IMG/VR virus record: IMGVR_UViG_3300021356_000007
Span: 1-64,000 of that record
Direction: 5' to 3' (one strand)
Source: a virus
DNA: 64,000 nucleotides
The notes under the pieces were generated by a model that ran no database searches, was not told where the DNA came from, and saw only the letters and a program-made list of their open reading frames with translations. Both the position numbers and the translations under genes were made by a program. This document shows positions 1-64,000 of the stretch, piece after piece (positions within the stretch are counted from its first letter, which is position 1; the number at the start of each line of letters is the position of its first letter).

Positions 1-1
1 T

Positions 2-1009
2 ACTTGCATCTTCAATCCAGTAAGATGGTACTATCTTTATTGATTCCTTGTGCAAACTAGATTCAAGTCCGTCATTACTTTGGTTTACTGATAATATGTC
101 ACCTGCTTTTAGTTCCACATCATTTACAGCAGACAAATTCATACTCCAACGAGCCGTACCTCCAAAAGGCACTGACGCATCATCTGATATTTTAGTCACA
201 AAGCCCACAAATTCATTTCTTTGGTTGAAACATTTGGGGGTTACCTTAACCTTTTGGTTGGCGATTATTGCATTAGTTAACGCATTTTCAAATGTAATAC
301 TCGTGCTAGTAGTAGCACTCACTATCCCCATGAAAACTCCACTAGAATCCACCACTCTGTCACCTATATTCAGAAGAGCATCAGCACCAAAACCTAGTAA
401 AGAAGACAAACTGAGTGGAGAGCCATTTATTGATAGAGTGGTTTCTACTGTAAATGCACCTGTAGCACCGACACTATGCGCACCTGTAAATTTTAAATTG
501 GTATCTATCAAAGGACTTAATTGTGTAGAGCCTGTCCAAAATTTAGGTCGGTTGTAGAGTCCTGAAAGATATTGTCCGTCAGGAACTATATCTGTCAGTT
601 CGGTAGTGGTCTTTTTATCGAACCTTTTAGTTAATGTAAACTTAGGGAAGTCTCTTGTCTTTACATTAATCAAAGTCCCTACTTGACTTTTTTCTTTGTT
701 CAGTTGACTTGTTGCTTTGAATTCAGAAAATGGCGTTGAAGGTAACATGCTACCAAAGTTTAGCAGGGTCCTCATAGGAGTCGTACCGCTTACAGTTTGT
801 GCGTTCAGTCCCTCGTCTCCGTCTATGATACCATGAATATCAATGTTGATTCTTGGAGTGTTGGTGTCGATAGCAAAACGCTTGAGAATATTATTAGGTG
901 TAGGAAAACTACTGATGTTTCTTTCTATGTTGATGTCAATGGTATTTGCTACCAAATCCATCTGTATATCGTTTTGAGGACCAGCGAGTAATCTTATCGG
1001 TACAGCCAT
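2..1009 (-). CDS. Tail tip/baseplate-region protein, partial (runs off window); N-terminus paralogous to 1019..3559
   Basis: Not in ORF track. ATG at 1009 preceded by GAGGTGA; translates MAVPIRLLAGPQNDIQMDLVANTIDINIERNISSFPTPNNILKRFAIDTN..., matching MPIRLVQENGDTISLDATQVDIVVERVQSNFGIP of the neighbouring gene; only the N-terminal part was translated by hand. Confidence 0.7.
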   Translation of the reverse strand, partial: MAVPIRLLAGPQNDIQMDLVANTIDINIERNISSFPTPNNILKRFAIDTNTPRINIDIHGIIDGDEGLNAQTVSGTTPMRTLLNFGSMLPSTPFSEFKATSQLNKEKSQVGTLINVKTRDFPKFTLTKRFDKKTTTELTDIVPDGQYLSGLYNRPKFWTGSTQLSPLIDTNLKFTGAHSVGATGAFTVETTLSINGSPLSLSSLLGFGADALLNIGDRVVDSSGVFMGIVSATTSTSITFENALTNAIIANQKVKVTPKCFNQRNEFVGFVTKISDDASVPFGGTARWSMNLSAVNDVELKAGDILSVNQSNDGLESSLHKESIKIVPSYWIEDAS

Positions 1010-1018
1010 CTTTTCACC

Positions 1019-3559
1019 TCACAATATAATATCCGCTGCATTGAATAGCAATGCAAATTCGTAAGCCTTTTCTTCTGCACTTCTGCTTACATTGAAGTTA
1101 CTGACTAAACCACTGATGCCGTTCTTTAGATGTCCTTCTTGGCTATTAGCGAAAGTCCTAGAAGCATGAACCGTGTTTATACTGGATAACTTTTCGCTCG
1201 TATTACCTTCTGTAGTAACGAAGAAATTACGCTGCGCTATATGTGAATCTAATACATTTTTACCCTTGGTGACTTCTGTAAGGTAAGGTATCTGTATACC
1301 TCTGATAAAGTCATCAGTGTATTCTTTGGGTATGACTTGGTTCTGAAGGAACTCTACACCCATTCTCAATATCTTACTAGCACCATTGAAGTCAGGGTTA
1401 GTAGCGAAATTGTTACTGTTAGCAAGAATACCTATCATATCCTGAACTTTGTCACCACCACTCTTGACTCGCTTACCACTTCTGCCACCTGAGAAACCTT
1501 GAGTAACAGGCATCTGACCTACGCCTAGAGTGGTGTTGATACTATCTGACAGAGAGCCCAAGGAAGAAGCGTATTGCTGCGTTATAGTGAGTCTACAGTT
1601 ATGGGCGTGAGCAGACTCGCTGATAACAGTGGAGAACGCTTTGTCTATCGTTTTATTACCTGAAGAATTAACTGCTTTACCTAAATCAAGATAAGAAGAT
1701 GTCAATGCTTTAGACAAAAGATAGGTGATATACTCATCAGTCCTAGTGAAACTACTACCGTCTCTAGCAGAACCGTCTTCGTGATTAGGAAATTCAGGAC
1801 CGACTGCCTTCTCAGGGTCAGCGTTTTCGTCAAATGTATCTGCGTTCTTGATAGGTAATACTATGACGGGACTTCCATATCCACTTGATAGACTACCATC
1901 ACCATAACTAATACGATGCATTGCTATGACACTTCCTACAGTATCGGAGATTGTAACTCCTGTGTCTCTTCTAATAGTAATACTGTTACTCGTTACAGCG
2001 GTCACTGTACCAATATGCGGTCTGAATTGACTGTCTATTAGGTAATGCTCGTTTTTAGCAAAAAGCACTTCGAAATTTCTGTTTGACTCTGTAAGTTCAA
2101 ACCACTGCCTAGGGTCACCGTTCAAAGTAAGAGTATTACCTGATACCGATGTTACTTCCAAAGATGTAGACCTAATTTGATTTAAAAATCCATAAGGCTC
2201 TTGTTTACTACCTACCATCTCTTTGTCAAATACTATTCTAACATGTTTAGAATTGTATGAATAATTTCTAAAGTGAGGGTGACTTGAATCACTTAATGAT
2301 ATATCATATTTGTAAGATAGGTAGCCTTCGACCTCTTGTCTTTCAGAAACGCTGAGAGCCCTGTTGTAAACTATGATTTCGTATATGCCACCTTGGAAAT
2401 AATCGCTACCCATCTCGCCTATTTTAAAACTAGCAGAAGTATTTGGCTGGTAATCCACCCCACTGTTTTGAGATGTTTCTACTCCGCCGTTCAGGTACAA
2501 TTCGACTTCGTCAGATTCTGAATCTGAATTAGTGTCCTTCATAACATAAGATGTTAAGAAAGCGTTTGTATTCTTTACAGTGCCGTTGCCACTACCCAAA
2601 TCATCAGTGGTACTGCCTTCTTGCCAGTAAGCAGAAGATTCAAAATTAGTACTCACATCTTTGTATCTGAGCGCATATCCTTTAGCATTCGAGCCTCCAG
2701 TAGTCCCTTCTATAGAACTAAACACTGGTTGGTCGCCAGCAGTTGCATCAGTCTTTGCTACAGCGAACACTGTGAATTCTTCTGAATTAAAGAACGCAGA
2801 ATAGGCTATCTCCATAAAGTCATTAGACCCGTCAAACTGGACATAAGGTTTACCATTTATTCCGTTAGTACGGTATTTGGGTTGCTTGGTAGCATCCAAT
2901 TGCTGAGCCAATCCACCATTACCGCTGCTATCATTCCATGTAGGTAAAACACTACCGTCTGTATTTGTGATTGCATCTGCTTTGAGCCACAGTTGCATAC
3001 CTGAACTGACAGGGACTGTTAACGCCCCACTCTCTTCTATCCAATATGCTACAGGGAAATCAATGTACTTCAAGTTCCAATACTTGAGAATACGATTACC
3101 TAAGTCATTGAGGTCTGTCACCCCGCCTCCTAGAGAGCCACCTATACCGCCTGAGAATGACCCACTGTTAGCGATAGTACCTGTCAATCCTGTGGTCGCA
3201 CCTACTCCGCCTGAAGAGCCTCTTGAGTTGAAGCCTGACGAAATCGGACCACTGGGGTTACCTCCGCTACCTCCAACTGGCTGACCCCATGTAACAATCT
3301 GTTGAGGCTGATAGAAGTCGAGAATAGCAGTAGCCTGTGAAGATTCTTCTTGACCTAGGTCATCAGCAAATACACCCTGTACTTCTACGGTAACAGCAGA
3401 CTGGTTGACATCTATACCCATACGCTTTGCATCCATCAAAGGAATACCAAAGTTAGATTGGACTCTTTCTACTACAATATCAACTTGCGTAGCATCGAGA
3501 GAGATAGTATCACCGTTCTCTTGAACAAGGCGAATAGGCATTCTCTCTCCTTCATCCAT
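1019..3559 (-). CDS. Tail protein with inserted LamG/concanavalin-A-like domain
   Basis: LamG-type motifs QLWLKAD...WNDSSGNG...PYVQFDGSND...FTVFAV...FQGGIYEIIVYNRALS; position downstream of tail tube/chaperone genes. Confidence 0.75.
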   Translation of the reverse strand: MDEGERMPIRLVQENGDTISLDATQVDIVVERVQSNFGIPLMDAKRMGIDVNQSAVTVEVQGVFADDLGQEESSQATAILDFYQPQQIVTWGQPVGGSGGNPSGPISSGFNSRGSSGGVGATTGLTGTIANSGSFSGGIGGSLGGGVTDLNDLGNRILKYWNLKYIDFPVAYWIEESGALTVPVSSGMQLWLKADAITNTDGSVLPTWNDSSGNGGLAQQLDATKQPKYRTNGINGKPYVQFDGSNDFMEIAYSAFFNSEEFTVFAVAKTDATAGDQPVFSSIEGTTGGSNAKGYALRYKDVSTNFESSAYWQEGSTTDDLGSGNGTVKNTNAFLTSYVMKDTNSDSESDEVELYLNGGVETSQNSGVDYQPNTSASFKIGEMGSDYFQGGIYEIIVYNRALSVSERQEVEGYLSYKYDISLSDSSHPHFRNYSYNSKHVRIVFDKEMVGSKQEPYGFLNQIRSTSLEVTSVSGNTLTLNGDPRQWFELTESNRNFEVLFAKNEHYLIDSQFRPHIGTVTAVTSNSITIRRDTGVTISDTVGSVIAMHRISYGDGSLSSGYGSPVIVLPIKNADTFDENADPEKAVGPEFPNHEDGSARDGSSFTRTDEYITYLLSKALTSSYLDLGKAVNSSGNKTIDKAFSTVISESAHAHNCRLTITQQYASSLGSLSDSINTTLGVGQMPVTQGFSGGRSGKRVKSGGDKVQDMIGILANSNNFATNPDFNGASKILRMGVEFLQNQVIPKEYTDDFIRGIQIPYLTEVTKGKNVLDSHIAQRNFFVTTEGNTSEKLSSINTVHASRTFANSQEGHLKNGISGLVSNFNVSRSAEEKAYEFALLFNAADIIL

Positions 3560-3561
3560 AC

Positions 3562-3978
3562 TTAGCCACTCCTGTTAAAGCCGCTTTGGGTGAAAGACCC
3601 ACCTATCTTACTTCTCAGTTCTTTAGTAACCATAGTGCTGATTTCTTTAGCGAGTTTCTGCTTGTCTGTTTTGTCAGTTACTCCGCTGACATCTATCTTG
3701 AGATTGACTGTGACATTGTTAGTCTGCCCTCCGCCCCCTCCAGCCAGTTGTCCTTGCTGCACAGGGCTCTCCATCATTTGTTGGAAAGGTTGTGACTTCT
3801 CCATGTTCTTCAAAGAAGCGGTCAAGTCAGTACTGTTGACCTTAGTCATCTCCATAGATTTGCTGAACTTGTCCATCTGCATCTGCAAAGACTTCATGTT
3901 CTCGCCCGCCTCCTTTGCATATTTCTTGAATTTATCCATCGCTTCAACCGAGCGTGGGTCGATTTCGCCGTCAATCAT
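3562..3978 (-). CDS. Miniature tape-measure-like protein (138 aa)
   Basis: Syntenic position after tail chaperones; helical N-half; C-terminal GGG-NNVTVNLKIDVSG...LAKEI...LR segment typical of tape-measure C-termini. Confidence 0.5.
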   Translation of the reverse strand: MIDGEIDPRSVEAMDKFKKYAKEAGENMKSLQMQMDKFSKSMEMTKVNSTDLTASLKNMEKSQPFQQMMESPVQQGQLAGGGGGQTNNVTVNLKIDVSGVTDKTDKQKLAKEISTMVTKELRSKIGGSFTQSGFNRSG

Positions 3979-4247
3979 AGTGAGCCCTCCAATGGCGGGA
4001 CATTGTCATACCCCAAATAAATTGCATCCCTAGGTATCTCTTCTTCTACTTGCATAGCCTGAGCCCAGTAGAGAAGTTGTTTGCCGTCTTCTATTGTCAG
4101 ATTCCTCACCTCTTGTAGATTCATATTGTAGTGCGTCATTAGAAGGTATTCCATCCCTTCTCGTTGGTAGCGAAGTCGGTCTTTGGTAGACCTGTTGTTG
4201 AGGTAGCGTCTGATGTCGCCGACTTCGCCTCCCGAAAAACTAGCCAT
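3975..4247 (-). CDS. Tail assembly chaperone, -1 frame (gpT-like) segment
   Basis: Overlaps 4139..4501 in the -1 frame across GTTTTT at 4235-4240; LLMTHYNMNLQEVRNLTIED resembles gpT-type motifs. Confidence 0.55.
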   Translation of the reverse strand: MASFSGGEVGDIRRYLNNRSTKDRLRYQREGMEYLLMTHYNMNLQEVRNLTIEDGKQLLYWAQAMQVEEEIPRDAIYLGYDNVPPLEGSL

Positions 4248-4501
4248 TCCATAACCTGCGAAGGCTCAGGAAGTAGTTCAGCGAGGCTCTGTCCTTCTTC
4301 AGGCGACAGTGATTCGAAGTCTATAGAAGGTGTGCAGTCGAGCCAGTTGTAGAATGCGTAACGCCAGTAGTTAGAGAAATCCAAAGTGCTGTTAGCGAAC
4401 AGCGGTGCGATTGCTTGAACATCAAAAAATGTCAACCGTTTGGCTGAGACTTGGACAGGTGTTCCGTTTATCTTTATTTTATTCTTCTTCTCCTCCGACA
4501 T
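4139..4501 (-). CDS. Tail assembly chaperone (gpG-like)
   Basis: Position between tail tube and tape-measure-like gene; GGAGGTG-like SD spacing and overlap with upstream small ORF. Confidence 0.55.
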   Translation of the reverse strand: MSEEKKNKIKINGTPVQVSAKRLTFFDVQAIAPLFANSTLDFSNYWRYAFYNWLDCTPSIDFESLSPEEGQSLAELLPEPSQVMEWLVFREAKSATSDATSTTGLPKTDFATNEKGWNTF

Positions 4502-4718
4502 ACTTACTCACGCTCTCGTTTGAATCTGCTGAATCATCAGGAGATTCCGCCACCTTTAGGTGAGCGAATGGGTCATCACTGGCTCTACCTGCTTCGGGGT
4601 CGAAGAGGTACTCTCCGCCCTCTTCTTCTTCATCATTGACTATAACTTCGCCATCGAATGGCTGGTATGGGTTGAGGGATTTGATAAATCTTAACGGCAT
4701 AAGTCTCCCCTCTAACAA
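4479..4718 (-). CDS. Small acidic hypothetical protein (start probably ATG ~4700, MPLRF)
   Basis: ORF fills the gap between tail tube and chaperone genes; GAGGGGAG upstream of the internal ATG. Confidence 0.5.
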   Translation of the reverse strand: MLEGRLMPLRFIKSLNPYQPFDGEVIVNDEEEEGGEYLFDPEAGRASDDPFAHLKVAESPDDSADSNESVSKYVGGEEE

Positions 4719-6790
4719 TGGTAATCGGCATCAATACTTATCACTTTCACATTCTGAGGCTTTAGTTTCATAGTTGTGAACAGAAGACCTTTGTCGTCAG
4801 GCATAGGTATTGGTAGTTCTGTAATAAAATAATCATCAATTATAACTCTTAGACTGGGAGTAGCCCCGCTGTCACCACTGACGACAGGCTTGGTAAAGTG
4901 AAGCATGATAGTTCCTCCTGTAGAACCAACTGTACCTCCACGCTCTACATGGCTTCTCAGTTCGTGGAATAGGGTAGCATCCTCTAATGCTATAGTCATC
5001 TCCATCTCAAACTCTTCTCTTCCCTCTCTGATAATTGAAGCATTACGAGTACCGCCGTATGGAACTTGCTTGAGGCTGAGATTATTAGCGTTGACTGACT
5101 CAGGTAAGGGGTTACTCTGTATGGTGTGGAACAATTCAACACCAGTTTTCCCTCTGAGTTCGAAAGAACTGACAAAGCCTAAGTTTTGGTCGAAAGCAGA
5201 AATTTCTCCATTGTAATACATGAAAGGTTTCTCAGCACCCTCTGCTATGCCACTGACCTTTCTACCACGCTTTGTGTCGGCTGTATTTTGGAACATACGA
5301 TGAGCAGTATAACGGTCACCTGCATTGCTTGATTCGAGCCTACCCGTATCTGTGTAGCAGGCAAGTGCGTTGAAGATGCACCTGTATTTGACTTCAGCAT
5401 CTACAGTAGAAGACATCTCCCACTCAAGCACCTTACATCCTTTGAATATTCTAGTCAACTGCTTACTGTCATTCGCAGAGCCCGGTGCTACAGTAGATTC
5501 GCCCGTAGCGTTGAAAGAACCTACATCTCTTGTCCTTATACTGTGTTCCATGCTAAAACTCGGTATAGTTTCAGCAGAGAATAGAAGCCTCTTGACATGG
5601 TTGTTGATTGTTCTAGTTGTGTTGATGTCAGGACTACCGTCAGTACTAGCATCATTGTAGTGTCTCAATTCGAGAGTATCGGAAGTGGTGTGAGGGAATT
5701 GCCAGTTATCGTCTATGTATAATCTGAATACATATCTTAATGTTCCTGCGCCTAAATCCTTGATGTACTCTATCGCAGAGATACGGCGACACTCACTAGA
5801 TTCAGCCCACTCAAAGTGAACGGTATCGCTGACAGACGGGAAGTATTTGTCAGTGTTCAGTTCAGGAGTTTTGTATGTTGTAGTAGGGACTCTTGTCGTA
5901 TCTTTCAATAACAGGTAATCTCCTACCGCAGCGTTAGTGCTAGAGCCAAATCTGACACCAGCACTCTCGCTACTGGCTACATCAATGTAACCTTGCCCCG
6001 GCTCTATGTCAGCATGTATTGTCGGTACAGGACTCGTAGCGTGTCCTCTATCTCCGCAGTTGTCTTTACTAACTACTTCTCTACCTAGGCTGTAATATAG
6101 CCACTTAGCACTGTGCATAGGCATCTCAAGAGAGCCACCTACATGATGTACTTTTCCTGTTTGTTGAACTGCAACCTGCCTACCTAGTCCTACTACATGG
6201 TAACTGTGCAGGTCAACTTTGGTATCAGGTAAAGTCATGAAACTCGCTAGTCCTACAAACTGGTCGATGAGGCTAACTTCTTTTGATGAACTAGCCGCTG
6301 TACTCATAGCGAAATTAGTGTCTCCTTGTATGGTAGGTAAGCCCGTAGAGTGTAACATAATGCTATCACCTGTACCGCTGTCAAGTGATGTTGTAGTAGA
6401 AAATGCAGGCACTATCTTGATTTGTGTCGATACATCCCCATCCGTGTTAGCCTCAAGTGTGTGGTCTATTATGGTGTACAGTCTACTTTTCAGTGTGCTA
6501 TTATAGAAATTGCTGAAGTTATTATTCCCTGTAGAAATAGAATGAAAACTCAATTTCTGCCCTATCAGCATACCGAGTGGAACTTTCAGTATAGGTTTAG
6601 TTTGCTCGAAGATACTACTGTTAGTGGCTGCGGTAGTGCCTCTGAACTCTATTGTAGTATACTCACGAGTTGAGTCAGTGGTCTTCGCTGTCCATGTCCT
6701 CGGCTGGTCGTGTTCAATAACTACGCTAGTTTCGTGCCCCATAGAAATCTCTGAGACATCACCCTTGTAATGTGCCCCAAAGCCACTCAT
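4712..6790 (-). CDS. Major tail tube protein, probably two tube subdomains plus inserted accessory domains
   Basis: Tube-type motifs LPDTKVD...VGLGRQ...GGSLEM...WLYYSLG, ETIPSFSMEH...RIFKGCKV..WEMS, PFMYYNG...VSSFEL...IREGREEFEMEMT; directly follows terminator-like gene. Confidence 0.7.
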   Translation of the reverse strand: MSGFGAHYKGDVSEISMGHETSVVIEHDQPRTWTAKTTDSTREYTTIEFRGTTAATNSSIFEQTKPILKVPLGMLIGQKLSFHSISTGNNNFSNFYNSTLKSRLYTIIDHTLEANTDGDVSTQIKIVPAFSTTTSLDSGTGDSIMLHSTGLPTIQGDTNFAMSTAASSSKEVSLIDQFVGLASFMTLPDTKVDLHSYHVVGLGRQVAVQQTGKVHHVGGSLEMPMHSAKWLYYSLGREVVSKDNCGDRGHATSPVPTIHADIEPGQGYIDVASSESAGVRFGSSTNAAVGDYLLLKDTTRVPTTTYKTPELNTDKYFPSVSDTVHFEWAESSECRRISAIEYIKDLGAGTLRYVFRLYIDDNWQFPHTTSDTLELRHYNDASTDGSPDINTTRTINNHVKRLLFSAETIPSFSMEHSIRTRDVGSFNATGESTVAPGSANDSKQLTRIFKGCKVLEWEMSSTVDAEVKYRCIFNALACYTDTGRLESSNAGDRYTAHRMFQNTADTKRGRKVSGIAEGAEKPFMYYNGEISAFDQNLGFVSSFELRGKTGVELFHTIQSNPLPESVNANNLSLKQVPYGGTRNASIIREGREEFEMEMTIALEDATLFHELRSHVERGGTVGSTGGTIMLHFTKPVVSGDSGATPSLRVIIDDYFITELPIPMPDDKGLLFTTMKLKPQNVKVISIDADYHC

Positions 6791-7260
6791 GGTATCGCCT
6801 CCGCAAGGATAACTACTTCCACTTGAAATGTATGTCTGAACAGTTTCTTTGTACGGTCGCTGAGGTCTGTTCTTACTTTGAGAATCATACGGTCAAAGTT
6901 TTCTCCGTCACCCTTGCGATTGACATGTATGATTCTACGCATCTCATTTTCCATCTTACGCAATCTGCTTCTGCTTCTCGTGGTACGCATATCTACTGTG
7001 ATGTTCACACGAGTAGTAACGAAATTGTATAGCAAATCAGGTACTTCTTCGTTAAGTGCCGTCTCGTAGCAGAGGATGTAATCATGACGCTGTAAATCAA
7101 GCCTCTTGCCACGCTCAGGACCGTCTGACGCTATGTCTAGTATGACTGGCTTCACATTGTCTGTATTGGCTCTGTTCCAACCTTTCTTAGTAACAGAATC
7201 ATGGTCGGCTTTGAGAATGTCAATGACAGCGTCAAGAGGCTCTTTCCATGTTGCTGTCAT
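6787..7260 (-). CDS. Tail terminator/neck protein
   Basis: 157 aa, position upstream of tail tube, beta-rich pattern RVNITVDMRT...FRHTFQVEV. Confidence 0.55.
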   Translation of the reverse strand: MTATWKEPLDAVIDILKADHDSVTKKGWNRANTDNVKPVILDIASDGPERGKRLDLQRHDYILCYETALNEEVPDLLYNFVTTRVNITVDMRTTRSRSRLRKMENEMRRIIHVNRKGDGENFDRMILKVRTDLSDRTKKLFRHTFQVEVVILAEAIP

Positions 7261-8828
7261 GAGAACACCACCACTTCCTTGTATCGAGCGATAATATCTA
7301 AAGCCTCTCTACGCCACAATTGGGCTTTCGAACCCAAGTCTATGTTCTGCGTACCTTCAGGTATCAGTACACTGCGGTCATCAGCCATTAGCAATTCGCT
7401 TGCTACAAGTTTAGTGGCAGCCTCCTCTATTGCTTTTTCAAGATACCTTTCACCGTAGATGTAAGCCACCTTGATTGCGTTCCATTCAAAGAATGGATAA
7501 GAGTTGTTGAAGTAAATAATTCCCATCTCGTGGTCGAGCCACCAGTCTCTCAGACGAGCGTTGTCGCCACTGGCACTGCCGCCCTGTAAATCAGTGACGA
7601 AGGAATTTTGTGTGATTGTACCACTAGAAGGGAGACTACCTCCGCTAACTACGGTGCAAGTTATGAATTTAGTATCAGTTTTACTTTGATACCTGAACAC
7701 CTTTGTACCGTCAGTAGCAACGCCTGATTTAGTAAAGTTGGCAGTGGAACTAACACTGATGTCGTCAGTATCAACTATACCTACTACTGTCGTACTTGCT
7801 TGCGTGGTTTGGTCGATATTAATGTCAGCACTGTCAGTGACTATAGAGCATTCCTCTCCAGCCTTGACAGCCCTCATAGAAGTCAACTTTACAACACCAG
7901 TTCCATAGTCAGAGTTGGCTGAAGCCAAGAACTCATTATGCACTGCTACATTTGATGTAGAGCCTTCAAGCGTAAATGTAGGACTGAACTCTACTGCCGA
8001 CTTAGAAACCCTGTCCTCTTTGTTAATAAGGTCAGCAAAGTTTTGGGCTGTAGAATTAGCATCAATTTCTCCACGCCAGTTGCTACTACCGCTACCGACA
8101 GATAAACTAGCCACGCTACCATTACCCAAGCCGAGGTAAATGCTCTTACCACTGAGCGATGAAACATCTGAAAATTTGATTCTTGCTTCTGCACTTCCGA
8201 TTTCACGATAGTCGTCTCCTTGCCAAAGTTCAATCCGCAATATTTGTTGTACATTGCGGAATAGGAGAGGGGCAGTACCCACATAATCTGTGTAGTATCT
8301 GCGCCTGTATGGTTTGTAGGTATCGAAGTTGATGTACTCTGCGGAGACCAAATAAGGTCTCCAAGCGTTGTGAGTCATGTTGTCAATCCTATCTTGTATT
8401 CTTCTGATGTGGTCGTTAACGATATTCTTTGTCACGCCACGACTTTTACCGTTGGTAAAGATAGTTAGATTCTGAATTTCTGTGTTGGCTGCCGTAGTAT
8501 AATTAGCAGGCGTTGATACAGTCGTAGGGAGTTTGACATACTTAGTACCACTCACATCTTCTACAGAAGGTGCTGTGATTGTGAACTCAGTGCCTAGCGG
8601 GTCAAGGTCACTGTAAACAAGTATCTTGTCACCGCTTTCAAAGCCGTGTTCTCTAAGGTCTGTCCCTGTGATATAGAATCCAGTTGATGCAGCGTTTGCT
8701 GCACCTAGTACAGGCTCACCTGCTGCTATACCTAGAAGTTGTGCTACTTTGTCACCTGTAGTGTAAACAATAGCATCAGGGTCGAGTGGCCTCGTTTCAG
8801 GCTCACCGGGACTGAAAACTACTGGCAT
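7257..8828 (-). CDS. Head-tail adaptor (SPP1 gp15/HK97 gp6-like) with inserted beta domains
   Basis: YTTGDKVAQLLG N-terminus, IRRIQDRIDNMTHNAW helix, and IKVAYIYG...AIEEAATKLVASELL...AQLWRREALDIIARYK C-terminus typical of adaptors. Confidence 0.7.
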   Translation of the reverse strand: MPVVFSPGEPETRPLDPDAIVYTTGDKVAQLLGIAAGEPVLGAANAASTGFYITGTDLREHGFESGDKILVYSDLDPLGTEFTITAPSVEDVSGTKYVKLPTTVSTPANYTTAANTEIQNLTIFTNGKSRGVTKNIVNDHIRRIQDRIDNMTHNAWRPYLVSAEYINFDTYKPYRRRYYTDYVGTAPLLFRNVQQILRIELWQGDDYREIGSAEARIKFSDVSSLSGKSIYLGLGNGSVASLSVGSGSSNWRGEIDANSTAQNFADLINKEDRVSKSAVEFSPTFTLEGSTSNVAVHNEFLASANSDYGTGVVKLTSMRAVKAGEECSIVTDSADINIDQTTQASTTVVGIVDTDDISVSSTANFTKSGVATDGTKVFRYQSKTDTKFITCTVVSGGSLPSSGTITQNSFVTDLQGGSASGDNARLRDWWLDHEMGIIYFNNSYPFFEWNAIKVAYIYGERYLEKAIEEAATKLVASELLMADDRSVLIPEGTQNIDLGSKAQLWRREALDIIARYKEVVVFS

Positions 8829-8834
8829 ACAACA

Positions 8835-9116
8835 TCACTCTTTCTTTCCTAGATTAAAGTCCATCTGTTTTCCACATGTCCTACATTTGTCAACCCAGCA
8901 GAAGTAAAGCATTCCACAATGCTTACACCTCGTACCTGAGCCGATGTTGAGTACATCACCTGCATTCTTATTACGGTTACGCTGCTTGAGAGTCACCCCA
9001 GCGAGGGGGTTATCATCGTCAGTTCTGACAGATGCACCGTAGGATTCGTTGAGGCGAATACCACGCTTCTGTAGGCGAGCGATGTCGTCAAGACCTAGAC
9101 TTCCATATGACTTCAT
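8835..9116 (-). CDS. Zinc-ribbon protein
   Basis: CKHCG...CRTCG; GAGGTGG SD. Confidence 0.65.
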   Translation of the reverse strand: MKSYGSLGLDDIARLQKRGIRLNESYGASVRTDDDNPLAGVTLKQRNRNKNAGDVLNIGSGTRCKHCGMLYFCWVDKCRTCGKQMDFNLGKKE

Positions 9117-9125
9117 ATAACCACC

Positions 9126-9299
9126 TCAACTGGTAGTTACTATGAAGTATATATTCCCAAGTATCAAGTGAGGGTCAGCAGACACACAAGTGTTGCTTCC
9201 TATTGCCGTACTGATTGCCGTCTCTATAGCAGTTTTAGCCGTAGAGTCTTGGAAATCCGCAGGAGGAAAAGGTCCTACAATGCTCACAGACTTAGCCAT
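9126..9299 (-). CDS. 57-aa hypothetical virion protein (below ORF-track cutoff)
   Basis: GAGGTGA SD, ATG 9299, MAKSVSIVGPFPPADFQ...IYFIVTTS-stop, fills operon gap. Confidence 0.6.
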   Translation of the reverse strand: MAKSVSIVGPFPPADFQDSTAKTAIETAISTAIGSNTCVSADPHLILGNIYFIVTTS

Positions 9300-9308
9300 T
9301 TAATCACC

Positions 9309-9620
9309 TCATCGGCGACCAATAGCAAAGAAAGTTCCACCAGCAGTGGCTTGTGCGCCTCCGGGTGTGTTGACTGTGATTGTCGTTCCACTTACAGTAG
9401 CGAATTCACCAAAGATAAACGGTGCTGCATCGCTTCCATCTGCCGCACCACCTGTTTCAAGGTTCTGTGGGGCTAATCCTGCTGCTGGGGTTACTACTGC
9501 CATGTCTATTGATGTCAACAAATCACCAAGCGCAATGCTGGTATCTGATGCTGCATATGTTCCTGTTATTACAATTCTGTCTCCAAAGTAAGTTGGTCTT
9601 GGGTCTATTGCTACTGCCAT
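9309..9620 (-). CDS. Putative capsid decoration/minor structural protein
   Basis: Small Ala/Gly/Thr-rich beta protein in operon after MCP. Confidence 0.55.
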   Translation of the reverse strand: MAVAIDPRPTYFGDRIVITGTYAASDTSIALGDLLTSIDMAVVTPAAGLAPQNLETGGAADGSDAAPFIFGEFATVSGTTITVNTPGGAQATAGGTFFAIGRR

Positions 9621-10024
9621 TATTCTTCATCTCCTGTTTCTGTTTCTTCTACTGGGGCTTCTGCCTCTTCGACTTCTACTACAGGCTCAGGGGCTGGAGG
9701 ATTTAGTGTTTGCCCTACCAAAGCCAGTAGTTTGGCTTTTGTAGTGTAACCACTGAACTCTGCACCCTTTTCTGTGAGCCATGCGCTGATGTCTTTCTTA
9801 GTCCAGCCTTCATCAGGTATTCCGTCTCCGCCTTCGTCAACAGTGACTTCAGCCTCAGCGTCTCCTTCTACGATGTATACCCAAGGTCTTGTACAGATTT
9901 TTTGTCTGTATGTGTTAAGCCACTCTTGAGTTACTTCAACTGGAACTTTCTTAGGCCAAAGCCTCTTAGAGCCGTCAGGCATTTTACGGTATACCGTAGT
10001 ACCTATGTAAGTTACTGTAGGCAA
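9620..10024 (-). CDS. HeH/LEM-like (Rho-N-like) domain protein
   Basis: WTKKDISAWLTEKG...TTKAKLLALV helix-extension-helix motif; such genes commonly follow MCP genes. Confidence 0.6.
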   Translation of the reverse strand: MPTVTYIGTTVYRKMPDGSKRLWPKKVPVEVTQEWLNTYRQKICTRPWVYIVEGDAEAEVTVDEGGDGIPDEGWTKKDISAWLTEKGAEFSGYTTKAKLLALVGQTLNPPAPEPVVEVEEAEAPVEETETGDEE

Positions 10025-10035
10025 GGTTATTCACC

Positions 10036-10443
10036 TCACGAAACAATCATCCACAGTGTTACTAGAGCGTCAGGTGAACCGACTACTGTAAATTGTGCAA
10101 CCCCGTTAGTGATATTCTTCAAAGAGACACCTGCTGCTGCTACGCTGGTGTTACCAACGATAACTGCGTGGATAGTGTCTGCACCTCCGCTAAGAGTAAT
10201 GGTTTCATCATCTACCAGTGCAGTAGTTAATTTTCCTGTTACTAACTTCAGACCTCTGCCTGCTGTGTTTGTTGTATCGTCATTAGTTGGTAAGAATGGG
10301 TTCAAACTGCCCGGATAATCTCCCGATGCACCCTTTGCACCATCCAACCAACGAGTGCTGTCAACCAATGCACCTGCGTATAGTTCCAAATTCAAACTCT
10401 CTGTGAAGACTGCGCTTCCTGATGTTGTGTATGTAATTGTCAT
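10036..10443 (-). CDS. Putative capsid cement/decoration protein
   Basis: Immediately downstream of MCP, GGAGATG SD, beta-rich. Confidence 0.55.
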   Translation of the reverse strand: MTITYTTSGSAVFTESLNLELYAGALVDSTRWLDGAKGASGDYPGSLNPFLPTNDDTTNTAGRGLKLVTGKLTTALVDDETITLSGGADTIHAVIVGNTSVAAAGVSLKNITNGVAQFTVVGSPDALVTLWMIVS

Positions 10444-10477
10444 AATTCTTCATCTCCTTAATTTTCTCCAAAGAACC

Positions 10478-11605
10478 TCACTTAAGGTCACGGATAGAAC
10501 CTTGACCTCCAAAGAAAGTTGTCCAAACTTCACCCATAGTTCTGTAAAGTCCCTCTTGACCCAATCTGTTGATTGCGAATGGGTCGCCAGTTTCGATACC
10601 ACTCTCAAAGTATTGAGTAGGTTTAGCAGTGGAGAAGTAAACATAGTCTGTGTCTAGCATGTAGATTCTGCTTAGAGTGTCACTTGCCATCTCCTTGGTA
10701 GGGATGATTGGAACACCGTTGTAAGTTGCTACGATGAATCCGGCTTCAACACCCGGAACACCCTTTACACCGTTGAATGTAGGAACAACTCTCTTTTCTT
10801 CCATGAATCTTTGTTGTGCTTGTAGAAGTTGTTGGATTCTCATTAGAGTATCGTAACCAGTTAGCATAACCTTTGGATTACCTCCTCTTTCCCAAATTAG
10901 TCTGAATGTCTCATCTAAGTGGTCGAGAGATAGAACTCTGTCAGTAGAACCTGAGTCAGCAGAGTCTTCACCGAAAGACCATGTGTTAGCACTTCTGTCG
11001 ATGGAGTAAATGTCTTCATCGTTAGTATCGTAGTGTGTACCTGATGCCATGCTGTTGTTACCAGTGGTGATTCTGTCAAGAGACTCGATGTCGTTACCAG
11101 CAACAGTTGTAACATCCTCAGTTAGCATGTCGTTGATGTGCTCTGCGTGGTGCTTACCCATTTCTTCTTTTAGAACTGAACGAATGTCACCTAGACCGTC
11201 ATCCTTGTCGTTAAGGAAGATAGCAACTTCAGACATATCGAATGAGTGTGCAATGGTCTTTGGCTTTGCTGCAACATTTTGGAATGTTGGTTTTGTTGTG
11301 TCAGGTAGTGTACCGTTCTCAGCAATACCGCCACCAACTGTCTTAGAAGGTTTAGCGGTTACAACTCTCCATCCACTTCTGTCCCAAGGCTTCTTAGGTA
11401 GAATTGAAAATGCGTTGAATTCTTGGTTTAGTTGAGACCATACTTTTCTACCGTAGATTGCTTGGTATGTACCAGCAGTAGTAGACAGCAATGGTGCGTC
11501 AGCCTTCAGTAATTCGCTACCACTGTATGAGTAGCCCATGCTTGAGCCTGCACCGTAGTAGTATCTCTCCATATCGTTAATTGTTCTCATGTAGTTTCTT
11601 GCCAT
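10478..11605 (-). CDS. Major capsid protein (HK97 fold)
   Basis: 375 aa after protease/scaffold; GGGIAENGTLP...PKTIAHSFDMSE, MGKHHAEHINDML, VATYNGVPII motifs; GGAGG SD; probable propeptide ending ELLK/ADAP. Confidence 0.9.
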   Translation of the reverse strand: MARNYMRTINDMERYYYGAGSSMGYSYSGSELLKADAPLLSTTAGTYQAIYGRKVWSQLNQEFNAFSILPKKPWDRSGWRVVTAKPSKTVGGGIAENGTLPDTTKPTFQNVAAKPKTIAHSFDMSEVAIFLNDKDDGLGDIRSVLKEEMGKHHAEHINDMLTEDVTTVAGNDIESLDRITTGNNSMASGTHYDTNDEDIYSIDRSANTWSFGEDSADSGSTDRVLSLDHLDETFRLIWERGGNPKVMLTGYDTLMRIQQLLQAQQRFMEEKRVVPTFNGVKGVPGVEAGFIVATYNGVPIIPTKEMASDTLSRIYMLDTDYVYFSTAKPTQYFESGIETGDPFAINRLGQEGLYRTMGEVWTTFFGGQGSIRDLK

Positions 11606-11617
11606 ACTTATTCCTCC

Positions 11618-13012
11618 TTATTGGTTGAAAACACTGCCAGCCAGTCTGTGAACTTCACTCCAGTCCATGTTTCCTAATGCTTCTGTTGATGGTATTTCAA
11701 CAGTGGAGACAGATTTCTTAATTTCTCCACCGGATGGTGCAGAGTTAATGTTGTCGATTCTTGCACTCAAGTCAGACAATGCTTTCTCGATGTTTGCAAG
11801 TGGTGTTCTAGCGTCAAATGCTTGTGCTGCTTTTGCCTCAGCCTCTGCGCTCATTTCCTTGGCTAGTCTGTCAGCAAAGACAGTTCCAAGATTGGATTTG
11901 AATTGTTCTTCTAGGGAAGCAGCCTTGTAAACTTCGTATGCTGCTTCTAGGTCAGCAGGGCTAACTGAGTCAGGAGACAAGTAGTCTCCCTTTGCTACAG
12001 TTCCGCCACTGTTGGAATTTAGTTTTCCAATAGCGTTAGTAGATGGTGAACCACCTTCTTGTGCTCTGCCTTTTACTTGTCCTGCGAAGTAGTCTGCACC
12101 ATCGCCAATTTGCTCAGGTGTAGAACCAAGGTTAGCCTTGGACAGTTGGTCGAAGTGCGCTCTTGCACCACCGATGTCAACTCCTTGAGATTTCAAGGTG
12201 TTTTCCATCCAGTTTAGGTAGTCAGTTGTGATTACATCGCTGTACTCACTCTTTGCATACATTCCTTCTTTCTTGTCTTCTTCAGCCATTTCTTTCCCCT
12301 CGTCTTCTTCTTTCTCAGGTTTCTTTTCTTCTTTCTTATCAGCCATGTGCTCTTTCAAGCCTTCAGGCATTTCGCCCTTTTCCATAGCGTCAAGTCGCCC
12401 ATTTAGCCTGTCCAAAGTGCTGGACAATTCGCCTAATACATTATCGTCACTCATGTTTGTGTCCTCCTTCAATATACGGAATGTCGCCTCCGGGTTAATA
12501 CCTTTCTCGCAAATAGTCACTTCATGAAGTTCCAGTTTGGAGATTTCTGTGTAGTCGCCATGTTGTTGGTCGCTCTTACGCATTCTCTTGAATGCTTGTC
12601 CTCCGATACTGAAGCCTCTTAGTGCCCCCTTGCGAATTTCACTGGCAACTTCTCTTGCCTTTTCGATGTCATCTCTTAATTGGATAACAACGAACATTCC
12701 AGCATCATCAACGCCGGACTTCCAAACACGACCATCAGAGTCAGTGTAGGAAGGTATTACTTGTCCAACTTGTATGTTAGAGTGTGCTAGTTGTACATTT
12801 CTAAAGCCATCTGCTTTCATGAATCCATCGAAAGCATCTTTTAGAGCCCCTCTTGTAATTAGGTCTCCTTGTTTGTCTACCATTTCTACAGATGCATAAC
12901 CTGCGATTACGAGGTCATTTGCTGCCTTGACAATACTGATGCTTCCGCTGTGTTGAACAGGGGAAGTTCGCAGTGTCAATCCGGTAGGCATTACCCCTCT
13001 CACACTTGTCAT
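11618..13012 (-). CDS. Prohead protease fused to scaffold (start may be ATG 12991)
   Basis: IAGYASVEMVDKQGDLI, QLAHSNIQVG (His), LRGFSIGG (Ser), LHEVTICEKGINPEA; charged coiled-coil C-terminal half. Confidence 0.9.
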   Translation of the reverse strand: MTSVRGVMPTGLTLRTSPVQHSGSISIVKAANDLVIAGYASVEMVDKQGDLITRGALKDAFDGFMKADGFRNVQLAHSNIQVGQVIPSYTDSDGRVWKSGVDDAGMFVVIQLRDDIEKAREVASEIRKGALRGFSIGGQAFKRMRKSDQQHGDYTEISKLELHEVTICEKGINPEATFRILKEDTNMSDDNVLGELSSTLDRLNGRLDAMEKGEMPEGLKEHMADKKEEKKPEKEEDEGKEMAEEDKKEGMYAKSEYSDVITTDYLNWMENTLKSQGVDIGGARAHFDQLSKANLGSTPEQIGDGADYFAGQVKGRAQEGGSPSTNAIGKLNSNSGGTVAKGDYLSPDSVSPADLEAAYEVYKAASLEEQFKSNLGTVFADRLAKEMSAEAEAKAAQAFDARTPLANIEKALSDLSARIDNINSAPSGGEIKKSVSTVEIPSTEALGNMDWSEVHRLAGSVFNQ

Positions 13013-13021
13013 ACTATTTAA

Positions 13022-16000
13022 TCAGGTATGGAACACGGCTTTGTCTGAAGTTATCTCTAAAGTACCCTCTTCAGTAGGGATTGTAATATTCTTTTCATCC
13101 TCGCTGTCCTTCGATTTTGGTTCAATGTAAGAATCTTCACCGGGTCGCTTTCTGTTGTCAAAGTCGGGCATTGTCTTCTCATCGTGCAAGTTAGTAGGTC
13201 CAAGTGGGGATTCTACAGGAGTAGCATAATCAATTCCTAGTCCCTTTGCACCTGCATTAGAACCTCCTACAGAACCAGCACCACTCTTCAAGAATCTATC
13301 AATCAGCATCAATCCCTTGACGAGTATTTTCTTTTTCTCTTTCTCTTTCCACCAATTTGTGCCTTCTTCTTTGTGAGGTTCAATAAGTGGTTCTGCATCT
13401 CCTTGTGACTCATGTACCTCTTCTTTTTCTGTGATGTGTAAGTTAGCCTTGAGCATAGCACCTGCTATTGGACTCCAGTATTGTCTCTGACTTTCTGCTA
13501 ACCTAACTAGATACTTACTGTCAGCCAAAGGTGAATGAACAGTCCACATACTACCTGTCTGTGTACACTTGTAGAGTACATCACCTTGAGGCATGACTAC
13601 TCTAACTCCTGACTTAGCCCTATGAACTTCGCATAGCCACTGGTCTTCAGACTTAGCAAGCAGACCAAGTGTCTCTCTACTAACAAGACCTTCGCCCTCT
13701 GCTTCTCCTAATATCTTAGAAGCAGTCAAAGTATAAACATCGTCACCGCCAGTAGTTTCAACTTTACTGACATTGGCAGCATTAACCATTACATGGTCGC
13801 CTTCATTGTATTTTTCTTCACTGTTGAATGCCACCCCTACATCCATGTAGATTTCACCGTCAGACTCTACAGCCCTATTACCTATCTCTTCTTCTCTTGT
13901 TATTGGACCTGTGCCTAGCCTGTATGTGTACGGACCACTGCCTCTACGCTCTAGTACTCTCAGCACTACATCGTTACCCGGTTTCAGCATAACCCACTTA
14001 GGGTGTCTGAGTTCGCCAACCATGTATACTGACTTAGCATCTCTAAGTAGTAAATTCTCATGCGTTTCGCTTAAATTTTCGACAATGGCTTTGAGGCCTT
14101 CATCATCTGTCAGTCTCGTATCGCTTGCACTTGGAACATGTATATTCTCTACTCCTTCCAAAGCACCTCTTACTATTTTGATACGGTCATTCAATACGAC
14201 ATCGTGGACTTCCTTTTCAGCAAACTCTATGACATCAAAGATGTAGTAGCCCTCTTCTGTCTTGATTACATCAGCAGTAAAGTCTTCATCAGTCACTTTC
14301 TTGAAGTTCTCTTTGTCTTCATCACTCAAATCAAATGTCTTGGAAGATACTTCGTCATCTTCTTTCTTGACAAACCCACGCTCGCCTTCAGGCATGTGGG
14401 ACACTATCCAGTCACCTGTAAAACCTCTCAACTCTTCCAAGTCATCTAGTTCAAAGATACGATGCATTGGTTGTAAGATAGGGACTTCGCTACCCAATTC
14501 TTTTCTGAGAATGTCAGGGTTAGTCAAATCAGCCAAACCTATGTCCGACTTCCTTACGCTGTGTACATCCGTGTTTCTCGCTATACCAAATCGCCCCGGT
14601 CTATCATTTGCAGCCATTCTGTCAGGTCTTAATAAAAGTTGACGAGACTGTTCATGGTCGGGATGTCTAAGCATTTCTAGCCACTCAGGTGGGGCTACTG
14701 CATCCCAAAACTTTCCTAAAATGTTGACAAGTGGCTGCTTGTTACTTTCGCCTTCTGCTACTGGTACAACATTGACATTACCATTTCTTGATATTTTGAA
14801 TTTGAAATTAGGTTCGAAGAAGTCACCGAACTCATGTCTGTAGCCAGCAGAATTGTACAGGCTGTGAACTGAGTGAGTGTGAGGACTAAATTGGTCTGCT
14901 GGCACTGCGGTAAAGGCATCAACTGTTTCTTTGACTTTTGCAGGGGGCTCTATTTCAGGGAAGCCTACTATTAGAGAATCCAAGTACTGCTTAGTATTCC
15001 AGTACCTACTGTGATGCTTGTTCTTGTGTTTACTCTGTGCCGTCTTCTTCCTATCATAGAGGGGTTGCCCTTCGTCAGTCAACTCTCTTACTCTACGGTC
15101 ATCCTCGTTGTAGGCATTTTGGTAATGTACGCCGAGTCTTTCATTGAGGTGACTGAAAGCAGGGTTGGTGATTCTTCTTGTCATACCTTGAACTATGTTA
15201 GCAAACTCATCATCTCTGCTAGTTTTGTGATGGTGTCTTACCTTTTCATGTCTACCATCTATATCCATCTCAGGGTCTGTAGCCTGCAAATACTGCCTCA
15301 TTGTCATAATCGGCATTTTGTAATCCATACCATATTGCTCGAATCTAGGTTGGAAAACATCTTTGATTAAATCGTGTAGATTTTTCTGATGTGGTATACT
15401 CTCAGGGTCCAACCCTAGTTTTTCTAACGCAGTAGGCATGTCAAGTATATCGGCTATATTGAACTCAGTACCTTTTTCGTGAACCATCCTTTTCATGTTA
15501 GCCATGTCGTCAACTTTAGTTTGGTTACCAGTTTGGTCTATACGGGCGTGACCCTTGGTGTAAATACCGTGTTGTTCGTGTGGCACTTTCAGCAAGTAGT
15601 CATTAGCCATGTTAGCAAACATTCTCATGTTAGCCTCAGCAGTTTCGTGGTCTAAATTAGGATTGAAAATGTAATCGTGTACTTCAGGTGCTGTGTTAGC
15701 CAGCATTTGTTTCAGATGGACCATAGCACTCTTGATAGCGTCAGTATCTGCTCTCAGTTTGTTTTCTAATATGGTGTCATGACCTTGTTTAGAATATCTT
15801 AGTCCTTTAGTAGAAAGCGGGTCAATTTTGTCTTCTAGTTCATCTAATAATCTTTGCTTATCCGCTATCAATTTGTGAACTTTAAACTCGTCCTCACCAC
15901 TCAAACCCCCTTCTTCTAGTTGAGCCTCAAGCATACTTATGTTCGCTATTTCTTCTTCGTACAAAGCAAGTTCATCACTTGGAGGTCTAGCCTCGGATAT

Positions 16001-18811
16001 TTGACGAGTTACAGAACCAGCAGGATTTAGAGTAGGTTCTACACCAAATTCCTTAGTAGGACTGTGTCCTGCTAATCCAAATCTATTGTCAAGACGCTCT
16101 AGCCTTCGATTATATTCATTTACTACTCTGTCGATTTCTTCTCTCTTCCTATCTTCGTCAGGCACAGCATTAGCCCTTGACATGGCTGATTCGTAATCCC
16201 TTTCGATTTTGTCTAACTCTGTTTGTTTAACTTCCTCTATATCCCCTTGCCTAACAGGGCTATACCTAAGTTGTAAAATCTTGTCCAGTGGGTTTTCACC
16301 TCCTACAGTATGTTTGGCTCTAGGATTCTTTAGATTCATCACATCCTGCTGAGGGTACATAGGATTCATCCTCATACCAAGTTTAGTACCTATAGTATGA
16401 TAGGAATGAGTTCTATGACTTTGCATAGGTTCAGGATTAAGAGCCCCACCTCTACCTGTGTAAGAATGTGCTACTCTCAAAACACCGTTACCTTGTAATT
16501 TCTTGTGAGCCCTGTCTGCCTTATTACTATCCCCTGACCTTCTCGCTGCGTGGTAATCATCGTGAACCATGTTGTTAAACGCAGAATCTACAGTTTGAGC
16601 ATGTCTAGCATAGTGGGCGTTTTGACCTCCGCTACCCTTGACACTACTTGACATGATGACATTGTGAGGTTTGAGATTCTGAGGTGCATCAAGTGGGCTA
16701 CCTCTAACAGTAGTAGTGATAAGTTTACCACTGCCCTTTTCTTTCTGTTGACTCATGCTCATTTCTCTTTGACCGAATGGTGCAAGTGCATTGAGAACTT
16801 TGTAATCGTCAGCCGATTGTATAGCACCTGTTTGTAAATCGTAATCGTGTCTAGGCTCTATTTGGGCTCTAGTCCTTGAAAACCAAAGGCTGTTTTCTTT
16901 GGGACTAAAGATACTACCTTTGTATCTACCCTCTATATCTTGTTCGAATTCTGAACCTAATTCTGACCTTACATATTCTTCTAATTCTTCATCAGGTACT
17001 AAACCTTTGAACCTATCTTTCAGTTCCTCTAGTTTGTCTGCCCTTTCCTTGTCCTCTTTTTCACTGTAAAGTAAACTGTGATGGTGTATCAAATTGTACA
17101 AGTCGTTGGCATCTTTACCAAGCCCTCCGTGACCCTTGAATGGCTTTTGCCAGTGAGTCGCAAGTGTCTCGTGGTCGTCTAGGTAATCGTAATGGTCGGG
17201 ATGCATAGCATAACCATAATGTATAGAGGAATGGTTCTGAGCCATTCTGCCAGCATTAGCCACACGCATAGACTCAGTTTTCCTAGCATCCATTATCGAA
17301 TCCACTTCTTCTTGTGTGAACTCGCCTCCATCCCAAAGTTGTCCGTAAAACGGATGTTGACCTTTAGGATAGATGTTACCGTCAGGGTCCAGTCCTAACA
17401 TAAATCTCAAAGCGTTGTAATTAGGGTAGTAATCCTCTCTTTGGTCTTTAACCATATCATGCCTAAGCATGGAATCAATACCGTGATTATCAGGGGAATA
17501 ATCTATCTGAGGTACTTGTCTTTCAGTAAGAGGTTCGTAACGACCTGCACTATTAGTAGCGTAGTGGTGCTGTTCCATCATTTTGTTGAAATGAGCCACA
17601 GACCTCTGCCAAGCGTTTTTGTCTTTACCCATAGGCTGATGATTTAGTAACGCTTCATAGTTGAAACCGGGCGAAGGCTCATCCCCCTCTTCTGACATAC
17701 CTATAGGTGTGATGAGCATACCATGTCCCGGTCTGTCAGGGTCTCTTGTCCAGTGGTCGTGAAGTCCTGAAAACCTCTGTTGGATATTTCTGATAACCCT
17801 AGGTATCAAATTAGGGTTACCTGAGTACCTATCTACTCTGAACATCCTGTCAGGATTGTAGCCGTTTTCTTGTACATGTCTATAGAATCTGTCTTTTTCT
17901 TCAGGGGTAAACCACTCTAATCCATGAAAGTAGTCCATGAACCCTAAGTTCTCTTTCCAGTATTGCTTCTTTTCATTGATGTGAGCCAACTTGATAGCGT
18001 GGTCTATTTCTTCATCACTCCTACCTTCTTGCTTCATTTGATTAGTGATTTCATCCACCTTAGATGTGTTGTCACCTAGCCAATTTTGATAATCTCTAAG
18101 ATAGAAAGCATGGTTAGTTGCACCCATCACATTACCTGACAAATCTTCGTCAACTGCTAATTGACCGTAGTGAAATTGATTTCTCAAAAAGTCGTGCTGT
18201 TTGTCATCTCTAACCCAGTTTTCCCACCTTGCCTCTTTATGATGGTCCTTTTCGCTTTGAGATGTAGCGGTGTGGTCTGTAGGGTGTACATAGAAGTCAC
18301 CCACTATATTGTGGTACTCACCATGTAAGGGATTCAAGTCAGAGCCTAGATAATCGTGGTCTGCATAAACATCATGCGGGTCTTGATTGTTAGGTTCTAA
18401 TTTCCAAGGAAGCCCTGCTACAGTTTGTCCCATAGGTGGAGGGGTTATTCTGTGTTCCTGATAACTAGGATTATCACTCAACTCCATACCACTGCCAAAC
18501 CTAAGCATGTCAGACATTTGTGCTTCATCGAGTCCTTGTGCCGATTCAAAGCCTTGTCCCTCTGTACTCAAATCGTAATTACCTGAAGGACCTGTGACTT
18601 CTTGGCTCTTCATAAGAAGAACAGAGTTGAACATTTTCAGAAGGGCTTGGTCTTCTTGACTAAGAACATATCCTCTCCTTTCTGCACTAATTGCTGAGAA
18701 ATAAAACTCAGCACCAGCGTCTAATTTACCTATGCCGTCATTAAGAGACTTTACGAATGTAGAACGGTGTCTATCGAGCGTATCTAATGGCCCTTCTCTC
18801 ATCAGCATCAC
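13022..18811 (-). CDS. Very large head-module protein with a C-terminal degenerate ATP-dependent DNA ligase-like (adenylation + OB) region
   Basis: WIVSHMPEGER (motif I-like), YYIFDVIEF...LNDRIKIV (IIIa), ENLLLRDAKSVYMVG...KWVMLKP (IV/V-like); His-rich unknown N-terminal ~1400 aa. Confidence 0.75.
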   Translation of the reverse strand: MMLMREGPLDTLDRHRSTFVKSLNDGIGKLDAGAEFYFSAISAERRGYVLSQEDQALLKMFNSVLLMKSQEVTGPSGNYDLSTEGQGFESAQGLDEAQMSDMLRFGSGMELSDNPSYQEHRITPPPMGQTVAGLPWKLEPNNQDPHDVYADHDYLGSDLNPLHGEYHNIVGDFYVHPTDHTATSQSEKDHHKEARWENWVRDDKQHDFLRNQFHYGQLAVDEDLSGNVMGATNHAFYLRDYQNWLGDNTSKVDEITNQMKQEGRSDEEIDHAIKLAHINEKKQYWKENLGFMDYFHGLEWFTPEEKDRFYRHVQENGYNPDRMFRVDRYSGNPNLIPRVIRNIQQRFSGLHDHWTRDPDRPGHGMLITPIGMSEEGDEPSPGFNYEALLNHQPMGKDKNAWQRSVAHFNKMMEQHHYATNSAGRYEPLTERQVPQIDYSPDNHGIDSMLRHDMVKDQREDYYPNYNALRFMLGLDPDGNIYPKGQHPFYGQLWDGGEFTQEEVDSIMDARKTESMRVANAGRMAQNHSSIHYGYAMHPDHYDYLDDHETLATHWQKPFKGHGGLGKDANDLYNLIHHHSLLYSEKEDKERADKLEELKDRFKGLVPDEELEEYVRSELGSEFEQDIEGRYKGSIFSPKENSLWFSRTRAQIEPRHDYDLQTGAIQSADDYKVLNALAPFGQREMSMSQQKEKGSGKLITTTVRGSPLDAPQNLKPHNVIMSSSVKGSGGQNAHYARHAQTVDSAFNNMVHDDYHAARRSGDSNKADRAHKKLQGNGVLRVAHSYTGRGGALNPEPMQSHRTHSYHTIGTKLGMRMNPMYPQQDVMNLKNPRAKHTVGGENPLDKILQLRYSPVRQGDIEEVKQTELDKIERDYESAMSRANAVPDEDRKREEIDRVVNEYNRRLERLDNRFGLAGHSPTKEFGVEPTLNPAGSVTRQISEARPPSDELALYEEEIANISMLEAQLEEGGLSGEDEFKVHKLIADKQRLLDELEDKIDPLSTKGLRYSKQGHDTILENKLRADTDAIKSAMVHLKQMLANTAPEVHDYIFNPNLDHETAEANMRMFANMANDYLLKVPHEQHGIYTKGHARIDQTGNQTKVDDMANMKRMVHEKGTEFNIADILDMPTALEKLGLDPESIPHQKNLHDLIKDVFQPRFEQYGMDYKMPIMTMRQYLQATDPEMDIDGRHEKVRHHHKTSRDDEFANIVQGMTRRITNPAFSHLNERLGVHYQNAYNEDDRRVRELTDEGQPLYDRKKTAQSKHKNKHHSRYWNTKQYLDSLIVGFPEIEPPAKVKETVDAFTAVPADQFSPHTHSVHSLYNSAGYRHEFGDFFEPNFKFKISRNGNVNVVPVAEGESNKQPLVNILGKFWDAVAPPEWLEMLRHPDHEQSRQLLLRPDRMAANDRPGRFGIARNTDVHSVRKSDIGLADLTNPDILRKELGSEVPILQPMHRIFELDDLEELRGFTGDWIVSHMPEGERGFVKKEDDEVSSKTFDLSDEDKENFKKVTDEDFTADVIKTEEGYYIFDVIEFAEKEVHDVVLNDRIKIVRGALEGVENIHVPSASDTRLTDDEGLKAIVENLSETHENLLLRDAKSVYMVGELRHPKWVMLKPGNDVVLRVLERRGSGPYTYRLGTGPITREEEIGNRAVESDGEIYMDVGVAFNSEEKYNEGDHVMVNAANVSKVETTGGDDVYTLTASKILGEAEGEGLVSRETLGLLAKSEDQWLCEVHRAKSGVRVVMPQGDVLYKCTQTGSMWTVHSPLADSKYLVRLAESQRQYWSPIAGAMLKANLHITEKEEVHESQGDAEPLIEPHKEEGTNWWKEKEKKKILVKGLMLIDRFLKSGAGSVGGSNAGAKGLGIDYATPVESPLGPTNLHDEKTMPDFDNRKRPGEDSYIEPKSKDSEDEKNITIPTEEGTLEITSDKAVFHT

Positions 18812-18818
18812 CAGCCGT

Positions 18819-19211
18819 TCAAATCAGACGGCTGGAGATTCGGTCAACGGACTTCTTCAAATCGCTCATCTTAGGCCCGTCACCGCCTTTGAAGTTTTCA
18901 AGCGCACCAGTTGTGCTAAATGCTGTAGGATAGTAAGGGGATGTTTGAGTCAGAATGTTACTGTTTTCAGAGATTGCACCCTTGTTGGCTACATCCTCTA
19001 CATTAGGAACTGCGTTGTTAGTGTTATAGAAAGCGTTAGGAATACCCGATGGTTGAATCTCAAACCTTGCATGTCCTACATCTGACCCTTCTTCTTGACC
19101 TGAGTAATCAGGCATACTACCTTCTTTCTTAGCGATTCTGTCCTCAAGGGCTTTCGCTGCTTTCAATAGTTCGTATGCTTTATCATTTGCTTGCTCAAAT
19201 CTAGGTTTCAT
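18819..19211 (-). CDS. Hypothetical head-module protein (start reassigned to MKPRF)
   Basis: GGAGTGA SD before ATG 19211; avoids long overlap with upstream ORF. Confidence 0.6.
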   Translation of the reverse strand: MKPRFEQANDKAYELLKAAKALEDRIAKKEGSMPDYSGQEEGSDVGHARFEIQPSGIPNAFYNTNNAVPNVEDVANKGAISENSNILTQTSPYYPTAFSTTGALENFKGGDGPKMSDLKKSVDRISSRLI

Positions 19212-19215
19212 GTTA

Positions 19216-19593
19216 TCACTCCATTCCCATTTGGTTGCCGACAGAGCCCACTTCTTTGGCTTGTTCAGCCAGTGCGTGAATCTCGGACCAATCCATTTTA
19301 TGGAACTCGGCATTGGTTTGAGGCATATCTAAGTCACTACCGTCTTGTGCTTTCAAGACCATAGCATCAGGTACATCGCCTCTGAATCCATCAACCAGTA
19401 CATCTTCAGGTCTTTGTGTTGTTACAGACACAAAGCCTGCTTTCTTTAGCATGGCTGTTGGATTGGAAATCATTTTTCTTAGTTCTCTGTTCTCGGCTTC
19501 TAGGTTTTTCAAACCTGCATCCATTGACTCCATCTTTGTAATCAATGCACTCATCAAGCGTTCTGCGACATTACTCTCTCTTTCTTCTGTCAC
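19216..19593 (-). CDS. Small scaffold-like coiled-coil protein
   Basis: GAGGTGA SD + GTG; heptad coiled coil; MDWSEIHALA motif shared with scaffold C-terminus. Confidence 0.65.
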   Translation of the reverse strand: MTEERESNVAERLMSALITKMESMDAGLKNLEAENRELRKMISNPTAMLKKAGFVSVTTQRPEDVLVDGFRGDVPDAMVLKAQDGSDLDMPQTNAEFHKMDWSEIHALAEQAKEVGSVGNQMGME

Positions 19594-19604
19594 TTACGCT
19601 CACC

Positions 19605-19946
19605 TCACAGAGTTCTGTTGTTCAACCTTCTGTTAATGTTACCGAACCTACTGGTTCTGATTGTCCCCGGTAGAACATTGGTAGTAGCAGTGTGAACGGT
19701 TTGTACTTCAGACATTTTCTTGATTGGCACTCCACCTGCGTAGATGTCATTGACACCGATTGCGTTATCTGATTTGATAACGGTAGCCTCAATATCCTTA
19801 CTCATGTAGTCTGCGTACTTTATTATTTCATTGATGTGAGTCCTTGCAGTGAGCCCATCTTGGCTCTCAAGAGCCTTGTAAAACTCATCCACATGAGAGC
19901 GCATTTTTCTAGCCATCGGGTCTAATTTCTTCAAGTCCATTGCCAA
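19605..19946 (-). CDS. Hypothetical head-module protein
   Basis: 113-aa ORF downstream of portal. Confidence 0.6.
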   Translation of the reverse strand: MAMDLKKLDPMARKMRSHVDEFYKALESQDGLTARTHINEIIKYADYMSKDIEATVIKSDNAIGVNDIYAGGVPIKKMSEVQTVHTATTNVLPGTIRTSRFGNINRRLNNRTL

Positions 19947-19976
19947 TCCCCACTACTTCACTTATCTTTAATGTTC

Positions 19977-21722
19977 CTAAGCCCCTCTTGGATTACGGGC
20001 GTTAATTATACCTTGACTTGCTTGTTCCAAACCTGTGGGTTGCATACCCCTTTGTTGAACGCTCGACATAGGACTACCTGAGCCCATGCTAGTTCTGTTC
20101 TGTGGGCTCGCAGGACCACGGTCTCTTAGCCCCATACCTTCTCCTCCGGGGTTAGCCATACCGGGTACTTGAGCCTGCCTTCCCATCTGTGCTGCCAATT
20201 GCGGAGGGATGTTTCTACTCGGTAGTGCGCCCGGAGTACCCATACCTCCACCCATTCTCATACCTCCCATAGGTTGAGGTTGTTGTCCTTGCATCGCTGC
20301 CTCAGCAGGGTCAGGTTGCTTGTAGATGAATCTGATGTCTCGGTTAGCATCTTCTTGTAGTGTAGGTTTGTAGCCCATCATCATCATTCTTTGAGCGATG
20401 TTGACTTCCATCTCGTCTCTTCTCAGTCTAGTGACTTCGTCTTCCTCTTCATTTGGATATAGTGTCAACTTCCAATCAGTGACATCCATCTGTTCCATCA
20501 TCCTTGGGAATAGATGCTCTGTGTATACTTTGTGACCGAACTCTACTGCACGATTAGTGACGAGTATCTGCATACCTTCGTTGTTTAAACCGCCTGACTT
20601 ACCTGTGTCCATCATGAACACATTAGATACTCCGTAGAACGCAGCAATACGCTGACGCATCTCATCACGAGCAGGTATGTACTGCATTTCTTCAAGACTG
20701 TCCATCAGTTTGACCCAATTGACACCACCCTTACCGTTACCTTCAGTAGCAATCTTAGGGATGTAATGAGGGTCACGCTCAAGTTTTTCATCAGTGGCTT
20801 TCCAAAATGCCTTCATTGATTCAAGATTCTCTGTACTAATGCTCAAAATACCTCTTGGTATTCTGCGCTTTGAATAAGCAGTGTACATGTAGTTGTCCAT
20901 CGCTGTCAAAGTCATAGCCTGTCTCCAAAGTGTAGATACAGGGCTTCGACCATACAACTTACTAGGGTTGTATTTACTCACATGTATGACTTCACCCTTG
21001 AGGTAATACTGAGTCTTACCACTACCGGCAGTATTGACATGGTGTACATCTTCCATCTCAGTCCCACATATAGAGCATTTCTTTTCTTCTTCAGAGAAAG
21101 ATTTGACTTCGCTTCTGTGAATAGGGCAAACTCTGAATCTGCCTCCTCTTACACCACGCTTGTCAGCAATAATACGCATGAATATAGGGTCGCCTCTAAC
21201 AATTTCCTTGATACGATAGAAAGCCATTTCATTAGTTTCAGGGTCAATGAAGTATTCTTTGATGAGTATAAGGAATGCGTCATCGGTGATATTGAGGTCA
21301 TATTCTATCTCCCTTAGTACATCCATGAAGGTTTGTTCCATAGAGTTTCTCTGCTCTATTAGCCACCTTGGATATACTAATTGGTCGGGATTAGGACTGA
21401 CTAATTCAGTACTACCGCACTCTTTACATTCATCTACATCGTGCTGGAACTCTTTGTCACAGGCTGTACACTTCTTGTGAAACTTCTTCTCCCAATAGTA
21501 GCCTCTTCTGAATATCTCTTGTTGCAAAGTACTCAACACAGTTCTTAGAATAAGATTTTCATTAGCCACTGCATAAAGAGCAGGGATAGTAATACCTTGG
21601 ACAAGTACAGGCTCTTGTATACCAGTAGTCCATAAAGGCATTTGGGGCTCAGGCGTTGTCCTTCTACGAAAAGGACTACCCAAAGTTTCTAAGAATCTAC
21701 CTACTCTACCTTTCTCTGCCAT
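19977..21722 (-). CDS. Portal protein with two zinc-ribbon insertions and a low-complexity G/M/Q/P tail
   Basis: DLNITDDAFL, EVIHVSKYNPSKLYGRSPV, IPRGIL, EMQYI...RQRIAAFYGV portal motifs; start at 21722 overlaps upstream stop (TGATG). Confidence 0.9.
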   Translation of the reverse strand: MAEKGRVGRFLETLGSPFRRRTTPEPQMPLWTTGIQEPVLVQGITIPALYAVANENLILRTVLSTLQQEIFRRGYYWEKKFHKKCTACDKEFQHDVDECKECGSTELVSPNPDQLVYPRWLIEQRNSMEQTFMDVLREIEYDLNITDDAFLILIKEYFIDPETNEMAFYRIKEIVRGDPIFMRIIADKRGVRGGRFRVCPIHRSEVKSFSEEEKKCSICGTEMEDVHHVNTAGSGKTQYYLKGEVIHVSKYNPSKLYGRSPVSTLWRQAMTLTAMDNYMYTAYSKRRIPRGILSISTENLESMKAFWKATDEKLERDPHYIPKIATEGNGKGGVNWVKLMDSLEEMQYIPARDEMRQRIAAFYGVSNVFMMDTGKSGGLNNEGMQILVTNRAVEFGHKVYTEHLFPRMMEQMDVTDWKLTLYPNEEEDEVTRLRRDEMEVNIAQRMMMMGYKPTLQEDANRDIRFIYKQPDPAEAAMQGQQPQPMGGMRMGGGMGTPGALPSRNIPPQLAAQMGRQAQVPGMANPGGEGMGLRDRGPASPQNRTSMGSGSPMSSVQQRGMQPTGLEQASQGIINARNPRGA

Positions 21723-23023
21723 CACAATGCCTCCGCCCAACTCATGACTGTATCACGGTCTACTCCCCATTCTCGCAGAGACTCCTCACCTTTAGATGTT
21801 CCATCCCTGTTAGAGAATTGAACAAATCTCTTGAGTTGAGTTTTCCTGACTGGGTCTTTCTCTCCAATATATGCAAGTACAGCCTTTGCCTGCATATCTT
21901 TCATCCTTAGATGTGGGGTAAGATTACTGAGTAATTTACTCAAATCATCCTTGGCATAGAAACTAACACGATGTTGACTCCTCTGATTATCAGAGTACAC
22001 TTTTTGGTCGAGTTGCAAAACGCCCGCACCGATGTGTTTGTGTAATTCTTCACAGTGCATTCTGCCCCTTTCTCCTGTAGCGATGAATCCCGCCCTTGGC
22101 TCTCCACGCTCGGTGATGGTAATATAACCATCAGCATCTAAGAAGCCTGCCGCATAAGCCCAATTATCTTTGATTATCAAACCTTCTCGGTTGATACACA
22201 TGTATTCACCTCTTCTGTGTGACTTGATTATGTTAAGTTCTTCACCGTACATATTCAGTAACTTAGCCAATTTAGCAGAACTTACATTGGAGACTCCCTT
22301 CTCTATCAAGTTAGATGCGATTGCCTTAGATGTCATTGCACCTTTTTCTTCCATCTCCGATTTAGATAGTGTCAATAGTTTCTGTTGCTCTTTGTTGAGG
22401 TTATCGAATTGATGCAATGCATTCTTCCAAATCTTACGAGCGTCTTGCTTCTGTTGCATAGAACTAACCCAAGAGTTCTTTTCTTCTTCTCCCCACACAT
22501 CTTGGAACTCATCTAATTTGGCGAGTATATCTTCTGCATTATTCCAAAGATGACAGGCTCTCATCAGAGTAGTCTTCCTAGTATTACCAAAAAGTCTCAA
22601 TGCTCTCAGGTCTTTGTTAGATAGTCCCATCTTTCTCATAGCATCTTGGTAAGGCTCGGACCAATCTAACTTAGATAGTGTAGCCTCTACTTCCAAACTC
22701 TTCAACGCTCTGACACTGTGAATAATACTGTCAATCTCTTCTTTGTCTTCTTTGAATACCCTGCGGGCTTTTCTAAGGTCCTTGATGATACTGTTAGCAC
22801 TTTTACCTAACTTATCTTCGAACCAACCTTCACCAGTAGGCGAGAACGGTGCATATTGCGGTTTTCTTATTTCTTCAGTGACGAAAGAATTTGATGCTAT
22901 TGACTTAGCAATCACTTCATCAACATTAGGATGGGACAAAAGACTTGACGCAATAGTACTCAATGTGTCGTCTCCCATATCAATCGAATAATTGGAGTCA
23001 CCTACAGACAAACTAGACCACAT
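21722..23023 (-). CDS. Protein with C-terminal single LAGLIDADG domain
   Basis: WAYAAGFLDADGYITI...LTPHLRMKDMQAKAVL; long helical N-terminal region. Confidence 0.75.
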   Translation of the reverse strand: MWSSLSVGDSNYSIDMGDDTLSTIASSLLSHPNVDEVIAKSIASNSFVTEEIRKPQYAPFSPTGEGWFEDKLGKSANSIIKDLRKARRVFKEDKEEIDSIIHSVRALKSLEVEATLSKLDWSEPYQDAMRKMGLSNKDLRALRLFGNTRKTTLMRACHLWNNAEDILAKLDEFQDVWGEEEKNSWVSSMQQKQDARKIWKNALHQFDNLNKEQQKLLTLSKSEMEEKGAMTSKAIASNLIEKGVSNVSSAKLAKLLNMYGEELNIIKSHRRGEYMCINREGLIIKDNWAYAAGFLDADGYITITERGEPRAGFIATGERGRMHCEELHKHIGAGVLQLDQKVYSDNQRSQHRVSFYAKDDLSKLLSNLTPHLRMKDMQAKAVLAYIGEKDPVRKTQLKRFVQFSNRDGTSKGEESLREWGVDRDTVMSWAEAL

Positions 23024-23052
23024 ATTATCACCCAGTTTTTGGTGTCACTTAA

Positions 23053-24534
23053 TTATATCGTGTACCAACTCGCCCCTGCGACATTTCTCTGCGGTACATC
23101 GCCAAACCAATCATCGACTCCATCAAGATAGTCGTCAAGTAATACAATAGTCCCTCTGAACTCCTTAGTAGCCCAGTTAGCAAGGGCTACACTTACAGCC
23201 AAGTCATCGTGGCTACCCACAGATTCTAGCCTGCCGTTCTTCTGCATACCGAATCTACTCAATTGTGTCTCCAAAGTTCTAGTGAACTCCTTGCTCTTTT
23301 CGTCCCCCCAAGGTGTTTTGATGTGACCTTGTTCAAAGGCAAGTAGTAAACTCATGAACATGGACTCCTTCTTAGCACGAGTAGTCATGAATATCTTGAT
23401 TGGCATATCTGCTGCCATCTCTCGCATCTCTGCCTCAAGCATTCTTTGGAAATTGTTACCTTCAAGTTCAATCAAGTCAGGTTGGAATTTGTTATTGAGT
23501 GAAACCATCATGCGCTTTTGAGCCATAGACGATAGTCCCTTTTGGTGAACTGTGTGTATCAACTGCTTGACATCCTCGCCCGGCAACATACGCATAACTG
23601 TCATAGCAGTGTAGTCAGCATTTTTATCAGAAGAGATAGCGGGGTCATAACCTATGAAATGTTGACCGAATATACCACTCGCCTCTCCTTCTTCGTTATA
23701 GTCAACTTCTGCTTTATCTATCAATCTGAGATTAGGGTCACGAGCCTTTTCTAGTAATGTCATTGGGAACATACTAGACATATCGTGGATAGGCTCACAC
23801 AGATACTCACGAGCAAACTTGATTGCAGGCATAGAGTTTTCACGCTGTTTCAACGCTTCAAGAGGCCACCTGTTAGGCCAAAGTGGTTGACCGTCAGGTA
23901 ATATCGCAGGGTAAGTCTCTACAGTGAATGTGTCTTTGTCTTCAAGTTCAGCGTACAAGTCGTTGTAACTGAAAGGAGTACCTACCATCATCAGTCTACC
24001 TGTGTGGTGAAGCACAGGAAGCAATACAGTATAGAACCAATCGGCTGCTCTTTGAAGTTCAGAACTGGTAGTACCCCATAGAATATCGTCACATACTACA
24101 ACATCAGGGTGAAAACCACGAGTAGCACCACCAACGGACTTAGCCATGATACGACTACCGTTAGTGAACTCAAAGTATGATTTAGCCCAAGGTTTACCCT
24201 GTGGCTTAAGCCCTTTAAGAATATCAGCAGACTCTATATTATTTCTAATGAATCTCATGTGTTCCAGTGTCTGTTCAAGGCTGTGACTGAACACCATGAT
24301 GTGAGTATTAGGATTGAAAGCACCTAGCCAAAGGGCATAACTCATGAAAAATACAGACTTACCGTGGTCTCTACTAGCCTTAACACAGTAGTATTTGTTT
24401 TGATTGAGTCCTTTGAGCCAGTCTTCGTGGTGTTTGGATAACTCAAACCCTAGTATCTCTGTGAAGAAATAAGAAAAGGACTTCTTTGACATCTGAGTGT
24501 CCATCTCGTGCACTAGGCTATCAATATCAGCCAA
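23053..24534 (-). CDS. terL: Terminase large subunit
   Basis: Walker A ASRDHGKS, Walker B VVVCDD, MVGTP coupling motif, FAREYLCEP, nuclease FIGYDPA...DYTAM...HDD. Confidence 0.95.
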   Translation of the reverse strand: MADIDSLVHEMDTQMSKKSFSYFFTEILGFELSKHHEDWLKGLNQNKYYCVKASRDHGKSVFFMSYALWLGAFNPNTHIMVFSHSLEQTLEHMRFIRNNIESADILKGLKPQGKPWAKSYFEFTNGSRIMAKSVGGATRGFHPDVVVCDDILWGTTSSELQRAADWFYTVLLPVLHHTGRLMMVGTPFSYNDLYAELEDKDTFTVETYPAILPDGQPLWPNRWPLEALKQRENSMPAIKFAREYLCEPIHDMSSMFPMTLLEKARDPNLRLIDKAEVDYNEEGEASGIFGQHFIGYDPAISSDKNADYTAMTVMRMLPGEDVKQLIHTVHQKGLSSMAQKRMMVSLNNKFQPDLIELEGNNFQRMLEAEMREMAADMPIKIFMTTRAKKESMFMSLLLAFEQGHIKTPWGDEKSKEFTRTLETQLSRFGMQKNGRLESVGSHDDLAVSVALANWATKEFRGTIVLLDDYLDGVDDWFGDVPQRNVAGASWYTI

Positions 24535-24537
24535 GCG

Positions 24538-25455
24538 TCAAACCCCCTGCTGTTGCCTTGACTGTATGCCTCTCAAACTACTAGGGTTAACTACTCCAAC
24601 TCGGTTTTCTTCAGGTTCCTCCTCGTTTTCCTCAAACTCAGCCTCTTGGATTTGTCTCAGATTCTTAACTCCTACTGATGTGGAACGCTCGCCATCCATA
24701 CCATTGTTAACCGCTTCTTTGTTGCCCGCATTTTCATCCCTTTGAATTTCGGCAGCAGCGGTATCTCCTGCACCCATAGGCGGAGGCAACTGTAACATAG
24801 GGTCAACTGGCTGACCTTGAGCATTGATTGGTTGCATACCAGCAGCAGCCCTCTGTGCTTGCGTTATTTCTTCTTCAGAAGCACCATAATTTGTGAACAT
24901 ATTAGTAAACGCCCGACCTCTATTCGCCATGTTTAGGTCTTCTTCACCAAACTCCCTACCTCTTGCCCTAGCACGAGCCCTATTCTCTGCTCTTTGGGCT
25001 TGCCTAGCCATTCTTTCTTCTTGTGCTTGCCTAGCCTTCTCAGCATCAATCACGCCTATTTGTTGTCGCATATCTTGAGGTCTTCTCTGCCTAAATTGAA
25101 ATCTATCAAGGTCTCCACGAGCCCCATACTGAGCGTATAGATTACGAGTAGCCTCATCCATGTCTGCCCTCGCCCTGCTTTCTCTACTAGAAAGCCTCCT
25201 ACCCAAAGAGCCTCCAAGTGTAGAGCCTTGAGCCCCGCCACTTACCATAGCGTTAGCAAGACTACCTAGGCTTCTATGTTGCCCTGTCAAAGCACCTGCT
25301 ACTCCGACTAATCCACCTAATCCTCCACCGAGTCTTTGTAATCTAGTTCTGCCTTGACTACCTCTACCTTGGTTACCGCCTACTACCATTACAGGTCCTC
25401 CGCCCAAAGTGTTGTAGTTAGGTCTGATAGCCTTAGTAACCAGTACTTTATCCAT
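24538..25455 (-). CDS. Gly/Arg/Gln-rich putative internal virion protein
   Basis: Gly-rich hydrophobic segment plus coiled coil; late operon; VLVTK/A near N-terminus. Confidence 0.55.
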   Translation of the reverse strand: MDKVLVTKAIRPNYNTLGGGPVMVVGGNQGRGSQGRTRLQRLGGGLGGLVGVAGALTGQHRSLGSLANAMVSGGAQGSTLGGSLGRRLSSRESRARADMDEATRNLYAQYGARGDLDRFQFRQRRPQDMRQQIGVIDAEKARQAQEERMARQAQRAENRARARARGREFGEEDLNMANRGRAFTNMFTNYGASEEEITQAQRAAAGMQPINAQGQPVDPMLQLPPPMGAGDTAAAEIQRDENAGNKEAVNNGMDGERSTSVGVKNLRQIQEAEFEENEEEPEENRVGVVNPSSLRGIQSRQQQGV

Positions 25456-27425
25456 CAGAATTCACCTCTCAAGAATCCATCGAAGTAACCCATCTTCTTA
25501 CGAATCAAATCAATGTCGTTGACTACATCACCGCTTGTTCTTATCGGTGCTTGTTGTACAAGCCCTGTAACATCATCGCTTGGGGCAATGTTGAAGAAAG
25601 TTTGACCTCTCGGTAAAGCCCTCGCTTGTTGAAAAGCCATTTCTTCAGGAGATGCCTGTCGAGTTGGTAAAGCGGGTATAGCAGGCATTTGACCCGTAGG
25701 TTGTGGTATGCCCGCCATGTCACCCGGTACAACTCTTACTTGTTGAGGTCTTTGTTCAATTGCTGGTGCTGGCTGTACCGTTCCTTCTCCTACCATACCT
25801 TGAGAACCAGCCATATCGTTGAGTTCTCCACGGACAGTTGCACCCGGAGGTGCTAGTTGCTGCTGGGTGTATATCCTATCCTGCCAATGGTCGGGGGCTT
25901 GATGGTGTCCAAAATCAGGAACACTGTGTTCAAGATTGTCCTTTTCGTAGTCGGTAGGTATTTCTCCAAAGGTGAACCTTTCATGCCCTGTCTTTTCTAG
26001 TAACTTGTCGATTACTCCTTGAACCTTATCACGGTATTCTTCATCTACACCATGGCTGTCAATATTAGCATCTTCTTCTTCTGCCCTAAGTTGACCTAAC
26101 ACAGTCTGCAAAGCCTCATCTTGAGGAACGCCTTCATTCATGAGTTTACTAGCAGTGTGACTAATGTGTGCTACTATCTCTCCAGCCCTGTGATTAGCAC
26201 TTCTTGCAAACTGAGTGTCTCCTACAGCAGCACCACTAGCATGTTGTGCGTGTAACTTGTAAGTATCTTCATTGTGGTGAGAGCCTAGCCCTCTAACGAT
26301 ATTTCTGAATACAGCACCGACACCCCTGCCAGTTCCATCTGAATTTATACCGTGTGATTTATTTTGGAAAAGTAACCTAATCATAGCAGACCTAGATACA
26401 TCATTGAGTTCTTCAGGGCTTAATCCGTGGTCTATACCTTGCTCGTCAAAGAATGCTTGTAACTTCTCACCGTTAAATCCAGCACCTTGCCCTCTACCAC
26501 CTGCACCCATTCTTCTAAAAGCCGAATGGGGTAGGAAATGTGCAAGTTGGTGACCGTGTACTTCAGGGTGTCTTCTGTTTTCAGCAAGTGATTGTTGTTG
26601 TTCACCACTAAGATACATGTCAGGTAATTGACCTGTTTGCTGATAAGTCTTGAAATCTCTAGGGGCAATAGACTGAACTATACCTCCGCTAAGGCTGCCG
26701 GGCATCAATCTGTTATACTTGACATAATGCAGTTGCGATATATCTTTATCGTCAAGGTAAGTCCTCTTTTTCAGAACATCACCTAGTTCTTTATTCATGT
26801 GAATGAAGCCGCTGTCAATCCATCTTCCAGTAGCCCCACCTTTGACATTTCCTCTGTTCATAGAATAAGTAATCAGAGGTCTTGGTCCATTTTCGTATAA
26901 GGGTTCAGCACCTCTGACTCTTCTCATGTGCGTTGGAACATTGTTTTCATAGTGAGGACCAGCATGGACTTTTCGCCAAGCACTGCTTGAAAAATTAGGA
27001 AGGCTATGGTTAGTCTTCCCATCACCATGTACAGTATCGTGGTTAGCATTGTATTGGTCTATTGCCTCTTGTATCAAACCAGCGGTTTGAACTTGAGCCT
27101 CTCTCAACTTATCAGCATCTCCACTAGCCAATGCTTTAGGGAATATCCTTTGCATTAAGTCTCTGTGAACATAATCAATAGGATGTAATCCCCCATCTAG
27201 TAACTCGCCCGTTTCAGGGTGATGATTGAAAGGAGGGTGGTCGTGTTGCTTAGGGTCAGGATTAACACCTGCATCTGAAGGATTCCAAGAATGTCTGAGT
27301 TGATTGTTGAACATCAGTCCTGCTGATTTTCTGATAGTGTTATTGAACACTCTAAGAAAGTCGTTAGTACCAAAGAAGGTCTGCTTCTTAATATGACTGG
27401 TAGCAGGTAGATGGACTTTCCACAT
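25455..27425 (-). CDS. His-rich putative internal virion protein
   Basis: 656-aa ORF translationally coupled in late operon. Confidence 0.6.
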   Translation of the reverse strand: MWKVHLPATSHIKKQTFFGTNDFLRVFNNTIRKSAGLMFNNQLRHSWNPSDAGVNPDPKQHDHPPFNHHPETGELLDGGLHPIDYVHRDLMQRIFPKALASGDADKLREAQVQTAGLIQEAIDQYNANHDTVHGDGKTNHSLPNFSSSAWRKVHAGPHYENNVPTHMRRVRGAEPLYENGPRPLITYSMNRGNVKGGATGRWIDSGFIHMNKELGDVLKKRTYLDDKDISQLHYVKYNRLMPGSLSGGIVQSIAPRDFKTYQQTGQLPDMYLSGEQQQSLAENRRHPEVHGHQLAHFLPHSAFRRMGAGGRGQGAGFNGEKLQAFFDEQGIDHGLSPEELNDVSRSAMIRLLFQNKSHGINSDGTGRGVGAVFRNIVRGLGSHHNEDTYKLHAQHASGAAVGDTQFARSANHRAGEIVAHISHTASKLMNEGVPQDEALQTVLGQLRAEEEDANIDSHGVDEEYRDKVQGVIDKLLEKTGHERFTFGEIPTDYEKDNLEHSVPDFGHHQAPDHWQDRIYTQQQLAPPGATVRGELNDMAGSQGMVGEGTVQPAPAIEQRPQQVRVVPGDMAGIPQPTGQMPAIPALPTRQASPEEMAFQQARALPRGQTFFNIAPSDDVTGLVQQAPIRTSGDVVNDIDLIRKKMGYFDGFLRGEF

Positions 27426-28546
27426 CAGCCTACCCTCCCACTCCCTCTAGCAGCGAAAAGTAGACTTGGTGCGCCCCAGTTCTTTGGGTCATCCTCTAAG
27501 TTCTCTGTAGCACCTTCAGGTTTGGTAGTGCTGTCTTGTCCTTCACGATGTCCCGCTTCTCTGTTGTTACCATGACCTCCTTGCTTAGCAGCCTTTTTAC
27601 TCCCTTCTTTTCTCTCTAGGGCTTCTTTAAGTTGCCTGACAAGTCTTCTCATCTGATTGAATTGCATGTAGTCCATCTTTTTCTCGACTAACTCTATATC
27701 TTCTCTAATCAAAGACAAAGACTTTGCAAAGGACTTGCCCTTTTCTTTGATATTTCTTGGTTCTTTGATTTGTCCTGAGCCTCCTGATTTAGGGACCCTT
27801 GGGTTGTAATCAGTTTCAGCACCTATTCCGTGTCCTGAAGGTATCTGTGGTACATTACCCATCAATTTTCTACGAGCCTGAGTAGCCTGTTGCTGTCCAT
27901 ACCTTTGTGCATCGAGTCTTAGAGGTTGTTTGGTTTCAACACCTAAGTGAGTCCTGTGTACAGCAAGAGGGGCTCTATCTAATCCTCTCTTTTTCTGAGG
28001 ACTCATAGTCCTTGACTGTTGTTTAGAACGCCTACTGGTTGCTGATGCGATGTTAGAACCGCCCGGTTGAATCTCAAATTGAGGCTGACTCCAAGTCTTA
28101 TCCTTGGCAGTACCCATCTCATCTAACTTAGACTTCATCAAACTAGACCAAGCATCCTCCATAGGCTCACCTGTAGCGAGCATACCGCCCGGTGCAGGCA
28201 TAGTCCCAGTAGCAGCACCAAGACTGAGGTTACCCATATCGGGCATACCTGTCATAGCACCGAACTGCTGACCTTCATTGAATTGGTCGCTCATCTGTAA
28301 AGGGTCTTCTTCTTCCTCCATCATAGGAGGCATCATAGGAGGTTCTTGTTGAGGGATTGATATTTGTAGATGCGGTAGAGTTTCACTCATAACAGGCTTT
28401 TCCTTTTCAGCCTGCTTTTCGTCACGCACCTTTTCCATTTCTTCAGGGTCGCCATAACCATGCTTGTAGTCTTCATCTTTGGAATAACCAAGATTAGACT
28501 CACTTCTAGGTGAGTACATGCGTGTATCAGAACCTGTACTTGGCAT
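27425..28546 (-). CDS. Low-complexity putative internal head protein with TGEPMxxAWxxLxK motif
   Basis: GAGGTGA SD; acidic N-part, TGEPMEDAWSSLMK/S, then basic part. Confidence 0.65.
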   Translation of the reverse strand: MPSTGSDTRMYSPRSESNLGYSKDEDYKHGYGDPEEMEKVRDEKQAEKEKPVMSETLPHLQISIPQQEPPMMPPMMEEEEDPLQMSDQFNEGQQFGAMTGMPDMGNLSLGAATGTMPAPGGMLATGEPMEDAWSSLMKSKLDEMGTAKDKTWSQPQFEIQPGGSNIASATSRRSKQQSRTMSPQKKRGLDRAPLAVHRTHLGVETKQPLRLDAQRYGQQQATQARRKLMGNVPQIPSGHGIGAETDYNPRVPKSGGSGQIKEPRNIKEKGKSFAKSLSLIREDIELVEKKMDYMQFNQMRRLVRQLKEALERKEGSKKAAKQGGHGNNREAGHREGQDSTTKPEGATENLEDDPKNWGAPSLLFAARGSGRVG

Positions 28547-28557
28547 GTTTCTTCACC

Positions 28558-29316
28558 TCATAAAATGTCAAGGATGTCCTCATCCACTGTTCCATCAGCG
28601 TTGGCGAGTAGGCTGGCCTTGACTCGCTTCCATACATCGGTACTTTCTTTGCCTAATTCAACTTTGAGGACATTTATCGTATTATTGGCTACATTTGTAG
28701 ATGGTTCAGCCCATTTTTCTTGGTAAGCACTCAAATCCTTGAGTGTCTCTCTGACCTCTTTGTGGAGTCTTACCATGTCACTGATGACACCGTCATCGTG
28801 TATGTTGGTTTCTTCCATATACTGTGCTAACTTACCGTTCAGTCCTTGTACATTGTTCCTAAGAATATCAATTTCTTCGCCTACTTTGATAGCAACTACG
28901 GCTGCGGAACTCTTTCTAACTAGAGGCTGGAAGTGTTGCTTCATGTGTCTATACACTGAATCTTCACTGCACTCTAGTTCCGTGGCAATATCGTCACTGG
29001 TCCTTTCACCTTCAAAATATGCTACTTCCAATTCCTTTCGATTCTCGCTAGTGCATACTGCACATGAATGATTAGAAGTAGAATGATATTCACCTACATG
29101 ATTTTTCATGTGACGCTCTGCTGTGTTGGCTCTCCAGCCCATATCTTTATCCATTATTTGGGGGTTAGCGATACCGTCAATGATACTCTGCTCTAAAGCA
29201 TCACGGTCACCATGTTGACAAAAAGAACAACTTCTCTTTGTCTGACGAGTACCTCCCATACCATGTCGGAGGGGGCTGGTATGAATAACCTTTTTGAATG
29301 GGAAGGTTACCCTCAT
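28558..29316 (-). CDS. Terminase small subunit candidate: tandem C-x2-C...H-x3-H Zn/HTH repeats plus coiled coil (true start probably nearer 29260)
   Basis: CSFCQH...AERHMKNH and CAVCTS...VYRHMKQH duplicated; oligomerisation-type helices; upstream of TerL in same transcription unit. Confidence 0.55.
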   Translation of the reverse strand: MRVTFPFKKVIHTSPLRHGMGGTRQTKRSCSFCQHGDRDALEQSIIDGIANPQIMDKDMGWRANTAERHMKNHVGEYHSTSNHSCAVCTSENRKELEVAYFEGERTSDDIATELECSEDSVYRHMKQHFQPLVRKSSAAVVAIKVGEEIDILRNNVQGLNGKLAQYMEETNIHDDGVISDMVRLHKEVRETLKDLSAYQEKWAEPSTNVANNTINVLKVELGKESTDVWKRVKASLLANADGTVDEDILDIL

Positions 29317-29319
29317 TTT

Positions 29320-29631
29320 GTGAAACTGCCTAGAATTAAGCCCAAAATCATGGGTGTACCTGTTTCTATAGAAACTGCTCGTGGCTTGTCAAGAGCCTCT
29401 AAGGATATATTAAGAAAAAGAGTAGTCCCTGAAGAAATAAAGCAAGAAAGACTCGACATTTGTATGTCCTGTCCCAGTTGGAAAAACTACAGATGTATGG
29501 AATGTGGTTGTCAAATGCGTGTCAAGACTACACTAACATCGAGCAGATGCCCCAAAGGTAAATGGAAAGAGTACCTAGACTTCAGAAATACGGGAATAAA
29601 TACCAGTCAACATGAAGAAAGCACCGAATAA
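29320..29631 (+). CDS. Small Cys-rich Zn-binding protein (start uncertain)
   Basis: ERLDICMSCP...RCMECGCQM..KT.L....CPKGKW, a motif family common in marine viruses. Confidence 0.65.
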   Translation: MKLPRIKPKIMGVPVSIETARGLSRASKDILRKRVVPEEIKQERLDICMSCPSWKNYRCMECGCQMRVKTTLTSSRCPKGKWKEYLDFRNTGINTSQHEESTE

Positions 29632-29817
29632 TCCCAGCACAAGGTAAGCCATTGTATTACTAGCCATCTTGCCACCTGATGTCAGCAGTAAAACTGTGAG
29701 AGTGACTATTATTGTCAATAGTTGAACCATAACCATGTCAATGATTACACTTTTACGAGGTGCAAATATTTCCATAGCAGTCCCTGAAAAGCCAGCAATT
29801 GGTGTAAAATCCTTCAT
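29575..29817 (-). CDS. Two-TM small membrane protein (holin-like topology)
   Basis: Hydrophobic stretches VIIDMVMVQLLTIIVTLTVLLL and MAYLVLGLFGAFFMLTGIY; GAGGTGA SD. Confidence 0.7.
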   Translation of the reverse strand: MKDFTPIAGFSGTAMEIFAPRKSVIIDMVMVQLLTIIVTLTVLLLTSGGKMASNTMAYLVLGLFGAFFMLTGIYSRISEV

Positions 29818-29822
29818 CTATA

Positions 29823-30455
29823 TCACCTCGTACCCATAAAATTACCCATGAACTTACCCGCAGCAGAACCTGCCTTGTCCATCAGATTGTCATTAGCCAG
29901 TGCAGCACTCAAAGCCCCGCCCATCATAGATTGTTGAGCGAAAGCAGCAATCTGCTGTTGCTGCATCTCTGCGTTTTGAATACTCTGTTGACTTGCCATC
30001 TGTAAATTACTGAACTGACCTTTGACATTCTCTGCACTCATAGTCTGTAGACTATCAGGTAGAGAAGTTACATCCATTTTCATTGTCCCTTCTTTGTCGT
30101 TAATCACGAATTCGGCATTCTTTAGTATCTCAAGTACAGAAAAACTCACTAAATCGTTCATCATTTGTAAGAAAACAGCCATCTGAGCCCCTACTACGAA
30201 CCTATCAATAGGTGCAAGTGAGCGCATCATAGCCATTTGTATCTCCATTTCACTCGGAGGTTGTATAGGTTGCTGCATCATATTCGCTTGCATACCCATT
30301 CCGCCCATCATTCCGCCCACAAATGTATTCTGAGAAGCCTGTTGCATCATACCTTGTGGTGCGAATGGGTTCATTTGGGCAGCCATTGGGCTAGAATTAC
30401 CTTGTGCGCTGAGATTCAGTGCGCCGTTTTGCTGTTGTCCATTACCAAATATCAT
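29823..30455 (-). CDS. Q/M/G-rich hypothetical protein of GTPase operon
   Basis: GAGGTGA SD; low-complexity N-terminus, amphipathic C-terminal helix. Confidence 0.7.
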   Translation of the reverse strand: MIFGNGQQQNGALNLSAQGNSSPMAAQMNPFAPQGMMQQASQNTFVGGMMGGMGMQANMMQQPIQPPSEMEIQMAMMRSLAPIDRFVVGAQMAVFLQMMNDLVSFSVLEILKNAEFVINDKEGTMKMDVTSLPDSLQTMSAENVKGQFSNLQMASQQSIQNAEMQQQQIAAFAQQSMMGGALSAALANDNLMDKAGSAAGKFMGNFMGTR

Positions 30456-30466
30456 ATCTTTTCACC

Positions 30467-31480
30467 TCATACTGTGGATTGTGTAAATATACCTTGCTCT
30501 GTCTGTGGCAGGACATCCTGATTGATAACACCATTGGCATTTTCTTGGGGTAAACTCTGCGCTACACTAGGTTGAGGGACTTGATTTATACCCAATTGAG
30601 TGATAGCATCGGACAAAGTAGGGCTCATATTAGCCATTTCTTGTTGAAATAGCCTCAAATCGAACACAATCATAGTCACATCGTTGATTCCAGTCTCAGG
30701 ATTCTTGTAATGTAATAGGTTAATACCGTTATATGCCTTAGAATCCTTCTCTAATTGCATGAAAAATGGCTCATATTTCTTCAATAATTCAGGTGTATTG
30801 TCCTTCTTTTTGACTACTGCAATGGGTACAGCGACTGTAGAAACGCCCTTTTTCACCATTTCTTTCATGCCCATGCTAGTTTTATTGTGGTCTTTGTCTG
30901 CTTCAGACTCCCATTTGCACAATAAATGGTACAAATGTAGGTGTTCAGGGCAATATGTACCCTTCATTTTCCTACCATTAGTAACTTGTTCTCTTGCTAC
31001 AAAGGCTTCAGGGGCATTAGTTACAGGGTTTTTCCAATACATTTCCCACAAACTCTTACCTGAAACCTCATCTGTAATCTTAGCATAGAGATTATCATAC
31101 TTGATTAACTCTTCACAGTCACAACCATCAATCACACAAAGATTACTTTGTCTATTATATCTATATTTTCTACCCCAAATCCACCTTAGAGGACTGTACC
31201 ACTTACGCTTAGTAGGTGTCAAAAGCCTTCTCGCACTTCTGATGTCTTGTTTTCTTGCCTTTCTTGGGTCAGGGTGACGACTTGGGTAGAAATTCACCTT
31301 TGGAACTTCTATATTCTGCTTAGCAATTTCTTGCATACCTTGTTGAGCAGCCTGCATTTCGAGTAACTGTTCATGACTAGCATTACCCTGCTGGCTCAAA
31401 GCCATCATGTGCGCCTGACTCATATTAGCCAAATTCACATCCCCTTGTGGGACTCTTCCATATCCGCCTATCCTCATCAT
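30467..31480 (-). CDS. Hypothetical protein with Cys/His Zn site, GTPase operon
   Basis: AGGTGA SD; CVIDGCDC...YCPEH; basic-aromatic KRKWYSPLRWIWGRK patch. Confidence 0.7.
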   Translation of the reverse strand: MMRIGGYGRVPQGDVNLANMSQAHMMALSQQGNASHEQLLEMQAAQQGMQEIAKQNIEVPKVNFYPSRHPDPRKARKQDIRSARRLLTPTKRKWYSPLRWIWGRKYRYNRQSNLCVIDGCDCEELIKYDNLYAKITDEVSGKSLWEMYWKNPVTNAPEAFVAREQVTNGRKMKGTYCPEHLHLYHLLCKWESEADKDHNKTSMGMKEMVKKGVSTVAVPIAVVKKKDNTPELLKKYEPFFMQLEKDSKAYNGINLLHYKNPETGINDVTMIVFDLRLFQQEMANMSPTLSDAITQLGINQVPQPSVAQSLPQENANGVINQDVLPQTEQGIFTQSTV

Positions 31481-31488
31481 AATATCAC

Positions 31489-32205
31489 CTAACTTAGTAA
31501 CTCCATCATTGTATTTTCAACATTCCAGCCTATTCTTGTAGCCATCATTCCCCTCTTCGTAGGAACGCCCGCTTTTTGGAGGCGTACAAGGTCTTCTCTG
31601 AAGGGGTCGAACATCTTGTGTTCACCCAATCTTTGTTGCTGCCAAAGTATATTGGCTTGCTCATCCCACCATTCATCTGCTTTATTTGCAACCAACATAA
31701 TAGTCTTTGGAACATACTTTTTACCTCTCAATCTACTTTTAAAATTTCTATAACGATACTGCCTGTGGAGTATTGAATCTACGAGGAACTTAAAACCCCC
31801 CACTGCTTGTACTGCTGGGTCTCCACCTAATGTAGTTCTGTTATCAAATAAGAATATAATGGCTTCAACTTGTCTATTAACCATATCATCTATCCAAAGA
31901 TTCCAAAACCTTTCCTCACCTGCTATGTCAGAAGAATAAACTACTCTCTTGTCACCTTTCCAAGCAACTCTTTTTCTTGTAGGGTTTGGTAACAAGAATC
32001 TGTTTATACCCGGCACTTTGAAATGTTTAGTCCTTTCACTAAGAGGTATCTCTTCCATTTCGCCCGGTGTTGTCATGTAGCGGTCAAGTGTAGTCTTACC
32101 TACCATTGTCGGTCCGTACACCCCTACTCTTCTTGGCTTCCAGTAGTGGTAGAATTCCTTAGCGAACACCACTCCGCCAACTAAAGCACTACCACCCAAT
32201 GACAT
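31489..32205 (-). CDS. Ras-superfamily (Arf/Rab-like) small GTPase with hydrophobic N-terminal extension
   Basis: G1 GPTMVGKTT, G3 DIAGEERFWNLW, AIIFLFD, G4 VANKAD, G5-like MATRIGWNV. Confidence 0.85.
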   Translation of the reverse strand: MSLGGSALVGGVVFAKEFYHYWKPRRVGVYGPTMVGKTTLDRYMTTPGEMEEIPLSERTKHFKVPGINRFLLPNPTRKRVAWKGDKRVVYSSDIAGEERFWNLWIDDMVNRQVEAIIFLFDNRTTLGGDPAVQAVGGFKFLVDSILHRQYRYRNFKSRLRGKKYVPKTIMLVANKADEWWDEQANILWQQQRLGEHKMFDPFREDLVRLQKAGVPTKRGMMATRIGWNVENTMMELLS

Positions 32206-32206
32206 T

Positions 32207-32464
32207 TCAATTTCTCCAACTGAATATAGCGTCAGACCACTCTCTTAACTTTTCTTTGAGCCAGTCTCCAGTTGACTCCCATAAATTCCAATCAGTGTAA
32301 AACTCAAACGCACTGACTACAAACGCAGTACAAACAGAAAAAATGACGGTCCTAATCCAGCCCCACCCTCTTTCGTATGCTACATCAACCGTATTGGCTA
32401 TGTGCATACTCCTCAGTGTTTCTTCAACTGCGTCATCACTGGGGGTCTTGAAGATTCGACCCAT
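32207..32464 (-). CDS. Single-TM membrane protein
   Basis: WIRTVIFSVCTAFVVSAFEFY hydrophobic helix, Trp-rich amphipathic tail. Confidence 0.7.
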   Translation of the reverse strand: MGRIFKTPSDDAVEETLRSMHIANTVDVAYERGWGWIRTVIFSVCTAFVVSAFEFYTDWNLWESTGDWLKEKLREWSDAIFSWRN

Positions 32465-32470
32465 AAGTTA

Positions 32471-33025
32471 TCACTTCTCCTTTTTCTTGAATGTCCCATC
32501 TGCGTTTCTCTTTCTCTTAGCGTCTTTTTCATCATCAGTTTCTTCGAATGTTAAACCAAGTGACATAGGCTCTTTTGATACTGGTTGAGTTGCTGGTACA
32601 AAATCAGCAGTGCTAGTAGTAGGTGGATTCATCCTTTCTTGAATCCAAGGTGGAGTTTGACCGGGGTTTTGCTCAAGCCAGTTTAGTTCAGCCTCCAACT
32701 GTGCTTCTTGAAGTCTTAATTCCATGTCTTGTCTTCTACGGTCAAAGTTCATCTCCATACTTCTGTACCTTGTTTTTCTCTGTTTTTCCTGTGCGGCCAA
32801 TCTCGCTCTTTCATCCATACCTTGTTGGAAGAACATTTTGAAAAGATAGTACGCTACACCCTGAACAGCAAATGCTGCCATAGCATAAGTAATTCCGTTA
32901 ACTGTAGGGTCGTCTAATTTTAACCAGTATTCTGCATCGAAAACGGCTATTGCTATACCGATTGATACGGCTTGGGTGAGTATCAAACCCATCAATCTTA
33001 TTTCTGCTTGGTCTACATCTCTCAT
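32471..33025 (-). CDS. Two-TM coiled-coil membrane protein (start reassigned to MRDVD)
   Basis: TMs LMGLILTQAVSIGIAIAVF and GITYAMAAFAVQGVAYYLF followed by long charged coiled coil. Confidence 0.7.
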   Translation of the reverse strand: MRDVDQAEIRLMGLILTQAVSIGIAIAVFDAEYWLKLDDPTVNGITYAMAAFAVQGVAYYLFKMFFQQGMDERARLAAQEKQRKTRYRSMEMNFDRRRQDMELRLQEAQLEAELNWLEQNPGQTPPWIQERMNPPTTSTADFVPATQPVSKEPMSLGLTFEETDDEKDAKRKRNADGTFKKKEK

Positions 33026-33109
33026 TGTCTCTCTGCCACTCTGCAAAGTTATCCCTCTAACCTTCTGCAAGACCACTGCGTAAATAAAGGTATCACAAAA
33101 TTAGAAGGC

Positions 33110-33145
33110 GGGTCGGCAGGGAATGAGAGAGAACCTGACCGACCC
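33110..33145 (-). terminator. GC-rich intergenic stem-loop (terminator or processing/sRNA element)
   Basis: GGGTCGGCAGG (33110-33120) / CCTGACCGACCC (33134-33145), 11 bp with 1-nt bulge; T-rich tract follows on minus strand. Confidence 0.5.
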
Positions 33146-33164
33146 ATGTGTTGTAATTATATCA

Positions 33165-34460
33165 TCAATCTTTTTTCTTTTCAGAATCAAGTTTTTCCCT
33201 CTTGCCATTCTTTGAAGGGCCCGGGCCTGCTTTAGAACCGATAACAATAACCATGCCATGTGCTGGCTTTTTGCTACCTTCTTTTTTGTTCAAATCTTCT
33301 TCACCTTTACCGTCAGCAGCGAACTTAGGGACTTTCTTGCCCTCATGCTCTACCATTTCCAGTTCTCCCTTAGCCGTACATCCCATTTTATTGACGCAGT
33401 TTTCTTTACCGCATCCGGGGCATTTAGCCTTAGACATTTCTTCATTCATCCCGTAAGGGCAGGTCATTTTACCGATGCACTCAGGTTTAGCGCATCCAGC
33501 GCACCTTGCTTTGTACATCATATCTTCAACTTGCTTCTTTATTTCTTCGCCTATATTGTTTGTAAACATATACTCACCTAATGATTTCCTAGTCCCGCCA
33601 TACTCTGCCTGTTGTTCGAAAGCAGAACCCTGATTCGGATTCCAAATCTCTCTATCAAGAACAGAACTACTCTGAACATTGGAAATATCACCCATACCTG
33701 CATTAGTCTGACCTAGACCAAATGTTGAACCTGAACCACCCCCACCAATCAAAGACGAAAGGTTTGTCCCTTGCCCGCCACCGCCACCACCGGGCGTATT
33801 ATTTTGCATATAATTCAGACCTGCCATACCGAGTCCTACTGCACCTGCACCCAAAGCACCAAGACCAGCCATTCTTCCAAGAGAAATAGACTCGTCTACT
33901 CCTTTAGCACCCCTTCCAATTTGACTGTAAGCACCTTGTCTGAAAGCACCCCTACGGGCAGCATCTGTTCCGGCTTCTCTTGCCATTCTTCGAGTATAAG
34001 GTTGGTTTCTTGCTAGTTCAAATAATCGAGCGTCTGCGTTAGCAGCAGTCACAGGAGGAAGTTGTCGGCTGACTGCATCAGCCTGCTCTCTTGCAATACG
34101 GTTTCTAGTAGCAGTTTCTGCTGCTTCTCTTGCTGCTGCTCTCTGTGAAGCAATTTGAGCCCCTCTTCTTCCAGCGAGTCTTCCCACTCCCTTAGCACCT
34201 AACTTAACTGCTGCACCTGCACCAAGACCTTGAGCCATTCCTGTACCAAACTCAAGTGCATTAGAACCAAAACTATCGTCACCTTCAGCGAGTTCCATAC
34301 CAATGAATGGGTCTGTGATTTGATTATCACGGACATTCTTATAACCTTGATAAGCACCATAGCCCAATAATGCCAATGGTATAAGCGGAAGTGCCTTGTT
34401 TACGGTGTCTTCTTTAACCACCGACCATGCTCGGTCAATCGGCGAAATAGATTCCGACAT
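33165..34460 (-). CDS. Putative ejected/internal virion protein with AWxxVK leader and Gly/Ala hydrophobic helices (start reassigned to MSESISPID)
   Basis: MSESISPIDRAWSVVK/ED; hydrophobic LPLIPLALLGYGAY and LGALGAGAVGLGMAGL; two CxxC-x3-C repeats. Confidence 0.65.
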   Translation of the reverse strand: MSESISPIDRAWSVVKEDTVNKALPLIPLALLGYGAYQGYKNVRDNQITDPFIGMELAEGDDSFGSNALEFGTGMAQGLGAGAAVKLGAKGVGRLAGRRGAQIASQRAAAREAAETATRNRIAREQADAVSRQLPPVTAANADARLFELARNQPYTRRMAREAGTDAARRGAFRQGAYSQIGRGAKGVDESISLGRMAGLGALGAGAVGLGMAGLNYMQNNTPGGGGGGQGTNLSSLIGGGGSGSTFGLGQTNAGMGDISNVQSSSVLDREIWNPNQGSAFEQQAEYGGTRKSLGEYMFTNNIGEEIKKQVEDMMYKARCAGCAKPECIGKMTCPYGMNEEMSKAKCPGCGKENCVNKMGCTAKGELEMVEHEGKKVPKFAADGKGEEDLNKKEGSKKPAHGMVIVIGSKAGPGPSKNGKREKLDSEKKKD

Positions 34461-34638
34461 GAATATCCCCATGCTGTTTGTTTTCATAAGCCTGTTGCAA
34501 GTAATGGTAACTTTCTGCGGCTTCAACAAGTAGGTTCATAGCCTCTATGCTACCGTCTTGAAGGTCTTGTATCTTACTCAAGTTGTATTCACTAACCTTG
34601 AGTAACTCTTTCAAAAGTGTGTTCCAAAAATCTTCCAA
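34435..34638 (-). CDS. Small hypothetical protein with FWxxLLK leader
   Basis: GAGGGA SD + TTG; MEDFWNTLLK/E. Confidence 0.5.
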   Translation of the reverse strand: MEDFWNTLLKELLKVSEYNLSKIQDLQDGSIEAMNLLVEAAESYHYLQQAYENKQHGDIHVGIYFAD

Positions 34639-34648
34639 GTCAGTCCCT

Positions 34649-35212
34649 CTACCTAACCAGTACTATATCTGATTTAAGAGTACCTCGTTCTTTGAAATGT
34701 CGGGCTCTGTTGCTATGAGGGTCTTCTGCTACCAAAGTGTGGTCTTTGGTGTGACTCATATCAGGTCCACCCTGTCCGTAAATACCTCTTTTCCTGCGCT
34801 CACGATTCAACTCTTCACGATACTTGACACGCTTAGGACTAGACTCATACTTCTTGTCATACTCCAACTTGTGCCTTTTGGCTTCAGGGCTGACAGGACT
34901 CTTGATAACCAAGACTCCTTTGACAATAGTAGGCTTACCGCCGACACCTTGTTTCTTAGCACGCTTTCTTTTGGTAGCAGCCTGCTTCTGACCGCTAGTC
35001 ATTTCACCACTGGTCTTGGGTGTTTTGCTGCTGACTCTCACACTTGGTCTACACTTTGGATAGCCTTTGCTTCCTTTCTTGGCTTTCGACCTACCACAAG
35101 GAGGGTGCTTACCATCCTTGTCTTTACGACTGACATCTACCCACTTTTCTTTGAACCATCTGTTGAGGTTCTTGACAACTAATGTGTCATGACAAGTGCA
35201 TCTATCGTTCAT
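34649..35212 (-). CDS. Highly basic two-part protein (putative internal DNA-binding protein; C-part HNH-like remnant)
   Basis: LNRWFKEKWVDV...CGRSKAKKG..YPKCRP basic domain, then VLVIK/S and KLEYDKKY...GPDMSH...SNRAR. Confidence 0.65.
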   Translation of the reverse strand: MNDRCTCHDTLVVKNLNRWFKEKWVDVSRKDKDGKHPPCGRSKAKKGSKGYPKCRPSVRVSSKTPKTSGEMTSGQKQAATKRKRAKKQGVGGKPTIVKGVLVIKSPVSPEAKRHKLEYDKKYESSPKRVKYREELNRERRKRGIYGQGGPDMSHTKDHTLVAEDPHSNRARHFKERGTLKSDIVLVR

Positions 35213-35415
35213 TTTTTACCCGCCCAAGCATCACATACATGGTCTGCTCGACACATGAAGTCGTACCATTCACAATAGCCCGTCATAGGGTCATCGGTCT
35301 TCGAGGAGTCCCACGCTTTACAATTACCGCACTTTTCAGAGCCAGTGGCTTTTCTATAATTAGGCGCATCCTCTTTGCCCTTAATTATAGCCCACGCTTC
35401 TTCGAGAGGTATCAT
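35209..35415 (-). CDS. HiPIP-like four-Cys small protein with AWxxIK leader
   Basis: MIPLEEAWAIIK/G; APNYR...CGNC..W...GYC........VCDAW spacing resembles high-potential iron-sulfur proteins. Confidence 0.55.
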   Translation of the reverse strand: MIPLEEAWAIIKGKEDAPNYRKATGSEKCGNCKAWDSSKTDDPMTGYCEWYDFMCRADHVCDAWAGKK

Positions 35416-35615
35416 TTCTTCTTCCCCTTTTTCTTACCACGGAACTTACCCTTACAGTATTGAACAGCCCAGCCATTTGCATAAGCAGATGGATAAACTT
35501 TGAATTTTCTTTTTGCTGCTGCTTTACCAGCAGGACAGAGTTTCTTTTCTAAAAAATCAAAAGCAGAGTCGATACCTATGCAATGTCCACAGTCGCACTC
35601 ACTCAACAGTTCCAC
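35412..35615 (-). CDS. Small basic protein with acidic leader
   Basis: SAFDFLEK/KLCPAGKAAAKRKFKVYPSAYANGWAVQYCKG. Confidence 0.6.
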   Translation of the reverse strand: MELLSECDCGHCIGIDSAFDFLEKKLCPAGKAAAKRKFKVYPSAYANGWAVQYCKGKFRGKKKGKKK

Positions 35616-35992
35616 CTCTTTAATGCCGCACCTTTAGGTGTTAATTTACCTTTTTTACTGGTTGGACCTTTAACTCCACTCATACGAGCACAGAATGATT
35701 TTCTCCTTTTCGATGCCTTGCTACCCCTTTTTAGTTTAGAAGGCTTCTTAGTGACAGGTCTTTTCAGATTTGCGCCCGTCTTACGCTTTGCTGCCGCACG
35801 ACCCTTAGCATTGAGTCCTCCAGTCTTGGCGTGTTTGTTAGGATTGTAACCGTGGAAAGGTTTTGACTTTTTCTTGGCTTTCATAACCGCAAGACTGAGT
35901 TCCATAGGACTACAGCAATCACAGAAATTGACATCCGACCAGTCGGTTTTACCTACAATGTCAGCCTCAGTCAACCATTCTATATCTGTCAT
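35603..35992 (-). CDS. Small highly basic protein with acidic leader (start reassigned to MTDIEW)
   Basis: ATGA overlap with upstream stop; LAVMK/A then GGLNAKGRAAAKR...RRKSFCARMSG...ALKRWNC. Confidence 0.65.
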   Translation of the reverse strand: MTDIEWLTEADIVGKTDWSDVNFCDCCSPMELSLAVMKAKKKSKPFHGYNPNKHAKTGGLNAKGRAAAKRKTGANLKRPVTKKPSKLKRGSKASKRRKSFCARMSGVKGPTSKKGKLTPKGAALKRWNC

Positions 35993-36813
35993 ACTAATCC
36001 CTTCAATAATCTCCAAGCCATATTCATCGGCTCGCCTGTTTGTATATCCCTTTCTTCGTCTCTTCTCCTTACTGCATCCCTAAACGCAGGTGGTAAATTA
36101 GCATATTTATCAAAAGGCTCAGGTGCAGGCGGAGGAGTTTGTAAATCTTCAAAGGTAGACGGTACATCTCTTGGGAAGAAATCTACCCTGTTAGGTAGCC
36201 CTTCGTGGATTCTTGAGTTGTTGTGTGTATCTTGCTCAGGAAGTATAGGGCTTGTCGTAGGTAAAACATGTATGTTTTGTCGAGTTTTATCATTTAGCAT
36301 ACCATGCCCTATAGTCTTGAGTTGCAACTTATCATTCTCATCTAAGTTAAAATGAGGAGTTACGGTATGACTCAGTCCCATTTGCTTTTCACTTTCGTCA
36401 AGTTTAGGGTCATCAGTTCTCATCACATCAAAACTCAGACTAGGTTCACGCTCATCTAGTCGCTCATCAGATGCAGGCTTCTTGAGTTTCATAGCCTCAA
36501 TTATCTCAGGATGATTGTTAGCCAAATCGTTAGCCATAAAGGAAAAGATGTCTGCTAAATTGAACTTATAGCCTTTCATACCTCTTTTCTTGAATGCATT
36601 CGGCAACTCTTGATTTTCATTGTATCTCTGACTTAATCGCTTTTTGTAATGCTCATGAGGGTTAGCGTTAACATGTTCAAGTGGTTTTCTACTCTTCACC
36701 CTGTCCATCATTCGTTGTGACAAATTGTCGTAATACTCTTCAGGGAGGTGATTAAGTAAAGTATAATCTTTGAGTAAAACCCAAGCCTGCTGTAGACTAT
36801 GGCTTTCGCTCAT
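35989..36813 (-). CDS. Putative internal head protein with AWxxLK motif at both ends
   Basis: MSESHSLQQAWVLLK/D ... TGEPMNMAWRLLK/GLV. Confidence 0.65.
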   Translation of the reverse strand: MSESHSLQQAWVLLKDYTLLNHLPEEYYDNLSQRMMDRVKSRKPLEHVNANPHEHYKKRLSQRYNENQELPNAFKKRGMKGYKFNLADIFSFMANDLANNHPEIIEAMKLKKPASDERLDEREPSLSFDVMRTDDPKLDESEKQMGLSHTVTPHFNLDENDKLQLKTIGHGMLNDKTRQNIHVLPTTSPILPEQDTHNNSRIHEGLPNRVDFFPRDVPSTFEDLQTPPPAPEPFDKYANLPPAFRDAVRRRDEERDIQTGEPMNMAWRLLKGLV

Positions 36814-36850
36814 GGCTGTCGCATGTTTGCACAGAACAAAAAGATTAGGG

Positions 36851-36912
36851 TGGCTGACAGGAAAAAAAGAGGAAGTGCAACCCCGGTTGGTGTTAGGTCG
36901 GCCTGTCAGCCA
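36851..36912 (-). terminator. Intergenic stem-loop with 11-bp perfect stem
   Basis: TGGCTGACAGG (36851-36861) / CCTGTCAGCCA (36902-36912); T-tract downstream on minus strand. Confidence 0.5.
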
Positions 36913-36936
36913 AAGTTGAATCCAAAGTAGACTATA

Positions 36937-37074
36937 TTATTCTTTTGTAAAAAGAGTGCACATTTCACAATACCAAGCGAGCCCTCTGAAAACACCGTTG
37001 ACTTTCATGTAAACTCTTTTGGTAGGATGATGAAAACAATGTTCGCATTTGATGCTTTTTCTTTTACCCGCCAA
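36937..37074 (-). CDS. 45-aa zinc-ribbon protein (below ORF-track cutoff)
   Basis: GGGTGAGG SD + TTG; MAGKRKSIKCEHC...WYCEMCTLFTKE-stop. Confidence 0.55.
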   Translation of the reverse strand: MAGKRKSIKCEHCFHHPTKRVYMKVNGVFRGLAWYCEMCTLFTKE

Positions 37075-37135
37075 GTCCTCACCCGCTTACAGGGCAAGTG
37101 AAGTGCATTCACTACTTGTAGTTTGGTGTCACTAT

Positions 37136-38389
37136 TCAGGCTGACCTATCAATTTCACCCTGAACCTTAGAACCATCTTGGCGACCCATGTTCATTGCTG
37201 CCTGCATAAGTTGCTGTCTAGCAAATTGTTGTGCCTCCGGGCTAGATGGGTCAGCGAATGCTCTCATAGTTGGTGTATTTCTTAAGCCCGGACTTAGCAT
37301 TATTTCTTTTTCTTCAGCACTCATAGGTTGCCTTTGCATGTCATCCATTGCTTGTCTCCTTGCGCCAGTCATCCTTGGCTCGAATAATTTACGAGAAACT
37401 CTCTCAGGTTTGTCCTCTTCGACAGGTGCTTCTTGTATTTTAGAACCGCCCGGTGTCATCATACCTTCGAGCATTGCTCGGATTCTATCTTCTTGGCTCA
37501 TTTCTTGAGGTGCTTCTTCTTGTTCAGGTTGAATGAATCTAGTTGTCATACCGGATAGAGGGTCTTTTCCAAAACCTCCAGTCTTCATACCTTCGACATT
37601 GCTAAGTTTTGAAGCAGACCTTTGACGAGCAAATGGATTTCTTTGGACCCTGCCAGTCTTATCACTGACTACTGGCTGATTGAATTGGTCTGTTTGCATA
37701 CCAAGGTTCAGTAAATTTTGACCTGACCTAGCACCACCTCTAACATCGAACCTACCGCCTCTGCTACCTGAAACCATACGGTCAGCAGCAGATGTCATAC
37801 CTTCTCTACCTCTTGCTCTTTCAAGCGGAGTAGTGAAACTTTGTTCAGGGTCTACATCCATCATAGGGATAGTCTGTGTAGGGTGTCTCACTTCTAGTTG
37901 CCCTGTGTTTGGGTTCAAAGCCATACTCGTACCCATTTGGTCTACCACATCTTCTCTTAGAGGACTGATGTCTCTCTCGATAGCAGCGACACTTTGAGGG
38001 ATAGGGTCACCCCTGCCTCCTCCAAGGTTACCTAGAGGAACTGGAACGCTCGCTGTCATTTCACCGGGTCTTTCTACATCACGCTGTACTGCGTCACCTC
38101 TACCACTAAAGGTATCAGTCATCCCCTCTAGTTCAGCCCTTTGCTCAGGAGTAAGCATCTCCAAATCTTTACCTCTTAGTCTGTTGAGCATACCGCCCCT
38201 CATTGTCGCTACTGGGTTCAAAACTCTTGTAGCGATACCTTGACGATTATCTAAAGCACTGTCGCCCATGTATTCATCAATGTATTCGTTAGACGGCATA
38301 CCTGCAATAGCAGGGTGAACTGTACCGTATATACCCTGTGCGCCGGGTTGTGCTTTCAATGTAGTCCAAGCGTTTTCGAGTGCGCTCAT
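37136..38389 (-). CDS. Low-complexity putative internal head protein with AWxxLK leader
   Basis: MSALENAWTTLK/AQ; M/Q/R/G/P-rich, predicted largely disordered. Confidence 0.65.
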   Translation of the reverse strand: MSALENAWTTLKAQPGAQGIYGTVHPAIAGMPSNEYIDEYMGDSALDNRQGIATRVLNPVATMRGGMLNRLRGKDLEMLTPEQRAELEGMTDTFSGRGDAVQRDVERPGEMTASVPVPLGNLGGGRGDPIPQSVAAIERDISPLREDVVDQMGTSMALNPNTGQLEVRHPTQTIPMMDVDPEQSFTTPLERARGREGMTSAADRMVSGSRGGRFDVRGGARSGQNLLNLGMQTDQFNQPVVSDKTGRVQRNPFARQRSASKLSNVEGMKTGGFGKDPLSGMTTRFIQPEQEEAPQEMSQEDRIRAMLEGMMTPGGSKIQEAPVEEDKPERVSRKLFEPRMTGARRQAMDDMQRQPMSAEEKEIMLSPGLRNTPTMRAFADPSSPEAQQFARQQLMQAAMNMGRQDGSKVQGEIDRSA

Positions 38390-39243
38390 GAGGTGGGGAT
38401 AGCGAGACCACTAAAAAAAGTGTTGATTGATTTTGCAAAGTCAGTTGCTTTCCCCAGCATCTTCTCGTCTACCCCTGTTTCAAAGCCCCAAGCGTGTAGA
38501 TGGCTGACAAGAAGGGCAGTATCAAGATTAGCCCCGCTGCCCTCTGCGAAGGGACAACCACCCAATCCCCCGATGCTAGAATCAAATTGCCTGATACCGG
38601 AAAATAAGCCAGCCCTAACAAGCCTGATTGCCTGTTCTTCTGAGCCTTTATGGTGCAAATGCAGAGCCGGAGTTAGGTCTTCTTCGTATACAATAGAAGC
38701 CCAGTCCTTTACCTCTTGCTCAGTCGCAGCACCAACCGTATCGCTGAGAACTACAGTAGAGCCTAGCATCTTCGCATCTCTGATGCAAGACTTGATTTCT
38801 GACTCAGAAAAACTACCGCTATATGGACTACCAAACGCCATGCTTATGTATACCCTAACTAAATCCTTGGGGTAAGCGTTGAGCATCGTCTTGTACATCA
38901 GAACAATTTCGCTTCGAGTCTTACCCATGTTCTTCAGGTTGAATGTCTCACAAGGGCTGAACACGATGTTGATGTAGTCCATACCTAAATCCATAGCCCT
39001 GTCAAAGCCCCTCTGATTCATGACAAGCCCAGCACCTATGCCAGTCCAAACTTCCTCTGCATCAGCCATCTGCGGCAAGATTTTCGGGTGAGCGAAACTG
39101 ACTTCCTCAATCTCAGTCAGCCCGCTGTCATACAGAAGCCCTATGAGTTTCTGTTTGTCAGAGGTAGGGACAAAGTGCTTGATGTATTGCAACCCATCTC
39201 TAGGACCAACTTCGTAGACTGTGATTTTCATAAGACCGTTCAT
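38386..39243 (-). CDS. hmgL: Hydroxymethylglutaryl-CoA lyase (DRE-TIM metallolyase)
   Basis: YEVGPRDGLQ, EEVSFAHPK..PQMAD, LSDTVG, ALHLH, FDSSIGGLGGCPFAEGSGANLDT. Confidence 0.9.
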   Translation of the reverse strand: MNGLMKITVYEVGPRDGLQYIKHFVPTSDKQKLIGLLYDSGLTEIEEVSFAHPKILPQMADAEEVWTGIGAGLVMNQRGFDRAMDLGMDYINIVFSPCETFNLKNMGKTRSEIVLMYKTMLNAYPKDLVRVYISMAFGSPYSGSFSESEIKSCIRDAKMLGSTVVLSDTVGAATEQEVKDWASIVYEEDLTPALHLHHKGSEEQAIRLVRAGLFSGIRQFDSSIGGLGGCPFAEGSGANLDTALLVSHLHAWGFETGVDEKMLGKATDFAKSINTFFSGLAIPTS

Positions 39244-39368
39244 ACGAGTCCGGTGTAGAAATTAAACTTGTTGGTGATTACTCAAGTAGAAAAACTAGCG
39301 GGCTCTTTGGTATACCAAATTTTCTGTAAAATTTTTTTTGTTGGAACGCCGTGTGCGGTTAAAGGAGG

Positions 39369-39729
39369 CTAAACTCCCGTCTAAACTCCATCCCTCCGTC
39401 TAAACTCAGCCGTCTAAACTGCCGTCTAAACCGCAGTCCCCCAGTCTATAGACCGTATCACAGCGAGCCCGTCTAAACTCCAGTCGCTCGTAGGCGTACC
39501 TCTCGTATGTCATGCGTACCGTTGGTATTCGAAAGGGGCATTGGTGTCCATGTGAGCGAGCCAGCCCACACACTAATCGGGGTACTGCGAGCCAGTCGAG
39601 TACCAGTGGGCGGGCTGGTACTCGTGGGTAGGTGGTGGGGCGTGGGGAGTACCTCCCTCAACCCACGCATATGGGTGGTACATATTGCCCATTACCATAC
39701 TTACACGCCTAAACCCCATGTGTCTAAAC
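39369..39729 (+). repeat. Cluster of short direct repeats: five CCGTCTAAAC, eight CTAAAC cores in total
   Basis: CCGTCTAAAC at 39377, 39396, 39410, 39422, 39469; extra CTAAAC at 39369, 39709, 39724. Confidence 0.9.
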
Positions 39730-39766
39730 GCACGCATATGATTCCTCTGCTAACTGGAAAACGATG

Positions 39767-39810
39767 GACTGAGCCGAACTGGTTATAAAGACCCAACAAA
39801 GGAGATGTTC
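39767..39810 (+). promoter_or_regulatory. Early promoter copy 1
   Basis: GAACTGGTTATAAAGACCCAACAAAGGAGATG; TATA box at 39783. Confidence 0.8.
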
Positions 39811-39933
39811 GCCGAAAACGGCAGTCAACAACCACCTCCCCTCCCCTCCTCGACACATGGGGTGGGGCAGTACACCCTCATGGTGTACTACGGTGGTGTA
39901 CTCGAATGGTTTCGAGTGCATCAGGGTGGTTGT
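39811..39933 (+). ncRNA. Candidate ~125-nt four-way-junction RNA
   Basis: Between promoter copies 1 and 2; 10-bp closing stem enclosing three hairpins with G-U pairs (see findings). Confidence 0.6.
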
Positions 39934-39960
39934 ATATATCCTGCTAAATGATAACCGACT

Positions 39961-40004
39961 GACTGAACAGAACTGGTTATAAAAACCCAACAAAGGATAT
40001 GACT
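39961..40004 (+). promoter_or_regulatory. Early promoter copy 2
   Basis: GAACTGGTTATAAAAACCCAACAAAGGATATG; TATA at 39977; followed by TGCCGAAATCGGCA hairpin like copy 1. Confidence 0.8.
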
Positions 40005-40047
40005 GCCGAAATCGGCAACCAAAACAAAACAAAAAGGAGAGATACAA

Positions 40048-40698
40048 ATGAGTAATAAACACACAATGGAACAACTGAAAGTAACAGGGGTAGCAATACC
40101 TGTGCAATTCAACGCTTGCACAGAGTTAATGAGGCAACATGTAAATGCCAAAGGTAGTGCGAAACTTGCGCTACCTATACAACCTGACGCTTTTGAGAAC
40201 GGTAGGCTTGAATGGGATGACAAGATGAACGACTTTACTAAGGCTGACATCCACAGAGGTCTTGCGGCTATCGTGAAACTGGGTCAAGAACTGAACATAA
40301 CAAATGCAAACGGACTACCAACCGCAGGTAAGGCTGTCGGTTCAAAGGCTATCCTAAGCAGTTACCACACACCTACAAGAGGCAAGAACATAGGCAAGAG
40401 ATTCTTCAACATCTTGATTGTATGGCAGAAGATTAAGCAAGCAGAGAAAGCCAACGCTAACATGCAGGCTCTTGAGGTTGCTAAGAAATTCGGTATGCAA
40501 GTCTATGTCGAAACAGTCACACTGAAAGACGGTTCGCACAGAGCATTCACTGACATCAAGAAAGCAATGGGTGCATATTGCAGACAAAACTTTGGTAATG
40601 AATGGCACAATTCGCCTAACAAAAGATTGTATCAGGCTGAAGCAATGGGTGCTATCATGTCTGCTGATGACGAAAGAATCGTTCACCCACAAGAGTGA
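40048..40698 (+). CDS. First early protein, basic, unknown function
   Basis: AGGAGAG SD, 216 aa, directly behind promoter copy 2. Confidence 0.8.
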   Translation: MSNKHTMEQLKVTGVAIPVQFNACTELMRQHVNAKGSAKLALPIQPDAFENGRLEWDDKMNDFTKADIHRGLAAIVKLGQELNITNANGLPTAGKAVGSKAILSSYHTPTRGKNIGKRFFNILIVWQKIKQAEKANANMQALEVAKKFGMQVYVETVTLKDGSHRAFTDIKKAMGAYCRQNFGNEWHNSPNKRLYQAEAMGAIMSADDERIVHPQE

Positions 40699-40722
40699 AC
40701 CTATCAAACTCATACAGAAGTA

Positions 40723-41065
40723 GTACGGCGTTATGCCGAGACCAACGATTCCCCAGCGGGGAGGGGTAGTAACAATATCCCCCGCATCACATTCCACTGG
40801 AGAGAGAATGCTGACGGGCATGGTGGCGACTGAGGTGTAAGATACCTTATCTCGAAACATCTATCTGTAACACGACCAAAGAATTCGGTCAGTGTTGAAA
40901 ACCGAGGACAACATACGCAAGTATCGAGTCGCCTGTTAGCAGACGGGAATGAACTAATCTCGTAGCGGTGAGAGATAATTGACCGCCGACTGGGTGCGAT
41001 GCCCAGTTATATTCGTGGTTGCTACCCTTCTTGGAAAATAAAGCCACACCCTCGGAGAGCCGTAT
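40723..41065 (+). ncRNA. Candidate ~345-nt structured RNA
   Basis: GC-rich island lacking a credible plus-strand ORF; nested long-range helices with G-U wobbles and a GCAA tetraloop (see findings). Confidence 0.6.
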
Positions 41066-41116
41066 GCAACCAGCATCCTCCACCTACCCACGGCATTTCA
41101 TTATCACATTCCACCA

Positions 41117-41143
41117 GCCTCTTACCTGTAAGGTAATCGAGGC
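41117..41143 (+). terminator. Stem-loop at 3' side of candidate RNA
   Basis: GCCTC-TTACCT/GTA/AGGTAA-TC-GAGGC. Confidence 0.4.
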
Positions 41144-41149
41144 ACTGCT

Positions 41150-41290
41150 AAGAAGTAGTAAGAAATAGTATAGTAATAATACAATTAATACAATATATAC
41201 AACATACTACTTTACTTTATTATAATATTAGGGGCTTACCATATTGTTGTATATTATATTCCGAACATTGAATACATTGAATTAACCATA
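41150..41290. other. Extremely AT-rich intergenic tract
   Basis: Runs such as AATAGTATAGTAATAATACAATTAATACAATATATAC; inverted repeat ATATACAACA/TGTTGTATAT. Confidence 0.7.
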
Positions 41291-41307
41291 AAAAGGAGAC
41301 TGAAAGC

Positions 41308-42045
41308 ATGACGATAGCATTTGTGAAAGGACAAAGAGCAAGAGGAAAGAGACTGATACTAACTGGCGATGCAATAGTAAGACAGTTACATGAACTAGCC
41401 GAGGATATAATCTACCATGATGTAGATGAATACAATAACTTGGGTGACGAATGCCGTGTGCCTCCTGACTATGCCGAGGCTTGTATGCTAGTAGACAATC
41501 TCAGGATAGTCACACAGAAGTTCCAAAAGATAACAGATAAGATTAGCAGGTGGGGCTATCAAAAATACTACGCTCAATCATACAAAGAAGGGAGTACCTT
41601 GAGAGAGATAGATGGCTTCGGACTTGAAGACTGGGAGTCCGAGTATCAAGAGAAAGCACACAGGTGCATGGGCAAAATACAGGAGAAGTTCGACACACTC
41701 ATGGACACAATCAAGAACCTTGAGCCCAGTGACTTGCACGATTCTATTTCCTTTTTCGACCAAAGTTATCAAGCAAGTAGCGGGAGATGGGAATACGAAT
41801 CAACGAAAGTAGTCATTGTCAAAGGGTTCGATGACTTTGGTATCGAGGACAACAGAACACGCTACAAAGATATGACACTCAAAGAAATGCATGACGCACA
41901 AGAGCAAGCGTACTGGGATAGCCTCTCCGATGCACAGAAGCAGAAGGAAGAGGAGTACGCTAAACCTGACATCACATACATGAGAGAGAACGGCTACACT
42001 TCCTTCGCATGTAATGACAACGGTACAATATCCTACTGGAGATGA
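41308..42045 (+). CDS. Early hypothetical protein
   Basis: AGGAGA SD, 245 aa. Confidence 0.75.
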   Translation: MTIAFVKGQRARGKRLILTGDAIVRQLHELAEDIIYHDVDEYNNLGDECRVPPDYAEACMLVDNLRIVTQKFQKITDKISRWGYQKYYAQSYKEGSTLREIDGFGLEDWESEYQEKAHRCMGKIQEKFDTLMDTIKNLEPSDLHDSISFFDQSYQASSGRWEYESTKVVIVKGFDDFGIEDNRTRYKDMTLKEMHDAQEQAYWDSLSDAQKQKEEEYAKPDITYMRENGYTSFACNDNGTISYWR

Positions 42046-42049
42046 TAAC

Positions 42050-42430
42050 ATGAGAACAAAAGCAGAATGGTTCGACCAACAACCAATGATGAAAAAGCGG
42101 GTAGGGAATATTTCATATGAGATATGGGCTAATGGAACATTCGCTTGCACCGCACCTAATGGTGATAGGTTCAAGCATTACGATAGCGCAGAAGATTGGT
42201 TAGTCGCAAGAGGCATCACTAATGATGAAGAGTTAAGCGCAATGCAAAACGGTGAGAAAGAAGGATGGTCTTGCGACATGAACCGTTGGTTCGAGTTAAT
42301 TGTATTCAAGGGTGAAGACAACTGTATGACAGAATTGTATTGTGATGATGTATTCTTTGAATGGGATAAAGAGTATGCAAGCACAGTCATACACGAAGCA
42401 ATCGAGAGAGATAAGGAGGTGAATGTATGA
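42050..42430 (+). CDS. Early acidic hypothetical protein (start reassigned to MRTKA)
   Basis: GGAGATGA SD before ATG 42050. Confidence 0.7.
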   Translation: MRTKAEWFDQQPMMKKRVGNISYEIWANGTFACTAPNGDRFKHYDSAEDWLVARGITNDEELSAMQNGEKEGWSCDMNRWFELIVFKGEDNCMTELYCDDVFFEWDKEYASTVIHEAIERDKEVNV

Positions 42431-42873
42431 ACAACAGTTGGCTAAGTCATAGTACTTGTAAGGTATGCAACCAAAGACTTGAAGCAAGCGGTCATCCCTA
42501 CGGTGATGTATTCCTTTCATGCACATACTGTGGATGGTTCAGCGAGGAAGAGGATGGTGAATCCACATACCTCAACACCGAACCTACCATGAAGATGTCA
42601 GTGGAAGTGATTGACCTCATGAACTATCTTCAATCACAGATGAAACACAACGACACTGTAAATGAAATTACAAGAGCAGTCATGGCTTGCTTGCGTACTA
42701 ATGTGAACAAGGACTACCGCTTACAAATACAAATGTATGATGATGACGGTGAACTTTCATGGGAAGATTACAGTGAGAAAAGATTCGCTACTAAAGCACA
42801 AGCAATTGTGTGGAGAAATAAATACACAGAAGATGAACCATACAACTTCCGTGTACATGAGGTGATTGAATGA
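42427..42873 (+). CDS. Early protein with N-terminal zinc ribbon
   Basis: GGAGGTGA SD; CKVC...CTYCG. Confidence 0.7.
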   Translation: MNNSWLSHSTCKVCNQRLEASGHPYGDVFLSCTYCGWFSEEEDGESTYLNTEPTMKMSVEVIDLMNYLQSQMKHNDTVNEITRAVMACLRTNVNKDYRLQIQMYDDDGELSWEDYSEKRFATKAQAIVWRNKYTEDEPYNFRVHEVIE

Positions 42874-42905
42874 CGACCTCATCGAGTGCTACTAAGGAAT
42901 CGAAG

Positions 42906-42949
42906 GACTGGATAGAACTGGTTATAAAGAAACAATAAAGAAGATGAAC
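42906..42949 (+). promoter_or_regulatory. Early promoter copy 3
   Basis: GAACTGGTTATAAAGAAACAATAAAGAAGATG; TATA at 42922. Confidence 0.8.
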
Positions 42950-42961
42950 GGAGAAATTGAA

Positions 42962-43216
42962 ATGACAATAACAATTGAAGAAAGAAAAGCATTGATGAAA
43001 ACTGACGAAGGAATACTATGCGAGGTACTGATAGACATACTGGATTCACTGGAGGGAGGCGACATCATTGAGGATGCGACCACTCCATTCGAAGCAGGTA
43101 TCATACACACAATCAGTACCTTAACCAAAGCACTACTCGAATCAAGACTTAGGAATCTCCAAGTCCGTAAGGAAATGGATGACATCATTAGGAACAAAAC
43201 AAACACAGAGGAATGA
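42962..43216 (+). CDS. Early hypothetical protein (start probably MTITIE)
   Basis: GGAGA SD before ATG 42962. Confidence 0.65.
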   Translation: MTITIEERKALMKTDEGILCEVLIDILDSLEGGDIIEDATTPFEAGIIHTISTLTKALLESRLRNLQVRKEMDDIIRNKTNTEE

Positions 43217-43656
43217 ACATGAAGATTAAAACAATTTACACAGTAAAACAAAAGCGAGTCGTTGAAGACTATTACAGAGTCGAAGCAACGAGTAAGGCTG
43301 AGGCACTTCGCAAGTTCGAAGATGGCGAACACGGTTATGACTACGAGTCTTACACTGACAAAGAGTACAACCCAAGTGTCGAGAAACTACACGACATACT
43401 TGAGTGTCCTAACAAAGGTGAGGCATGGACAAACATACCTCTCAGTCAAATCGCTGGTATTGATTTCACTAAGTATGGCTGGGGTCTTGACTGGCACTAC
43501 AATGGTAAGTGTCAAGGTGAGAGAACTGACAGCCAAACGCACTGCCACAATTGTAAAAGTTCTATGCTCAGGGGACTCAGATTACTTACACTTGAGGAAA
43601 AGAAATACCTCAAGAGAACTTACTCATTCAATGAGGACTTAAACACAGAGGAATGA
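43213..43656 (+). CDS. Early hypothetical protein bracketed by 21-bp direct repeats
   Basis: ATGA coupling; Cys residues suggest a Zn site. Confidence 0.7.
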   Translation: MNMKIKTIYTVKQKRVVEDYYRVEATSKAEALRKFEDGEHGYDYESYTDKEYNPSVEKLHDILECPNKGEAWTNIPLSQIAGIDFTKYGWGLDWHYNGKCQGERTDSQTHCHNCKSSMLRGLRLLTLEEKKYLKRTYSFNEDLNTEE

Positions 43657-43838
43657 ACATGGAAGAAACAACAGAAGAACTAGCAATATATGTGCTGAGA
43701 TGGCTGGATAGAAACGACCTCAGCATGACTAACCTGAGAGAGATGATGGACTTGATGGCTAACTACAACAGAACACTTGAGGAAGCAAGAGACAGGCAGA
43801 AGGAGAGACAATACCAACACGGTGATACATATGAATGA
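43653..43838 (+). CDS. Early small hypothetical protein
   Basis: ATGA coupling. Confidence 0.6.
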   Translation: MNMEETTEELAIYVLRWLDRNDLSMTNLREMMDLMANYNRTLEEARDRQKERQYQHGDTYE

Positions 43839-44268
43839 TATAAAATACACAGAGACAAACCAAGCAGATACACTGAACAGACTGGACTACCTCTTGCAGG
43901 TAGTCAAAGACAGACAAGCCATGCAGAGAGGTGACGAAGGATGGGAGTACGGCTTCGATAGTGATGCAGAAATCACCATCAGTACAGCGTACGATGGGGC
44001 TCTCATCAGACCATCTAAGACTATGGCTAAGCAATGGATTAAAGATTCATGGAACAGTATGAGAAGAATGTACGACCCTGATAACTTACCCGATTACATA
44101 GAGTCTGTATCTCCTGAGTTCGACCTTGAACTTACGAAGTACGGTACGATTTGGTTGAGACCTCGTGTGAGAACAGAAAGGTCAGAACAAAACAAAGCGT
44201 ACCTTGCTGAAGCACAGCAAGCGAGAGAAGAAATTTATTCAAAGCACTACGGAGATGATGAAGAATGA
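43831..44268 (+). CDS. Early hypothetical protein (start reassigned to MNDIK)
   Basis: GGTGAT SD before ATG 43831. Confidence 0.65.
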   Translation: MNDIKYTETNQADTLNRLDYLLQVVKDRQAMQRGDEGWEYGFDSDAEITISTAYDGALIRPSKTMAKQWIKDSWNSMRRMYDPDNLPDYIESVSPEFDLELTKYGTIWLRPRVRTERSEQNKAYLAEAQQAREEIYSKHYGDDEE

Positions 44269-44435
44269 ATGACGCAGATTGGATAATATTATCACAGGCT
44301 GAAATAGATTACATTGTTAATTGTATGTGGTATTTACAATCCTATAAAGTAAATAGAGAAGAATTAGCGAAGAAAATAACGAGCCTACCTGCTGGTAGAA
44401 AGAGGCTACAATACTGGGGAGATGATGAAGAATGA
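44265..44435 (+). CDS. 56-aa early protein bracketed by 18-bp direct repeats (below track cutoff)
   Basis: MNDADWIIL...YWGDDEE-stop; ATGA overlaps at both ends. Confidence 0.6.
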   Translation: MNDADWIILSQAEIDYIVNCMWYLQSYKVNREELAKKITSLPAGRKRLQYWGDDEE

Positions 44436-44965
44436 CAGAAGAGATACACTTCGAGAAAGAAGCATGTGTACAATGCTTAGGTTGCTACAACGAAGGGAGA
44501 CTGAACTTCAAGTGGGTCAACGCTGAGTACATACAAGAGAACATCCAAGACCTGAACCCATGCAAGCGAGCCGACCATGAAGAATACATGATGGCTGATA
44601 CTAACTTTGGACTGACCCACAAGATGGGTGAGTACCCTGACTGGGAAGTAGTAGCACAGGTGATGGAACTGATTGAAGAACACGGAGAGCCGTTCAAAGT
44701 GTGGCTCACTTACTCAGACACAGACCACTTGGATGTCAGCGAACTTGCTGACATATTCATGGAAGAATATCGTGGCGAAATGTCTGAGAAAGATTACGCA
44801 TACGAATACATAAATTCCATTTACTCACTTTCTGACCTCGACTACATCATTACAGGCAACATCGACTACGAGGGTGTGTGGATTGACCTCAGTCACGGAC
44901 AACACTGGAGTCACACAACTGGCTCACCTAACTATAACACTTACATATTTGAGAGGCGATACTAA
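44432..44965 (+). CDS. ardA: ArdA-like antirestriction DNA mimic
   Basis: CLGCYNEGRLNFKWV, EEYMMADT, MGEYPD, FMEEYRGE..EKDYAYEY, IDYEGVWIDL follow the ArdA pattern; highly acidic. Confidence 0.75.
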   Translation: MTEEIHFEKEACVQCLGCYNEGRLNFKWVNAEYIQENIQDLNPCKRADHEEYMMADTNFGLTHKMGEYPDWEVVAQVMELIEEHGEPFKVWLTYSDTDHLDVSELADIFMEEYRGEMSEKDYAYEYINSIYSLSDLDYIITGNIDYEGVWIDLSHGQHWSHTTGSPNYNTYIFERRY

Positions 44966-45372
44966 TGGGAATAGAAAATTGGAACATGTACGAAATGGAA
45001 GAGAGAGAACTATGGACACCGAGGTTCGGAGGTAACCTAGCAGAGTTCATAAGAAGAATGGTTGAGCAAGAGGGCTTCACACTTGGTAACCTCTTCCCTT
45101 TTTACGAGGGCAGACATCACAACATCATCGAGGGGAAAGGTATTGCTCTTGATGACTACGAAGAGATTGCTTACCAAGCACTGAACTATGAACACACTAA
45201 CCTTGACTTCGAGAAAGAAGGACACGGACAGACTGTATCAATCATGTGCAGTGGAGATGCTTGGTGCGATGTAGTTCCTATCAACGACTGGTCGTTCAAG
45301 AGAGACAAAGAAGATGTGGTTGACAGAGTGTACAACACAATGAGAAAAGAAATCATGGGAGATGAGGCTTGA
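44965..45372 (+). CDS. Early acidic hypothetical protein
   Basis: GAGGCG SD, TAATG coupling. Confidence 0.7.
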   Translation: MGIENWNMYEMEERELWTPRFGGNLAEFIRRMVEQEGFTLGNLFPFYEGRHHNIIEGKGIALDDYEEIAYQALNYEHTNLDFEKEGHGQTVSIMCSGDAWCDVVPINDWSFKRDKEDVVDRVYNTMRKEIMGDEA

Positions 45373-45586
45373 TGGCGTTGCCTCCCGATGGCGACCCAAT
45401 AGACCCCCATGCTTTACCGAGAACTATTGTACAACAAATTACATCTGCTATTTATGAGATTGAATTTAGGAATGACACGGAACTAGGACTGGTTAAGTTA
45501 TACCGCTTACTCAGACACATGGAAGACCCTGAAAATTACTAAGGTGATACTATGACATGGAAAGATAAAGCAATGGAGATGATTGA

Positions 45587-45883
45587 ATGAACAAAGAAGA
45601 ACTAATAGAAATACTACAAAGTAACTACGATGATGAAGCACCCGTTGAGGTGAACGATGAACTGTGGACACTCGCTGACTTGTTCGCACGACAGTACCTG
45701 AACAATGGCGGGGATGGATTTCACATGACAGATGTCAGAGCGATGTATGTATTGTTGTGCAAGAACAAAGAATTGCTTCTTGATAACAACATGATAAGTG
45801 AATCGGCAAGTAACAATTCAGGCTATCCTCTTTGGGATAACTTTGACTTTGACTCATACTACCGAGAGGAGATGATTGAATGA
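45587..45883 (+). CDS. Early acidic protein bracketed by 21-bp direct repeats
   Basis: GGAGATGA SD, ATGA coupling. Confidence 0.7.
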   Translation: MNKEELIEILQSNYDDEAPVEVNDELWTLADLFARQYLNNGGDGFHMTDVRAMYVLLCKNKELLLDNNMISESASNNSGYPLWDNFDFDSYYREEMIE

Positions 45884-46488
45884 ACAAACTAACACAACAC
45901 GAACAAGAAGCAATTGACTGGTGGAATGAAAAACTATCCGAACAAGAGTACCCCTCTGACTACGGGGGAGAGGACTACTGGAAAGATGACGGATGGATTC
46001 TTGCTACCTCTTGGAATCCTTCATTGGGTAAAGTAAATGAGATAGCATTCGATTTATTCAAGCAAGACTTAGAAGAAGAAGAACCTGACAACATTGAGCA
46101 AGTTAGGTTCAAGCACTGGGCTTGTGGCTATGTGCTACAACTGAATGTCAGACCCATCGTTAACAATAGACTAACCAAAGTCGGAGAGATGGTGTACGAT
46201 TACAGCATCAACGATGGCTCGATGGATTACTTTGACTTAGCATACGAGGATGAAAGATACTACGAATGGTGTGCAGAAATGATGAGAGACTATGTTGAGT
46301 GGGAACTCAGAGATGAAGAAGAGTTCGATGACTTGACTGACGAACAATACGAATTGATTACTACCGCACTTGAGCATGAAGAACCCTACGCTACTGTTGA
46401 GTATGATGGTAGTGTATACATAAGTGACAGAAACTTTGACCTAATCACATTCGCAAGAGAGATACTAGCAAAGGAGGAAGAAGAATGA
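45880..46488 (+). CDS. Early very acidic protein
   Basis: RFKHWACGY motif; D/E-rich. Confidence 0.7.
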   Translation: MNKLTQHEQEAIDWWNEKLSEQEYPSDYGGEDYWKDDGWILATSWNPSLGKVNEIAFDLFKQDLEEEEPDNIEQVRFKHWACGYVLQLNVRPIVNNRLTKVGEMVYDYSINDGSMDYFDLAYEDERYYEWCAEMMRDYVEWELRDEEEFDDLTDEQYELITTALEHEEPYATVEYDGSVYISDRNFDLITFAREILAKEEEE

Positions 46489-46775
46489 AAGAAGAAACAA
46501 GAAAGAAATTAGAATACATCGAGAAACAGAAAGAAAAATATCGAAAGTACAGCAAAGAACGATTGATAGAAATGGCCCTAAGTGCTGGTGCTCTTTGGGA
46601 AATCGCAGACAACTGGGGCATGTGTGAAGATGACTATACCATGCACGACCTATACGAAAAACTTGACGAGCGTTATGCTTGGGATGATGGTTGGGATGGA
46701 AGCAGAATTATTCTCAAAGAACTATACACATACACAGAAGAAGATGGATGGATAAGAAAGGAGGAAGAAGAATGA
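46485..46775 (+). CDS. Early protein bracketed by 19-bp direct repeats
   Basis: GGAGG SD, ATGA coupling. Confidence 0.7.
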   Translation: MKEETRKKLEYIEKQKEKYRKYSKERLIEMALSAGALWEIADNWGMCEDDYTMHDLYEKLDERYAWDDGWDGSRIILKELYTYTEEDGWIRKEEEE

Positions 46776-46891
46776 GCAAGAAAGAAGAACAACTGAACGC
46801 ACTAATGATTGACACCGCAGGAACTGAACCACTAACTCAGGGGGAGTGGATGAGCGCAGTGAATATCATCATGCGAATAATGAAACAAGAG

Positions 46892-46935
46892 GACTGAACT
46901 GAACTGGTTATAAAGAAACAATAAAGAGAATGGAG
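46892..46935 (+). promoter_or_regulatory. Early promoter copy 4
   Basis: GAACTGGTTATAAAGAAACAATAAAGAGAATG; TATA at 46908. Confidence 0.8.
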
Positions 46936-46943
46936 AGATTGAA

Positions 46944-47594
46944 ATGATGAAGAAATGGATTAAGAGAATGATTACAGAACTACTGGATGAGAAAGAAACT
47001 ATTGAGCAAGTCGCAGAGCATATCAGTGACAAGGTTACTGATGCTTGTGTTGCTTCTATGAGTGCACAAGATGTGGCTCATGAGATGGACTACTCAGAAG
47101 TTGCCGAACACATTAGTACTAGCGACATCGCTAGTGACTTGGCATACGACATTGATGCTGGAGAAGTTGCAGAAAACATATCACTGGATGACCTAGCATA
47201 CCACTTAGACAACGATGAGATAGCAGACTACCTTGACAAAGCAGAGGTAGCAGAAAGTATCAGACTTGACGACTTGGCTGGTGCAATTGATTACAGGAAC
47301 TTAGCAGATTACATAGACTCAGACGACATCGAAGTTGACTTGCATGACTTACAAAGTCACATTGACATGAGTGAATTGGGTGAGTACACTGCCGACCACA
47401 TTGATTACGAGTCAGTGGTTGGTGCTATGGATGACACCGCACTTTACAATCAATTGAGAGATGCGTTTGAGACTGACATCGAGCAACTTCACATCGAACT
47501 AAATAAGAAAATGAAATCACTCATTCACTGCTTCGAGTCTATAGAACTAGCAGTGACAGAGATGAGAATGACACTAGGGAGTGAAGAGGAATGA
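46944..47594 (+). CDS. Acidic ~9-aa tandem-repeat protein (possible DNA mimic)
   Basis: Repeats MDYSEVAEH/IDAGEVAEN/ISLDDLAYH/LDNDEIADY/LDKAEVAES/IRLDDLAGA/IDYRNLADY; coiled-coil tail. Confidence 0.75.
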   Translation: MMKKWIKRMITELLDEKETIEQVAEHISDKVTDACVASMSAQDVAHEMDYSEVAEHISTSDIASDLAYDIDAGEVAENISLDDLAYHLDNDEIADYLDKAEVAESIRLDDLAGAIDYRNLADYIDSDDIEVDLHDLQSHIDMSELGEYTADHIDYESVVGAMDDTALYNQLRDAFETDIEQLHIELNKKMKSLIHCFESIELAVTEMRMTLGSEEE

Positions 47595-47819
47595 GTATAC
47601 TACCACTCATCAAATACATAATGACAGGAGAGATACCTGAAGAACAAACAGAGGAGGAATGAATATGACAGAGAACACAAAGGACTGGAAAAAATACGAG
47701 AAGAAATACAACTGTACAAGGAATCAGTATAGGCGAATCGTCAACGGTGCGCCATACCAACTTGAACTTGATGGACCGTATGAAGAGTACACCGCACGAA
47801 AGGAACTGATTGGAAAGGA

Positions 47820-48806
47820 ATGAACATGGGACAGACAGAATGGAAATACAGAAGAGACCTAGCACCCAAGATTAAATGGGTGAAGACTGCTGGGCAATTG
47901 AAGTTCAAGGGTGCTGAGGCATATGACAAACAGATGCTCAAGAAACTCAAGGCTGGAGATAATCATTGGGAGAAACTCAGTCTCGACCAACTAGAAGAAC
48001 TAAAGCAATGGGCTTTAGAGAAAAGAAAATACATTTGGACTGACAACAGAAACGCAAGTTCTTATTCTAGTTACCCACAGTACATGATAGCACTAGAACC
48101 TAACATCAAACTGTCAGGGCGTTTCAAAGGTAAAAAGAATACTTTGTGCAGAAGACAGTTCAACATCGAGGAACACCTACACACGAGGACTACTACATAC
48201 AATTGGTCGTATCGCAATACTGAAGACAAAACCACTGTGAGTGTTTACAGAGGACTGTTCGATTACATAGACGACAGACTTGAGGAAGGTGAGGACTCTG
48301 TGTTCAAAGCCAATGTCGCTGAGAGAGTCAGACAAATGAATGTGAAGTACAAGGAGAATGTACAAGCAAGAGGCAGGGTCGGCATACCCGAAGAGCAAGC
48401 GACCAAATCTTACATCCTCAGACAAATGCTTGAGACAGTAAAGAGTGAAGCCATCGGAGGAAGTCAGTCATTCACTCGGAGTAATTACACTAGAGGACTA
48501 GACAGGGAAAACGATAAGGGTGGATGGAATGAAACTGTTATCCTGAGAGTCACACCTGCGTCAGACGAAGGGATTGCAGACGCACTGTACGGTGCAGTCA
48601 ATGGGACTCGTTATGATGCCATTGGCTTCAGTGACGAAGTGGAAGAGTTCGCTAAGGACATTATCATCAAGCAACACCTCACTGACTACACCAATCGTAT
48701 CAGGCTACAAGAGCAAGCATCTCAAAACTGGTGCGAAGTTATGACACAGTTAGAGACGGCACTGAAAGAAATGCTAGACGGAGTAGAGGAGTCGTGGAAA
48801 ATATGA
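47820..48806 (+). CDS. Early hypothetical protein
   Basis: 328-aa ORF, ATGA coupling. Confidence 0.75.
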   Translation: MNMGQTEWKYRRDLAPKIKWVKTAGQLKFKGAEAYDKQMLKKLKAGDNHWEKLSLDQLEELKQWALEKRKYIWTDNRNASSYSSYPQYMIALEPNIKLSGRFKGKKNTLCRRQFNIEEHLHTRTTTYNWSYRNTEDKTTVSVYRGLFDYIDDRLEEGEDSVFKANVAERVRQMNVKYKENVQARGRVGIPEEQATKSYILRQMLETVKSEAIGGSQSFTRSNYTRGLDRENDKGGWNETVILRVTPASDEGIADALYGAVNGTRYDAIGFSDEVEEFAKDIIIKQHLTDYTNRIRLQEQASQNWCEVMTQLETALKEMLDGVEESWKI

Positions 48807-49063
48807 ACACAGACAAAGAATCAGTGTGGATTACTGACGAGGAACTATTGCACAACGCTCGTATAGACATAGAGAATCAGATAGATAACGGACTGATGTA
48901 TGTGATTGGAGAAGAACCTGAACCATTCAATGACGGAGATAATCTACACACAATAGTTACTGCTCATGCTCAGTATCAAAAAGATGAGGGCAGAGCGCAC
49001 AAGATATTGTGGGAGATGTTCAGGAAAGAATACCCTCAATACTTAGGGGAGGCAATCGAATGA
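48803..49063 (+). CDS. Early small protein (start reassigned to MNTDK)
   Basis: ATGA overlap with upstream stop. Confidence 0.6.
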   Translation: MNTDKESVWITDEELLHNARIDIENQIDNGLMYVIGEEPEPFNDGDNLHTIVTAHAQYQKDEGRAHKILWEMFRKEYPQYLGEAIE

Positions 49064-49160
49064 ACACAATCCAAACAAGACATGGAAAAGCAACTCTCAT
49101 TTGTATCGCTGAGAGTGAAGACGGACAAACCGAAATGATACTACAACTGGAGGAATAAAC

Positions 49161-49841
49161 ATGCCACTAACAATAGGGATAACATTGGAGAAAGCAAACG
49201 AAAACGGAATAACAGAAACAGAAAGAATGATAGCGAACTCATTTGAGTTCGGCATTGTCTGTATGCACGCTGGTGTATGCAAACTAGAAGGTACATACTA
49301 CGGTACTAACTACAAGAAAAGACCTATCACTATTGATGAGGTACTTGAGAGATTCACTGTCGTGGAGAATGAGTTCAAGGTTCTTGAGCAAACACACAGA
49401 GGAGAAGGTGATGAGAAAATCAATGGGAAAGATTTCATCTTGAACAAGGACAACCTCATCAGGCTACACAATGCTGGCTGGGAATGCAACGCTGGCTGGA
49501 AGTCAAGTGAGGAATTCATTTGGCACATGGGTAGGTTGGCTGTGGAGAATGTGTTCAAGAACACTGAGCATCTAGGCTACGAACAAACCTATGACACATA
49601 CGATGACTACCTGAAAAGAAAGAGAGTACCTGCTCATGTTGTAGGTATGCTATTGACTGGTGAGAAGAAAATGTTCTTCGACACTGACAAGGAATTCGCT
49701 GAAATGATTATCGAAGAAGGTAACATGTACGACCAGTACTGGAACAAGTCATTCTATCAAGATGCTAATGGTACTGACTGGTACTTGCACTGGCACGATG
49801 ATGGTACATTCACAATCGACACAAGTAAACAGGAGGAATGA
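49161..49841 (+). CDS. Early hypothetical protein
   Basis: GGAGG SD, 226 aa. Confidence 0.75.
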   Translation: MPLTIGITLEKANENGITETERMIANSFEFGIVCMHAGVCKLEGTYYGTNYKKRPITIDEVLERFTVVENEFKVLEQTHRGEGDEKINGKDFILNKDNLIRLHNAGWECNAGWKSSEEFIWHMGRLAVENVFKNTEHLGYEQTYDTYDDYLKRKRVPAHVVGMLLTGEKKMFFDTDKEFAEMIIEEGNMYDQYWNKSFYQDANGTDWYLHWHDDGTFTIDTSKQEE

Positions 49842-50095
49842 ATATGGGAGGCGCATGGAGAAACATGGTAAGAGTAGCCTGTTATGTTTCCATAGACATC
49901 TATGATTGGGGTAAGAATGAGATAGAGTTAATGGTAGAAGATATACGGTGTGTAGAAACTGTAGTTGATTTCTTGAGAGCATATCAAAGCACATTTGGTG
50001 TTGATATGAAAGATAAAATCGAATGGGCTTTCTTAGCCGATATAAAGATACAAGAGGAATACTATGCTTCGAAAGAAAAGGAGGAGGAAGAATGA
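49838..50095 (+). CDS. Early small protein
   Basis: GGAGG SD, ATGA coupling. Confidence 0.6.
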   Translation: MNMGGAWRNMVRVACYVSIDIYDWGKNEIELMVEDIRCVETVVDFLRAYQSTFGVDMKDKIEWAFLADIKIQEEYYASKEKEEEE

Positions 50096-50520
50096 GAGCC
50101 TTCCCCTACTCAAAACACAGGAGAACGGTTGAGATTTCTAACCACCAATATGTACTCAAGCAACTCATGAACAAGTTCAAACTAACTGACTATCAGATAG
50201 TCAGGTACGAAGATGAGGACTGGATAGAAGTCAAAGAGTCGCAAGGTGCATACGAATTCATACAACAGTGCATGAAGGCAGAGGAACAATACCCTGTCCT
50301 AAATGATATGCACTACGCAGAACTTGAGTGGGCTGGAATCGTTGACGCTATGCGTAGCAGGGCGAAGTCATTGGGCACTATCATCGTCTCCATCGAGGAC
50401 TTCCATGACGCACTAATAGACCACTCTATCGAGATAATAGAGGACACCCCACAGAAGTACATTGTACTATGTGGTGACGACACCTTCCTGAAAATACTGA
50501 ACGGAGATGAAGAAGAATGA
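50092..50520 (+). CDS. Early hypothetical protein (start reassigned to MRAFP)
   Basis: GGAGGAGG SD, ATGA coupling; YPVLNDMHYAELE motif. Confidence 0.65.
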   Translation: MRAFPYSKHRRTVEISNHQYVLKQLMNKFKLTDYQIVRYEDEDWIEVKESQGAYEFIQQCMKAEEQYPVLNDMHYAELEWAGIVDAMRSRAKSLGTIIVSIEDFHDALIDHSIEIIEDTPQKYIVLCGDDTFLKILNGDEEE

Positions 50521-50756
50521 ATGATGCTGAAAAGGAATTAGTTGAAAGGTTGTTCGCAGAAGTCGAAAGACTGCAAGCAATAGTCGAAGAAGATAACGAA
50601 GTGCTGAGGAATTCGATAGATACTATCGCAGAACTGCGTATTCAGAACAGGCGACTGCGTTCAATTGCAGATGACTTGTATGCTTACATTGTAAGTGATG
50701 CAGATATTTCACTAAAGGTGATTGAAGAACAGATGGACTGGAGGGAAGAAGAATGA
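50517..50756 (+). CDS. Coiled-coil small protein (LxAEVxRL family)
   Basis: LFAEVERLQ. Confidence 0.65.
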   Translation: MNDAEKELVERLFAEVERLQAIVEEDNEVLRNSIDTIAELRIQNRRLRSIADDLYAYIVSDADISLKVIEEQMDWREEE

Positions 50757-50980
50757 TTGACACAGACAAATTGATAAATTGGTTGAGAGAATATCTGGAC
50801 TTATTAGAGAAAGAAGTCAAGGGGTTGCGTAGAGATAGGGACTTGTTATGGGATGCTATACGCTTTGCAGGAACAGGCGGTAATCAAGAAGAAGAAATCG
50901 CTTTTTGGCATGAGAAACTTCTCAATATGAATGAAGCCGAATTGAAAAAGGCTCTCAAAGAACACTACGGGGATGATTGA
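50753..50980 (+). CDS. MIDTDK-family small protein
   Basis: MIDTDKL...LLEKEVKGLR. Confidence 0.65.
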   Translation: MIDTDKLINWLREYLDLLEKEVKGLRRDRDLLWDAIRFAGTGGNQEEEIAFWHEKLLNMNEAELKKALKEHYGDD

Positions 50981-51229
50981 ATGATTGACACAGACAAATA
51001 CGAAGGACTCACACATGACGAAGCGTTAGAAGTTTGGAACACAAAAGGCATACCTATGGGTAGGTGCGATTATTGTTTGGGCTTCTTTCCTATGACACAT
51101 TTCAATTCATTGAATGCACAAAAGCACATCACTTTTCAAGACGAGATTTGCGTTAAGTGCTTTGAAGAAAAGAAAAGAACAGGCGGTTATTCTAAAGAAC
51201 AATTGAAACTATGGGGTGAAGAAGAATGA
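50981..51229 (+). CDS. MIDTDK-family small protein with Zn finger
   Basis: MIDTDKYEG...CDYC...CVKC. Confidence 0.65.
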   Translation: MIDTDKYEGLTHDEALEVWNTKGIPMGRCDYCLGFFPMTHFNSLNAQKHITFQDEICVKCFEEKKRTGGYSKEQLKLWGEEE

Positions 51230-51507
51230 TTGACACAGACAAATACGAAAGGATGAGACTACTGTTCCTTGACTTCATTGATACTGCTTCTGATGAAGTA
51301 GACGAGGAAGCATGGAAAGACAAACTAACAGCACTCGATGAACTACTCGCAGAAGTCAAGCGACTACAAAAGAAAGTCAGGAAACTCAACTGGGTACTAA
51401 CCGACCTTGATGAAAAGATACGGAACTACGAAAGTCATGTTGAACTCATGAAGGCATTTGAGCAAGGGCTAGAGTTACCTGAGACTTGGAAGGAGATGGT
51501 CGAATGA
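51226..51507 (+). CDS. MIDTDK-family small protein
   Basis: MIDTDKYE...LLAEVKRLQ. Confidence 0.65.
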   Translation: MIDTDKYERMRLLFLDFIDTASDEVDEEAWKDKLTALDELLAEVKRLQKKVRKLNWVLTDLDEKIRNYESHVELMKAFEQGLELPETWKEMVE

Positions 51508-51671
51508 CTGAGAAACACTGTGCTTACTGCGAAGAAGTAATTCAAGGGGAAGCAACGATGACTACATACGGAACACCGTATCATCACTACTGCGCTGACA
51601 AATTGATTGAAATGAAGCATCGAGGCTACGATGGTCTTGACGAAGAAGATATTGCATATTGGGGTGATTAA
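51504..51671 (+). CDS. Small Zn-finger protein
   Basis: ATGA coupling; CAYC...HHYC. Confidence 0.55.
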   Translation: MTEKHCAYCEEVIQGEATMTTYGTPYHHYCADKLIEMKHRGYDGLDEEDIAYWGD

Positions 51672-51672
51672 A

Positions 51673-51963
51673 ATGACCGACAAACCCGAATGGGCTGAAT
51701 GCACCAAAGAAGAAGATTACCACAGATACATGTCCGACTGGAAGGATGTAATAGTTATGCACTTGATTGGTGGCTACGGTGTTCTTGAATGGCAGTATTA
51801 TCAACACATGGTTAACCATGCAGGATGGTGTCCTGTTTGTTTAAGACCCGATGATGGTGATGGTAGTTCGAAGTATTGGCAAGGCAGAACACTGGGTAAA
51901 GACGAAGATGGTAACTACGAATGTTTTTACTGCGATGAAAGAGAGGTGAATGAAAATGATTGA
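51673..51963 (+). CDS. Small Zn-finger protein
   Basis: GGGGTGA SD; CPVC...CFYC. Confidence 0.6.
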   Translation: MTDKPEWAECTKEEDYHRYMSDWKDVIVMHLIGGYGVLEWQYYQHMVNHAGWCPVCLRPDDGDGSSKYWQGRTLGKDEDGNYECFYCDEREVNEND

Positions 51964-52318
51964 ATGTAATTTAACAAGAGAAGAATTGATTGACGAGTGT
52001 TTGAGACTATGGGAAGGGATAGACTATCTAATGCGCTATGCACCGAATACTATTGGAGTCAATGTCAAATACGGATGGAGAGTATCGGAATGCTTACAGC
52101 GTGATAAGTTTGTGGAAGAAGGCGGTGAAGATATTCTTTACGGTGATGTATACGAGCAAAAACACACTAGCGACTTTGCGCCTGAATCTATGCAAGAAAG
52201 ATATGCAACACTTCCCCCAAGAGATTTCTTTTGGAAAAGATTAGAGAAAGCGATAGACGAAAGCGCAAGGCTAGGAAAGAAACGATGGGAAAAAGCAAGA
52301 AAGGAGATAGAAGAATGA
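51950..52318 (+). CDS. Early hypothetical protein
   Basis: GAGGTGA SD. Confidence 0.6.
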   Translation: MKMIECNLTREELIDECLRLWEGIDYLMRYAPNTIGVNVKYGWRVSECLQRDKFVEEGGEDILYGDVYEQKHTSDFAPESMQERYATLPPRDFFWKRLEKAIDESARLGKKRWEKARKEIEE

Positions 52319-52554
52319 TTGACGATAGCAAATTCACATACGAAAAGGACTGGACTGAAATCTTTCAATTGCTAGAGTTCGCTGAGGCTGAAAGAGCGAA
52401 GCACAAGAGATTAATTCATGACAAGGACACTACGATGAAAGACAGAGCCAAACACATGAGAGATTACAAGGGGTTGCAGGGTGTCTGCTATTCACTTAGA
52501 TGGGTGATGGGCGACCCACAAATCAGCCTAAACAAAGTACTAGGGAGAGAATGA
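52315..52554 (+). CDS. Early hypothetical protein (start reassigned to MIDDSK)
   Basis: GGAGA SD, ATGA coupling; YKGLQGVCYSLRWVMGD. Confidence 0.65.
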   Translation: MIDDSKFTYEKDWTEIFQLLEFAEAERAKHKRLIHDKDTTMKDRAKHMRDYKGLQGVCYSLRWVMGDPQISLNKVLGRE

Positions 52555-52952
52555 AAATGGAAAAAGAGAGTATGTATTTCATATTTGCAGATGGAAAAGA
52601 CCACATAATAGCAGAAGGCGAGGAAGAAGAACACTATGTCACTATGACATGGCATCTTCCTTATTCCGAGATTAGGGATTATGTGAATGAATGGACTGAT
52701 AGTTTGAGGGAAGACCAAGAATGGAGGCGTAGCCCTTATGAGATTGCCCACAAATTCGCATACGGCAAGTGGGAAGATGAACCCTACGGTATGAATTGGG
52801 CTGAATGCGTAAAGGATGCAATAATTAGTCGTCTTAGAACATCCGATGGTTACTCAACAAGTGTTACCTATGATTTGAACGAACCAATGACAAAAGCGGA
52901 GATAAGGTCATTCCTCACAGGAATTGATGAAAGGTATCTAACTAGGAGATGA
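52551..52952 (+). CDS. Early hypothetical protein (start reassigned)
   Basis: GGGAGA SD, ATGA coupling. Confidence 0.65.
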   Translation: MKMEKESMYFIFADGKDHIIAEGEEEEHYVTMTWHLPYSEIRDYVNEWTDSLREDQEWRRSPYEIAHKFAYGKWEDEPYGMNWAECVKDAIISRLRTSDGYSTSVTYDLNEPMTKAEIRSFLTGIDERYLTRR

Positions 52953-52956
52953 AAGA

Positions 52957-53256
52957 ATGATTGACACAGATAAATACGAAGGACACTTGATAGACAAAGC
53001 AGTAGAGGACAACTCACAAGTTTGGGTTTGGAAGAATTGGATGCTCAAGAATGCTGAAACGATTGAACAACACAGGGCTACCTCCGCACTACTGAATGAC
53101 GCACCACTTCTCTTAGAAGAAGTCAAGCGGTTGTGTAAAGGTATTTGTGGCATTTTATCGGACTATGACATTACTGAACTTATCCGTGATGTTCCCGAAG
53201 AGGAATGGAACTTTGAGCAACGAGCATTAGTGCGAATGAAGGAGTTGATTGAATGA
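52957..53256 (+). CDS. MIDTDK-family small protein
   Basis: MIDTDKYEGH...LLNDAPLLLEEVKRL. Confidence 0.7.
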   Translation: MIDTDKYEGHLIDKAVEDNSQVWVWKNWMLKNAETIEQHRATSALLNDAPLLLEEVKRLCKGICGILSDYDITELIRDVPEEEWNFEQRALVRMKELIE

Positions 53257-53267
53257 CTGACAAATCC

Positions 53268-53302
53268 AAACTGGTTATAAAGAAACAATAAAGATAATGA
53301 GG
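53268..53302 (+). promoter_or_regulatory. Early promoter copy 5
   Basis: AAACTGGTTATAAAGAAACAATAAAGATAATG; TATA at 53275. Confidence 0.8.
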
Positions 53303-53309
53303 GAGACAA

Positions 53310-53699
53310 ATGACAACGACAAAGAATACACTTAGAAAAGAACTCCGTAAGATACAGGAGAAGATGGAACTACTATCGGATTTCGAGAGTTACAATTTCG
53401 AACACAAGACTTGCGAAAACAACGAACATGAATGGGCAAACCCTGAAGTCATATCGCACGAGGCAGGTTGTATCAAAACAAGTGATACTTGCAGACTTTG
53501 TGGCGTGACGACCATCAGGATATACAACCTAGACAAAGTCGTATACGAAGATGACTACGAGGAATTCAGAGACGAATCCCTCGACCAAGAAACCACAGAA
53601 ACAGATGACAAACCTACACTTCCACTGGAGAAAACCAGCCAAAGCGATGGCACATACAAAGTGGATGTTGCTAGTATTTTAGGGAGAGATGAAGAATGA
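53310..53699 (+). CDS. Early protein with C-x4-H...CxxC site
   Basis: GGGAGA SD; CENNEHEW...CRLCG. Confidence 0.7.
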   Translation: MTTTKNTLRKELRKIQEKMELLSDFESYNFEHKTCENNEHEWANPEVISHEAGCIKTSDTCRLCGVTTIRIYNLDKVVYEDDYEEFRDESLDQETTETDDKPTLPLEKTSQSDGTYKVDVASILGRDEE

Positions 53700-53896
53700 A
53701 TGAGAAGGAACAAGAGTTACGGGAAATAGAGGAACTGGCTAAGTTGGCTGATGAAGTAGAAGGAATGGTAAGCCATCTCCTAGAAGAGATGAGACATCAT
53801 GACTTCCAAGAGCCACACGGCTGGCTGTCACAGATAGTCCACGAACTGAGGACAGAGATTGAACAGAAGCACAAAGAACTGGAGGCGAAAGAATGA
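53696..53896 (+). CDS. Small helical acidic protein
   Basis: ATGA coupling. Confidence 0.6.
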   Translation: MNEKEQELREIEELAKLADEVEGMVSHLLEEMRHHDFQEPHGWLSQIVHELRTEIEQKHKELEAKE

Positions 53897-54072
53897 GACA
53901 ACTAGCAAGAGGGGCGGCAAGCATCCGTATGGAACTCACAGATGGACAACTATTAGTATTCCACGGTGATGACGGTATCAAGTTACATCAAAGACCAATC
54001 TACGAAGGAGAGTGGGATGAACTTTGGAACTGGATAAGAACTACACCGGAAGAACTGGAGGCGAAAGAATGA
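53893..54072 (+). CDS. 59-aa protein bracketed by 24-bp direct repeats (below track cutoff)
   Basis: MRQLARGAAS...EELEAKE-stop; ATGA overlaps at both ends. Confidence 0.6.
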   Translation: MRQLARGAASIRMELTDGQLLVFHGDDGIKLHQRPIYEGEWDELWNWIRTTPEELEAKE

Positions 54073-54485
54073 GGCAACTAATTAGCATAGACGAAATACA
54101 AAGACTCGGATTGACAAAGGAGATGATACCGCCACAGAAAGGGTATCAACTGGATGCAATGTATGCCTTTGACTTGAGCGAAACTCAGCGAAACGGCAAG
54201 AGAGATGAACTGCTTGAGGATGGCTATACTGAGGAACAGATAGTATGGGAAGTAGTCGAAGGTAACACACTCCTTTGGCTACCTATTGACCCTGACAGAA
54301 AATACAGGAACATCAGACTCACTTTCACGAACGACTCATACTCATCCTGCGCCCTGCCGTGGGAGACAGATACGACACTCTACGATATTGCTTACTGGAA
54401 TGAAAGTGAGGAAGACATCAGTTACCTCATCGGACAACTGGAAGAGGCTTGTGCAGAAATAGTGAAGAAATGGAATGGTGAATAA
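54069..54485 (+). CDS. Early acidic protein (start reassigned to MRQLIS)
   Basis: GGAGGCG SD, ATGA coupling. Confidence 0.65.
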   Translation: MRQLISIDEIQRLGLTKEMIPPQKGYQLDAMYAFDLSETQRNGKRDELLEDGYTEEQIVWEVVEGNTLLWLPIDPDRKYRNIRLTFTNDSYSSCALPWETDTTLYDIAYWNESEEDISYLIGQLEEACAEIVKKWNGE

Positions 54486-55001
54486 GAATGAAGGTGAAAC
54501 AAAGAAATTGGCTAGAAATAGTGATGAAGGTATTCGAAGCACAGAGAGAGATGTACCACCAAATTGATGAGTCTCGTGGGTTAGACCTATCCGATTTGAG
54601 CGAGCAAGAGAAAATGGAATGGATAGCAGATTTAATAGAGTGTGAACAAAGATGACTACACTACCAAAAGATATGATTGGGATAAAAATGGAACCCATTT
54701 GGGAAAATGAATACTATGAAATTAACTTTGAAGATTTTTCGGATGAAGAATTGATAGATTTGAGAAATTGGATAAATAAATATCTATCATTTAGATTAAT
54801 AATAGAAGTAATAGGAGATGAATGAATGAGCGAAACAGAACAGACAGTAAATGAGATAAGAGAACATCTCGAAGATGCAGTACATCTAGCCCACTCTCTG
54901 ATGATGGCTCTTGAAATGAAAGATAGTGACTACAGTTACTTCAACAACACAGTCGCAGCACTAGAGATGATGCTATCAAGAACAGTACTAGGTGAATAGA
55001 T

Positions 55002-57107
55002 ATGGAGATAGTAACCACAGTAGTCTACAAGAATGACTACGGTGACGAGAGGCTGGGTCTCAAGTACAATTACAACCCTGACACAAATGAAATGCTCAAA
55101 GCCAATCTTAGATTTCCTAAGTTCGCTTGGGACAAAGACAGAAAGATGTGGAATGTTGAGAACAACAAATCAGTAATCAAACAACTGTGTGACACACTCG
55201 ATGCGATTGGTCGCTATGATACATCGGCAATCAGAGACTACGCAGAGGTGTACTCCACTGATGCACCCAGCAGAAGTGACTGCTGGACTAAAGTGAAGCG
55301 CACCCGTATGTATCTGAACTGGCCTTGGATTAACGACCCTGACTTGAGAGATGATGTCAGACTCGCAGTGAAGAGTATCAGTGGTAGCCGGTGGCACAAT
55401 GCGGAGAAAAGTTGGTCTATACCTACGCCACAGGCTACCACCCTACACGGACTGCTAGAGGACTTGTACCCACCACTGGCTGAAGCAATCATCAGCAACG
55501 AGGACATCAAGGAAGCAGTAGTCAAGAGCATTGAGCGTGTCAAGATAAGCGGTGCTAAGCAACTAGACGAAGCAACACAACTTGACATTGACAGCAGACT
55601 GGCTGGTAAATTCCCTGAAGGTCTTGACCTCTACCCGTTCCAAAAGGTAGCGGTGGCTTTCGCAGAGATGGCTGGCGGTAGGTGTTTGATTGGTGACGAG
55701 ATGGGCATTGGTAAAACAATCAGTGCTATCGGTTACTCAGCCTTGCACCCTGAAGCGAGACCAGCGATTGTTCTTTGTCCTTCGAATGTAAAGTTCAACT
55801 GGAAGAAGGAACTGAACAAGTGGTTACCTACTGAATCAGTGCATGTAGTGCAACCTGACAACGAACTGAAGGTTCAGTACTTCAAGGACATCGCTGAATC
55901 TCTAGGAGGTACAGGAGAACAAATCAGAACTGGCAACAATGCCAAGAAGTACATCAAGTCAAAGGGTTTCAATCCTATGACATACATACCCAAGTGTGAT
56001 TTCGTAGTTGTCAACTACGATGTGATTGAGAAGTTCAAGGACTCACTCATCGACATATCACCGAAACTAATCATACTCGATGAGAGCCACTACATCAAGA
56101 ACAGTGGCTCTAATAACAAACCTGTTCAGAGGACTGTGGCTACGCTAGAAGTGTGTAGTTACATTGAGAAGGTAATCGCACTATCAGGTACAGCGATTGC
56201 AAGTAGACCGAAGGAGTTCTTCAACACATTGAACCTACTCAACCCTGCTCTGTTCAGGAGTGAATGGGATTTCAAGCAGAGGTACTGTGACCCTTTCCAT
56301 AACGGAATCGGATGGGACTTCAATGGCGCATCCAATACCAAAGAACTGAATGAGAGAACAAGAGACCTGTGTATCAGGAGACTCAAGAGCGAAGTACTAC
56401 CTGAACTCCCACCAAAGACTAGAACATTCTTACCGATTGTACTGGACAAGGCTACTAGAAGCCCTTACGACTCAGCACAAGATGAGTGGGACAAGAAGAT
56501 TGACAGTTATTATCTCAACGGTCAACCCCTACCAGCAGGTACGATGCTGAACATGATTAACGACTTGCGTCACATGTGCGGTCACATCAAAGTCAATTAC
56601 GCAGTTGGTTGGATTAACCAGTACCGTGAACAAACAGGTAAGCCGATTGTAGTATTCACGCATCACTGAGATGTTCTCAGTCGTTTGGCTGAGAAGATGA
56701 GCAATGTCAAAACCATCACAGGTGACACACCTTCGCACACTAGACAGGAGATAGTCGATGACTTCCAAGCAGGCAACATCGGTGTACTCATCTGTAACAC
56801 AGTCGCAGCGAAGGAAGGTATCACACTCACTAGAGCAGACACAGTTCTGTTCCTAGAGCGTGAATGGACTCCTACTGACGAAGAACAAGCAGAGGACAGA
56901 GTGTATCGTATTGGGCAAGAGAGCCAGCATGTACACGCTGTCTATCTGTCATGCGAAGGGACAATTGATGAACACTTTGACAGAGTCATTGAGTCTAAGA
57001 GAGCAGTAGTCAAAGCAGTGCTGGATGGCGGAGATGTAGAACAGCGAAAGGGATTGGTCGCCCAACTTGTCAAGCGACTACAACAAGAGAGAGGTTGGAA
57101 GATATGA
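55002..57107 (+). pseudogene. SNF2/SMARCAL1-like helicase with two HARP-like domains, interrupted by one in-frame TGA (56667-56669)
   Basis: LYPFQ, GDEMGIGKT, DESH, LSGT, IRRLKSEVLPELPPK; VVFTHH-TGA-DVL continues in frame into EGITLT...WTP...QAEDRVYRIGQ. Confidence 0.8.
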
Positions 57108-57301
57108 GAGAGAATTGGAATGGTAGAACACAAGAGATACACAAGGACATGATTATGTACATCATGGACTGTTATACCCACAGAAGAGAAGACAGAGAAC
57201 ACTTCATGGATATGAGAGACATCAGTAAAGAACTAGAAGAATCCCTGTGGTGGGAATTGGCTCATCTTGTCGCAAAGAAGTTTAACATAAAGGGTGACTG
57301 A
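57104..57301 (+). CDS. Small hypothetical protein
   Basis: ATGA overlap with helicase stop. Confidence 0.55.
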   Translation: MRENWNGRTQEIHKDMIMYIMDCYTHRREDREHFMDMRDISKELEESLWWELAHLVAKKFNIKGD

Positions 57302-57488
57302 AATGAAGAGAATAACGAAACACACTAAGCAATTAGTATGGCACATATTGAGTGAAGGGATGGATAGAGAATGCCCGTCTTTACTAGAGATAGCAAACCA
57401 TGAATGGGAATGCGAGACAAACAGACCATACACCATGGAAGATTACTGGGATGCTTACTATTGGATTCTCAAGAAGGTAGGTAATTGA
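57294..57488 (+). CDS. Small hypothetical protein
   Basis: ORF in operon; start uncertain. Confidence 0.5.
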   Translation: MTEMKRITKHTKQLVWHILSEGMDRECPSLLEIANHEWECETNRPYTMEDYWDAYYWILKKVGN

Positions 57489-57489
57489 C

Positions 57490-57819
57490 ATGGGTATCGG
57501 AGTAGAATATATTCAAGACCACAACCAAGAATACTGGTACGACAATCTCTTAGGAATGCTCAAGATGGTAGACCAAATTATCAGAATCTACGGTGATGAC
57601 GAAGAGACATTCAGAGAGCGTATCAGTGACTACATGTGGGAATTAGTCGTCAGGAATCTTGACGCTGATACCAAAGCAAGACATGACGGCGAGTTCGAGA
57701 GGTGCGGTACATTCCCTAAGTTCAAGGGCGAGCCGGGCATCAGTCATCTGATTGCTGAGGCTTACCCTAGAGAGAATCCACTCAAGCCTCAAGACCTAGA
57801 AGACCAAGAATCCGATTGA
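57490..57819 (+). CDS. Hypothetical protein
   Basis: AGGTAGGT SD-like, 109 aa. Confidence 0.6.
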   Translation: MGIGVEYIQDHNQEYWYDNLLGMLKMVDQIIRIYGDDEETFRERISDYMWELVVRNLDADTKARHDGEFERCGTFPKFKGEPGISHLIAEAYPRENPLKPQDLEDQESD

Positions 57820-58582
57820 GTTCGGTTTGCTGGTTACTGACACGGTCAGACAAATCTAGTTCTTGTTGTGCAGTCATTGGTACTTCAGAATCGAACACTG
57901 GGTCAACGAAGTCTTCAAATGACTGTGCATCTATTTGTCTAGCGAATGGCTGTAACTGAGCGTCAGTTAATTCATAGTCAATCCCATACCTGCGAGGGTC
58001 TTTTCTAGCCAACCTAGAAGCCATCTGAGCGACTGGGTCTTTTGGGTGAGCAGCACCATAGAACATAGGGTCATTGAATAAAGCGTGTCCTTCTATGGGT
58101 CTACCAGTAACCTGACTCGCAGTCAATGCCGTGGGTCGGTCTACTGCCATCCAGTTAGGAGGCTTTGCATCTGCTACGCCGGTAGCCTCTGCTAGGGGTA
58201 TGGCATGGTGTATGGATGTAGCGAGTGTTCTACCTCTGTCTGAGTCAGCCTTTGGATTACCTGATTCGGCAAATGGTCTGCCTCTTATCTGTTGAGATAA
58301 AATAGGCGTACCACGACCTGACATAAATTGTTGAGCCTCCGGTGGCAATTCATAAGTCTGCGCTATTGGTGTCTGTTCAACAAAGATGTCCGGCATCAAA
58401 CGAGCCAACTGGCTCGCAAGGTACATGTCACTCAATGTATTACCGTGACCTACCTTAGTAACATCAGGATTACCTTCTTGACCGAACACCATCTGATTCA
58501 TCCCCTGCCCTATCCGAACACCTTCGGAGGGTTGGAAGACAGCCTTGAGCAATAACCATGCTCTCTCAAATGGGCTGTTCAT
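57782..58582 (-). CDS. Protein-kinase-like protein with AWxxLK leader, inverted within early region
   Basis: MNSPFERAWLLLK/A; IGQGMNQMVF (Gly loop), VTKV, VADAKPPNW (catalytic DxKxxN), LFNDP (DFG-position Asp). Confidence 0.6.
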   Translation of the reverse strand: MNSPFERAWLLLKAVFQPSEGVRIGQGMNQMVFGQEGNPDVTKVGHGNTLSDMYLASQLARLMPDIFVEQTPIAQTYELPPEAQQFMSGRGTPILSQQIRGRPFAESGNPKADSDRGRTLATSIHHAIPLAEATGVADAKPPNWMAVDRPTALTASQVTGRPIEGHALFNDPMFYGAAHPKDPVAQMASRLARKDPRRYGIDYELTDAQLQPFARQIDAQSFEDFVDPVFDSEVPMTAQQELDLSDRVSNQQTELNRILGLLGLEA

Positions 58583-58630
58583 GCACATCGCAAGGCGTGA
58601 TGTGTAATATCACTTTCCGCTTACCAAGCC

Positions 58631-58665
58631 AAACTGGTTATAAAGAAACAATAAAGGAAATGGCT
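58631..58665 (+). promoter_or_regulatory. Early promoter copy 6
   Basis: AAACTGGTTATAAAGAAACAATAAAGGAAATG; TATA at 58638. Confidence 0.8.
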
Positions 58666-58719
58666 GGGACTTTGGAAAAAACCACAAAAACAAATAAGAA
58701 ATGAAAACGAGGAGATAAT

Positions 58720-60231
58720 ATGGAAGACATAGTATTGATAGGAAAAGTAACGCAAAGCACACCGAACACAGTAGAAGTGGAGTACCCTTCTATTGTGGGA
58801 ATCAACGCCGTAAGAGTACCAAGAACAATGGTAGCAAGATTCGAAAGAATCAGCGGTGGTAGAGTGGCAGTGCTGGTAAGAACAGACGAAACAGAAAAAG
58901 GCAAGAACTTGTATCAGCATATTGGTATCGACCAAGCACCATTGCATGTAACAGATGAGCACATGAGCATCGTTTCAGCACTGGAATACAACGAACCAAT
59001 CCCAGCAGGACTAACACAAGACACAGCAGAGGAGTCAGTGATGTGGGGCGCATCAGCCCCAGTCAACAATCAACCTCTCATCACCATTGCTAACAATGAT
59101 GGTACAGAAGAATTTGTGATTGCTAATGAGGCATTCGATGCAATGCTTTTCTCAGGCGGTAGAAAGAAAGTTGAGAGCATCAACTGGGACTTCACACCAT
59201 CTAGGAAGCCAGCATTTGTAATGCACGAAGAAGGACAATCAGGTACAACCGTAGCAAGAGTCAATGACAATGCTGGTAAACCTGTTGCCTACCACATCTT
59301 CAATCCAACTTACGCTAATGAATCAAGACCAGCAGGTGCTTACCTTGGTACATTCAGTGGCTCATATTACCCAATGCCATACAGAGATGGCTACCAACCA
59401 ATCATGGACATGTCTGCTGAAAGAGGCTGGCCTTGTCAAGTGATTGCTTGGGATGAAGGTAAGAGGTCTGCTCTGTTCTGTGATGTTACAAGCAGTGTAG
59501 ATTGGGACAAAGCAACCAAGGGATTCGGCAATAGGTGGTCGGGTCTTGTTAACACTGGTGACTACAGAATCGGTATCGCTGTGTACAACAGCCTTGACGG
59601 TTCATCATCATTCAAAGTACAAGCGGTAGCGATGAGACTTACATGTTCTAACGGTATGTTCATGGGAGACTCTGCTACTCTAATCAACCTCAAGCACACA
59701 GTCAACACACTGGGTAACTATGACTTTGAGAAGTTGGCTGGTAGAATTATGGATGTCATTGAGACCGCAGCACAAGAAATTGTTGTCACTGAATCAATGC
59801 GTGATGTCGAAATTAACAGAGATACCTTTGAGAAACTCATGACTATCTGTGAGAAGAAAGGACTAATCACCAAGCCTGTCATCAAAAGAGATGACACTGG
59901 CAATGTATCTGCTGTCACTAGAGGACACATGTGGAGACTGATGGGACAAGGATGGACTAACCCAAGCGAGCCTTGGGTTGCAGTCGATGAACAAGACACT
60001 GGTTCTCTTTACCATGTATACAATATCATGACTGGTGCTATCACCCACAAACCTGTGTGGACTGATGGGGCAACCAAACTAGAAGGAAGTAAACTTAACT
60101 TCAGCACACTCACTGACAGACTGAGCAAGGTTCACAAAATCTTTGGTGACATCGCAAACAAGTCAATCAACGGTACACCTGTTGAGGAACAACTTGAGAA
60201 GGTCAAGATGTTCAGTGAGATACTATACTGA
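58720..60231 (+). CDS. DUF932-like phage/plasmid protein with N-terminal extension
   Basis: IAVYNSLDGSSSFKVQAVAMRLTCSNG...LKHT, SLYHVYNIMT; GAGGAG SD. Confidence 0.75.
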   Translation: MEDIVLIGKVTQSTPNTVEVEYPSIVGINAVRVPRTMVARFERISGGRVAVLVRTDETEKGKNLYQHIGIDQAPLHVTDEHMSIVSALEYNEPIPAGLTQDTAEESVMWGASAPVNNQPLITIANNDGTEEFVIANEAFDAMLFSGGRKKVESINWDFTPSRKPAFVMHEEGQSGTTVARVNDNAGKPVAYHIFNPTYANESRPAGAYLGTFSGSYYPMPYRDGYQPIMDMSAERGWPCQVIAWDEGKRSALFCDVTSSVDWDKATKGFGNRWSGLVNTGDYRIGIAVYNSLDGSSSFKVQAVAMRLTCSNGMFMGDSATLINLKHTVNTLGNYDFEKLAGRIMDVIETAAQEIVVTESMRDVEINRDTFEKLMTICEKKGLITKPVIKRDDTGNVSAVTRGHMWRLMGQGWTNPSEPWVAVDEQDTGSLYHVYNIMTGAITHKPVWTDGATKLEGSKLNFSTLTDRLSKVHKIFGDIANKSINGTPVEEQLEKVKMFSEILY

Positions 60232-60240
60232 GGAGATAAA

Positions 60241-60510
60241 ATGAAAACACACTACATAGAAACAGACCACGGAGTATACGAGATTGTCCCACTATGGGAT
60301 AGTCACGCACACTACATGAGAGAAAGGTATGACGAGGATGATGCAAAGTGGGAGATATTTGCACCTAAAGGTAGAAACTTCAACACTTGTCATTCTTACC
60401 TAGAGATTTCCTACGAAAACTGCTTAGGTCATGTAGGTGAAGCAGATTACACTTGTAACATCGACAACGACTGTGGGTGCTTAGAGAATATGAATGAGGG
60501 AGACGAATGA
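60241..60510 (+). CDS. Small hypothetical protein
   Basis: GAGGAG SD. Confidence 0.6.
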   Translation: MKTHYIETDHGVYEIVPLWDSHAHYMRERYDEDDAKWEIFAPKGRNFNTCHSYLEISYENCLGHVGEADYTCNIDNDCGCLENMNEGDE

Positions 60511-61223
60511 CACAAACACCGGAAGAAGAACTACAGACCATACTTGAAAGAGTGATAGACGGAGGACTATGGCAACCAGCAGGGCTGGGACTATCCTATG
60601 TCCGTAGTGGAGACAGAGAGATTCAACTTGTATCTCAAGAGAACAACCCTACATCGGCTCAAGCAAGAATCAGAATGAAACTGCTGGCTGAAAGCATAGG
60701 TTGGTCTGTCGATGAAAGTAATGTACAACTGAAAGATGTCCAGCACTTGTCTCCTCAAGAGGCACACATGCAAGAGATGGCTCTCAGACAAGAGATGGCA
60801 CAGAACTGGAAATGCCAATGTGGTACACCACTGTCAGCCTTCCCACTGGAAGATGGTAAGTGGGTTCATGACGGACAGTCAGAAATGAAACTACCCCATG
60901 GTGAAGTTGAACTGGTTGAGCAGTGGTCTGTCGCAATCGACTGCCCTGTGTGTGAACTGAGAATACCACTTGAGCCATACGACTACGGTCTGTTGGCTGG
61001 CGATGATGCTATGCTCACTTACAAGACACCCAATGGTGTAACATACACAGCACTTTCGAGACCTGAAATCATAGAAAGAATTGACAGCGAGGCGACTGGT
61101 AACTTTGACCTGAATAGTTTACTCATGGTACTTGGGACATTTTGTCCTAGGTACGGAGACTTGCTACCTCCTCATGTAAGAGGTAGCGTTGTATTGAAAA
61201 CAGAAGGAGATGAAGAAGAATGA
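60507..61223 (+). CDS. Hypothetical Zn-ribbon protein
   Basis: GAGGGG SD; CQCG...CPVC. Confidence 0.7.
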   Translation: MTQTPEEELQTILERVIDGGLWQPAGLGLSYVRSGDREIQLVSQENNPTSAQARIRMKLLAESIGWSVDESNVQLKDVQHLSPQEAHMQEMALRQEMAQNWKCQCGTPLSAFPLEDGKWVHDGQSEMKLPHGEVELVEQWSVAIDCPVCELRIPLEPYDYGLLAGDDAMLTYKTPNGVTYTALSRPEIIERIDSEATGNFDLNSLLMVLGTFCPRYGDLLPPHVRGSVVLKTEGDEEE

Positions 61224-61374
61224 TACTAGAAGATAAATTGGAGGAGATGAACTCTGTAGACCTTGAAGAACTGATTAATAAACTGAAGAAGCGACTAAAA
61301 AGGGTGAAGGAAGATGAATTCTTGGCGGAATTTCATGCAAAGCATTTCTCAGGACAAAGCGAGAGGGAAGAAGA

Positions 61375-61641
61375 ATGAAGGTAGAAATGATACCGATTGA
61401 GGGAGTCATCGTAAGATGTCTCATAGTAGACGACAATGACAAATGGACTCACTGTGAGAACTGTGGGGCTCAGAATTACAATCACGAATTACTGGCTAAG
61501 GAAGACGATGAATGGTGTATGGATTGCAACGACAAGCATTACCGTAAAGATTGGTCTGACATGCAATTGGGACAATGGACTGTCCAGCAAATGATTGCTG
61601 GTAAGATTACCCATGTAGTCCGTGATGCGAACAAAAAATGA
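61375..61641 (+). CDS. Small Zn-finger protein
   Basis: CENCG...CMDC. Confidence 0.6.
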   Translation: MKVEMIPIEGVIVRCLIVDDNDKWTHCENCGAQNYNHELLAKEDDEWCMDCNDKHYRKDWSDMQLGQWTVQQMIAGKITHVVRDANKK

Positions 61642-61862
61642 GAGGAATAGATATGAAGAGATTTCCAAAATCAAAAGGTAAGATACAGGCACTGAACATT
61701 TGCATCATGCAATACACATGTATTGAGGGAAGCGAAAGAGATTGGTTCAAAACATACAATGACGGTATGGACACTTTCGGTAGACCTATCATTTGTACAG
61801 CAGAAGATATTGATTGGGCTATGGAATACCTGTGGGAAAGATGTCAGAAGGTGGAAGCATGA
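61638..61862 (+). CDS. Small hypothetical protein
   Basis: ORF coupled to downstream gene (ATGA). Confidence 0.55.
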   Translation: MRGIDMKRFPKSKGKIQALNICIMQYTCIEGSERDWFKTYNDGMDTFGRPIICTAEDIDWAMEYLWERCQKVEA

Positions 61863-62368
61863 ACATATTTGTATTAGACAAAGACCCTGTCAAGGCAGCG
61901 AAGTACATTGACGACCAAAGAATCAGCAAGATGATTATTGAGTCAGGACAAATGATGCGAGCAGCACTGGGTAGACATGGCATGAGTGAAGAAGACTGCC
62001 GACAGTTCGGCATCCTGACTAAGAGTGGTAACCCTTGGCGTGTCACTCACAAGAATCATCCTTGTACACTGTGGGCTGGTGAAACTAGAATGAACTTCAT
62101 GTGGCTTGCTACTCATGCCCTTGCTATGTGCAAAGAGTTTGAGTATCGTTATCTCAAAGAACACGCATGTCGTAAACCAATCATGCACATGATTGACTAC
62201 ATGGACATGTTCATTCCTGAAGGTGACTACACACCTTTCGCTCAGGCTATGCCTGACGAGTACAAGGATGACGATGCAGTATTTGCTTATCGTAGATACT
62301 ACAAGAGCAAGGACAACATCAGATACAGAAAAACAGATGTCCCTACTTGGTGGGAGGTGACGGCGTGA
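61859..62368 (+). CDS. Pyrimidine-dimer DNA glycosylase (T4 DenV-like family) protein
   Basis: MNIFVLD.DP..AA...D....KM..ES.QM, THKNHPCTLW, TPFAQAMPDEYK..DAV.AYRRYY. Confidence 0.75.
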   Translation: MNIFVLDKDPVKAAKYIDDQRISKMIIESGQMMRAALGRHGMSEEDCRQFGILTKSGNPWRVTHKNHPCTLWAGETRMNFMWLATHALAMCKEFEYRYLKEHACRKPIMHMIDYMDMFIPEGDYTPFAQAMPDEYKDDDAVFAYRRYYKSKDNIRYRKTDVPTWWEVTA

Positions 62369-63027
62369 GTGAATGCTTTGATGACGAGTATTGGGAACAC
62401 CATGCAAAAGAGCAATTGCTGAAATGCAAAGGTTGTACTGGTTGCCCTATTACTTACTATCCTCTTACTACAATAGTAGGCTATGGTTTAGAGTGTGAAT
62501 GCGTGGAGGTGACGGCGTGAAGGATATTGTAGAATACAGAATCCATTATGGTGAGGATGGAGACTCACACGACATTCTGTATTATGAGGGTAAGGATTGG
62601 CGCAAGTGGAAACAGCACATTGGCGAAGAAGGAGTCCAATGGATTGAGAGAGTGGTTGACACTTTCTGTTCCAACGGGGATTTGATTAGTTCGGAGTATG
62701 AAACCCTGTGGGAGGTGACGGCGTGAATCATGAATACAGAATAAAGCGAATTAGAAATATCATCAAGCGGTTTGAAGAAAAGGAAGGTGGCAACATTGGT
62801 GACCTCGTGGACGCTTGGGAAAGAATCAAAGAACAAGTGGAGGTGACGGAGTGAAGTGCATACCAAAGAAAAACAGTCGTGCAATTTCCTATTCAAGCCA
62901 AGTTGATTGGTTGCTGGACATTGACTGCGCTACTTGTAGGAGTCGGACATCAATGTGTAGGGTCAAGGTGACAATGGATGAAATGGAAGATTGGATTGCT
63001 GAACGAGGCGTGGAGGTGACGGCATGA
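62353..63027 (+). repeat. Five 16-bp direct repeats GGAGGTGACGG(C/A)(G/A)TGA delimiting four mini-genes
   Basis: Copies at 62353, 62505, 62711, 62839, 63012; ORFs 62365-62520, 62517-62726, 62723-62854, 62851-63027. Confidence 0.85.
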
Positions 63028-63185
63028 AGTGTTGTGAGAAGATAGATGATGATTGGATAAATGGTGATATGTGGCATGATAATCACACTACATTTGGGTT
63101 TAGTGGCAGGATGCTTTTAGTGACTTACCAATGCCCTCACTGTGGTAAAAGAAGTGAGAGAGATTTCTTAGAGGTGAATGAGTGA
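63024..63185 (+). CDS. Small Zn-ribbon protein (below track cutoff)
   Basis: MKCCEKID...CPHCGK; starts in last repeat, overlaps methylase start. Confidence 0.5.
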   Translation: MKCCEKIDDDWINGDMWHDNHTTFGFSGRMLLVTYQCPHCGKRSERDFLEVNE

Positions 63186-63961
63186 AGAGCATTCTAAGAT
63201 ATGTCGGTGGTAAGAGTAGGGCAGTCAAGCACATCCTACCTTACCTTGAGGGCGCAGACACATTGTACTCTCCCTTCTTTGGGGGAGGCTCAATCGAGTT
63301 TGCCTTCTCCGAGAAAGGTAAGGTCATCGGTTGTGACTTGTACAAACCAGTCGCAATGTTTTGGCAACAGGTACTCAGAGACCCTGACCTTGTAGCAGAC
63401 GAGGTACAGAAATTTCACCCTCTACCAAAGTGTGACTTTGTTTCTTTACAGCATCTGTTACCTCACATGGAAATACCAGTCAACATAGCATGTTCCTTTT
63501 ATGTCCTGAACAGGGCATCATTTTCAGGCTCAACAAATTCAGGTGGTATGTCACCTGAACATCCAAGATTTAATCAAGCGTCTATTGACAGATTGAGAGA
63601 ATTCTCAGCACCAAATGTAGAGGTGCATCACAGTGACGCATTCGTTTTCCTCAAAGGTTTGATGGGGCAGAATCCATCAGGCAAAGTGATTTACCTTGAC
63701 CCACCTTACATGATTAAGAACAACTTGTACGGTAACAAAGGAGACATGCACAGAAACTTCGACCATGAAAAGTTAGTCGAGGTCGTCAAAGGATTAGATG
63801 CACTGGGTTGGAAGATAGTCATGTCTTACAACAATAACGAGGATATTGAGAAGTGGTATAGTGACTTTGAAATCATCCCGCTTGAATGGAAGTATGGGAT
63901 GAATAGTAGTAAAGAATCAAATGAGATTTTGATAGTAAGTAAAAGAGAGGTGAATGAATGA
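63182..63961 (+). CDS. Dam-like (D12 class) N6-adenine DNA methyltransferase
   Basis: LRYVGGKS, SPFFGGGS, YVLNRASFSG, IYLDPPY, MSYN, EILI. Confidence 0.9.
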   Translation: MKSILRYVGGKSRAVKHILPYLEGADTLYSPFFGGGSIEFAFSEKGKVIGCDLYKPVAMFWQQVLRDPDLVADEVQKFHPLPKCDFVSLQHLLPHMEIPVNIACSFYVLNRASFSGSTNSGGMSPEHPRFNQASIDRLREFSAPNVEVHHSDAFVFLKGLMGQNPSGKVIYLDPPYMIKNNLYGNKGDMHRNFDHEKLVEVVKGLDALGWKIVMSYNNNEDIEKWYSDFEIIPLEWKYGMNSSKESNEILIVSKREVNE

Positions 63962-64000
63962 AAGAAAAAACAGTCTGCGTATGTGGTTCAACCACTTTCA

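Follow-up and report, generated by a model that had tools for sequence, protein, structure and literature searches.

Many sequence-unrelated protein modules of a magrovirus, a tailed archaeal virus with a genome of 91,888 bp (~91.9 kb), carry one short protein-level motif (the tag), which occurs on the head-gene strand only and ends at module boundaries. Analysis of the first 64 kb of this genome (the window) and of its relatives suggests, with a probability that we put at roughly 0.55, that the tag is an address-and-cleavage signal resembling the capsid targeting sequence (CTS) of T4, placed in an archaeal virus whose HK97-type protease would cut after the final lysine; packaging, cleavage and injection are proposed by analogy. 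A literature search on magroviruses and archaeal tailed viruses found no mention of the tag.

Magroviruses rank among the most abundant archaeal viruses of the surface ocean, and their genes are mostly ORFans. The present virus shares their genome size (~90-100 kb), halovirus-related capsid protein, marine origin and link to Poseidoniales, and its relatives comprise hundreds of marine IMG/VR contigs. Its capsid protein is 34% identical by BLAST to those of haloarchaeal siphoviruses (HVTV-1), in agreement with the 33% identity reported between magrovirus and halovirus capsid proteins (PMC5434244). This similarity, together with a relative in a Poseidoniales single-cell genome, upholds the archaeal host supposed in an earlier note on this DNA.

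The motif A-W-x-x-[LIV]-(x)-K has seven strong copies in real genes of the window, every one on the minus (head-gene) strand; the ORF set of the window contains 6 matches, whereas 2000 residue shuffles of it yielded 0.37 on average and never more than 4, and a motif scan of the remaining 28 kb of the genome returned no tag matches. The earlier note had listed nine instances, seven of which prove to be exact, on the minus strand and in ORFs conserved in relatives; the other two (35544-35573 and 34609-34638) are weaker. Comparison of ~240 related IMG/VR contigs sharpened the consensus to the 12 residues M-x-[PA]-[FM]-[DE]-x-A-W-x-[LVI]-L-K: in a logo built from 181 unique N-terminal cases, Met stands at -6, Pro/Ala at -4, Phe/Met at -3 and Asp/Glu at -2, followed by A-W-x-hydrophobic-L-K. 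Across magrovirus groups the tag has two dialects, this 12-mer ending in L-L-K and an 8-mer, M-S-W-x-D-I-L-K. In the same logo the lysine holds more than 4 bits of information, the residue after it about 1 bit and those beyond about 0.4 bit; conservation of the tag ends at Lys. Among the related loci (1.36 Mb), 388 matches lie on the head-gene strand and 21 on the opposite strand, the concentration that the earlier note had expected of a late-strand system; the tag stands at the extreme N-terminus in 222 of 379 cases, with 12 residues from Met to Lys. The tags of three whole genomes (7, 8 and 13 of them) are confined to the head-gene strand and lie next to head genes, with a kinase gene as the sole exception.

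The feature under selection is the peptide rather than the DNA, because the codons of tag copies in the window differ synonymously; moreover, the A, W, L and K of the tag are invariant where the attached bodies have fallen to 39-50% identity. A scan of 596 Gb of cellular genomes gave 29 matches, about the chance number by our own estimate; the clearest true match among them lies on a magrovirus-like contig in the Poseidoniales single-cell genome. A host sorting signal is ruled out by this chance-level occurrence.

All tag copies described below are on the minus strand. The 417-aa ORF 37136-38389, whose body is disordered-looking and rich in Met, Gly and Arg, begins with M-S-A-L-E-N-A-W-T-T-L-K (38354-38389; PSSM score 20.2 bits), which is kept in its homologues (cluster 6). 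The 274-aa ORF 35989-36813 has two copies: an N-terminal tag (36769-36813; 19.5 bits) kept in cluster 7 homologues, and a C-terminal tag, T-G-E-P-M-N-M-A-W-R-L-L-K (36001-36039; 25.6 bits), followed by three residues and a stop, which in relatives continues in frame into another module. A 68-aa Cys-rich ORF (35209-35415), situated between the two halves of a DUF5872 match (Pfam), has an N-terminal tag (35380-35415) in which A7, W8 and K12 are invariant among 12 homologues; the suggestion that its body is HiPIP-like is not supported, there being no Pfam match and an AF2 model with a pLDDT of 49, too low for a fold search. The 431-aa ORF 33165-34460, with its start taken at Met 34460, has an N-terminal tag (34413-34460; 23.1 bits) that is present at 14 of 14 loci of its family (cluster 3). 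ORF 27425-28546 contains an internal tag, T-G-E-P-M-E-D-A-W-S-S-L-M-K (28133-28174), ahead of a conserved basic module of 235 aa, and its relatives (cluster 0, 117 loci) have one to three such tags with variable modules inserted between them. The protein-kinase-like ORF 57782-58582 has an N-terminal tag (58544-58582; 30.8 bits), invariant in 22 aligned homologues.

Beyond these copies and the earlier list, three degenerate or variant tags were recognized. S-P-M-E-L-S-L-A-V-M-K (35879-35911) precedes the DUF6321 module of ORF 35603-35992, and in relatives (cluster 10) a canonical tag stands at precisely the same boundary. The degenerate internal boundary G-V-L-V-I-K (34901-34921) of ORF 34649-35212, an ORF corresponding to the C-terminal part of DUF5872, is a full internal tag in relatives (cluster 1, L095 and L096). 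The variant M-K-P-R-F-E-Q-A plus three residues plus A-Y-E-L-L-K (19161-19211; 11 bits) extends the tag to the head module itself: it forms the true start of a conserved 130-aa gene (18819-19211), as stops upstream of the Met in relatives indicate. As for the two weaker instances, I-D-S-A-F-D-F-L-E-K (35544-35573) is conserved, reads A-W in some relatives and has a Cys-rich stretch ahead of it; its ORF (35412-35615) corresponds to the N-terminal part of DUF5872, and the motif could be either a tag or an element of the fold. The E-D-F-W-N-T-L-L-K site (34609-34638) lies in a conserved ORF (34435-34638), and homologues do not keep it as a tag.

The modules that follow the tag in the related contigs sampled form at least 121 sequence-unrelated BLASTP clusters. 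Between the bodies of the tagged proteins in the window BLASTP finds no similarity beyond the tag, and the tag occupies N-terminal, internal and C-terminal positions, which bears out both the unrelated bodies and the portability first claimed from the window. Nine clusters contain the same module both stand-alone with an N-terminal tag and behind an internal tag, and the module starts directly after the lysine either way. Pfam searches of the tagged proteins of the window and of 20 and 118 cargo representatives gave almost no matches; recognizable cargo includes a protein kinase in the window, NUDIX and HD hydrolases in relatives, and basic DUF5872/DUF6321 proteins. Tagged genes flank a conserved operon encoding a small GTPase and a membrane protein (29575-33076). 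In some genomes the tagged ORFs number a dozen and reach ~400 aa, a load that may tax the volume of a capsid.

A Peptidase_S78 domain (Pfam; residues 32-184), fused to a scaffold-like C-terminal half, identifies the head maturation protease (11618-13012, minus strand), which is encoded beside the major capsid protein (10478-11605, minus strand) with its 34-residue N-terminal extension. Boundary motifs on the same strand place putative cuts of the protease after K29 (12926-12946) and K182 (12467-12490), and a cut of the capsid protein is predicted after K34, in E-L-L-K followed by A-D (11504-11527), where the BLAST match to haloviruses begins. A hydrophobic-hydrophobic-Lys pattern stands at three boundaries (the protease propeptide, the protease/scaffold junction and the capsid N-extension) in magroviruses and haloviruses; in the distant relative vir519, which has no common N-terminal tag, these positions are Gln, Asn and Asn. 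The lysine end of the tag, read in the earlier note as a protease site, matches these putative cutting sites of the virus's own S78 enzyme. The capsid-protein and protease sites have only their last three residues in common with the tag, are without A-W and score below the PSSM threshold, and the C-terminal tail of the scaffold, N-M-D-W-S-E-V-H-R, bears a weak likeness to the tag as a Trp-centred helix with no clear register that varies among relatives. The 47 kb examined of the structural half of HVTV-1 contain no A-W..L-K tags, despite a homologous protease and capsid protein. The tag is missing from tail, portal and capsid genes of its own strand and is accordingly not a general late-gene start signal.

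The favoured explanation is that a short amphipathic helix would dock freshly made cargo onto the assembling procapsid. Its partner may be the S78 protease, through the substrate groove or the fused scaffold domain, or else the capsid protein, through the inner face. As the head matures, the S78 (HK97-type) protease would cut after the invariant lysine, as it appears to do also at its junction with the scaffold, in its propeptide and in the capsid protein; mature cargo would be freed in this way and fused ORFs split into their modules. The cargo would remain with the DNA and enter the Poseidoniales host at infection; besides a protein kinase and the basic DUF5872/DUF6321 proteins it would comprise many disordered ORFans and, in relatives, NUDIX and HD hydrolases. 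The helical label postulated at the outset agrees with the predicted structure of the kinase, the one confident model, in which tag residues 4-12 form a short helix (pLDDT ~54) that is not packed against the body (pLDDT >90). The abrupt end of conservation at Lys argues for cleavage over a retained peptide of the encapsulin type.

ORF 57782-58582 is the only late-strand gene within the early arm, and the kinase-like body attributed to it is supported; its homologues are absent from every head-side locus examined. Its location counts against the favoured reading, as do the haloviruses without tags and the head-protein sites without A-W.

The tag might instead be a processing signal only, by which the viral protease splits fused precursors and trims leaders, with no loading into the capsid and with products that may act in the cytoplasm. 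We regard this as improbable, though the strongest of the alternatives. It accounts for internal tags that delimit modules in fused ORFs, for modules that begin directly after the lysine and for the match of that lysine to the putative protease sites, and the kinase, NUDIX and HD enzymes could well act in the cytoplasm. However, a cut at the extreme N-terminus, where most tags of the related loci stand, frees nothing except the tag, and would make little sense if the tag had not already done its work; furthermore, S78 proteases are prohead-resident enzymes, and the capsid-protein and protease sites make do with fewer than the ten residues conserved in the tag. Somewhat less probable still is an uncleaved helix that docks onto another viral or host hub, such as the products of the small-GTPase/membrane-protein operon, and has nothing to do with the capsid. 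The flanking of that operon by tagged genes, the occurrence of tags at C-termini and internally, and the predicted freedom of the helix from the kinase body would fit such a role, but it leaves unexplained why conservation halts at a lysine that is the module boundary in fused and split forms alike, as a scissile bond predicts, and why the last residues of the tag match boundaries in head proteins; cellular proteins, moreover, are without the tag above chance level.

A relic of common ancestry, or a DNA-level repeat serving as a recombination site or translation signal with no function of the peptide, is close to refuted. Tags do flank variable modules, which recombination at the tags could shuffle, and several tagged genes adjoin each other, but the absence of similarity among the bodies, the synonymous variation of tag codons and the persistence of the four key residues in diverged homologues all speak against it.

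Taken further, the favoured explanation describes programmable delivery on an HK97-type chassis, in which the helix addresses a module, S78 releases it after Lys, and kinase, NUDIX and HD enzymes with more than 100 ORFan families are injected into Poseidoniales; to this fuller scheme we give about even odds. Should the tag mark head cargo, then the proteins that enter the host first could be recognized by a simple sequence rule; they would amount to a fast-changing arsenal of more than 100 families, enzymes included, and would offer a handle on infection for a virus and host that have not been cultured. As a capsid-targeting tag it would be without precedent both among S78 protease systems and among archaeal viruses; the principle would then reach beyond T4-type proteases, taking in those of the HK97 type and the viruses of archaea, and HK97-fold shells could be loaded with proteins by means of a short natural tag. 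A tag that is usable at either end of a protein and within it would leave cargo genes free to fuse, split and be exchanged. Tryptic digests cannot reveal a cut after Lys, and cleavage of the tag may therefore have escaped notice in the viral metaproteomes already available. A literature search found no description of a capsid-targeting peptide for an HK97-type (S78) protease system.

The closest known parallel is found in the T-even phages, whose diverse internal proteins have only a capsid targeting sequence in common (PMC3012670); in T4 the CTS of internal proteins IPI-III and Alt is removed by the prohead protease gp21 (PMC3012670; PMC9958956). As in T4, one short N-terminal peptide (~10-12 residues) is common to otherwise unrelated, fast-changing proteins of one virus, their genes lie with head genes, and the set of cargo is polymorphic among related viruses; the T4 peptide ends in the cutting motif of the head protease, and the magrovirus tag in a putative one. 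Unlike T4, the magrovirus infects archaea, has a protease of the Peptidase_S78 type rather than the gp21/herpesvirus assemblin type, would cut after Lys rather than Glu, has many more families of cargo (the sampled contigs contain at least 121), and places its tag also internally and C-terminally to delimit modules in fused ORFs. Loading in T4 has been tested experimentally, whereas the magrovirus tag is known here from sequences. The S78 protease and the conserved final Lys indicate a signal that is CTS-like in its working and not a member of the T4 lineage.

HK97 gp4, also a Peptidase_S78 enzyme, cuts the delta domain from the capsid protein after Lys103, and the magrovirus resembles HK97 in this domain and in the Lys at the putative P1 of its capsid-protein, propeptide and junction sites. 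It differs in the fusion of the protease to a scaffold-like domain and in the 34-residue length of the capsid N-extension, and HK97 is not known to process a set of tagged cargo proteins. Encapsulin cargo-loading peptides, which are short, usually C-terminal and bind the inner face of an HK97-fold shell, resemble the magrovirus tag in being portable among unrelated cargo and in working at a terminus, and the tag may share their address in the lumen; unlike the tag, which would be cleaved, they stay intact, have another consensus and serve cellular compartments. Giant phages (SPN3US and the phiKZ group) have propeptide-bearing head proteins that are processed by a prohead protease and then ejected (PMC5694885, PMC7411985). 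The head-internal proteins of these phages are cut at a short consensus before ejection into the host, as proposed for the magrovirus cargo; however, their hosts are bacterial, their protease is of the T4 type with a cutting motif other than the putative Lys, and their propeptides are long, in contrast to the uniform 12-mer of the magrovirus.

The A-W-x-x-[LIV]-(x)-K tag that an earlier note on this DNA had described on unrelated proteins encoded on the minus (late) strand is real, and it recurs across the viral lineage as a 12-residue peptide ending in Leu-Leu-Lys. A regular-expression search of the whole genome for A-W-x-x-[LIVM]-(x)-K returns seven sites that lie within real ORFs, all seven on the minus strand, in keeping with the late-strand restriction that had been claimed; five lie within about 10 residues of a likely start codon, one lies three residues before a stop codon, and one is internal. 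The protein bodies behind these tags have no mutual similarity; the non-coding frames contain only two matches (six-frame control), and 2000 residue shuffles of the ORF set yield a mean of 0.37 matches (maximum 4). Seven of the nine instances listed in the earlier note are upheld, and two are weaker: at the start of 34435-34638, F-W-N-T-L-L-K is not retained as a tag in homologues of that gene, and A-F-D-F-L-E-K of 35412-35615 is a conserved variant, with a Cys-rich stretch ahead of it, that reads A-W in some relatives. Degenerate or variant tags also lie ahead of a DUF6321 module (35879-35911) and inside 34649-35212 (34901-34921), and another variant (19161-19211) marks where a conserved head-module gene truly begins; relatives have stop codons upstream of that Met. 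The ORF call at 18819-19313 is probably too long, given the stops ahead of Met35 in relatives; the gene would encode about 130 aa, starting at 19211 with the tag-like leader.

The window is the initial 64 kb of one 91,888-bp contig; positions up to about 39 kb carry a tailed-virus structural module on the minus strand, and those from 40 kb onward carry small early genes on the plus strand. PHROGs matches on the minus strand identify the large terminase (23053-24534), portal (19977-21740), head maturation protease (11618-13012; also Pfam Peptidase_S78) and major capsid protein (10478-11605). Among deposited phage records the capsid protein matches only those of the haloarchaeal siphoviruses HVTV-1 (34.7% identical), HCTV-5 and HCTV-1 and of two methanogen-assigned viruses. 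We treat the genome as belonging to the magrovirus lineage because this level and pattern of capsid similarity resemble those of the magroviruses of Marine Group II archaea, whose capsid protein is 33% identical to halovirus capsid proteins (PMC5434244), and because marine relatives in IMG/VR number in the hundreds (292 terminase, 206 GTPase and at least 599 capsid matches). A 1929-aa ORF (13022-18811) lies between portal region and protease, where haloviruses carry large head-associated multi-domain proteins; all that Pfam gives for it is a sub-threshold match, at aa 1511-1610 (E = 9e-4), to the ATP-dependent DNA ligase adenylation domain. The late-strand block is headed by an untagged HMGL-like gene of the pyruvate carboxyltransferase / HMG-CoA lyase family (38386-39243; Pfam E = 7e-18), which may be an auxiliary metabolic gene. 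Many small early ORFs on the plus strand at 43-54 kb have acidic tails (e.g. G-D-E-E-E, W-G-D-D-E-E) because their stop codons overlap the start codon of the following ORF, which has a purine-rich ribosome-binding stretch ahead of it. The opening peptide M-I-D-T-D-K-Y-E is common to four of the early ORFs (50753, 50981, 51226 and 52957).

Across 80 GTPase-gene neighbourhoods (1.36 Mb), 388 A-W tags lie on the head-gene strand versus 21 on the other, and the segments behind the tags fall into 121 BLASTP clusters, bearing out both the late-strand placement and the diversity of cargo (overlapping loci inflate the member counts of clusters, leaving their number unaffected). The 379 tags in ORFs of at least 40 aa comprise 222 N-terminal, 142 internal and 15 C-terminal copies. 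A logo of 181 unique N-terminal cases reads M(-6)-x-[P 0.53/A 0.34]-[F 0.64/M/I]-[D 0.45/E 0.37]-x-A-W-x-[L/V/I]-L-K, in which the information content, >4 bits at the Lys, falls to about 1 bit one position on and to about 0.4 bit beyond; internal copies have the consensus [TS]-G-E-P-[MI]-x-x-A-W-S-x-L-[LM]-K. When IMG/VR was scanned with an exact pattern, at least 120 stretches matched, and 74 of the 80 loci examined among them have genes in common with this genome; the densest single loci among the matches listed carry up to 13 tags in 11 kb, on one strand each time. Two more near-complete genomes (102 and 100 kb) have 8 and 13 tags, respectively, all on the head-gene strand and adjoining head genes.

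Nine clusters contain one module both as a stand-alone protein with an N-terminal tag and behind an internal tag in a longer ORF, and in either form homology begins directly after the Lys (DUF6321 is one example). Homologues of 27425-28546 have one to three internal tags with differing modules inserted between them, and in some relatives another in-frame module follows the C-terminal tag of 35989-36813. The tag thus acts as a module delimiter, with the Lys as boundary. Pfam DUF5872 is split between ORF 35412-35615 (profile positions 9-43) and ORF 34649-35212 (55-114), with a tagged Cys-rich gene (35209-35415) between the two parts, stop codons overlapping start codons at the joins; the arrangement resembles a DUF5872 gene that has either taken up a tagged cassette or undergone fission.

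Only six of 118 cluster representatives match Pfam (NUDIX, HD, three DnaJ-type zinc fingers and DUF6321). In relatives, N-terminal tags precede a NUDIX hydrolase whose Nudix box is intact (locus L101:1414-1968; Pfam E = 4e-22) and a Pfam-matched HD phosphohydrolase (locus L148:976-1404), the tag Lys lying within about 10 residues of the remaining protein in both. Cargo in the window includes basic DUF5872 and DUF6321 proteins, a Cys-rich 68-aa protein whose AF2 model has a pLDDT of 49, long proteins of seemingly low-complexity sequence, and the protein of 57782-58582, whose gene sits in the early arm. The description of the latter as kinase-like held up: the alignment contains a Gly-rich loop, a V-T-K-V-G motif and a D-x-K-P-x-N loop (our own motif reading), the top Foldseek matches of its model are kinases without exception, AceK, Rio2 and WaaP among them (E down to 5e-5, with TM only 0.3-0.4), and the nearest named Atlas clusters, which serve as leads only, are likewise all kinases, including a phage T7 kinase family and Kinase-PolyVal. 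Of 36 homologues found (41-89% identical), none of them among the head-side loci examined, all 22 that were aligned keep the tag, with A8, W9, L12 and K13 invariant.

In the head protease the Peptidase_S78 domain spans aa 32-184, and the 280 aa behind it form an acidic, coiled half that resembles a scaffold. Alignment with HVTV-1, HCTV-1, HCTV-5 and divergent magroviruses, whose capsid protein is 64-66% identical, reveals an invariant Lys behind two or three hydrophobic residues at three head-protein domain boundaries: the end of a short propeptide, immediately ahead of the protease fold (I-S-I-V-K here, D-F-L-L-K in other magroviruses, L-P-V-F-K in HVTV-1); the protease/scaffold junction (F-R-I-L-K here, [FY]-T-I-L-K in other magroviruses, V-V-S-K in HVTV-1); and the capsid protein N-extension (E-L-L-K then A-D here, M-S-K then A-D in HVTV-1), just ahead of which BLAST begins to align the two capsid proteins. 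The Methanofastidiosa virus vir519 (BK063666.1) has Gln, Asn and Asn at the same three positions, a joint change expected for P1 of one protease with shifted specificity; this suggests that its S78 protease has a different P1 preference. The S78 family was founded on HK97 gp4, whose cut in the capsid protein follows a Lys. We therefore infer that hydrophobic-Leu-Lys is what the magrovirus protease cuts behind, and that the tags end in a site of this kind. No common N-terminal tag was seen in vir519 genes, nor are there such tags in the 47 kb of HVTV-1 examined (structural half). The scaffold C-terminal tail here, N-M-D-W-S-E-V-H-R, has a Trp-centred amphipathic pattern like that of the tag, in unclear register and varying among relatives.

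We judge, at a probability of about 0.55, that the tag is an address-and-cut signal like the capsid targeting sequence (CTS) of phage T4 internal proteins, served by an HK97-type protease that would cut after the Lys. The shared Lys site would also suit a pure cleavage signal; that reading is unlikely, since the seven tags score 13-31 bits against a full-tag PSSM, the head-module variant 11 bits and the capsid-protein and protease sites <8 bits, so that P-F-[DE]-x-A-W adds information for which the protease has no need at its other sites. Moreover, most tags are 12-residue leaders at the extreme N-terminus, removal of which would release nothing else, suggesting that the leader serves some purpose prior to its removal. 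In the model of the kinase-like protein, the only confident one (mean pLDDT 90.5, pTM 0.88), the tag is predicted as a helix (residues 4-12, pLDDT about 54) that does not pack against the body. An uncleaved helix docking to another hub is a still more doubtful alternative. An artefact of ancestry or DNA is very improbable: tag codons vary synonymously from copy to copy, and constraint therefore acts on the peptide.

A sorting signal of the host was also considered and is ruled out by a scan of 596 Gb of prokaryote genomes, in which the 29 single matches (about 13 expected by chance, by our own estimate) are mostly antisense frames of conserved bacterial genes. The most convincing genuine match comes from a 106-kb contig (CACGHY010000002.1, locus L378) of the Poseidoniales single-cell genome AG-422-I20, on which three tags cluster in 8 kb and a magrovirus capsid gene (locus L393) is 66% identical to that of the window. 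This contig, probably a magrovirus caught inside its host cell, adds a virus-host link and, if so, would be direct evidence of the host.

The literature searched on magroviruses and archaeal tailed viruses does not mention the tag. The capsid-targeting reading of the earlier note is supported as to a portable tag ending at a Lys like the putative protease sites, whereas packaging, tag removal and injection are drawn from the T4 analogy. [quoted passage not shown] The magrovirus tag is proposed to work alike; however, it would not be a member of the T4 CTS lineage, because both the protease family and the probable cutting residue differ from those of T4.

Follow-up and report, generated by a model that had tools for sequence, protein, structure and literature searches.

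The six minus-strand genes described here, named g1 to g6, almost certainly form a module of magroviruses, best explained as a small-GTPase switch that is encoded by the virus and associated with the membrane. ORF calling places them at positions 29575-33076 of the window, the 64,000-nucleotide stretch of viral DNA that was analysed. The tightly packed block that had been read from the sequence beforehand is confirmed, with gaps of 6, 1, 8, 11 and 5 nt from g1 to g6. Besides the GTPase itself (g3), three of the products are small membrane proteins (g1, g2 and g6) and two are orphan soluble proteins (g4 and g5); the searches run on these five gave no recognisable fold or family. The cassette lies on the same strand as the packaging and head genes and is contiguous with them, standing ahead of the terminase genes in the window. 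Its carrier is a tailed virus of abundant ocean archaea with a genome of about 92 kb. The earlier note had already proposed an archaeal tailed virus, and this is borne out by the gene set, which is the one described for magroviruses, the tailed viruses attributed to Poseidoniales (Marine Group II archaea). A literature search found no paper describing the six-gene cassette, which is a candidate for the means by which magroviruses affect the host membrane or exit across it.

The GTPase g3

Judging from its motifs and predicted fold, g3 (31489-32205, minus strand, 238 aa) is genuinely a small GTPase, belonging to the Arf/Sar/SRbeta type and very divergent but within the Arf clade. The motifs G1, G3, G4 and G5 are found at residues 31-39, 93-97, 174-177 and 221-227, and across 72 distinct homologues the patterns GxxxxGKTT (G1), D-x-[GA]-G (G3), NKAD (G4) and MAT-x-x-GW (G5) are invariant. 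The switch II consensus of the family, DxGG[EQD]ERFWNLW, is Arf-like. The glutamate noticed earlier at the position of the usual catalytic glutamine is present in the window; it is not a trait of the family, because this position varies among the 72 homologues (E in 38, Q in 20, D in 13, H in 1). The position is therefore not conserved, and a classical switch timed by hydrolysis is not assured. The N-terminal segment, proposed to be hydrophobic or amphipathic as in Arf and Sar1, stands as a moderately hydrophobic helix (residues about 3-22, no TM prediction), but its hydrophobic moment is low and it is not clearly amphipathic.

The AF2 model of g3 has canonical G-domain topology at moderate confidence (pLDDT 62). 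Foldseek matched Ras, Rab and Arl2 at E of about 1e-7, VIA-align gave Z scores of 14.6 for Arl2, 13.7 for SRbeta, 13.2 for Arf6 and 12.5 for Sar1, and the matches in these structure comparisons include G-alpha. The family profile, built with two Arf-like outliers excluded, matched the Asgard Arf structure 8oun at E 2e-6, followed by Arl8. The nearest solved relatives are thus of the Arf clade, namely Asgard Arf (PDB 8OUN, 8OUM; bioRxiv 10.1101/2024.02.28.582541, PMC11914678), Arl8, Arl2, SRbeta and Sar1, and the identification of an Arf-like GTPase made from the sequence is upheld by motifs, predicted fold, structure comparison and profile match alike.

The Arf family (eukaryotic Arf, Arl2, Arl3, Arl8 and Sar1, with SRbeta and Asgard Arf) is the best match of g3 by sequence profile and by structure. 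Both have the G-domain fold with an N-terminal helix preceding the P-loop, the motif NKxD, and matching patterns in switch II (DxGG-x-x-x-x-W-x-L-W) and G5 (A-T-x-x-G). Unlike these proteins, g3 has switch I and the G3-G4 interval extended by long insertions, which account for its 238 residues against about 180. It also differs in having no Gly2 for myristoylation, in the variable residue at the catalytic-glutamine position, and in being encoded by a virus, in an operon with membrane proteins. The Pfam Arf model missed g3 entirely, as did every other Pfam GTPase model, and PHROG gave no match.

Partner proteins and borders of the cassette

The first gene, g1 (32471-33076, minus strand), encodes a membrane protein of 201 aa when read from its GTG. 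The true start is likely the TTG at 33046, because it is preceded by GAGGGA at the spacing found before the ATG starts of relatives; an ATG at 33025 is the alternative. Hydropathy and the family alignment agree with the two-TM coiled-coil protein proposed for this gene: there is one strong TM segment (residues 28-46) and a second hydrophobic segment, weaker and conserved in relatives, followed by a long, charged, coiled-coil-like tail with a basic C-terminus. The next product, g2 (32207-32464, minus strand, 85 aa), crosses the membrane once according to hydropathy; its N-terminal segment is acidic and conserved, and its tail is rich in Trp. The third membrane protein, g6 (29575-29817, minus strand, 80 aa), has two TM segments, the first of which contains an invariant Asp and an invariant Gln.

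The two orphan proteins were characterized from their family alignments. With 337 aa, g4 (30467-31480, minus strand) runs from a Q-rich N-terminus through a conserved basic-aromatic stretch (about residues 73-112) to a disordered C-terminus. Its invariant residues C115, C120, C177, H180, H182 and H185, arranged in the motifs CxxxxC and GTYCPEHxHxxH, probably form a Zn site. The AF2 model of this protein is poor (pLDDT 54) and no fold match was obtained from it. In the other, g5 (29823-30455, minus strand, 210 aa), Q, M, G and N are abundant; the conserved parts are an N-terminus of the MGLFGN type and a central domain (about residues 66-145), and the C-terminus is Gly-rich.

At its 5' border the cassette is delimited by a terminator-like hairpin (33109-33146, minus strand), which stands after the upstream gene 33165-34529 and is followed by a T-rich run. 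Its computed fold has an energy of -21.1 kcal/mol and a z-score of -4.6, and none of 200 shuffles folds equally well. Hairpins of the form GGGTCGG...CCGACCC occupy the equivalent place in relatives. Direct reading of the sequence finds the TATA-box-like element TTTATTTA exactly at 33081-33088 on the minus strand, so that hairpin and box are both present as the earlier note had them. The element is a candidate archaeal promoter of the cassette, and in many relatives the region upstream of g1 likewise holds a hairpin and then a TTTAT-type box, the box lying about 45-55 nt ahead of the start of g1. The 3' border is marked by a convergent small Cys-rich gene on the plus strand (29350-29631), missed earlier, which overlaps the 3' end of g6. 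This gene resembles Pfam DUF6171 below the cut-off (E 1e-4) and keeps its position and orientation in 67 of 80 loci, but is not part of the module.

Conservation across virus lineages

Four distant virus lineages inherit the cassette as a unit. Among 80 related loci, in which the GTPase ranges from 64 to 99% identity, g4, g5 and g6 are each present in all 80 and g1 and g2 each in 79, and gene order is the same in 79-80. The most conserved gene is g3, with a median identity of 74%. The P0127 lineage, at 35% identity, keeps all six genes, and the P0128 lineage has g1, g3 and g4 together with a Q-rich gene. In the P0148 lineage, where gene order was read for 17 of 80 fetched loci, all 17 share a core consisting of a 2-TM protein, a 1-TM protein, the GTPase, a Zn/basic protein and a Q-rich protein. 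Since the six genes do co-occur in relatives, and in the same order, an objection to the operon on the ground that they fail to co-occur does not hold.

Profile searches trace the individual genes to different depths. The HMMs of g1 and g4 find matches in both the P0128 and P0127 lineages (E 1e-25 to 1e-47 for g4), and those of g2 and g6 in the P0127 lineage (E 3e-8 for g6). In the P0148 lineage g2 has a positional analogue of about 74 aa. By hhalign, the g4 analogue of that lineage matches g4 with a probability of 92% (E 7e-7), and the g5 analogue matches g5 weakly (probability 53%, E 1.4e-4); Q-rich positional analogues of g5 occur in all four lineages.

The g3 family is taken to be virus-specific, with only 87 representative clusters among 1.8 billion proteins. 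It was not found in 151 genomes of Poseidoniales, the presumed host order, where the matches were to the P-loop only, and the locus is not a host housekeeping one, the other objection foreseen. Where the cassette sits in the genome differs among lineages, with three placements: ahead of the terminase genes in the window, flanked by the capsid and tail-tube genes in L095, and following the chaperonin in L087.

Possible roles at the host membrane

The egress machinery of archaeal tailed viruses has been described as completely uncharacterized (PMC10791045). The reading favored here, tentatively and at somewhat less than an even chance, is that the cassette is a late membrane-bound GTPase switch for virion release, a GTPase-gated egress or lysis device. 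The cassette would be transcribed together with the late genes, and g1, g2 and g6 would become embedded in the cytoplasmic membrane of the host. There g3, in its GTP-bound form, would dock via its N-terminal helix, like Arf, Sar1, SRbeta and the archaeal ArvA, and g4 and g5 would be its regulators or effectors, working like a GAP, a GEF or a coat. Through its nucleotide state, g3 would then time a change in the membrane proteins by which the membrane is deformed or opened, allowing finished virions to exit. A link to the membrane is provided by the TM segments of g1, g2 and g6 and the hydrophobic N-terminal helix of g3. The window ORFs scanned with Pfam include no lysin or holin family, as the earlier note had observed for conventional lysis genes.

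In lambdoid phages the lysis cassette lies directly upstream of the terminase genes (lambda S-R-Rz, then Nu1-A). Like lambda-type holin cassettes, g1-g6 include small proteins with one or two TM segments and charged tails, adjoin packaging genes, and are self-contained and mobile within genomes; holin cassettes are late in phages, and the present one is presumably late as well. The likeness does not extend to sequence similarity, to an endolysin or a spanin, and a GTPase and a pair of large orphan proteins belong integrally to the viral cassette. No lytic enzyme is linked to it, and Poseidoniales hosts, unlike those of holin cassettes, would have no peptidoglycan wall to degrade.

The head-tail position of the cassette in the P0148 lineage fits a function in the virion or in assembly no less well than lysis. 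The GTPase and membrane proteins might form a membrane-anchored platform for assembly or replication, organising the site of capsid assembly, filling or maturation, with the membrane left unbroken. This is judged unlikely, even if the location within morphogenetic clusters in the window, L095 and L087 speaks for it, and even if the basic-aromatic stretch of g4 could bind nucleic acid or lipid and the low-complexity g5 could serve as a scaffold. To our knowledge, head assembly in tailed viruses needs no membrane; Pfam and PHROG show no likeness of any of the six proteins to a known assembly factor; and the variable position suits an accessory unit that is complete in itself better than one step of an assembly line.

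The same placement inside a structural module in the P0148 lineage would also suit proteins carried within the virion and ejected at entry, with the membrane proteins forming a channel in the membrane of the next host, while the GTPase and the proteins of low complexity would be the cargo. Between g3 and g4, L045 and L047 encode inserted small proteins with an AWxxLK-type leader. However, this leader is absent from g1-g6, PHROG gives no matches to ejection or internal virion proteins, and no tailed virus known to us ejects a P-loop GTPase as cargo, which makes this explanation quite improbable.

Regarding described systems, the closest to the cassette is the ArvA-ArvB-ArvC (OapABC) operon of Haloferax and other Euryarchaeota, which encodes a GTPase, a Zn-ribbon protein and a third partner; ArvA, which has an N-terminal helix, drives membrane vesiculation, and the Zn-ribbon protein ArvC modulates vesicle formation (PMC10927574). 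In both operons a small GTPase whose N-terminal helix interacts with the membrane is accompanied by a Zn-type protein and another small partner, and the archaeal cytoplasmic membrane is where ArvABC acts and where the cassette is proposed to. The earlier statement that no system with this layout has been described therefore needs qualifying: ArvABC is a described functional analogue, but the viral partners are not homologous to its own, neither g4 nor g5 having detectable similarity to ArvB (OapB, PF09846) or ArvC (OapC, PF09845). Moreover, ArvABC is cellular and has no dedicated membrane proteins, and ArvA is of the Era/EngA type, with a DTPG G3 and Pfam MMR_HSR1 as its best match (7e-14), unlike the Arf-like viral family.

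With ArvABC as precedent, the virus could mimic or replace host vesicle machinery, its own ArvA-like GTPase driving budding for non-lytic release or decoys. Hosts may lack ArvABC, as OapB was not found in 5 Poseidoniales/Thermoplasmata genomes and is present in 95 of 201 genomes of a phylum sample. The viral g3 family aligns with ArvA by hhalign at a probability of 97% from the N-terminus to G3, although the match spans only P-loop to G3 and may be common to any GTPase pair. We know of no vesicle exit of naked tailed virions in archaea, and the chance of this explanation, given also the differences in GTPase type and partners, is put as slim.

A similarly slight chance is given to a role at the membrane in superinfection exclusion, takeover of the host or counter-defence, for instance by keeping other viruses from entering or by altering functions of the host envelope. 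Exclusion systems typically involve small membrane proteins, and g1 is faintly similar to SLATT 2-TM effector domains of bacterial conflict systems (NCBIfam NF033632), with two TM helices and then a helical cytoplasmic extension; the match to SLATT_4 covers nearly the whole profile but is weak, scoring 16 bits where the cut-off is 55, and is seen in 4 of 18 family members. PADLOC gave no match for any of the six, and the nucleotide-signalling partner of SLATT conflict systems is missing. Exclusion and counter-defence genes are usually variable, accessory and expressed early, whereas the cassette is conserved in four deep lineages and lies with late genes.

Organization and conservation of the cassette

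Positions 29575-33076 are occupied by six minus-strand ORFs, g1 to g6, separated by gaps of 1-11 nt. The first of them, g1 (32471-33076, 201 aa from the listed GTG start), encodes a membrane protein and is followed by g2 (32207-32464, 85 aa), by the gene for the small GTPase, g3 (31489-32205, 238 aa), and then by g4 (30467-31480, 337 aa), g5 (29823-30455, 210 aa), and g6 (29575-29817, 80 aa). On the 5' side of g1, after the stop codon of the preceding 454-aa gene, a hairpin is found at 33109-33146 (-21.1 kcal/mol, z -4.6), which none of 200 shuffled sequences matches in folding. The hairpin is followed by a T-rich run and then by TTTATTTA at exactly 33081-33088. The relatives carry GGGTCGG...CCGACCC hairpins and TTTAT-type boxes at the equivalent site. 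Additionally, many relatives share a GAGAGGGA motif 5 nt 5' of the g1 start codon, and the window has it ahead of an in-frame TTG at 33046. Because of this spacing in the relatives, TTG 33046 is probably the true start of g1, with ATG 33025 as the alternative, and the listed GTG at 33076 probably lies too far upstream.

At the other end, 258 nt separate g6 from the following minus-strand gene. A plus-strand ORF (29350-29631) is located there, convergent with g6 and overlapping its end. Of 80 related loci, 67 keep this Cys-rich, DUF6171-like ORF (Pfam E 1e-4, below the cut-off) at the same position, and it is missing where the gap between g6 and the following gene is short. Bounded in this way on both sides, the six genes look like one transcription unit. 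The 252-aa gene found after the cassette (28558-29316, minus strand) is present in 80/80 related loci. Its PHROG matches, all weak, are of helix-turn-helix and small-terminase-like type, and it may encode the small terminase subunit.

The GTPase served to find 80 IMG/VR loci, with identities to g3 of 64-99%, in which the conservation of the cassette was assessed. The genes g3, g4, g5, and g6, together with the two genes that follow them, keep the same order in all 80 loci, and g1 and g2 are present in 79 of them. Co-occurrence of all six genes in relatives, which the earlier note had set as a test of its proposal, is thus borne out in 79-80 of the 80 loci. The GTPase is the best conserved protein of the cassette, with a median identity of 74% versus 51-63% for its partners.

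Three further lineages, each labelled by a GTPase homologue, also carry the cassette. In the P0127 lineage, with a GTPase 35% identical to g3, HMMs detect g1, g2, g4, and g6; a Q-rich gene occupies the g5 position and an extra gene of ~250 aa precedes the GTPase. In the P0128 lineage (39% identical), g1, g3, and g4 are detected by HMMs and a Q-rich gene comes next. In the P0148 lineage (28% identical), 80 loci were fetched and the gene order was read in 17, all of which encode, in this order, a ~145-aa protein with two TM helices, a ~74-aa protein with one, the GTPase, a ~226-aa basic Cys/His protein, and a ~235-aa Q/N-rich protein. Profile comparison identifies the Cys/His protein as a homologue of g4 (probability 92%, E 7e-7), and both hold a GTYC-x-x-H motif, while the Q-rich protein gives a weak profile match to g5. 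The comparison of g1 with the two-helix protein by hhalign was not significant, and the latter would be the analogue of g1 by position and architecture only. Viral contigs were scanned for patterns of the homologues P0161, P0160, P0198, and P0127, and metagenome contigs for that of P0161, with no match in either.

In the window, the cassette precedes the terminase genes; in the P0148 lineage, it occupies the interval between capsid and tail-tube genes, and in the P0128 lineage, it comes after the chaperonin gene. Given these three different genome positions, the cassette moves as a unit. In two related loci (L045:5727-6394 and L047:5715-6765), g3 and g4 are separated by two or three small extra genes, the set being otherwise intact. 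Among their products are proteins that start with a D/E-x-AW-x-x-LK leader, as well as a ~75-aa protein that is AbrB-like by eye, with a weak TOBE match (E 0.009) as its sole Pfam match. The same leader is also present on the window genes flanking the cassette at 33165-34529 and 27425-28546.

The GTPase family was not found in 151 Poseidoniales genomes, where only short P-loop matches were obtained. This absence from the genomes of the presumed host order leads to the rejection of a host-derived gene, and it also disposes of the possibility, named in the earlier note as its refuter, that the cassette is a host housekeeping locus (0/151 genomes).

The GTPase and its partner proteins

As a single sequence, g3 has no match in Pfam (E up to 1), PHROGs, or the PDB, nor does tblastn find one in the GenBank phage collection, and profiles and structure prediction were needed to place it. 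Its 496 close homologues all come from marine metagenomes, often from contigs of ~100 kb, and HMMER, run against all 1.8 billion representatives, retrieved only 87 clusters belonging to the family. Among 72 distinct homologues, the motifs G1 (GxxxxGKTT), G3 (D-x-[GA]-G), G4 (NKAD), and G5 (MAT-x-x-GW) are invariant, so that G1, G3, and G4 are conserved and in the order of the Ras superfamily. The AF2 model, of moderate confidence (pLDDT 62, pTM 0.65), starts with an N-terminal helix at residues 3-22, after which the elements of a G-domain come in canonical order, b1-a1-b2-b3-a2-b4-a3-b5-a4-b6-a5, that is, the six-stranded alpha/beta fold.

Searches with this model by Foldseek retrieve Ras, Rab, Rheb, and Arl2 at E ~1e-7. 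In the exhaustive VIA-align comparison, the top ranks are taken by Arl2 (Z 14.6), SRbeta (13.7), and an Asgard Rag-like GTPase (13.6), followed by Arf6, Gs-alpha, and Sar1 (12.5), with Ras and Rab proteins lower (Z ~11). Similarly, the family profile (A10), when built without the homologues P0205 and P0207, finds the Asgard Arf 8OUN as its best solved match (E 2e-6), ahead of Arl8 (E 6e-4) and Rab33 (E 1.6e-3). Both profile and structure therefore indicate that Arf-family proteins are the nearest solved relatives of g3, by modest margins over other GTPases. Membership in the Pfam Arf family (PF00025) is a different matter: g3 itself has no match, the closer members of its family reach E values of 0.005-0.15 only, below the curated cut-off, and this cut-off (22.3 bits) is passed only by the most distant relatives, P0205 and P0207 (36 bits).

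The switch II consensus of the family, D-[IVL]-G-G-[EQD]-E-R-F-W-N-L-W, is of the type found in Arf, Sar, and G-alpha proteins and holds the Arf signature, DxGGQ followed by a conserved Trp. In the window protein, Ala replaces the first Gly, and Glu the Gln. This Glu, which had been remarked on from the sequence, does not stand as a family feature, because the catalytic-Gln position is occupied by E, Q, D, or H across the 72 homologues. The N-terminal helix is hydrophobic with a low hydrophobic moment, and is neither predicted to be transmembrane nor strongly amphipathic. The protein starts with MSLGG and has no Gly2, as opposed to the myristoylated Gly2 of Arf. From its motifs, fold matches, profile affinity to 8OUN, and type of switch II, g3 is read as a very divergent Arf-clade GTPase that falls outside the strict Pfam Arf family and may bind and hydrolyse GTP.

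Three of the partners are membrane proteins. The protein g1 has two hydrophobic helices followed by a long charged helical tail, g2 is a single-pass protein with a conserved acidic N-terminus, and g6 has two TM helices, the first of which contains an invariant Asp and an invariant Gln. The two remaining partners differ in character: g4 combines a conserved basic-aromatic stretch with the invariant residues C115, C120, C177, H180, H182, and H185, which are compatible with a putative Zn site, and g5 has a conserved central domain flanked by Q/M/G/N-rich sequence. No family in Pfam, PHROGs, PADLOC, or NCBIfam and no ESM Atlas neighbour was found for g2, g4, g5, or g6. The sole family signal of g1 is a far sub-threshold SLATT_4 match, seen at E below 0.1 in 4 of 18 homologues; with 16.1 bits against a cut-off of 55, its assignment as a SLATT domain (NF033632) was rejected. 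The AF2 model of g4 is poor (pLDDT 54) and has no fold match. When g3 (residues 23-238) and g4 (55-290) were modelled as a complex, the prediction scored 0.00 with an uncertain partner fold, and speaks neither for nor against a contact.

The virus that carries the cassette

The parent IMG/VR record has 91,888 bp and is estimated to be 89% complete. Its structural module is of the HK97 type and comprises genes for an SU10-like capsid protein, a prohead protease, a portal protein, and a large terminase. Also encoded are a family-B DNA polymerase (PolB), an SNF2 helicase, an HMG-CoA-lyase-like enzyme (38386-39243, minus strand), and a Cpn60/TCP1 chaperonin whose best cellular matches are in Thalassarchaeaceae and Poseidoniales MAGs (~41% identity). 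A 1929-aa ORF in the structural module (13022-18811, minus strand) contains an ATP-dependent ligase domain at 23.3 bits, just under the Pfam cut-off of 26.2. The equivalent place in the P0148 lineage is taken by a gene of its own for a 776-aa protein with a clear ligase domain (L095:77-2404). Papers on magroviruses, which are tailed viruses attributed to Marine Group II archaea, describe this gene set (HK97 module, PolB, chaperonin, ligase domain, group A SNF2, and HMGL-like gene; PMC5434244, PMC10768690), and every element of it is found here, the ligase domain being below threshold.

Other genes of the window, all on the plus strand, encode an ArdA-type antirestriction protein (44432-44965), a DUF932 protein (58720-60231), a Dam-class N6-adenine methyltransferase (63182-63961), and a protein with a weak, sub-threshold match to the metallopeptidase toxin family Tox-MPTase2 (41308-42045, E 5e-4). 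The latter is the only protease-like candidate among the scanned ORFs besides the prohead protease. A related chaperonin, 89% identical to that of the virus, is encoded by a 9.6-kb contig (L168, NZQM01000180.1) of a Parvibaculum MAG; this contig probably derives from a magrovirus and was wrongly binned with the bacterium.

Comparison with known systems and possible function

The nearest described system to the cassette is ArvABC (also known as OapABC) from Euryarchaeota. In this system, the small GTPase ArvA has an N-terminal membrane helix and drives the formation of extracellular vesicles, ArvB is SepF-like, and ArvC is a Zn-ribbon protein proposed to act as the GAP of ArvA (PMC10927574). 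Arv operons for comparison were taken from sample genomes of the host phylum, in which OapB is present in 95 of 201 genomes; it is absent from five Poseidoniales or Thermoplasmata genomes. The viral GTPase family aligns to ArvA with an hhalign probability of 97%, from the N-terminus to G3 only. ArvA is of the Era/EngA type with DTPG at G3, whereas the viral family has DxGG. Regarding the partners, g4 and g5 align to OapB (PF09846) with hhalign probabilities below 1% and g4 to the OapC Zn-ribbon (PF09845) with 0.05%, neither g4 nor g5 having a Pfam match, and the Cys/His site of g4 is its own, comparable to that Zn-ribbon by analogy only. A direct copy of ArvABC was rejected on this lack of similarity to OapB and OapC. 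Considering also the partial alignment to ArvA and the differing G3, the likeness of the cassette to an Arv- or Arf-type membrane switch would be at most an analogy, and not membership in the Arv operons. With holin-endolysin cassettes, on the other hand, the small TM proteins are shared, but the adjacent cell-wall hydrolase is not found here, as no hydrolase family was detected among the six proteins or their neighbours.

Gene context and protein architecture argue for a late action of the cassette on the host membrane. This is suggested by the late morphogenetic surroundings of the genes, by the three membrane proteins, by the membrane-type GTPase, by the cassette-like mobility, and by the absence of a recognisable lysis gene among the scanned ORFs. 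Among the possible readings, a GTPase-gated egress or lysis device is tentatively put first, at somewhat less than even odds, owing to this late context and to the fact that the egress machinery of archaeal tailed viruses has been described in a review as completely uncharacterized (PMC10791045). Its rivals are that the cassette builds an assembly platform, that its products are virion or entry cargo, that it serves exclusion or takeover of the cell, and that it mimics a vesicle pathway. A bolder form of the egress reading, which is rather doubtful, would make the cassette the first egress machine of archaeal tailed viruses: a virus-built, GTP-gated device for opening or budding the membrane, in which an Arf-like switch would control holin-like proteins.

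Small-GTPase membrane remodelling is thought of as a hallmark of eukaryotes and Asgard archaea. If this bolder reading is true, it would also be a viral invention in viruses infecting Euryarchaeota. Arf-like GTPases are sparsely recorded beyond eukaryotes and Asgard archaea, and the cassette adds a viral branch to them. Deeply conserved, virus-specific, and built around a GTPase of membrane type, the cassette offers a concrete and clonable candidate for how archaeal tailed viruses exit their cells, the question raised in PMC10791045. Magroviruses reportedly rank with the most abundant viruses in the surface ocean (PMC5434244). Although the hosts are uncultured, the functions of the five orphan partner families are accessible to expression, binding, and liposome assays.

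No published description of a magrovirus GTPase came up in targeted searches, and none is mentioned in papers on magroviruses, in a broad survey of archaeal tailed viruses, or in the ICTV profile of Aoguangviridae. Some members of the family are named "GTPase SAR1 family protein" in the automatic JGI labels.

Follow-up and report, generated by a model that had tools for sequence, protein, structure and literature searches.

At the left end of T7, the first early gene is preceded by a terminal repeat, the tandem early promoters A1-A3, and a hairpin processed by RNase III (R0.3). In the packaging RNA (pRNA) of phi29, three helices meet at a junction, and rings form through two complementary loops; the phi29 packaging motor works without a terminase. 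The tRNA cloverleaf has a 7-bp acceptor stem, 5-bp anticodon and T arms, and conserved D and T loops. In archaea, transcription canonically starts approximately 25 nt downstream of the TATA box, and in the bulge-helix-bulge processing site, 4 bp separate two 3-nt bulges that lie on opposite strands. In the surface ocean, magroviruses rank among the most abundant viruses of archaea. To our knowledge, neither magroviruses nor their hosts have been cultured. Linear, terminally redundant genomes of approximately 100 kb have been described for the group A magroviruses of Marine Group II (PMC5434244). In this study, we analysed a structured element at positions 39811-39933 of a viral genome, which an initial annotation had described as a novel non-coding RNA with a four-way junction. 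All coordinates refer to the window, i.e., the first 64 kb (64,000 nt) of the 91.9-kb IMG/VR record IMGVR_UViG_3300021356_000007, which is 89% complete.

The late genes (terminase, portal, and giant proteins) point leftwards from 39243, and the early and replication genes point rightwards from 40048. The element is located in the 805-nt divergent gap, between the two promoters P1 (39777) and P2 (39971). The replication genes are of archaeal type and include a thermosome subunit (E 6e-130), the RFC small subunit, a Hef/XPF nuclease, and an SNF2 helicase; the family B polymerase (PolB) is closest to those of haloviruses. A large terminase and a portal protein are encoded in the same genome. The genome is that of a ~92-kb magrovirus-like archaeal tailed virus, and its gene content matches that of group A magroviruses. 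The first late gene, in the 39243-39290 region, is an HMG-CoA lyase homologue (NF004283, E 2e-63). In the close relatives L008-L010, an extra, variable late-strand gene (~1700-2200), with an 'AW' motif at the N-terminus of its product, is inserted between the HMG-CoA-lyase-like gene and the regulatory region. Two giant late proteins of 1929 aa and at least 2194 aa are encoded at 13022-18811 of the window (- strand) and at G000 85213-91797 (- strand), respectively; they matched no PHROG or Pfam family, barring one sub-threshold match to a ligase domain.

An iteron block at 39362-39482 (repeat families D2 and D4, without strand assignment) is composed of CCGTCTAAAC-type repeats, and two further iteron cores are present at 39706-39730. 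Within the window, CCGTCTAAAC-type iterons are distributed over 39348-39660; clade-dependent variants are CGTGTAAAC and GGGTAAAC. Four related contigs (L123, L124, L126, and L130) stop 170-310 nt past a conserved motif at 39348, and a fifth, L115, starts inside the region of this motif. Because contigs break there and terminal redundancy has been reported for magroviruses, the iteron block is probably within the direct terminal repeat, at the end of a linear genome. The element would then be located approximately 270-400 nt from the terminal repeat. P1, the first promoter on the early strand, would stand approximately 400 nt from the left end, as inferred from assembly breaks rather than mapped ends. 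The early-strand position of P1 agrees with the initial assignment of the element to the first early transcript. A conserved palindrome, TCTATAGA (39444-39453), is found where the four contigs end and the fifth begins. Within 450 nt (39451-39900), there are 10 copies of the palindromic tetramer GTAC, compared with 1.8 expected; nowhere else in the genome is this tetramer as dense. P1 is bracketed by a perfect 12-nt inverted repeat (39713-39724/39852-39863). This repeat was set aside since approximately 0.2 such repeats are expected by chance and since it is retained through a G-U pair in one relative and broken in another.

P1 (39777-39807, + strand) is a 31-nt motif with a TATA-like TTATAAA box at 39783-89 and an invariant ATG at 39805-07. 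Its tandem copy P2 (39971-40001, + strand) belongs to an 82-nt duplication (39747-39828 and 39941-40022, 80% identical), which comprises the promoter and hairpin units of both. The 13-nt core at 39777 has seven exact copies in the 91.9-kb genome, compared with approximately 0.003 expected by chance; all are on the + strand and all precede early genes. The claim that the element has its own promoter is thus borne out. As expected of an archaeal TATA/BRE promoter, the TATA-like box of P1 is recurrent and keeps a fixed distance from the gene starts downstream of it. A bacterial sigma-70 or phage RNA polymerase promoter was discarded as a reading, given the archaeal gene content. Further copies precede early genes at 42916, 46902, 53269, 58632, and G000 66957. 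At these copies, the ATG stands 22 nt past the start of the TATA box and is not the start codon of the gene; several of the short ORFs that begin at it terminate at or just before the true, SD-led start. The 5-nt spacer after the TATA box (39790-39794 and 39984-39988) varies between genomes and is the same or nearly the same in P1 and P2 of each. In L008-L010 (~2695 and ~2937), the spacers of the two promoters shift in parallel in each genome, and this pattern suggests concerted evolution or gene conversion between P1 and P2. The two promoter copies of the distant relative L122 are likewise almost identical.

Transcription from P1 is predicted to start at approximately 39805-39815. The SD positions at four promoters favour a start at or before the invariant ATG, and the canonical archaeal spacing places it approximately 8 nt further downstream, inside the loop of the 5' hairpin; the exact start of the P1 transcript is therefore uncertain.

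The minimum free energy (MFE) fold of 39811-39933 (+ strand) contains every helix that had been drawn beforehand, i.e., a 5' hairpin and a four-way junction. The small 5' hairpin (39811-39822, paired as 39811-14/39819-22) has 4 bp and a 4-nt loop; it is adjacent to the promoter and is repeated after P2. The junction (39828-39933, + strand) is closed by a 10-bp stem with one G-U pair (39828-37/39924-33). Arm 1 (39838-46/39859-67) consists of 4 + 4 bp around a U-U mismatch and has a 12-nt loop, which is also the second copy of the inverted repeat that brackets P1. Arm 2 (39869-76/39882-89) has 8 bp, and arm 3 (39894-906/39911-23) has 13 bp, of which two are G-U pairs. The junction linkers measure 0, 1, 4, and 0 nt, within the range of 0-4 nt given at first. 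The fold has an energy of -66.5 kcal/mol and a z-score of -6.72, with none of the 200 dinucleotide shuffles as good, and the MFE structure accounts for 36% of the ensemble. Several GTAC copies lie within the stems of arms 2 and 3.

In line with the initial annotation, the fold matches no known RNA family. Rfam 15 gave no match at the gathering threshold over the 64 kb and, at E<=10 over 39250-41350, a single chance lncRNA match outside the element. ARAGORN found no tRNA or tmRNA in the window, and the stems of 10, 8, 8, and 13 bp have the wrong sizes for tRNA arms, so that the tRNA mimicry proposed initially was abandoned; nothing was found in favour of a Holliday-junction mimic. The element appears to be neither a ligand sensor nor a tRNA-like mimic. 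A bulge-helix-bulge processing site is absent from the folds of the element, the P1-P2 read-through RNA, and the corresponding segment of the distant relative G003. C/D-box and H/ACA sRNAs, k-turns, hammerhead and hairpin ribozymes, and G-quadruplexes were dropped on inspection by eye, their defining boxes being absent. The region had no match among GenBank phages by blastn. IMG/VR scans with the promoter, the neighbouring protein, and the promoter-proximal motif returned nothing or chance matches only, and a GTDB genome scan with the promoter returned 17 single chance matches, all bacterial.

No stretch of four or more T residues occurs from 39805 to 40048; therefore, a transcript from P1 is expected to continue past P2 and into the first early gene. 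Under this model, the fold would constitute the 5' domain of a long-leader early mRNA, and P2 would yield a short-leader mRNA. The P2 hairpin (40005-40016, + strand; inverted repeat I2) is complementary to the region of the P1 hairpin. In the predicted read-through RNA, 39811-26 pairs with 40001-16 with pair probabilities of 0.96-1.0, a thermodynamic prediction only. This long-range helix carries a symmetric 3x3 internal loop and encloses the junction in a larger predicted domain (z -8.8). The first early gene (40048-40698, + strand) is SD-led and encodes a 216-aa basic protein, whose homologues stand behind a structured leader in two other clades. The protein had no match in PHROGs, Pfam, or ESM Atlas, and its AlphaFold model (pLDDT 47) was of too low confidence for use. 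After this gene, a second non-coding structured region is present at 40715-41150 (-140 kcal/mol; z -3.2 on the + strand and -0.5 on the - strand). It diverges by only 1.6-2.5% in close relatives, less than the flanking genes, and has no Rfam match.

The element was compared with that of three close relatives, the metagenome contigs L008, L009, and L010, whose first early proteins are 94-97% identical; a 56%-identical relative, P0003, was left out. The flanks of the element differ by 2-4% from the window. The 3' half of the element has an apparent divergence of 18-22%; it is effectively swapped and is the most variable stretch of the region. The 5' hairpin, closing stem, and arm 1 are retained in all three relatives. 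Arm 2 is distinct in all three haplotypes and is still paired: between L008 and L009, one G-C pair is changed on both sides to A-U, one C-G to U-G, and one mismatch has been repaired as U-G. In place of arm 3, the relatives have a 9-bp hairpin unrelated to it, and the arm 3 of the window resembles a hairpin located outside the junction in the relatives. The junction closes in the relatives as well (z -5.0 and -5.8). In this lineage, arms 2 and 3 are extra, fast-changing inserts in the 3' strand of a core helix, which they convert into a four-way junction; the junction is thus a local elaboration.

Three further clades were retrieved via thermosome-bearing contigs, five long records, a widened protein family, and the conserved DNA motif beside the iterons. 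In G003, L119, and L121, a single promoter precedes a small hairpin and a long one, the latter C-rich in its 5' strand and G/U-rich in its 3' strand, and a homologue of the first early gene (32% identical) comes directly downstream. In L122, a long C-rich/G-rich hairpin (z -4.2) lies between tandem promoters, each of which has its own, differing small hairpin; the first-gene homologue follows. In L128 and L129, a different first gene stands behind a single promoter with its small hairpin and C-rich/G-rich hairpins (z -3.3 and -3.2). The four clades, including that of the window, share almost no sequence at the structured segment. In all four, the structure begins after the promoter, stops before the SD or the next promoter, and has its C-rich strand first. 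The conserved unit is therefore a small hairpin behind the promoter together with a long helix, C-rich in its 5' strand and G/U-rich in its 3' strand; in the window, this helix is formed by the closing stem and, stacked on it, arm 1. Conservation does not extend to the four-way junction, because the close relatives alter or swap two of the three arms and the distant clades have no junction.

The best-supported reading, to which we assign a probability of about 0.5, is that the element is an RNA-level leader domain of the first left-end early transcript in magrovirus-like viruses. The fold would act as RNA and, by analogy with known leaders, most likely as a very stable 5' domain that protects the first early transcript or marks it for processing. 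With three distinct sequences per clade, the overall comparative support for this structure can be considered moderate. Against the leader reading, the second promoter downstream of the fold in this lineage and in L122 would be odd if the fold served the first gene in cis only.

A DNA-level element is an unlikely alternative. Here, the GC-rich inverted repeats would serve replication, concatemer processing, or packaging, or would be protein-binding palindromes, with the small hairpins as operators of both left-end promoters. The proximity to the probable terminal repeat fits such a role, as does the 97-99% conservation of the non-coding stretch 39290-39810 among close relatives. The 12-14-nt palindromes are found only at the left-end promoters, at the usual positions of archaeal repressors, and an operator palindrome is an equally good reading of the small hairpin. 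The strands provide evidence on both sides. The initial annotation had proposed that the G-U pairs work on one strand only. This was confirmed as a preference: the reverse strand of the element is weaker by approximately 10 kcal/mol (-56.2 kcal/mol) because three G-U pairs turn into C-A, but it still folds (z -4.06). The preference for the + strand is clear in the window, G003, and L128. It is reversed in L122, where the - strand is better by 9 kcal/mol, and slightly in L129 (3 kcal/mol); the opposite strand thus folds as well or better in these two. In G003, the hairpin folds well on the + strand (-40.8 kcal/mol, z -2.8) and poorly on the other (-28.9 kcal/mol, z +0.4). The helices of the window clade have five distinct G-U positions and no C-A mismatch, and the changes in L009 and L119 preserve pairing only as + strand RNA. 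These observations argue against a DNA-level role, as does the fact that the structure respects transcript boundaries, with its C-rich strand first, in four of four clades.

That the element is a discrete, trans-acting immediate-early RNA (a protein-binding scaffold or, speculatively, a defence decoy or a replication primer), freed by termination or processing, is doubtful. The second promoter, which stands between fold and gene in this lineage and in L122, makes the gene independent of the fold in cis, and L128 and L129 retain the module despite a different downstream gene; both points favour a separate RNA. The 5' leader can, moreover, pair with the sequence flanking P2 and close the whole P1-P2 interval as one domain, which adjoins the iterons and the probable genome end. 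Neither an oligo-T terminator nor a recognisable processing motif was found, however. In two clades, the 5' UTR of the first gene itself contains the fold, and conserved terminal or internal loops that would hint at a specific partner are lacking. The discrete non-coding RNA of the initial annotation is thus not indicated by the sequence, with no T-run terminator between the fold and the first early gene.

An absence of function, with the element as a rearrangement-prone palindromic spacer left between duplicated promoters, is improbable. It would account for the variability of the 3' half relative to its surroundings and for the duplicated 8-mers shared among the arms, which suggest slippage. 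It is also in line with the weak covariation statistics. In the G003 clade, the consensus fold has two compensatory pairs, changed on both sides, with 5 of 90 cells left unpaired, and the observed score was equalled or exceeded in 110 of 500 shuffles. The covariation is suggestive, not significant. The spacer reading does not explain why the same stem closes the junction after at least two rearrangements, or why strong structure occurs at the same place in four clades with almost no common sequence.

A small protein (48 aa; 51 aa in the close relatives) read from the promoter ATG, with the RNA structure incidental, is highly improbable, since conservation of start, frame, and amino acids was not found in the relatives. 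The statement that no SD-led ORF is present holds, but a 48-codon ORF (39805-39951, + strand) opens at the ATG of the P1 motif. Its frame is open in the window and the relatives and has the top codon-usage score (0.08), and five of the six substitutions between L008 and L009 are synonymous in it, compared with 24-33% expected. Among real genes, however, this score falls at the 5th percentile. The window and its 97% identical relatives have unrelated C-terminal halves, homologous bases being read in different frames, and none of the three helix substitutions in the G003 clade is synonymous. L119 is frameshifted, L121 has ATT instead of ATG, and L122 has no ATG there; at five other promoters, the ORFs that begin at the same ATG are short or are not in frame with the gene downstream. 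The ORF was judged a composition artefact, its frame being open because the C-rich and G/U-rich runs contain no stop codons.

A broader proposal is possible, if unlikely: that magrovirus-like viruses share a new immediate-early structured RNA, transcribed from the first promoter of the leading end, which acts alone (as a decoy, scaffold, primer, or R-loop former by the terminal iterons) and has been elaborated by helix insertion. If such a self-acting RNA were confirmed, it would be the first structured non-coding RNA class described for tailed archaeal viruses and would open the subject of archaeal viral non-coding RNAs. Aside from this proposal, the locus provides a left-end layout of terminal iterons, an extended TATA-type early promoter, and a structured leader. 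The candidate RNA motif may be used as a marker of early infection in metatranscriptomes, and it offers a small, testable case of RNA architecture evolving by helix insertion.

Among the described systems, the Rfam four-way junctions (SAM-I, NiCo, and yybP-ykoY riboswitches, and tRNA) share with the element four helices and short linkers. Unlike them, the element has long, regular helices and no conserved internal loops, and its junction is not conserved beyond close relatives. The resemblance to phi29 pRNA is loose: like pRNA, the element would be a left-end RNA of approximately 120-170 nt, driven by an early promoter, with a multi-helix junction that is closed by a 5'/3' helix and is conserved in shape more than in sequence. 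By inspection, no complementary loop pair is common to the window and its relatives, and a large terminase and a probable terminal repeat are present here instead of a protein-primed genome. Like the 5' stabiliser stem-loops of bacterial and phage mRNAs, exemplified by the ompA leader, the small hairpin stands a few nt from the predicted transcript start; it is found in the P1 as well as the P2 leader, and different small hairpins occupy this position in other clades. Unlike these stabilisers, it would meet the archaeal decay machinery (beta-CASP 5'-3' exonucleases), and the long GC-rich helix is unexplained by the analogy. T7 differs in that the host here is archaeal, the promoters are of TATA type, and the fold lies between the promoters rather than after them. 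The likeness to T7 is one of layout, and RNase III is not known to act here. Within this layout, a hairpin lies in the interval from the left-end early promoters to the first gene in both systems, and the order of parts is the same: a terminal repeat (a probable one here) that carries arrays of short repeats, strong early promoters in tandem, an irregular, stable hairpin in the leader, and the first early gene.

Follow-up and report, generated by a model that had tools for sequence, protein, structure and literature searches.

What occupies the 610-nt gap that separates two rightward genes (40048-40698 and 41308-42045, both on the + strand) of a virus and that holds no credible open reading frame (ORF)? 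The gap lies in the window, i.e. the 64,000-nt stretch of DNA analysed here, which is the first 64 kb of a 91.9-kb IMG/VR virus record with an estimated completeness of 89%. From the sequence alone, an earlier note had described positions 40723-41143 as a nested, multi-domain structured RNA of ~345 nt and of no recognisable class. The locus therefore raises the questions of whether the element that fills the gap acts as an RNA, which part of it is conserved, and with what it might work.

Genomic setting of the element

The leftward late genes of the virus, among them those for terminase, portal and prohead protease, reach ~39.2 kb, and the rightward early genes start from ~40.0 kb. Marine contigs of 90-110 kb encode hundreds of relatives of the terminase, and cultured phages provided no close one; related viruses measure 95-109 kb. 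The virus also carries an HMGL-like auxiliary gene (window 38386-39243, - strand) and a family B DNA polymerase gene (DNA_pol_B; G000:72800-73885). Magroviruses are viruses of marine group II archaea and have marine genomes of ~90-100 kb with a family B DNA polymerase. HMG-CoA lyase (HMGCL) is listed as a magrovirus auxiliary gene (PMC10160649). Because of this listing, the HMGL-like and family B polymerase genes and the marine relatives, the likeliest identity is a magrovirus-like marine virus, an assignment that is based on size, DNA_pol_B and the HMGL-like gene. On the strength of the same two genes, the host is probably an archaeon. Many related contigs end within 1-4 kb of the HMGL gene, and the strand-switch region seems hard to assemble or hypervariable.

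Two near-identical promoter-like boxes (39770-39803 and 39968-40001) have the form GAACTGGTTATAAA.ACCCAACAAAGGA.ATG, and each is followed by a GCCG-loop-CGGC hairpin. An ATG located ~22 nt downstream of a TATA-like box is an arrangement that would agree with leaderless starts in archaea. Within 40048-41150, neither a further copy of the box nor another promoter-like site was found, and the box at 39968-40001, if it is a promoter, presumably serves both the protein gene and the RNA, which would share a transcript. Downstream of the element, an AT-rich block (ACAATTA.TACAATATATACAACATACTAC) is near-identical between the window (41180-41215) and a second contig (L108:3004-3040) despite diverged surroundings; the block at 41180-41240 is likely the promoter or start of the next transcription unit, i.e. 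that of gene 41308-42045. The 245-aa product of this gene has a weak Pfam match to Tox-MPTase2, a metallopeptidase toxin domain (E 5e-4; 20 bits, below the cut-off of 25).

The + strand folds and has several alternative folds

The + strand of 40700-41150 folds at -140.3 kcal/mol vs -123.2 +/- 6.4 kcal/mol for 100 dinucleotide shuffles, none of which was as good (z -2.69), while the - strand of the same region was indistinguishable from its shuffles (z -0.01). In four of the five sequences tested from other clades (described below), z was between -2.6 and -4.3. Every helix named in the earlier note was found where it had been placed. Moreover, the deviations in the long helices were G-U pairs only, as had been claimed, two of them in the 13-bp helix (40761-73/41018-30) and two in 40809-16/40934-41, and both of the local hairpins noticed, AUAC-GCAA-GUAU and GACUGGGUG/UGCCCAGUU, were present in the minimum free energy (MFE) fold. 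The 13-bp helix had an energy of -23.2 kcal/mol, which 0/60 and 1/60 shuffles matched, and the change of C40773 to U in the related sequence L120 keeps its pair as U-G.

While the individual helices thus stood, the complete nested fold was not favoured. Enforcing all six helices resulted in a structure 13.9 kcal/mol above the MFE, with the 13-bp helix alone costing 3.2 and the outer helix 3.8 kcal/mol. In the ensemble, the 3' strand of the 13-bp helix mostly pairs with the downstream GCAACC (41066-71) instead, with a pairing probability of 0.8-1.0 in clade A. We conclude that the global fold described from the window is one of several possible folds.

Homologues share a 3' core

A search by nhmmer with the element identified one related virus contig, in which only the 3' end of the element was matched. 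A pattern built from this 3' block (GCAACCAG, CUACC, UUUC and AUUC with spacers) recovered true copies in viral and metagenome contigs, and a search guided by the protein yielded a fifth clade, which is GC-rich and has drifted outside the pattern. The final sample consisted of 17 distinct sequences from marine viral and metagenomic contigs in five diverged clades: A (the window, L120, L139), B (L108, L137, L142), C (L103, L124, L130, L113/L123), D (L122, L128, L129, L134, L138) and E (L144). Other routes were unproductive. BLAST with the element and tblastn with the upstream protein and its relative P0005 detected no homologue in GenBank phages; searches for the locus with either flanking protein alone or with P0122 returned nothing; a relaxed DNA pattern gave chance matches only in viral contigs and even missed L144; and the strict pattern gave 13 matches in 185,579 species genomes, all of them by chance. 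BLAST against 34 related virus records also gave no match because the homologues, which were later found by nhmmer and a covariance model, are too diverged.

Between clades, identity was 60-80% in the core, 52-62% in the coding sequence of the upstream gene, 24-45% in its protein and 25-51%, i.e. background, in the 5' region of the element. Because of this difference between core and 5' region, the conserved unit is 41006-41145 rather than the nested region 40723-41065. The interval in the earlier note did cover the conserved stretch 41066-41143 and did not single it out as the most conserved part.

The proposal of one conserved nested architecture of ~345 nt did not survive the comparison. 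Not only is the 5' region at background identity, but its length, measured from the stop codon of the upstream gene to GCAACC, varies from 239 to 573 nt in clades A-D and reaches ~680 nt in clade E. The long-range helices could not be recovered outside clade A: the outer closing helix (40723-40/41051-65) had no counterpart in the alignments of the other clades, and complementarity corresponding to the 13-bp helix exceeded chance only in clade A. Similarly, a single partner for the GUUGCU block across clades was rejected, as the best duplexes formed at non-homologous sites and beat shuffles only in clades A and B. Finally, covariation did not support a single global fold across clades.

A module of ~100 nt (GGGGGAGUCCGAC ... 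GUUGGACUCUCCC, with two inner hairpins) occurs at L103:1620-1731, L128:1840-1936, L134:8667-8769 and L113:3078-3184. It precedes the core in some members of clade D and follows the terminal hairpin in clade C, and hairpin modules appear, from these positions, to be shuffled between elements.

Several hairpins keep their pairing despite substitutions and the element is non-coding

Selection at the RNA level, which the earlier note had read from the wobble-compatible helices of the window, was supported for several hairpins by compensatory or wobble-preserving changes but not for one global fold. In clade A, pair 40832/40848 is G-U in the window, G-C in L120 and A-U in L139, pair 40869/40896 changes from A-U to G-U, and wobble-compatible pairs are retained after four other substitutions. 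Clade B has a hairpin with two fully compensated double changes, and there one compensatory change in GUYKCUUCC covaries with the upstream GGAAGWGC. In clade C, UACCCG/CGGGUA alternates with UACCCA/UGGGUA (G-C to A-U) in two sublineages. This last stem is at the 5' end of the element (L103:1261-1298), and its loop CCGCAC is complementary to a downstream GUGCGG; judged from this complementarity, it is a probable H-type pseudoknot. In the core, covariation was weak to modest because the stems hardly vary.

No conserved ORF was found on either strand. ORFs on the - strand were ruled out by frameshifting indels between close relatives (1 nt in L120 and 2 nt in L139). Read-through of the stop codon of the upstream gene, which is UGA in 16 of the 17 sequences, was likewise rejected, as the frames downstream are not conserved and are full of indels. 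In total, we conclude that the element is non-coding and strand-specific.

Anatomy of the element

The features of the locus are listed in Table 1.

Table 1. Positions of the RNA element, its parts and the adjacent features in the window
Feature	Position	Strand	Remarks
Early promoter-like box, TTATAAA type	39968-40001	+	Second of two near-identical copies, read directly
Gene for 216-aa basic protein, pI 9.5	40048-40698	+	Uncharacterised family; upstream partner of the RNA
Whole element	40696-41145	+	Starts at the stop codon; ~450 nt, non-coding
Lineage-specific hairpin-rich 5' region	40696-41005	+	Holds most of the nested helices described; folds
13-bp helix, 5' strand	40761-40773	+	Pairs with 41018-41030; competes with GGUUGC/GCAACC
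Exact 12-nt repeat AUCACAUUCCAC, copy 1	40786-40797	+	Single-stranded motif, followed by a hairpin
Central domain	40809-40941	+	Closed by 40809-40819/40931-40941; MFE and alignment fold
Central-domain hairpins	40831-40838/40842-40849; 40868-40877/40887-40897	+	MFE and alignment fold
GCAA-tetraloop hairpin	40913-40924	+	In the central domain; MFE and alignment fold
Hairpin GACUGGGUG-CGA-UGCCCAGUU	40988-41008	+	Just before the conserved core
Conserved 3' core, 140 nt	41006-41145	+	Alignment A7; mean column identity 73%, 16 sequences
GGUUGC, 5' strand of core stem	41017-41022	+	Pairs with GCAACC 41066-41071, alternatively with 40768-40773
GCAACCAG	41066-41073	+	Most invariant octamer of the family; GCAACCUG in clade E
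G-depleted, C/A/U-rich single-stranded tract	41074-41116	+	~50 nt; unpaired in consensus folds
Exact 12-nt repeat AUCACAUUCCAC, copy 2	41103-41114	+	Inside the G-depleted tract
Terminal hairpin	41117-41143	+	Outer stem GCCUC/GAGGC, inner stem UUACC/GGUAA; all clades
AT-rich promoter-like block	41180-41240	+	Downstream of the element, shared with clade B; putative function

The two copies of AUCACAUUCCAC lie ~320 nt apart. In all clades, each element contains two to three related G-free motifs (consensus YCNYAYUCM), nearly always on the + strand and mostly immediately 5' of a hairpin; the consensus was defined after the data had been seen, so its statistics are optimistic. In every clade, the position of the hairpin that precedes the core is taken by a hairpin starting with G or by a larger module.

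In the core, each of the positions of GGUUGC is paired in 14-16 of the 16 sequences, and GGUUGC/GCAACC shows no covariation because it is nearly invariant. Its two strands enclose a small hairpin, variable in sequence and absent from clade B, as well as a conserved CAGAGAGCC-like strand. The inner six pairs of the terminal hairpin are paired in 96.9% of cases, with exchanges between U-G, C-G and U-A, and its G-U pairs work only on the + strand. The three core helices together were 89.7% paired on alignment A7 vs 33-54% for slid controls. The single-stranded tract before the terminal hairpin carries CAUUC-type motifs and has a G content of only 2-10% in all clades, at GC contents of 44-66%. The core is largely single-stranded.

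We also looked within the window for a target of the G-free tract. The one complementary site of 13-16 nt lies at 39623-39638, a G-rich hairpin region in the strand-switch zone, and forms a 16-nt inverted match (15/16 complementary) with 41077-41092 inside the tract; the two arms bracket the promoters, the protein gene and the RNA. With a chance expectation of ~0.15 for exact 13-mers, this match is borderline. An equivalent inverted repeat was not found in the other clades, and exact complementary matches elsewhere in the window were only slightly above chance.

The element belongs to no known RNA family

As the earlier note had suspected, the RNA belongs to no recognisable class: none of 4227 Rfam families matched at gathering score in an Infernal search of the whole window and of 12 homologous loci, and on 40500-41400 a search at E up to 10 returned only two matches, both at chance level. 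ARAGORN found no tRNA or tmRNA in the window. RNase P RNA, SRP RNA, tmRNA and tRNA-like RNAs were rejected for lack of a match by covariance model (cmscan) or ARAGORN, and ROOL, GOLLD, HEARO, OLE, raiA and the other large non-coding RNAs of Rfam for lack of a match at gathering score (window and 12 loci) or at E<=10 (region).

RNAs that act together with a neighbouring gene were also considered. Type III toxin-antitoxin systems have tandem antitoxin-RNA repeats upstream of an endoribonuclease toxin gene; here, the RNA lies downstream of the gene, the repeated motifs are ~320 nt apart and not in tandem, and the protein has no Pfam match, which argues against a ToxIN-like system. The proteins that partner TnpB/IscB and IS110 RNAs have a RuvC or DEDD nuclease/recombinase domain and at least 330 aa. 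With a partner of 210-240 aa that has no Pfam domain, omega or right-end RNAs of TnpB/IscB and IS110 bridge RNAs were rejected.

The element has partial likenesses to several described systems. Like ROOL and GOLLD, it is a virus-borne, strand-specific structured RNA of several hundred nt that was found by comparative genomics and has a conserved core with variable hairpins; unlike these, it is smaller, has a G-free and largely single-stranded core, is obligately linked to a protein gene and has a host that is probably archaeal, and it matches neither model. ROOL and GOLLD are not known to be tied to a partner protein. The N/nut system of phage lambda (boxA and boxB by the rut site of tR1) shares the general layout, i.e. 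a small, basic early protein and, close by on the early transcript, an RNA site that combines a single-stranded motif and a hairpin, with C-rich, G-poor unstructured RNA around the site bordering the next genes. In lambda, an arginine-rich peptide binds the boxB hairpin, and downstream terminators are suppressed. However, the sequences are not similar, the 216-aa protein has twice the length with no arginine-rich motif identified, the element measures 350-770 nt vs ~30 nt, and the host is probably an archaeon without Rho and Nus. CsrB/RsmZ RNAs also carry a short motif in several copies along one RNA, each with a hairpin, but their motif is GGA, whereas that of the viral element is pyrimidine/A-rich, G-free, present in two to three copies and fused to the mRNA of the presumed partner. 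Finally, the pRNA of phi29 is a virus-encoded structured RNA that is made early, from a site beside the switch or end region of its genome, and that works together with a viral protein, as the element presumably does too; the element differs in having no Rfam match and a partner that is neither portal nor ATPase. An essential packaging role of the phi29 type is impossible because the module is absent from most related genomes.

The RNA is strictly linked to a gene for a basic protein

Of 16 RNA copies, all 16 directly follow a gene for a homologue of the upstream protein, at whose stop codon the element begins. The protein belongs to a family of 78 clusters at 50% identity among 1.8 billion representative proteins; all members are annotated as hypothetical, and some are from Tara Oceans viral-fraction samples. 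The family is uniformly basic (pI 8.5-10.3), and some members have a C-terminal extension. Relatives were found in neither Pfam nor PHROG. The AlphaFold (AF2) model of the protein (pLDDT 75) had no fold match in the PDB by Foldseek, a wide VIA-align search had a best Z of 4.3, the ESM Atlas returned nothing usable, and no recognisable RNA-binding fold was found. A single acidic residue is invariant in an alignment of 12 members, and one column, a Trp, in an alignment of 32.

The covariance model R1, which describes the core, was run on 37 related virus records. Five records contain the protein together with sequence downstream of it, and each of these gave exactly one copy; 31 other related records, of which seven are at least 90% complete, gave none. 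Because the RNA core is present only in records that bear the protein, we conclude that RNA and protein form an accessory module that is strictly co-inherited. This module is patchily distributed among related viruses and is located first in the early region.

A proposed two-part module and its alternatives

The reading that we favour, tentatively and at somewhat less than even confidence, is that 40696-41145 (+ strand) is an RNA of a new family that is co-transcribed with gene 40048-40698 and forms a two-part module with its basic protein. We base the idea of an early-transcript RNA that works with the protein on the strict linkage to the gene for a basic protein, the start of the element at the stop codon with no intervening promoter-like site, the repeated motif-hairpin units, and a core that is more conserved than the protein. 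According to this model, the gene and the element would be made as one early transcript, in which the 5' two-thirds would supply fast-evolving, lineage-specific stable hairpins and the 3' 140 nt would be the functional core. The units of a single-stranded motif and a hairpin would be binding sites for the co-encoded protein. The RNA could then serve as scaffold for a viral ribonucleoprotein that is produced as soon as infection begins, or as the site at which the protein controls its own early transcript. Of this reading, the conservation, the strand specificity, the lack of coding, the strict linkage and the absence from known families are results, whereas co-transcription, protein binding and the biological role are inferred. 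Points against it are that the protein shows no recognisable RNA-binding fold, that the core covaries weakly, that one global fold for all clades found no support, and that the sample comprised 17 distinct sequences.

The gene linkage fits a purely cis-acting 3' UTR just as well, strict linkage being expected of a UTR. Such a UTR would set the 3' end, stability or read-through of the first early transcript, or act as a termination or processing barrier before 41308, with no special role for the protein. The element does run from the stop codon to just before the conserved promoter-like AT-rich block, and the terminal hairpin and other stable hairpins could block exonucleases. Bacterial Rho-utilisation (rut) sites are C-rich, G-poor and unstructured over 60-80 nt and need a host with Rho; the long G-poor tract resembles them. 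However, rut sites are not conserved at the level of an octamer, stability and termination elements are not usually more conserved than the gene that they serve, as this core would be, the hairpin lacks a following T-run, and the + strand revealed no terminator-like site. Moreover, the host, if it is an archaeon as the HMGL-like and family B polymerase genes suggest (PMC10160649), has no Rho. A purely cis-acting UTR is rather unlikely in our judgement. Alternatively, the RNA might be a decoy or sponge that targets some conserved component of the host, e.g. an RNase, a defence protein or a factor associated with the ribosome, with the G-free tract and the CAUUC- and CCUCC-type motifs mimicking or titrating host RNA and the protein as an accessory. 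A core that remains 60-80% identical despite GC contents of 44-66% and proteins at 24-45% suggests a slowly evolving and probably host-encoded partner; GACCUCCUA and AUCACAUUCC are strings that we take to resemble the 3' tail of 16S rRNA; and an accessory, patchy module that comes first in the early region is in the usual place of anti-host genes. That conservation of the CCUCC-like stretch is not strict (L124 and L130 have ACCACCC), that no target was found, with exact complementary matches in the window only slightly above chance, and that two to three sites make the stoichiometry of a sponge questionable together leave a decoy doubtful.

The remaining alternatives deny the RNA a role, give it a coding one or make it catalytic. 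If the 3' block acted as DNA, e.g. as operator or enhancer of the downstream promoter, as an origin or as a recombination site for the basic protein, the RNA folds would be incidental. The protein could bind DNA, and some members have the C-terminal extension; the block lies upstream of the promoter-like region, the 15/16 inverted match brackets the module, and the core stems hardly covary. We nevertheless consider a role as DNA quite improbable, since folding is strand-asymmetric, the opposite strand would have C-A mismatches in place of the G-U pairs of the terminal hairpin, the extreme G depletion affects one strand only, the distance from the core to the next gene differs by hundreds of bases between clades (e.g. 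~450 nt with an inserted module in G006), and the inverted repeat has no equivalent in other clades. A hidden short gene in the core would start at AUG 41064 after GGAG and end at 41168 after 34 codons. In clades A, B and D, no stop interrupts its frame within the core, an indel of 3 nt leaves the frame intact, and a Y-x-R-x-F pattern recurs, but G-poor sequence is naturally poor in stops. The AUG is present only in A and C, being ACG in B, D and E, and GGAG only in A; L103 and L113, which are closely related, differ by a 1-nt indel that shifts the frame; stops interrupt the frame in clades C and E; the substitutions are not biased towards third positions; and conservation reaches well upstream of the putative start. 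On these grounds the frame 41064-41168 is probably not a gene, and a coding explanation of the core is very unlikely. Least credible of all is a self-splicing intron or other ribozyme that interrupts or follows the gene, which we regard as extremely improbable. It would account for an insert of variable length between conserved ends beside the stop codon and for the GNRA hairpin, and GAGCCGUAU of clade A presumably resembles the 5' strand of group II domain V. Domain V is a 34-nt hairpin with an AGC triad, and group I introns have a conserved P3-P9 core. No model of a group I intron, group II intron or small ribozyme matched, even at E = 10 (40500-41400) or, for group I, at gathering score in the 12 loci. 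Furthermore, GAGCCGUAU is restricted to clade A and replaced elsewhere by GAGCCGGAC, GAGCCAUG, AAGCCACG and GCGCCACG, and its complement lies 330 nt away and forms no local hairpin with it. A second exon was also rejected: the protein stops at the stop codon in all clades, and none of 32 family proteins has a C-terminal extension that resembles the downstream frames.

Implications

RNA and protein each represent a new family, as no relative was found in Rfam, Pfam, PHROG or PDB, and we found no earlier report in the literature of a conserved structured RNA in the magrovirus group. Marine group II archaea, the probable hosts, rank with the most numerous microbes of the surface ocean and are not yet cultivable; almost nothing is known about how magroviruses take them over. 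The 140-nt RNA core and the 216-aa protein are small, concrete and testable parts that can be made in vitro. It is conceivable, though we think it rather doubtful, that the RNA and the protein form a ribonucleoprotein of a new kind during the first minutes after marine group II archaea are infected, in which the G-free strand would engage a conserved host RNA or enzyme of the ribosome, of RNA decay or of defence. If so, it would be the first RNA-based device for host takeover or counter-defence described for an archaeal virus. The mechanism may yet prove to be one already described, e.g. a sponge, antitermination or autoregulation.

Finally, the stretch that follows the first promoter-like copy (39805-39935) contains no ORF and has a G-free, C-rich run (CCACCUCCCCUCCCCUCCUC) followed by GGGGUGGGGCAG. 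Its words are those that build the hairpins of the clade C RNA, and the stretch may be a second small RNA with related modules.
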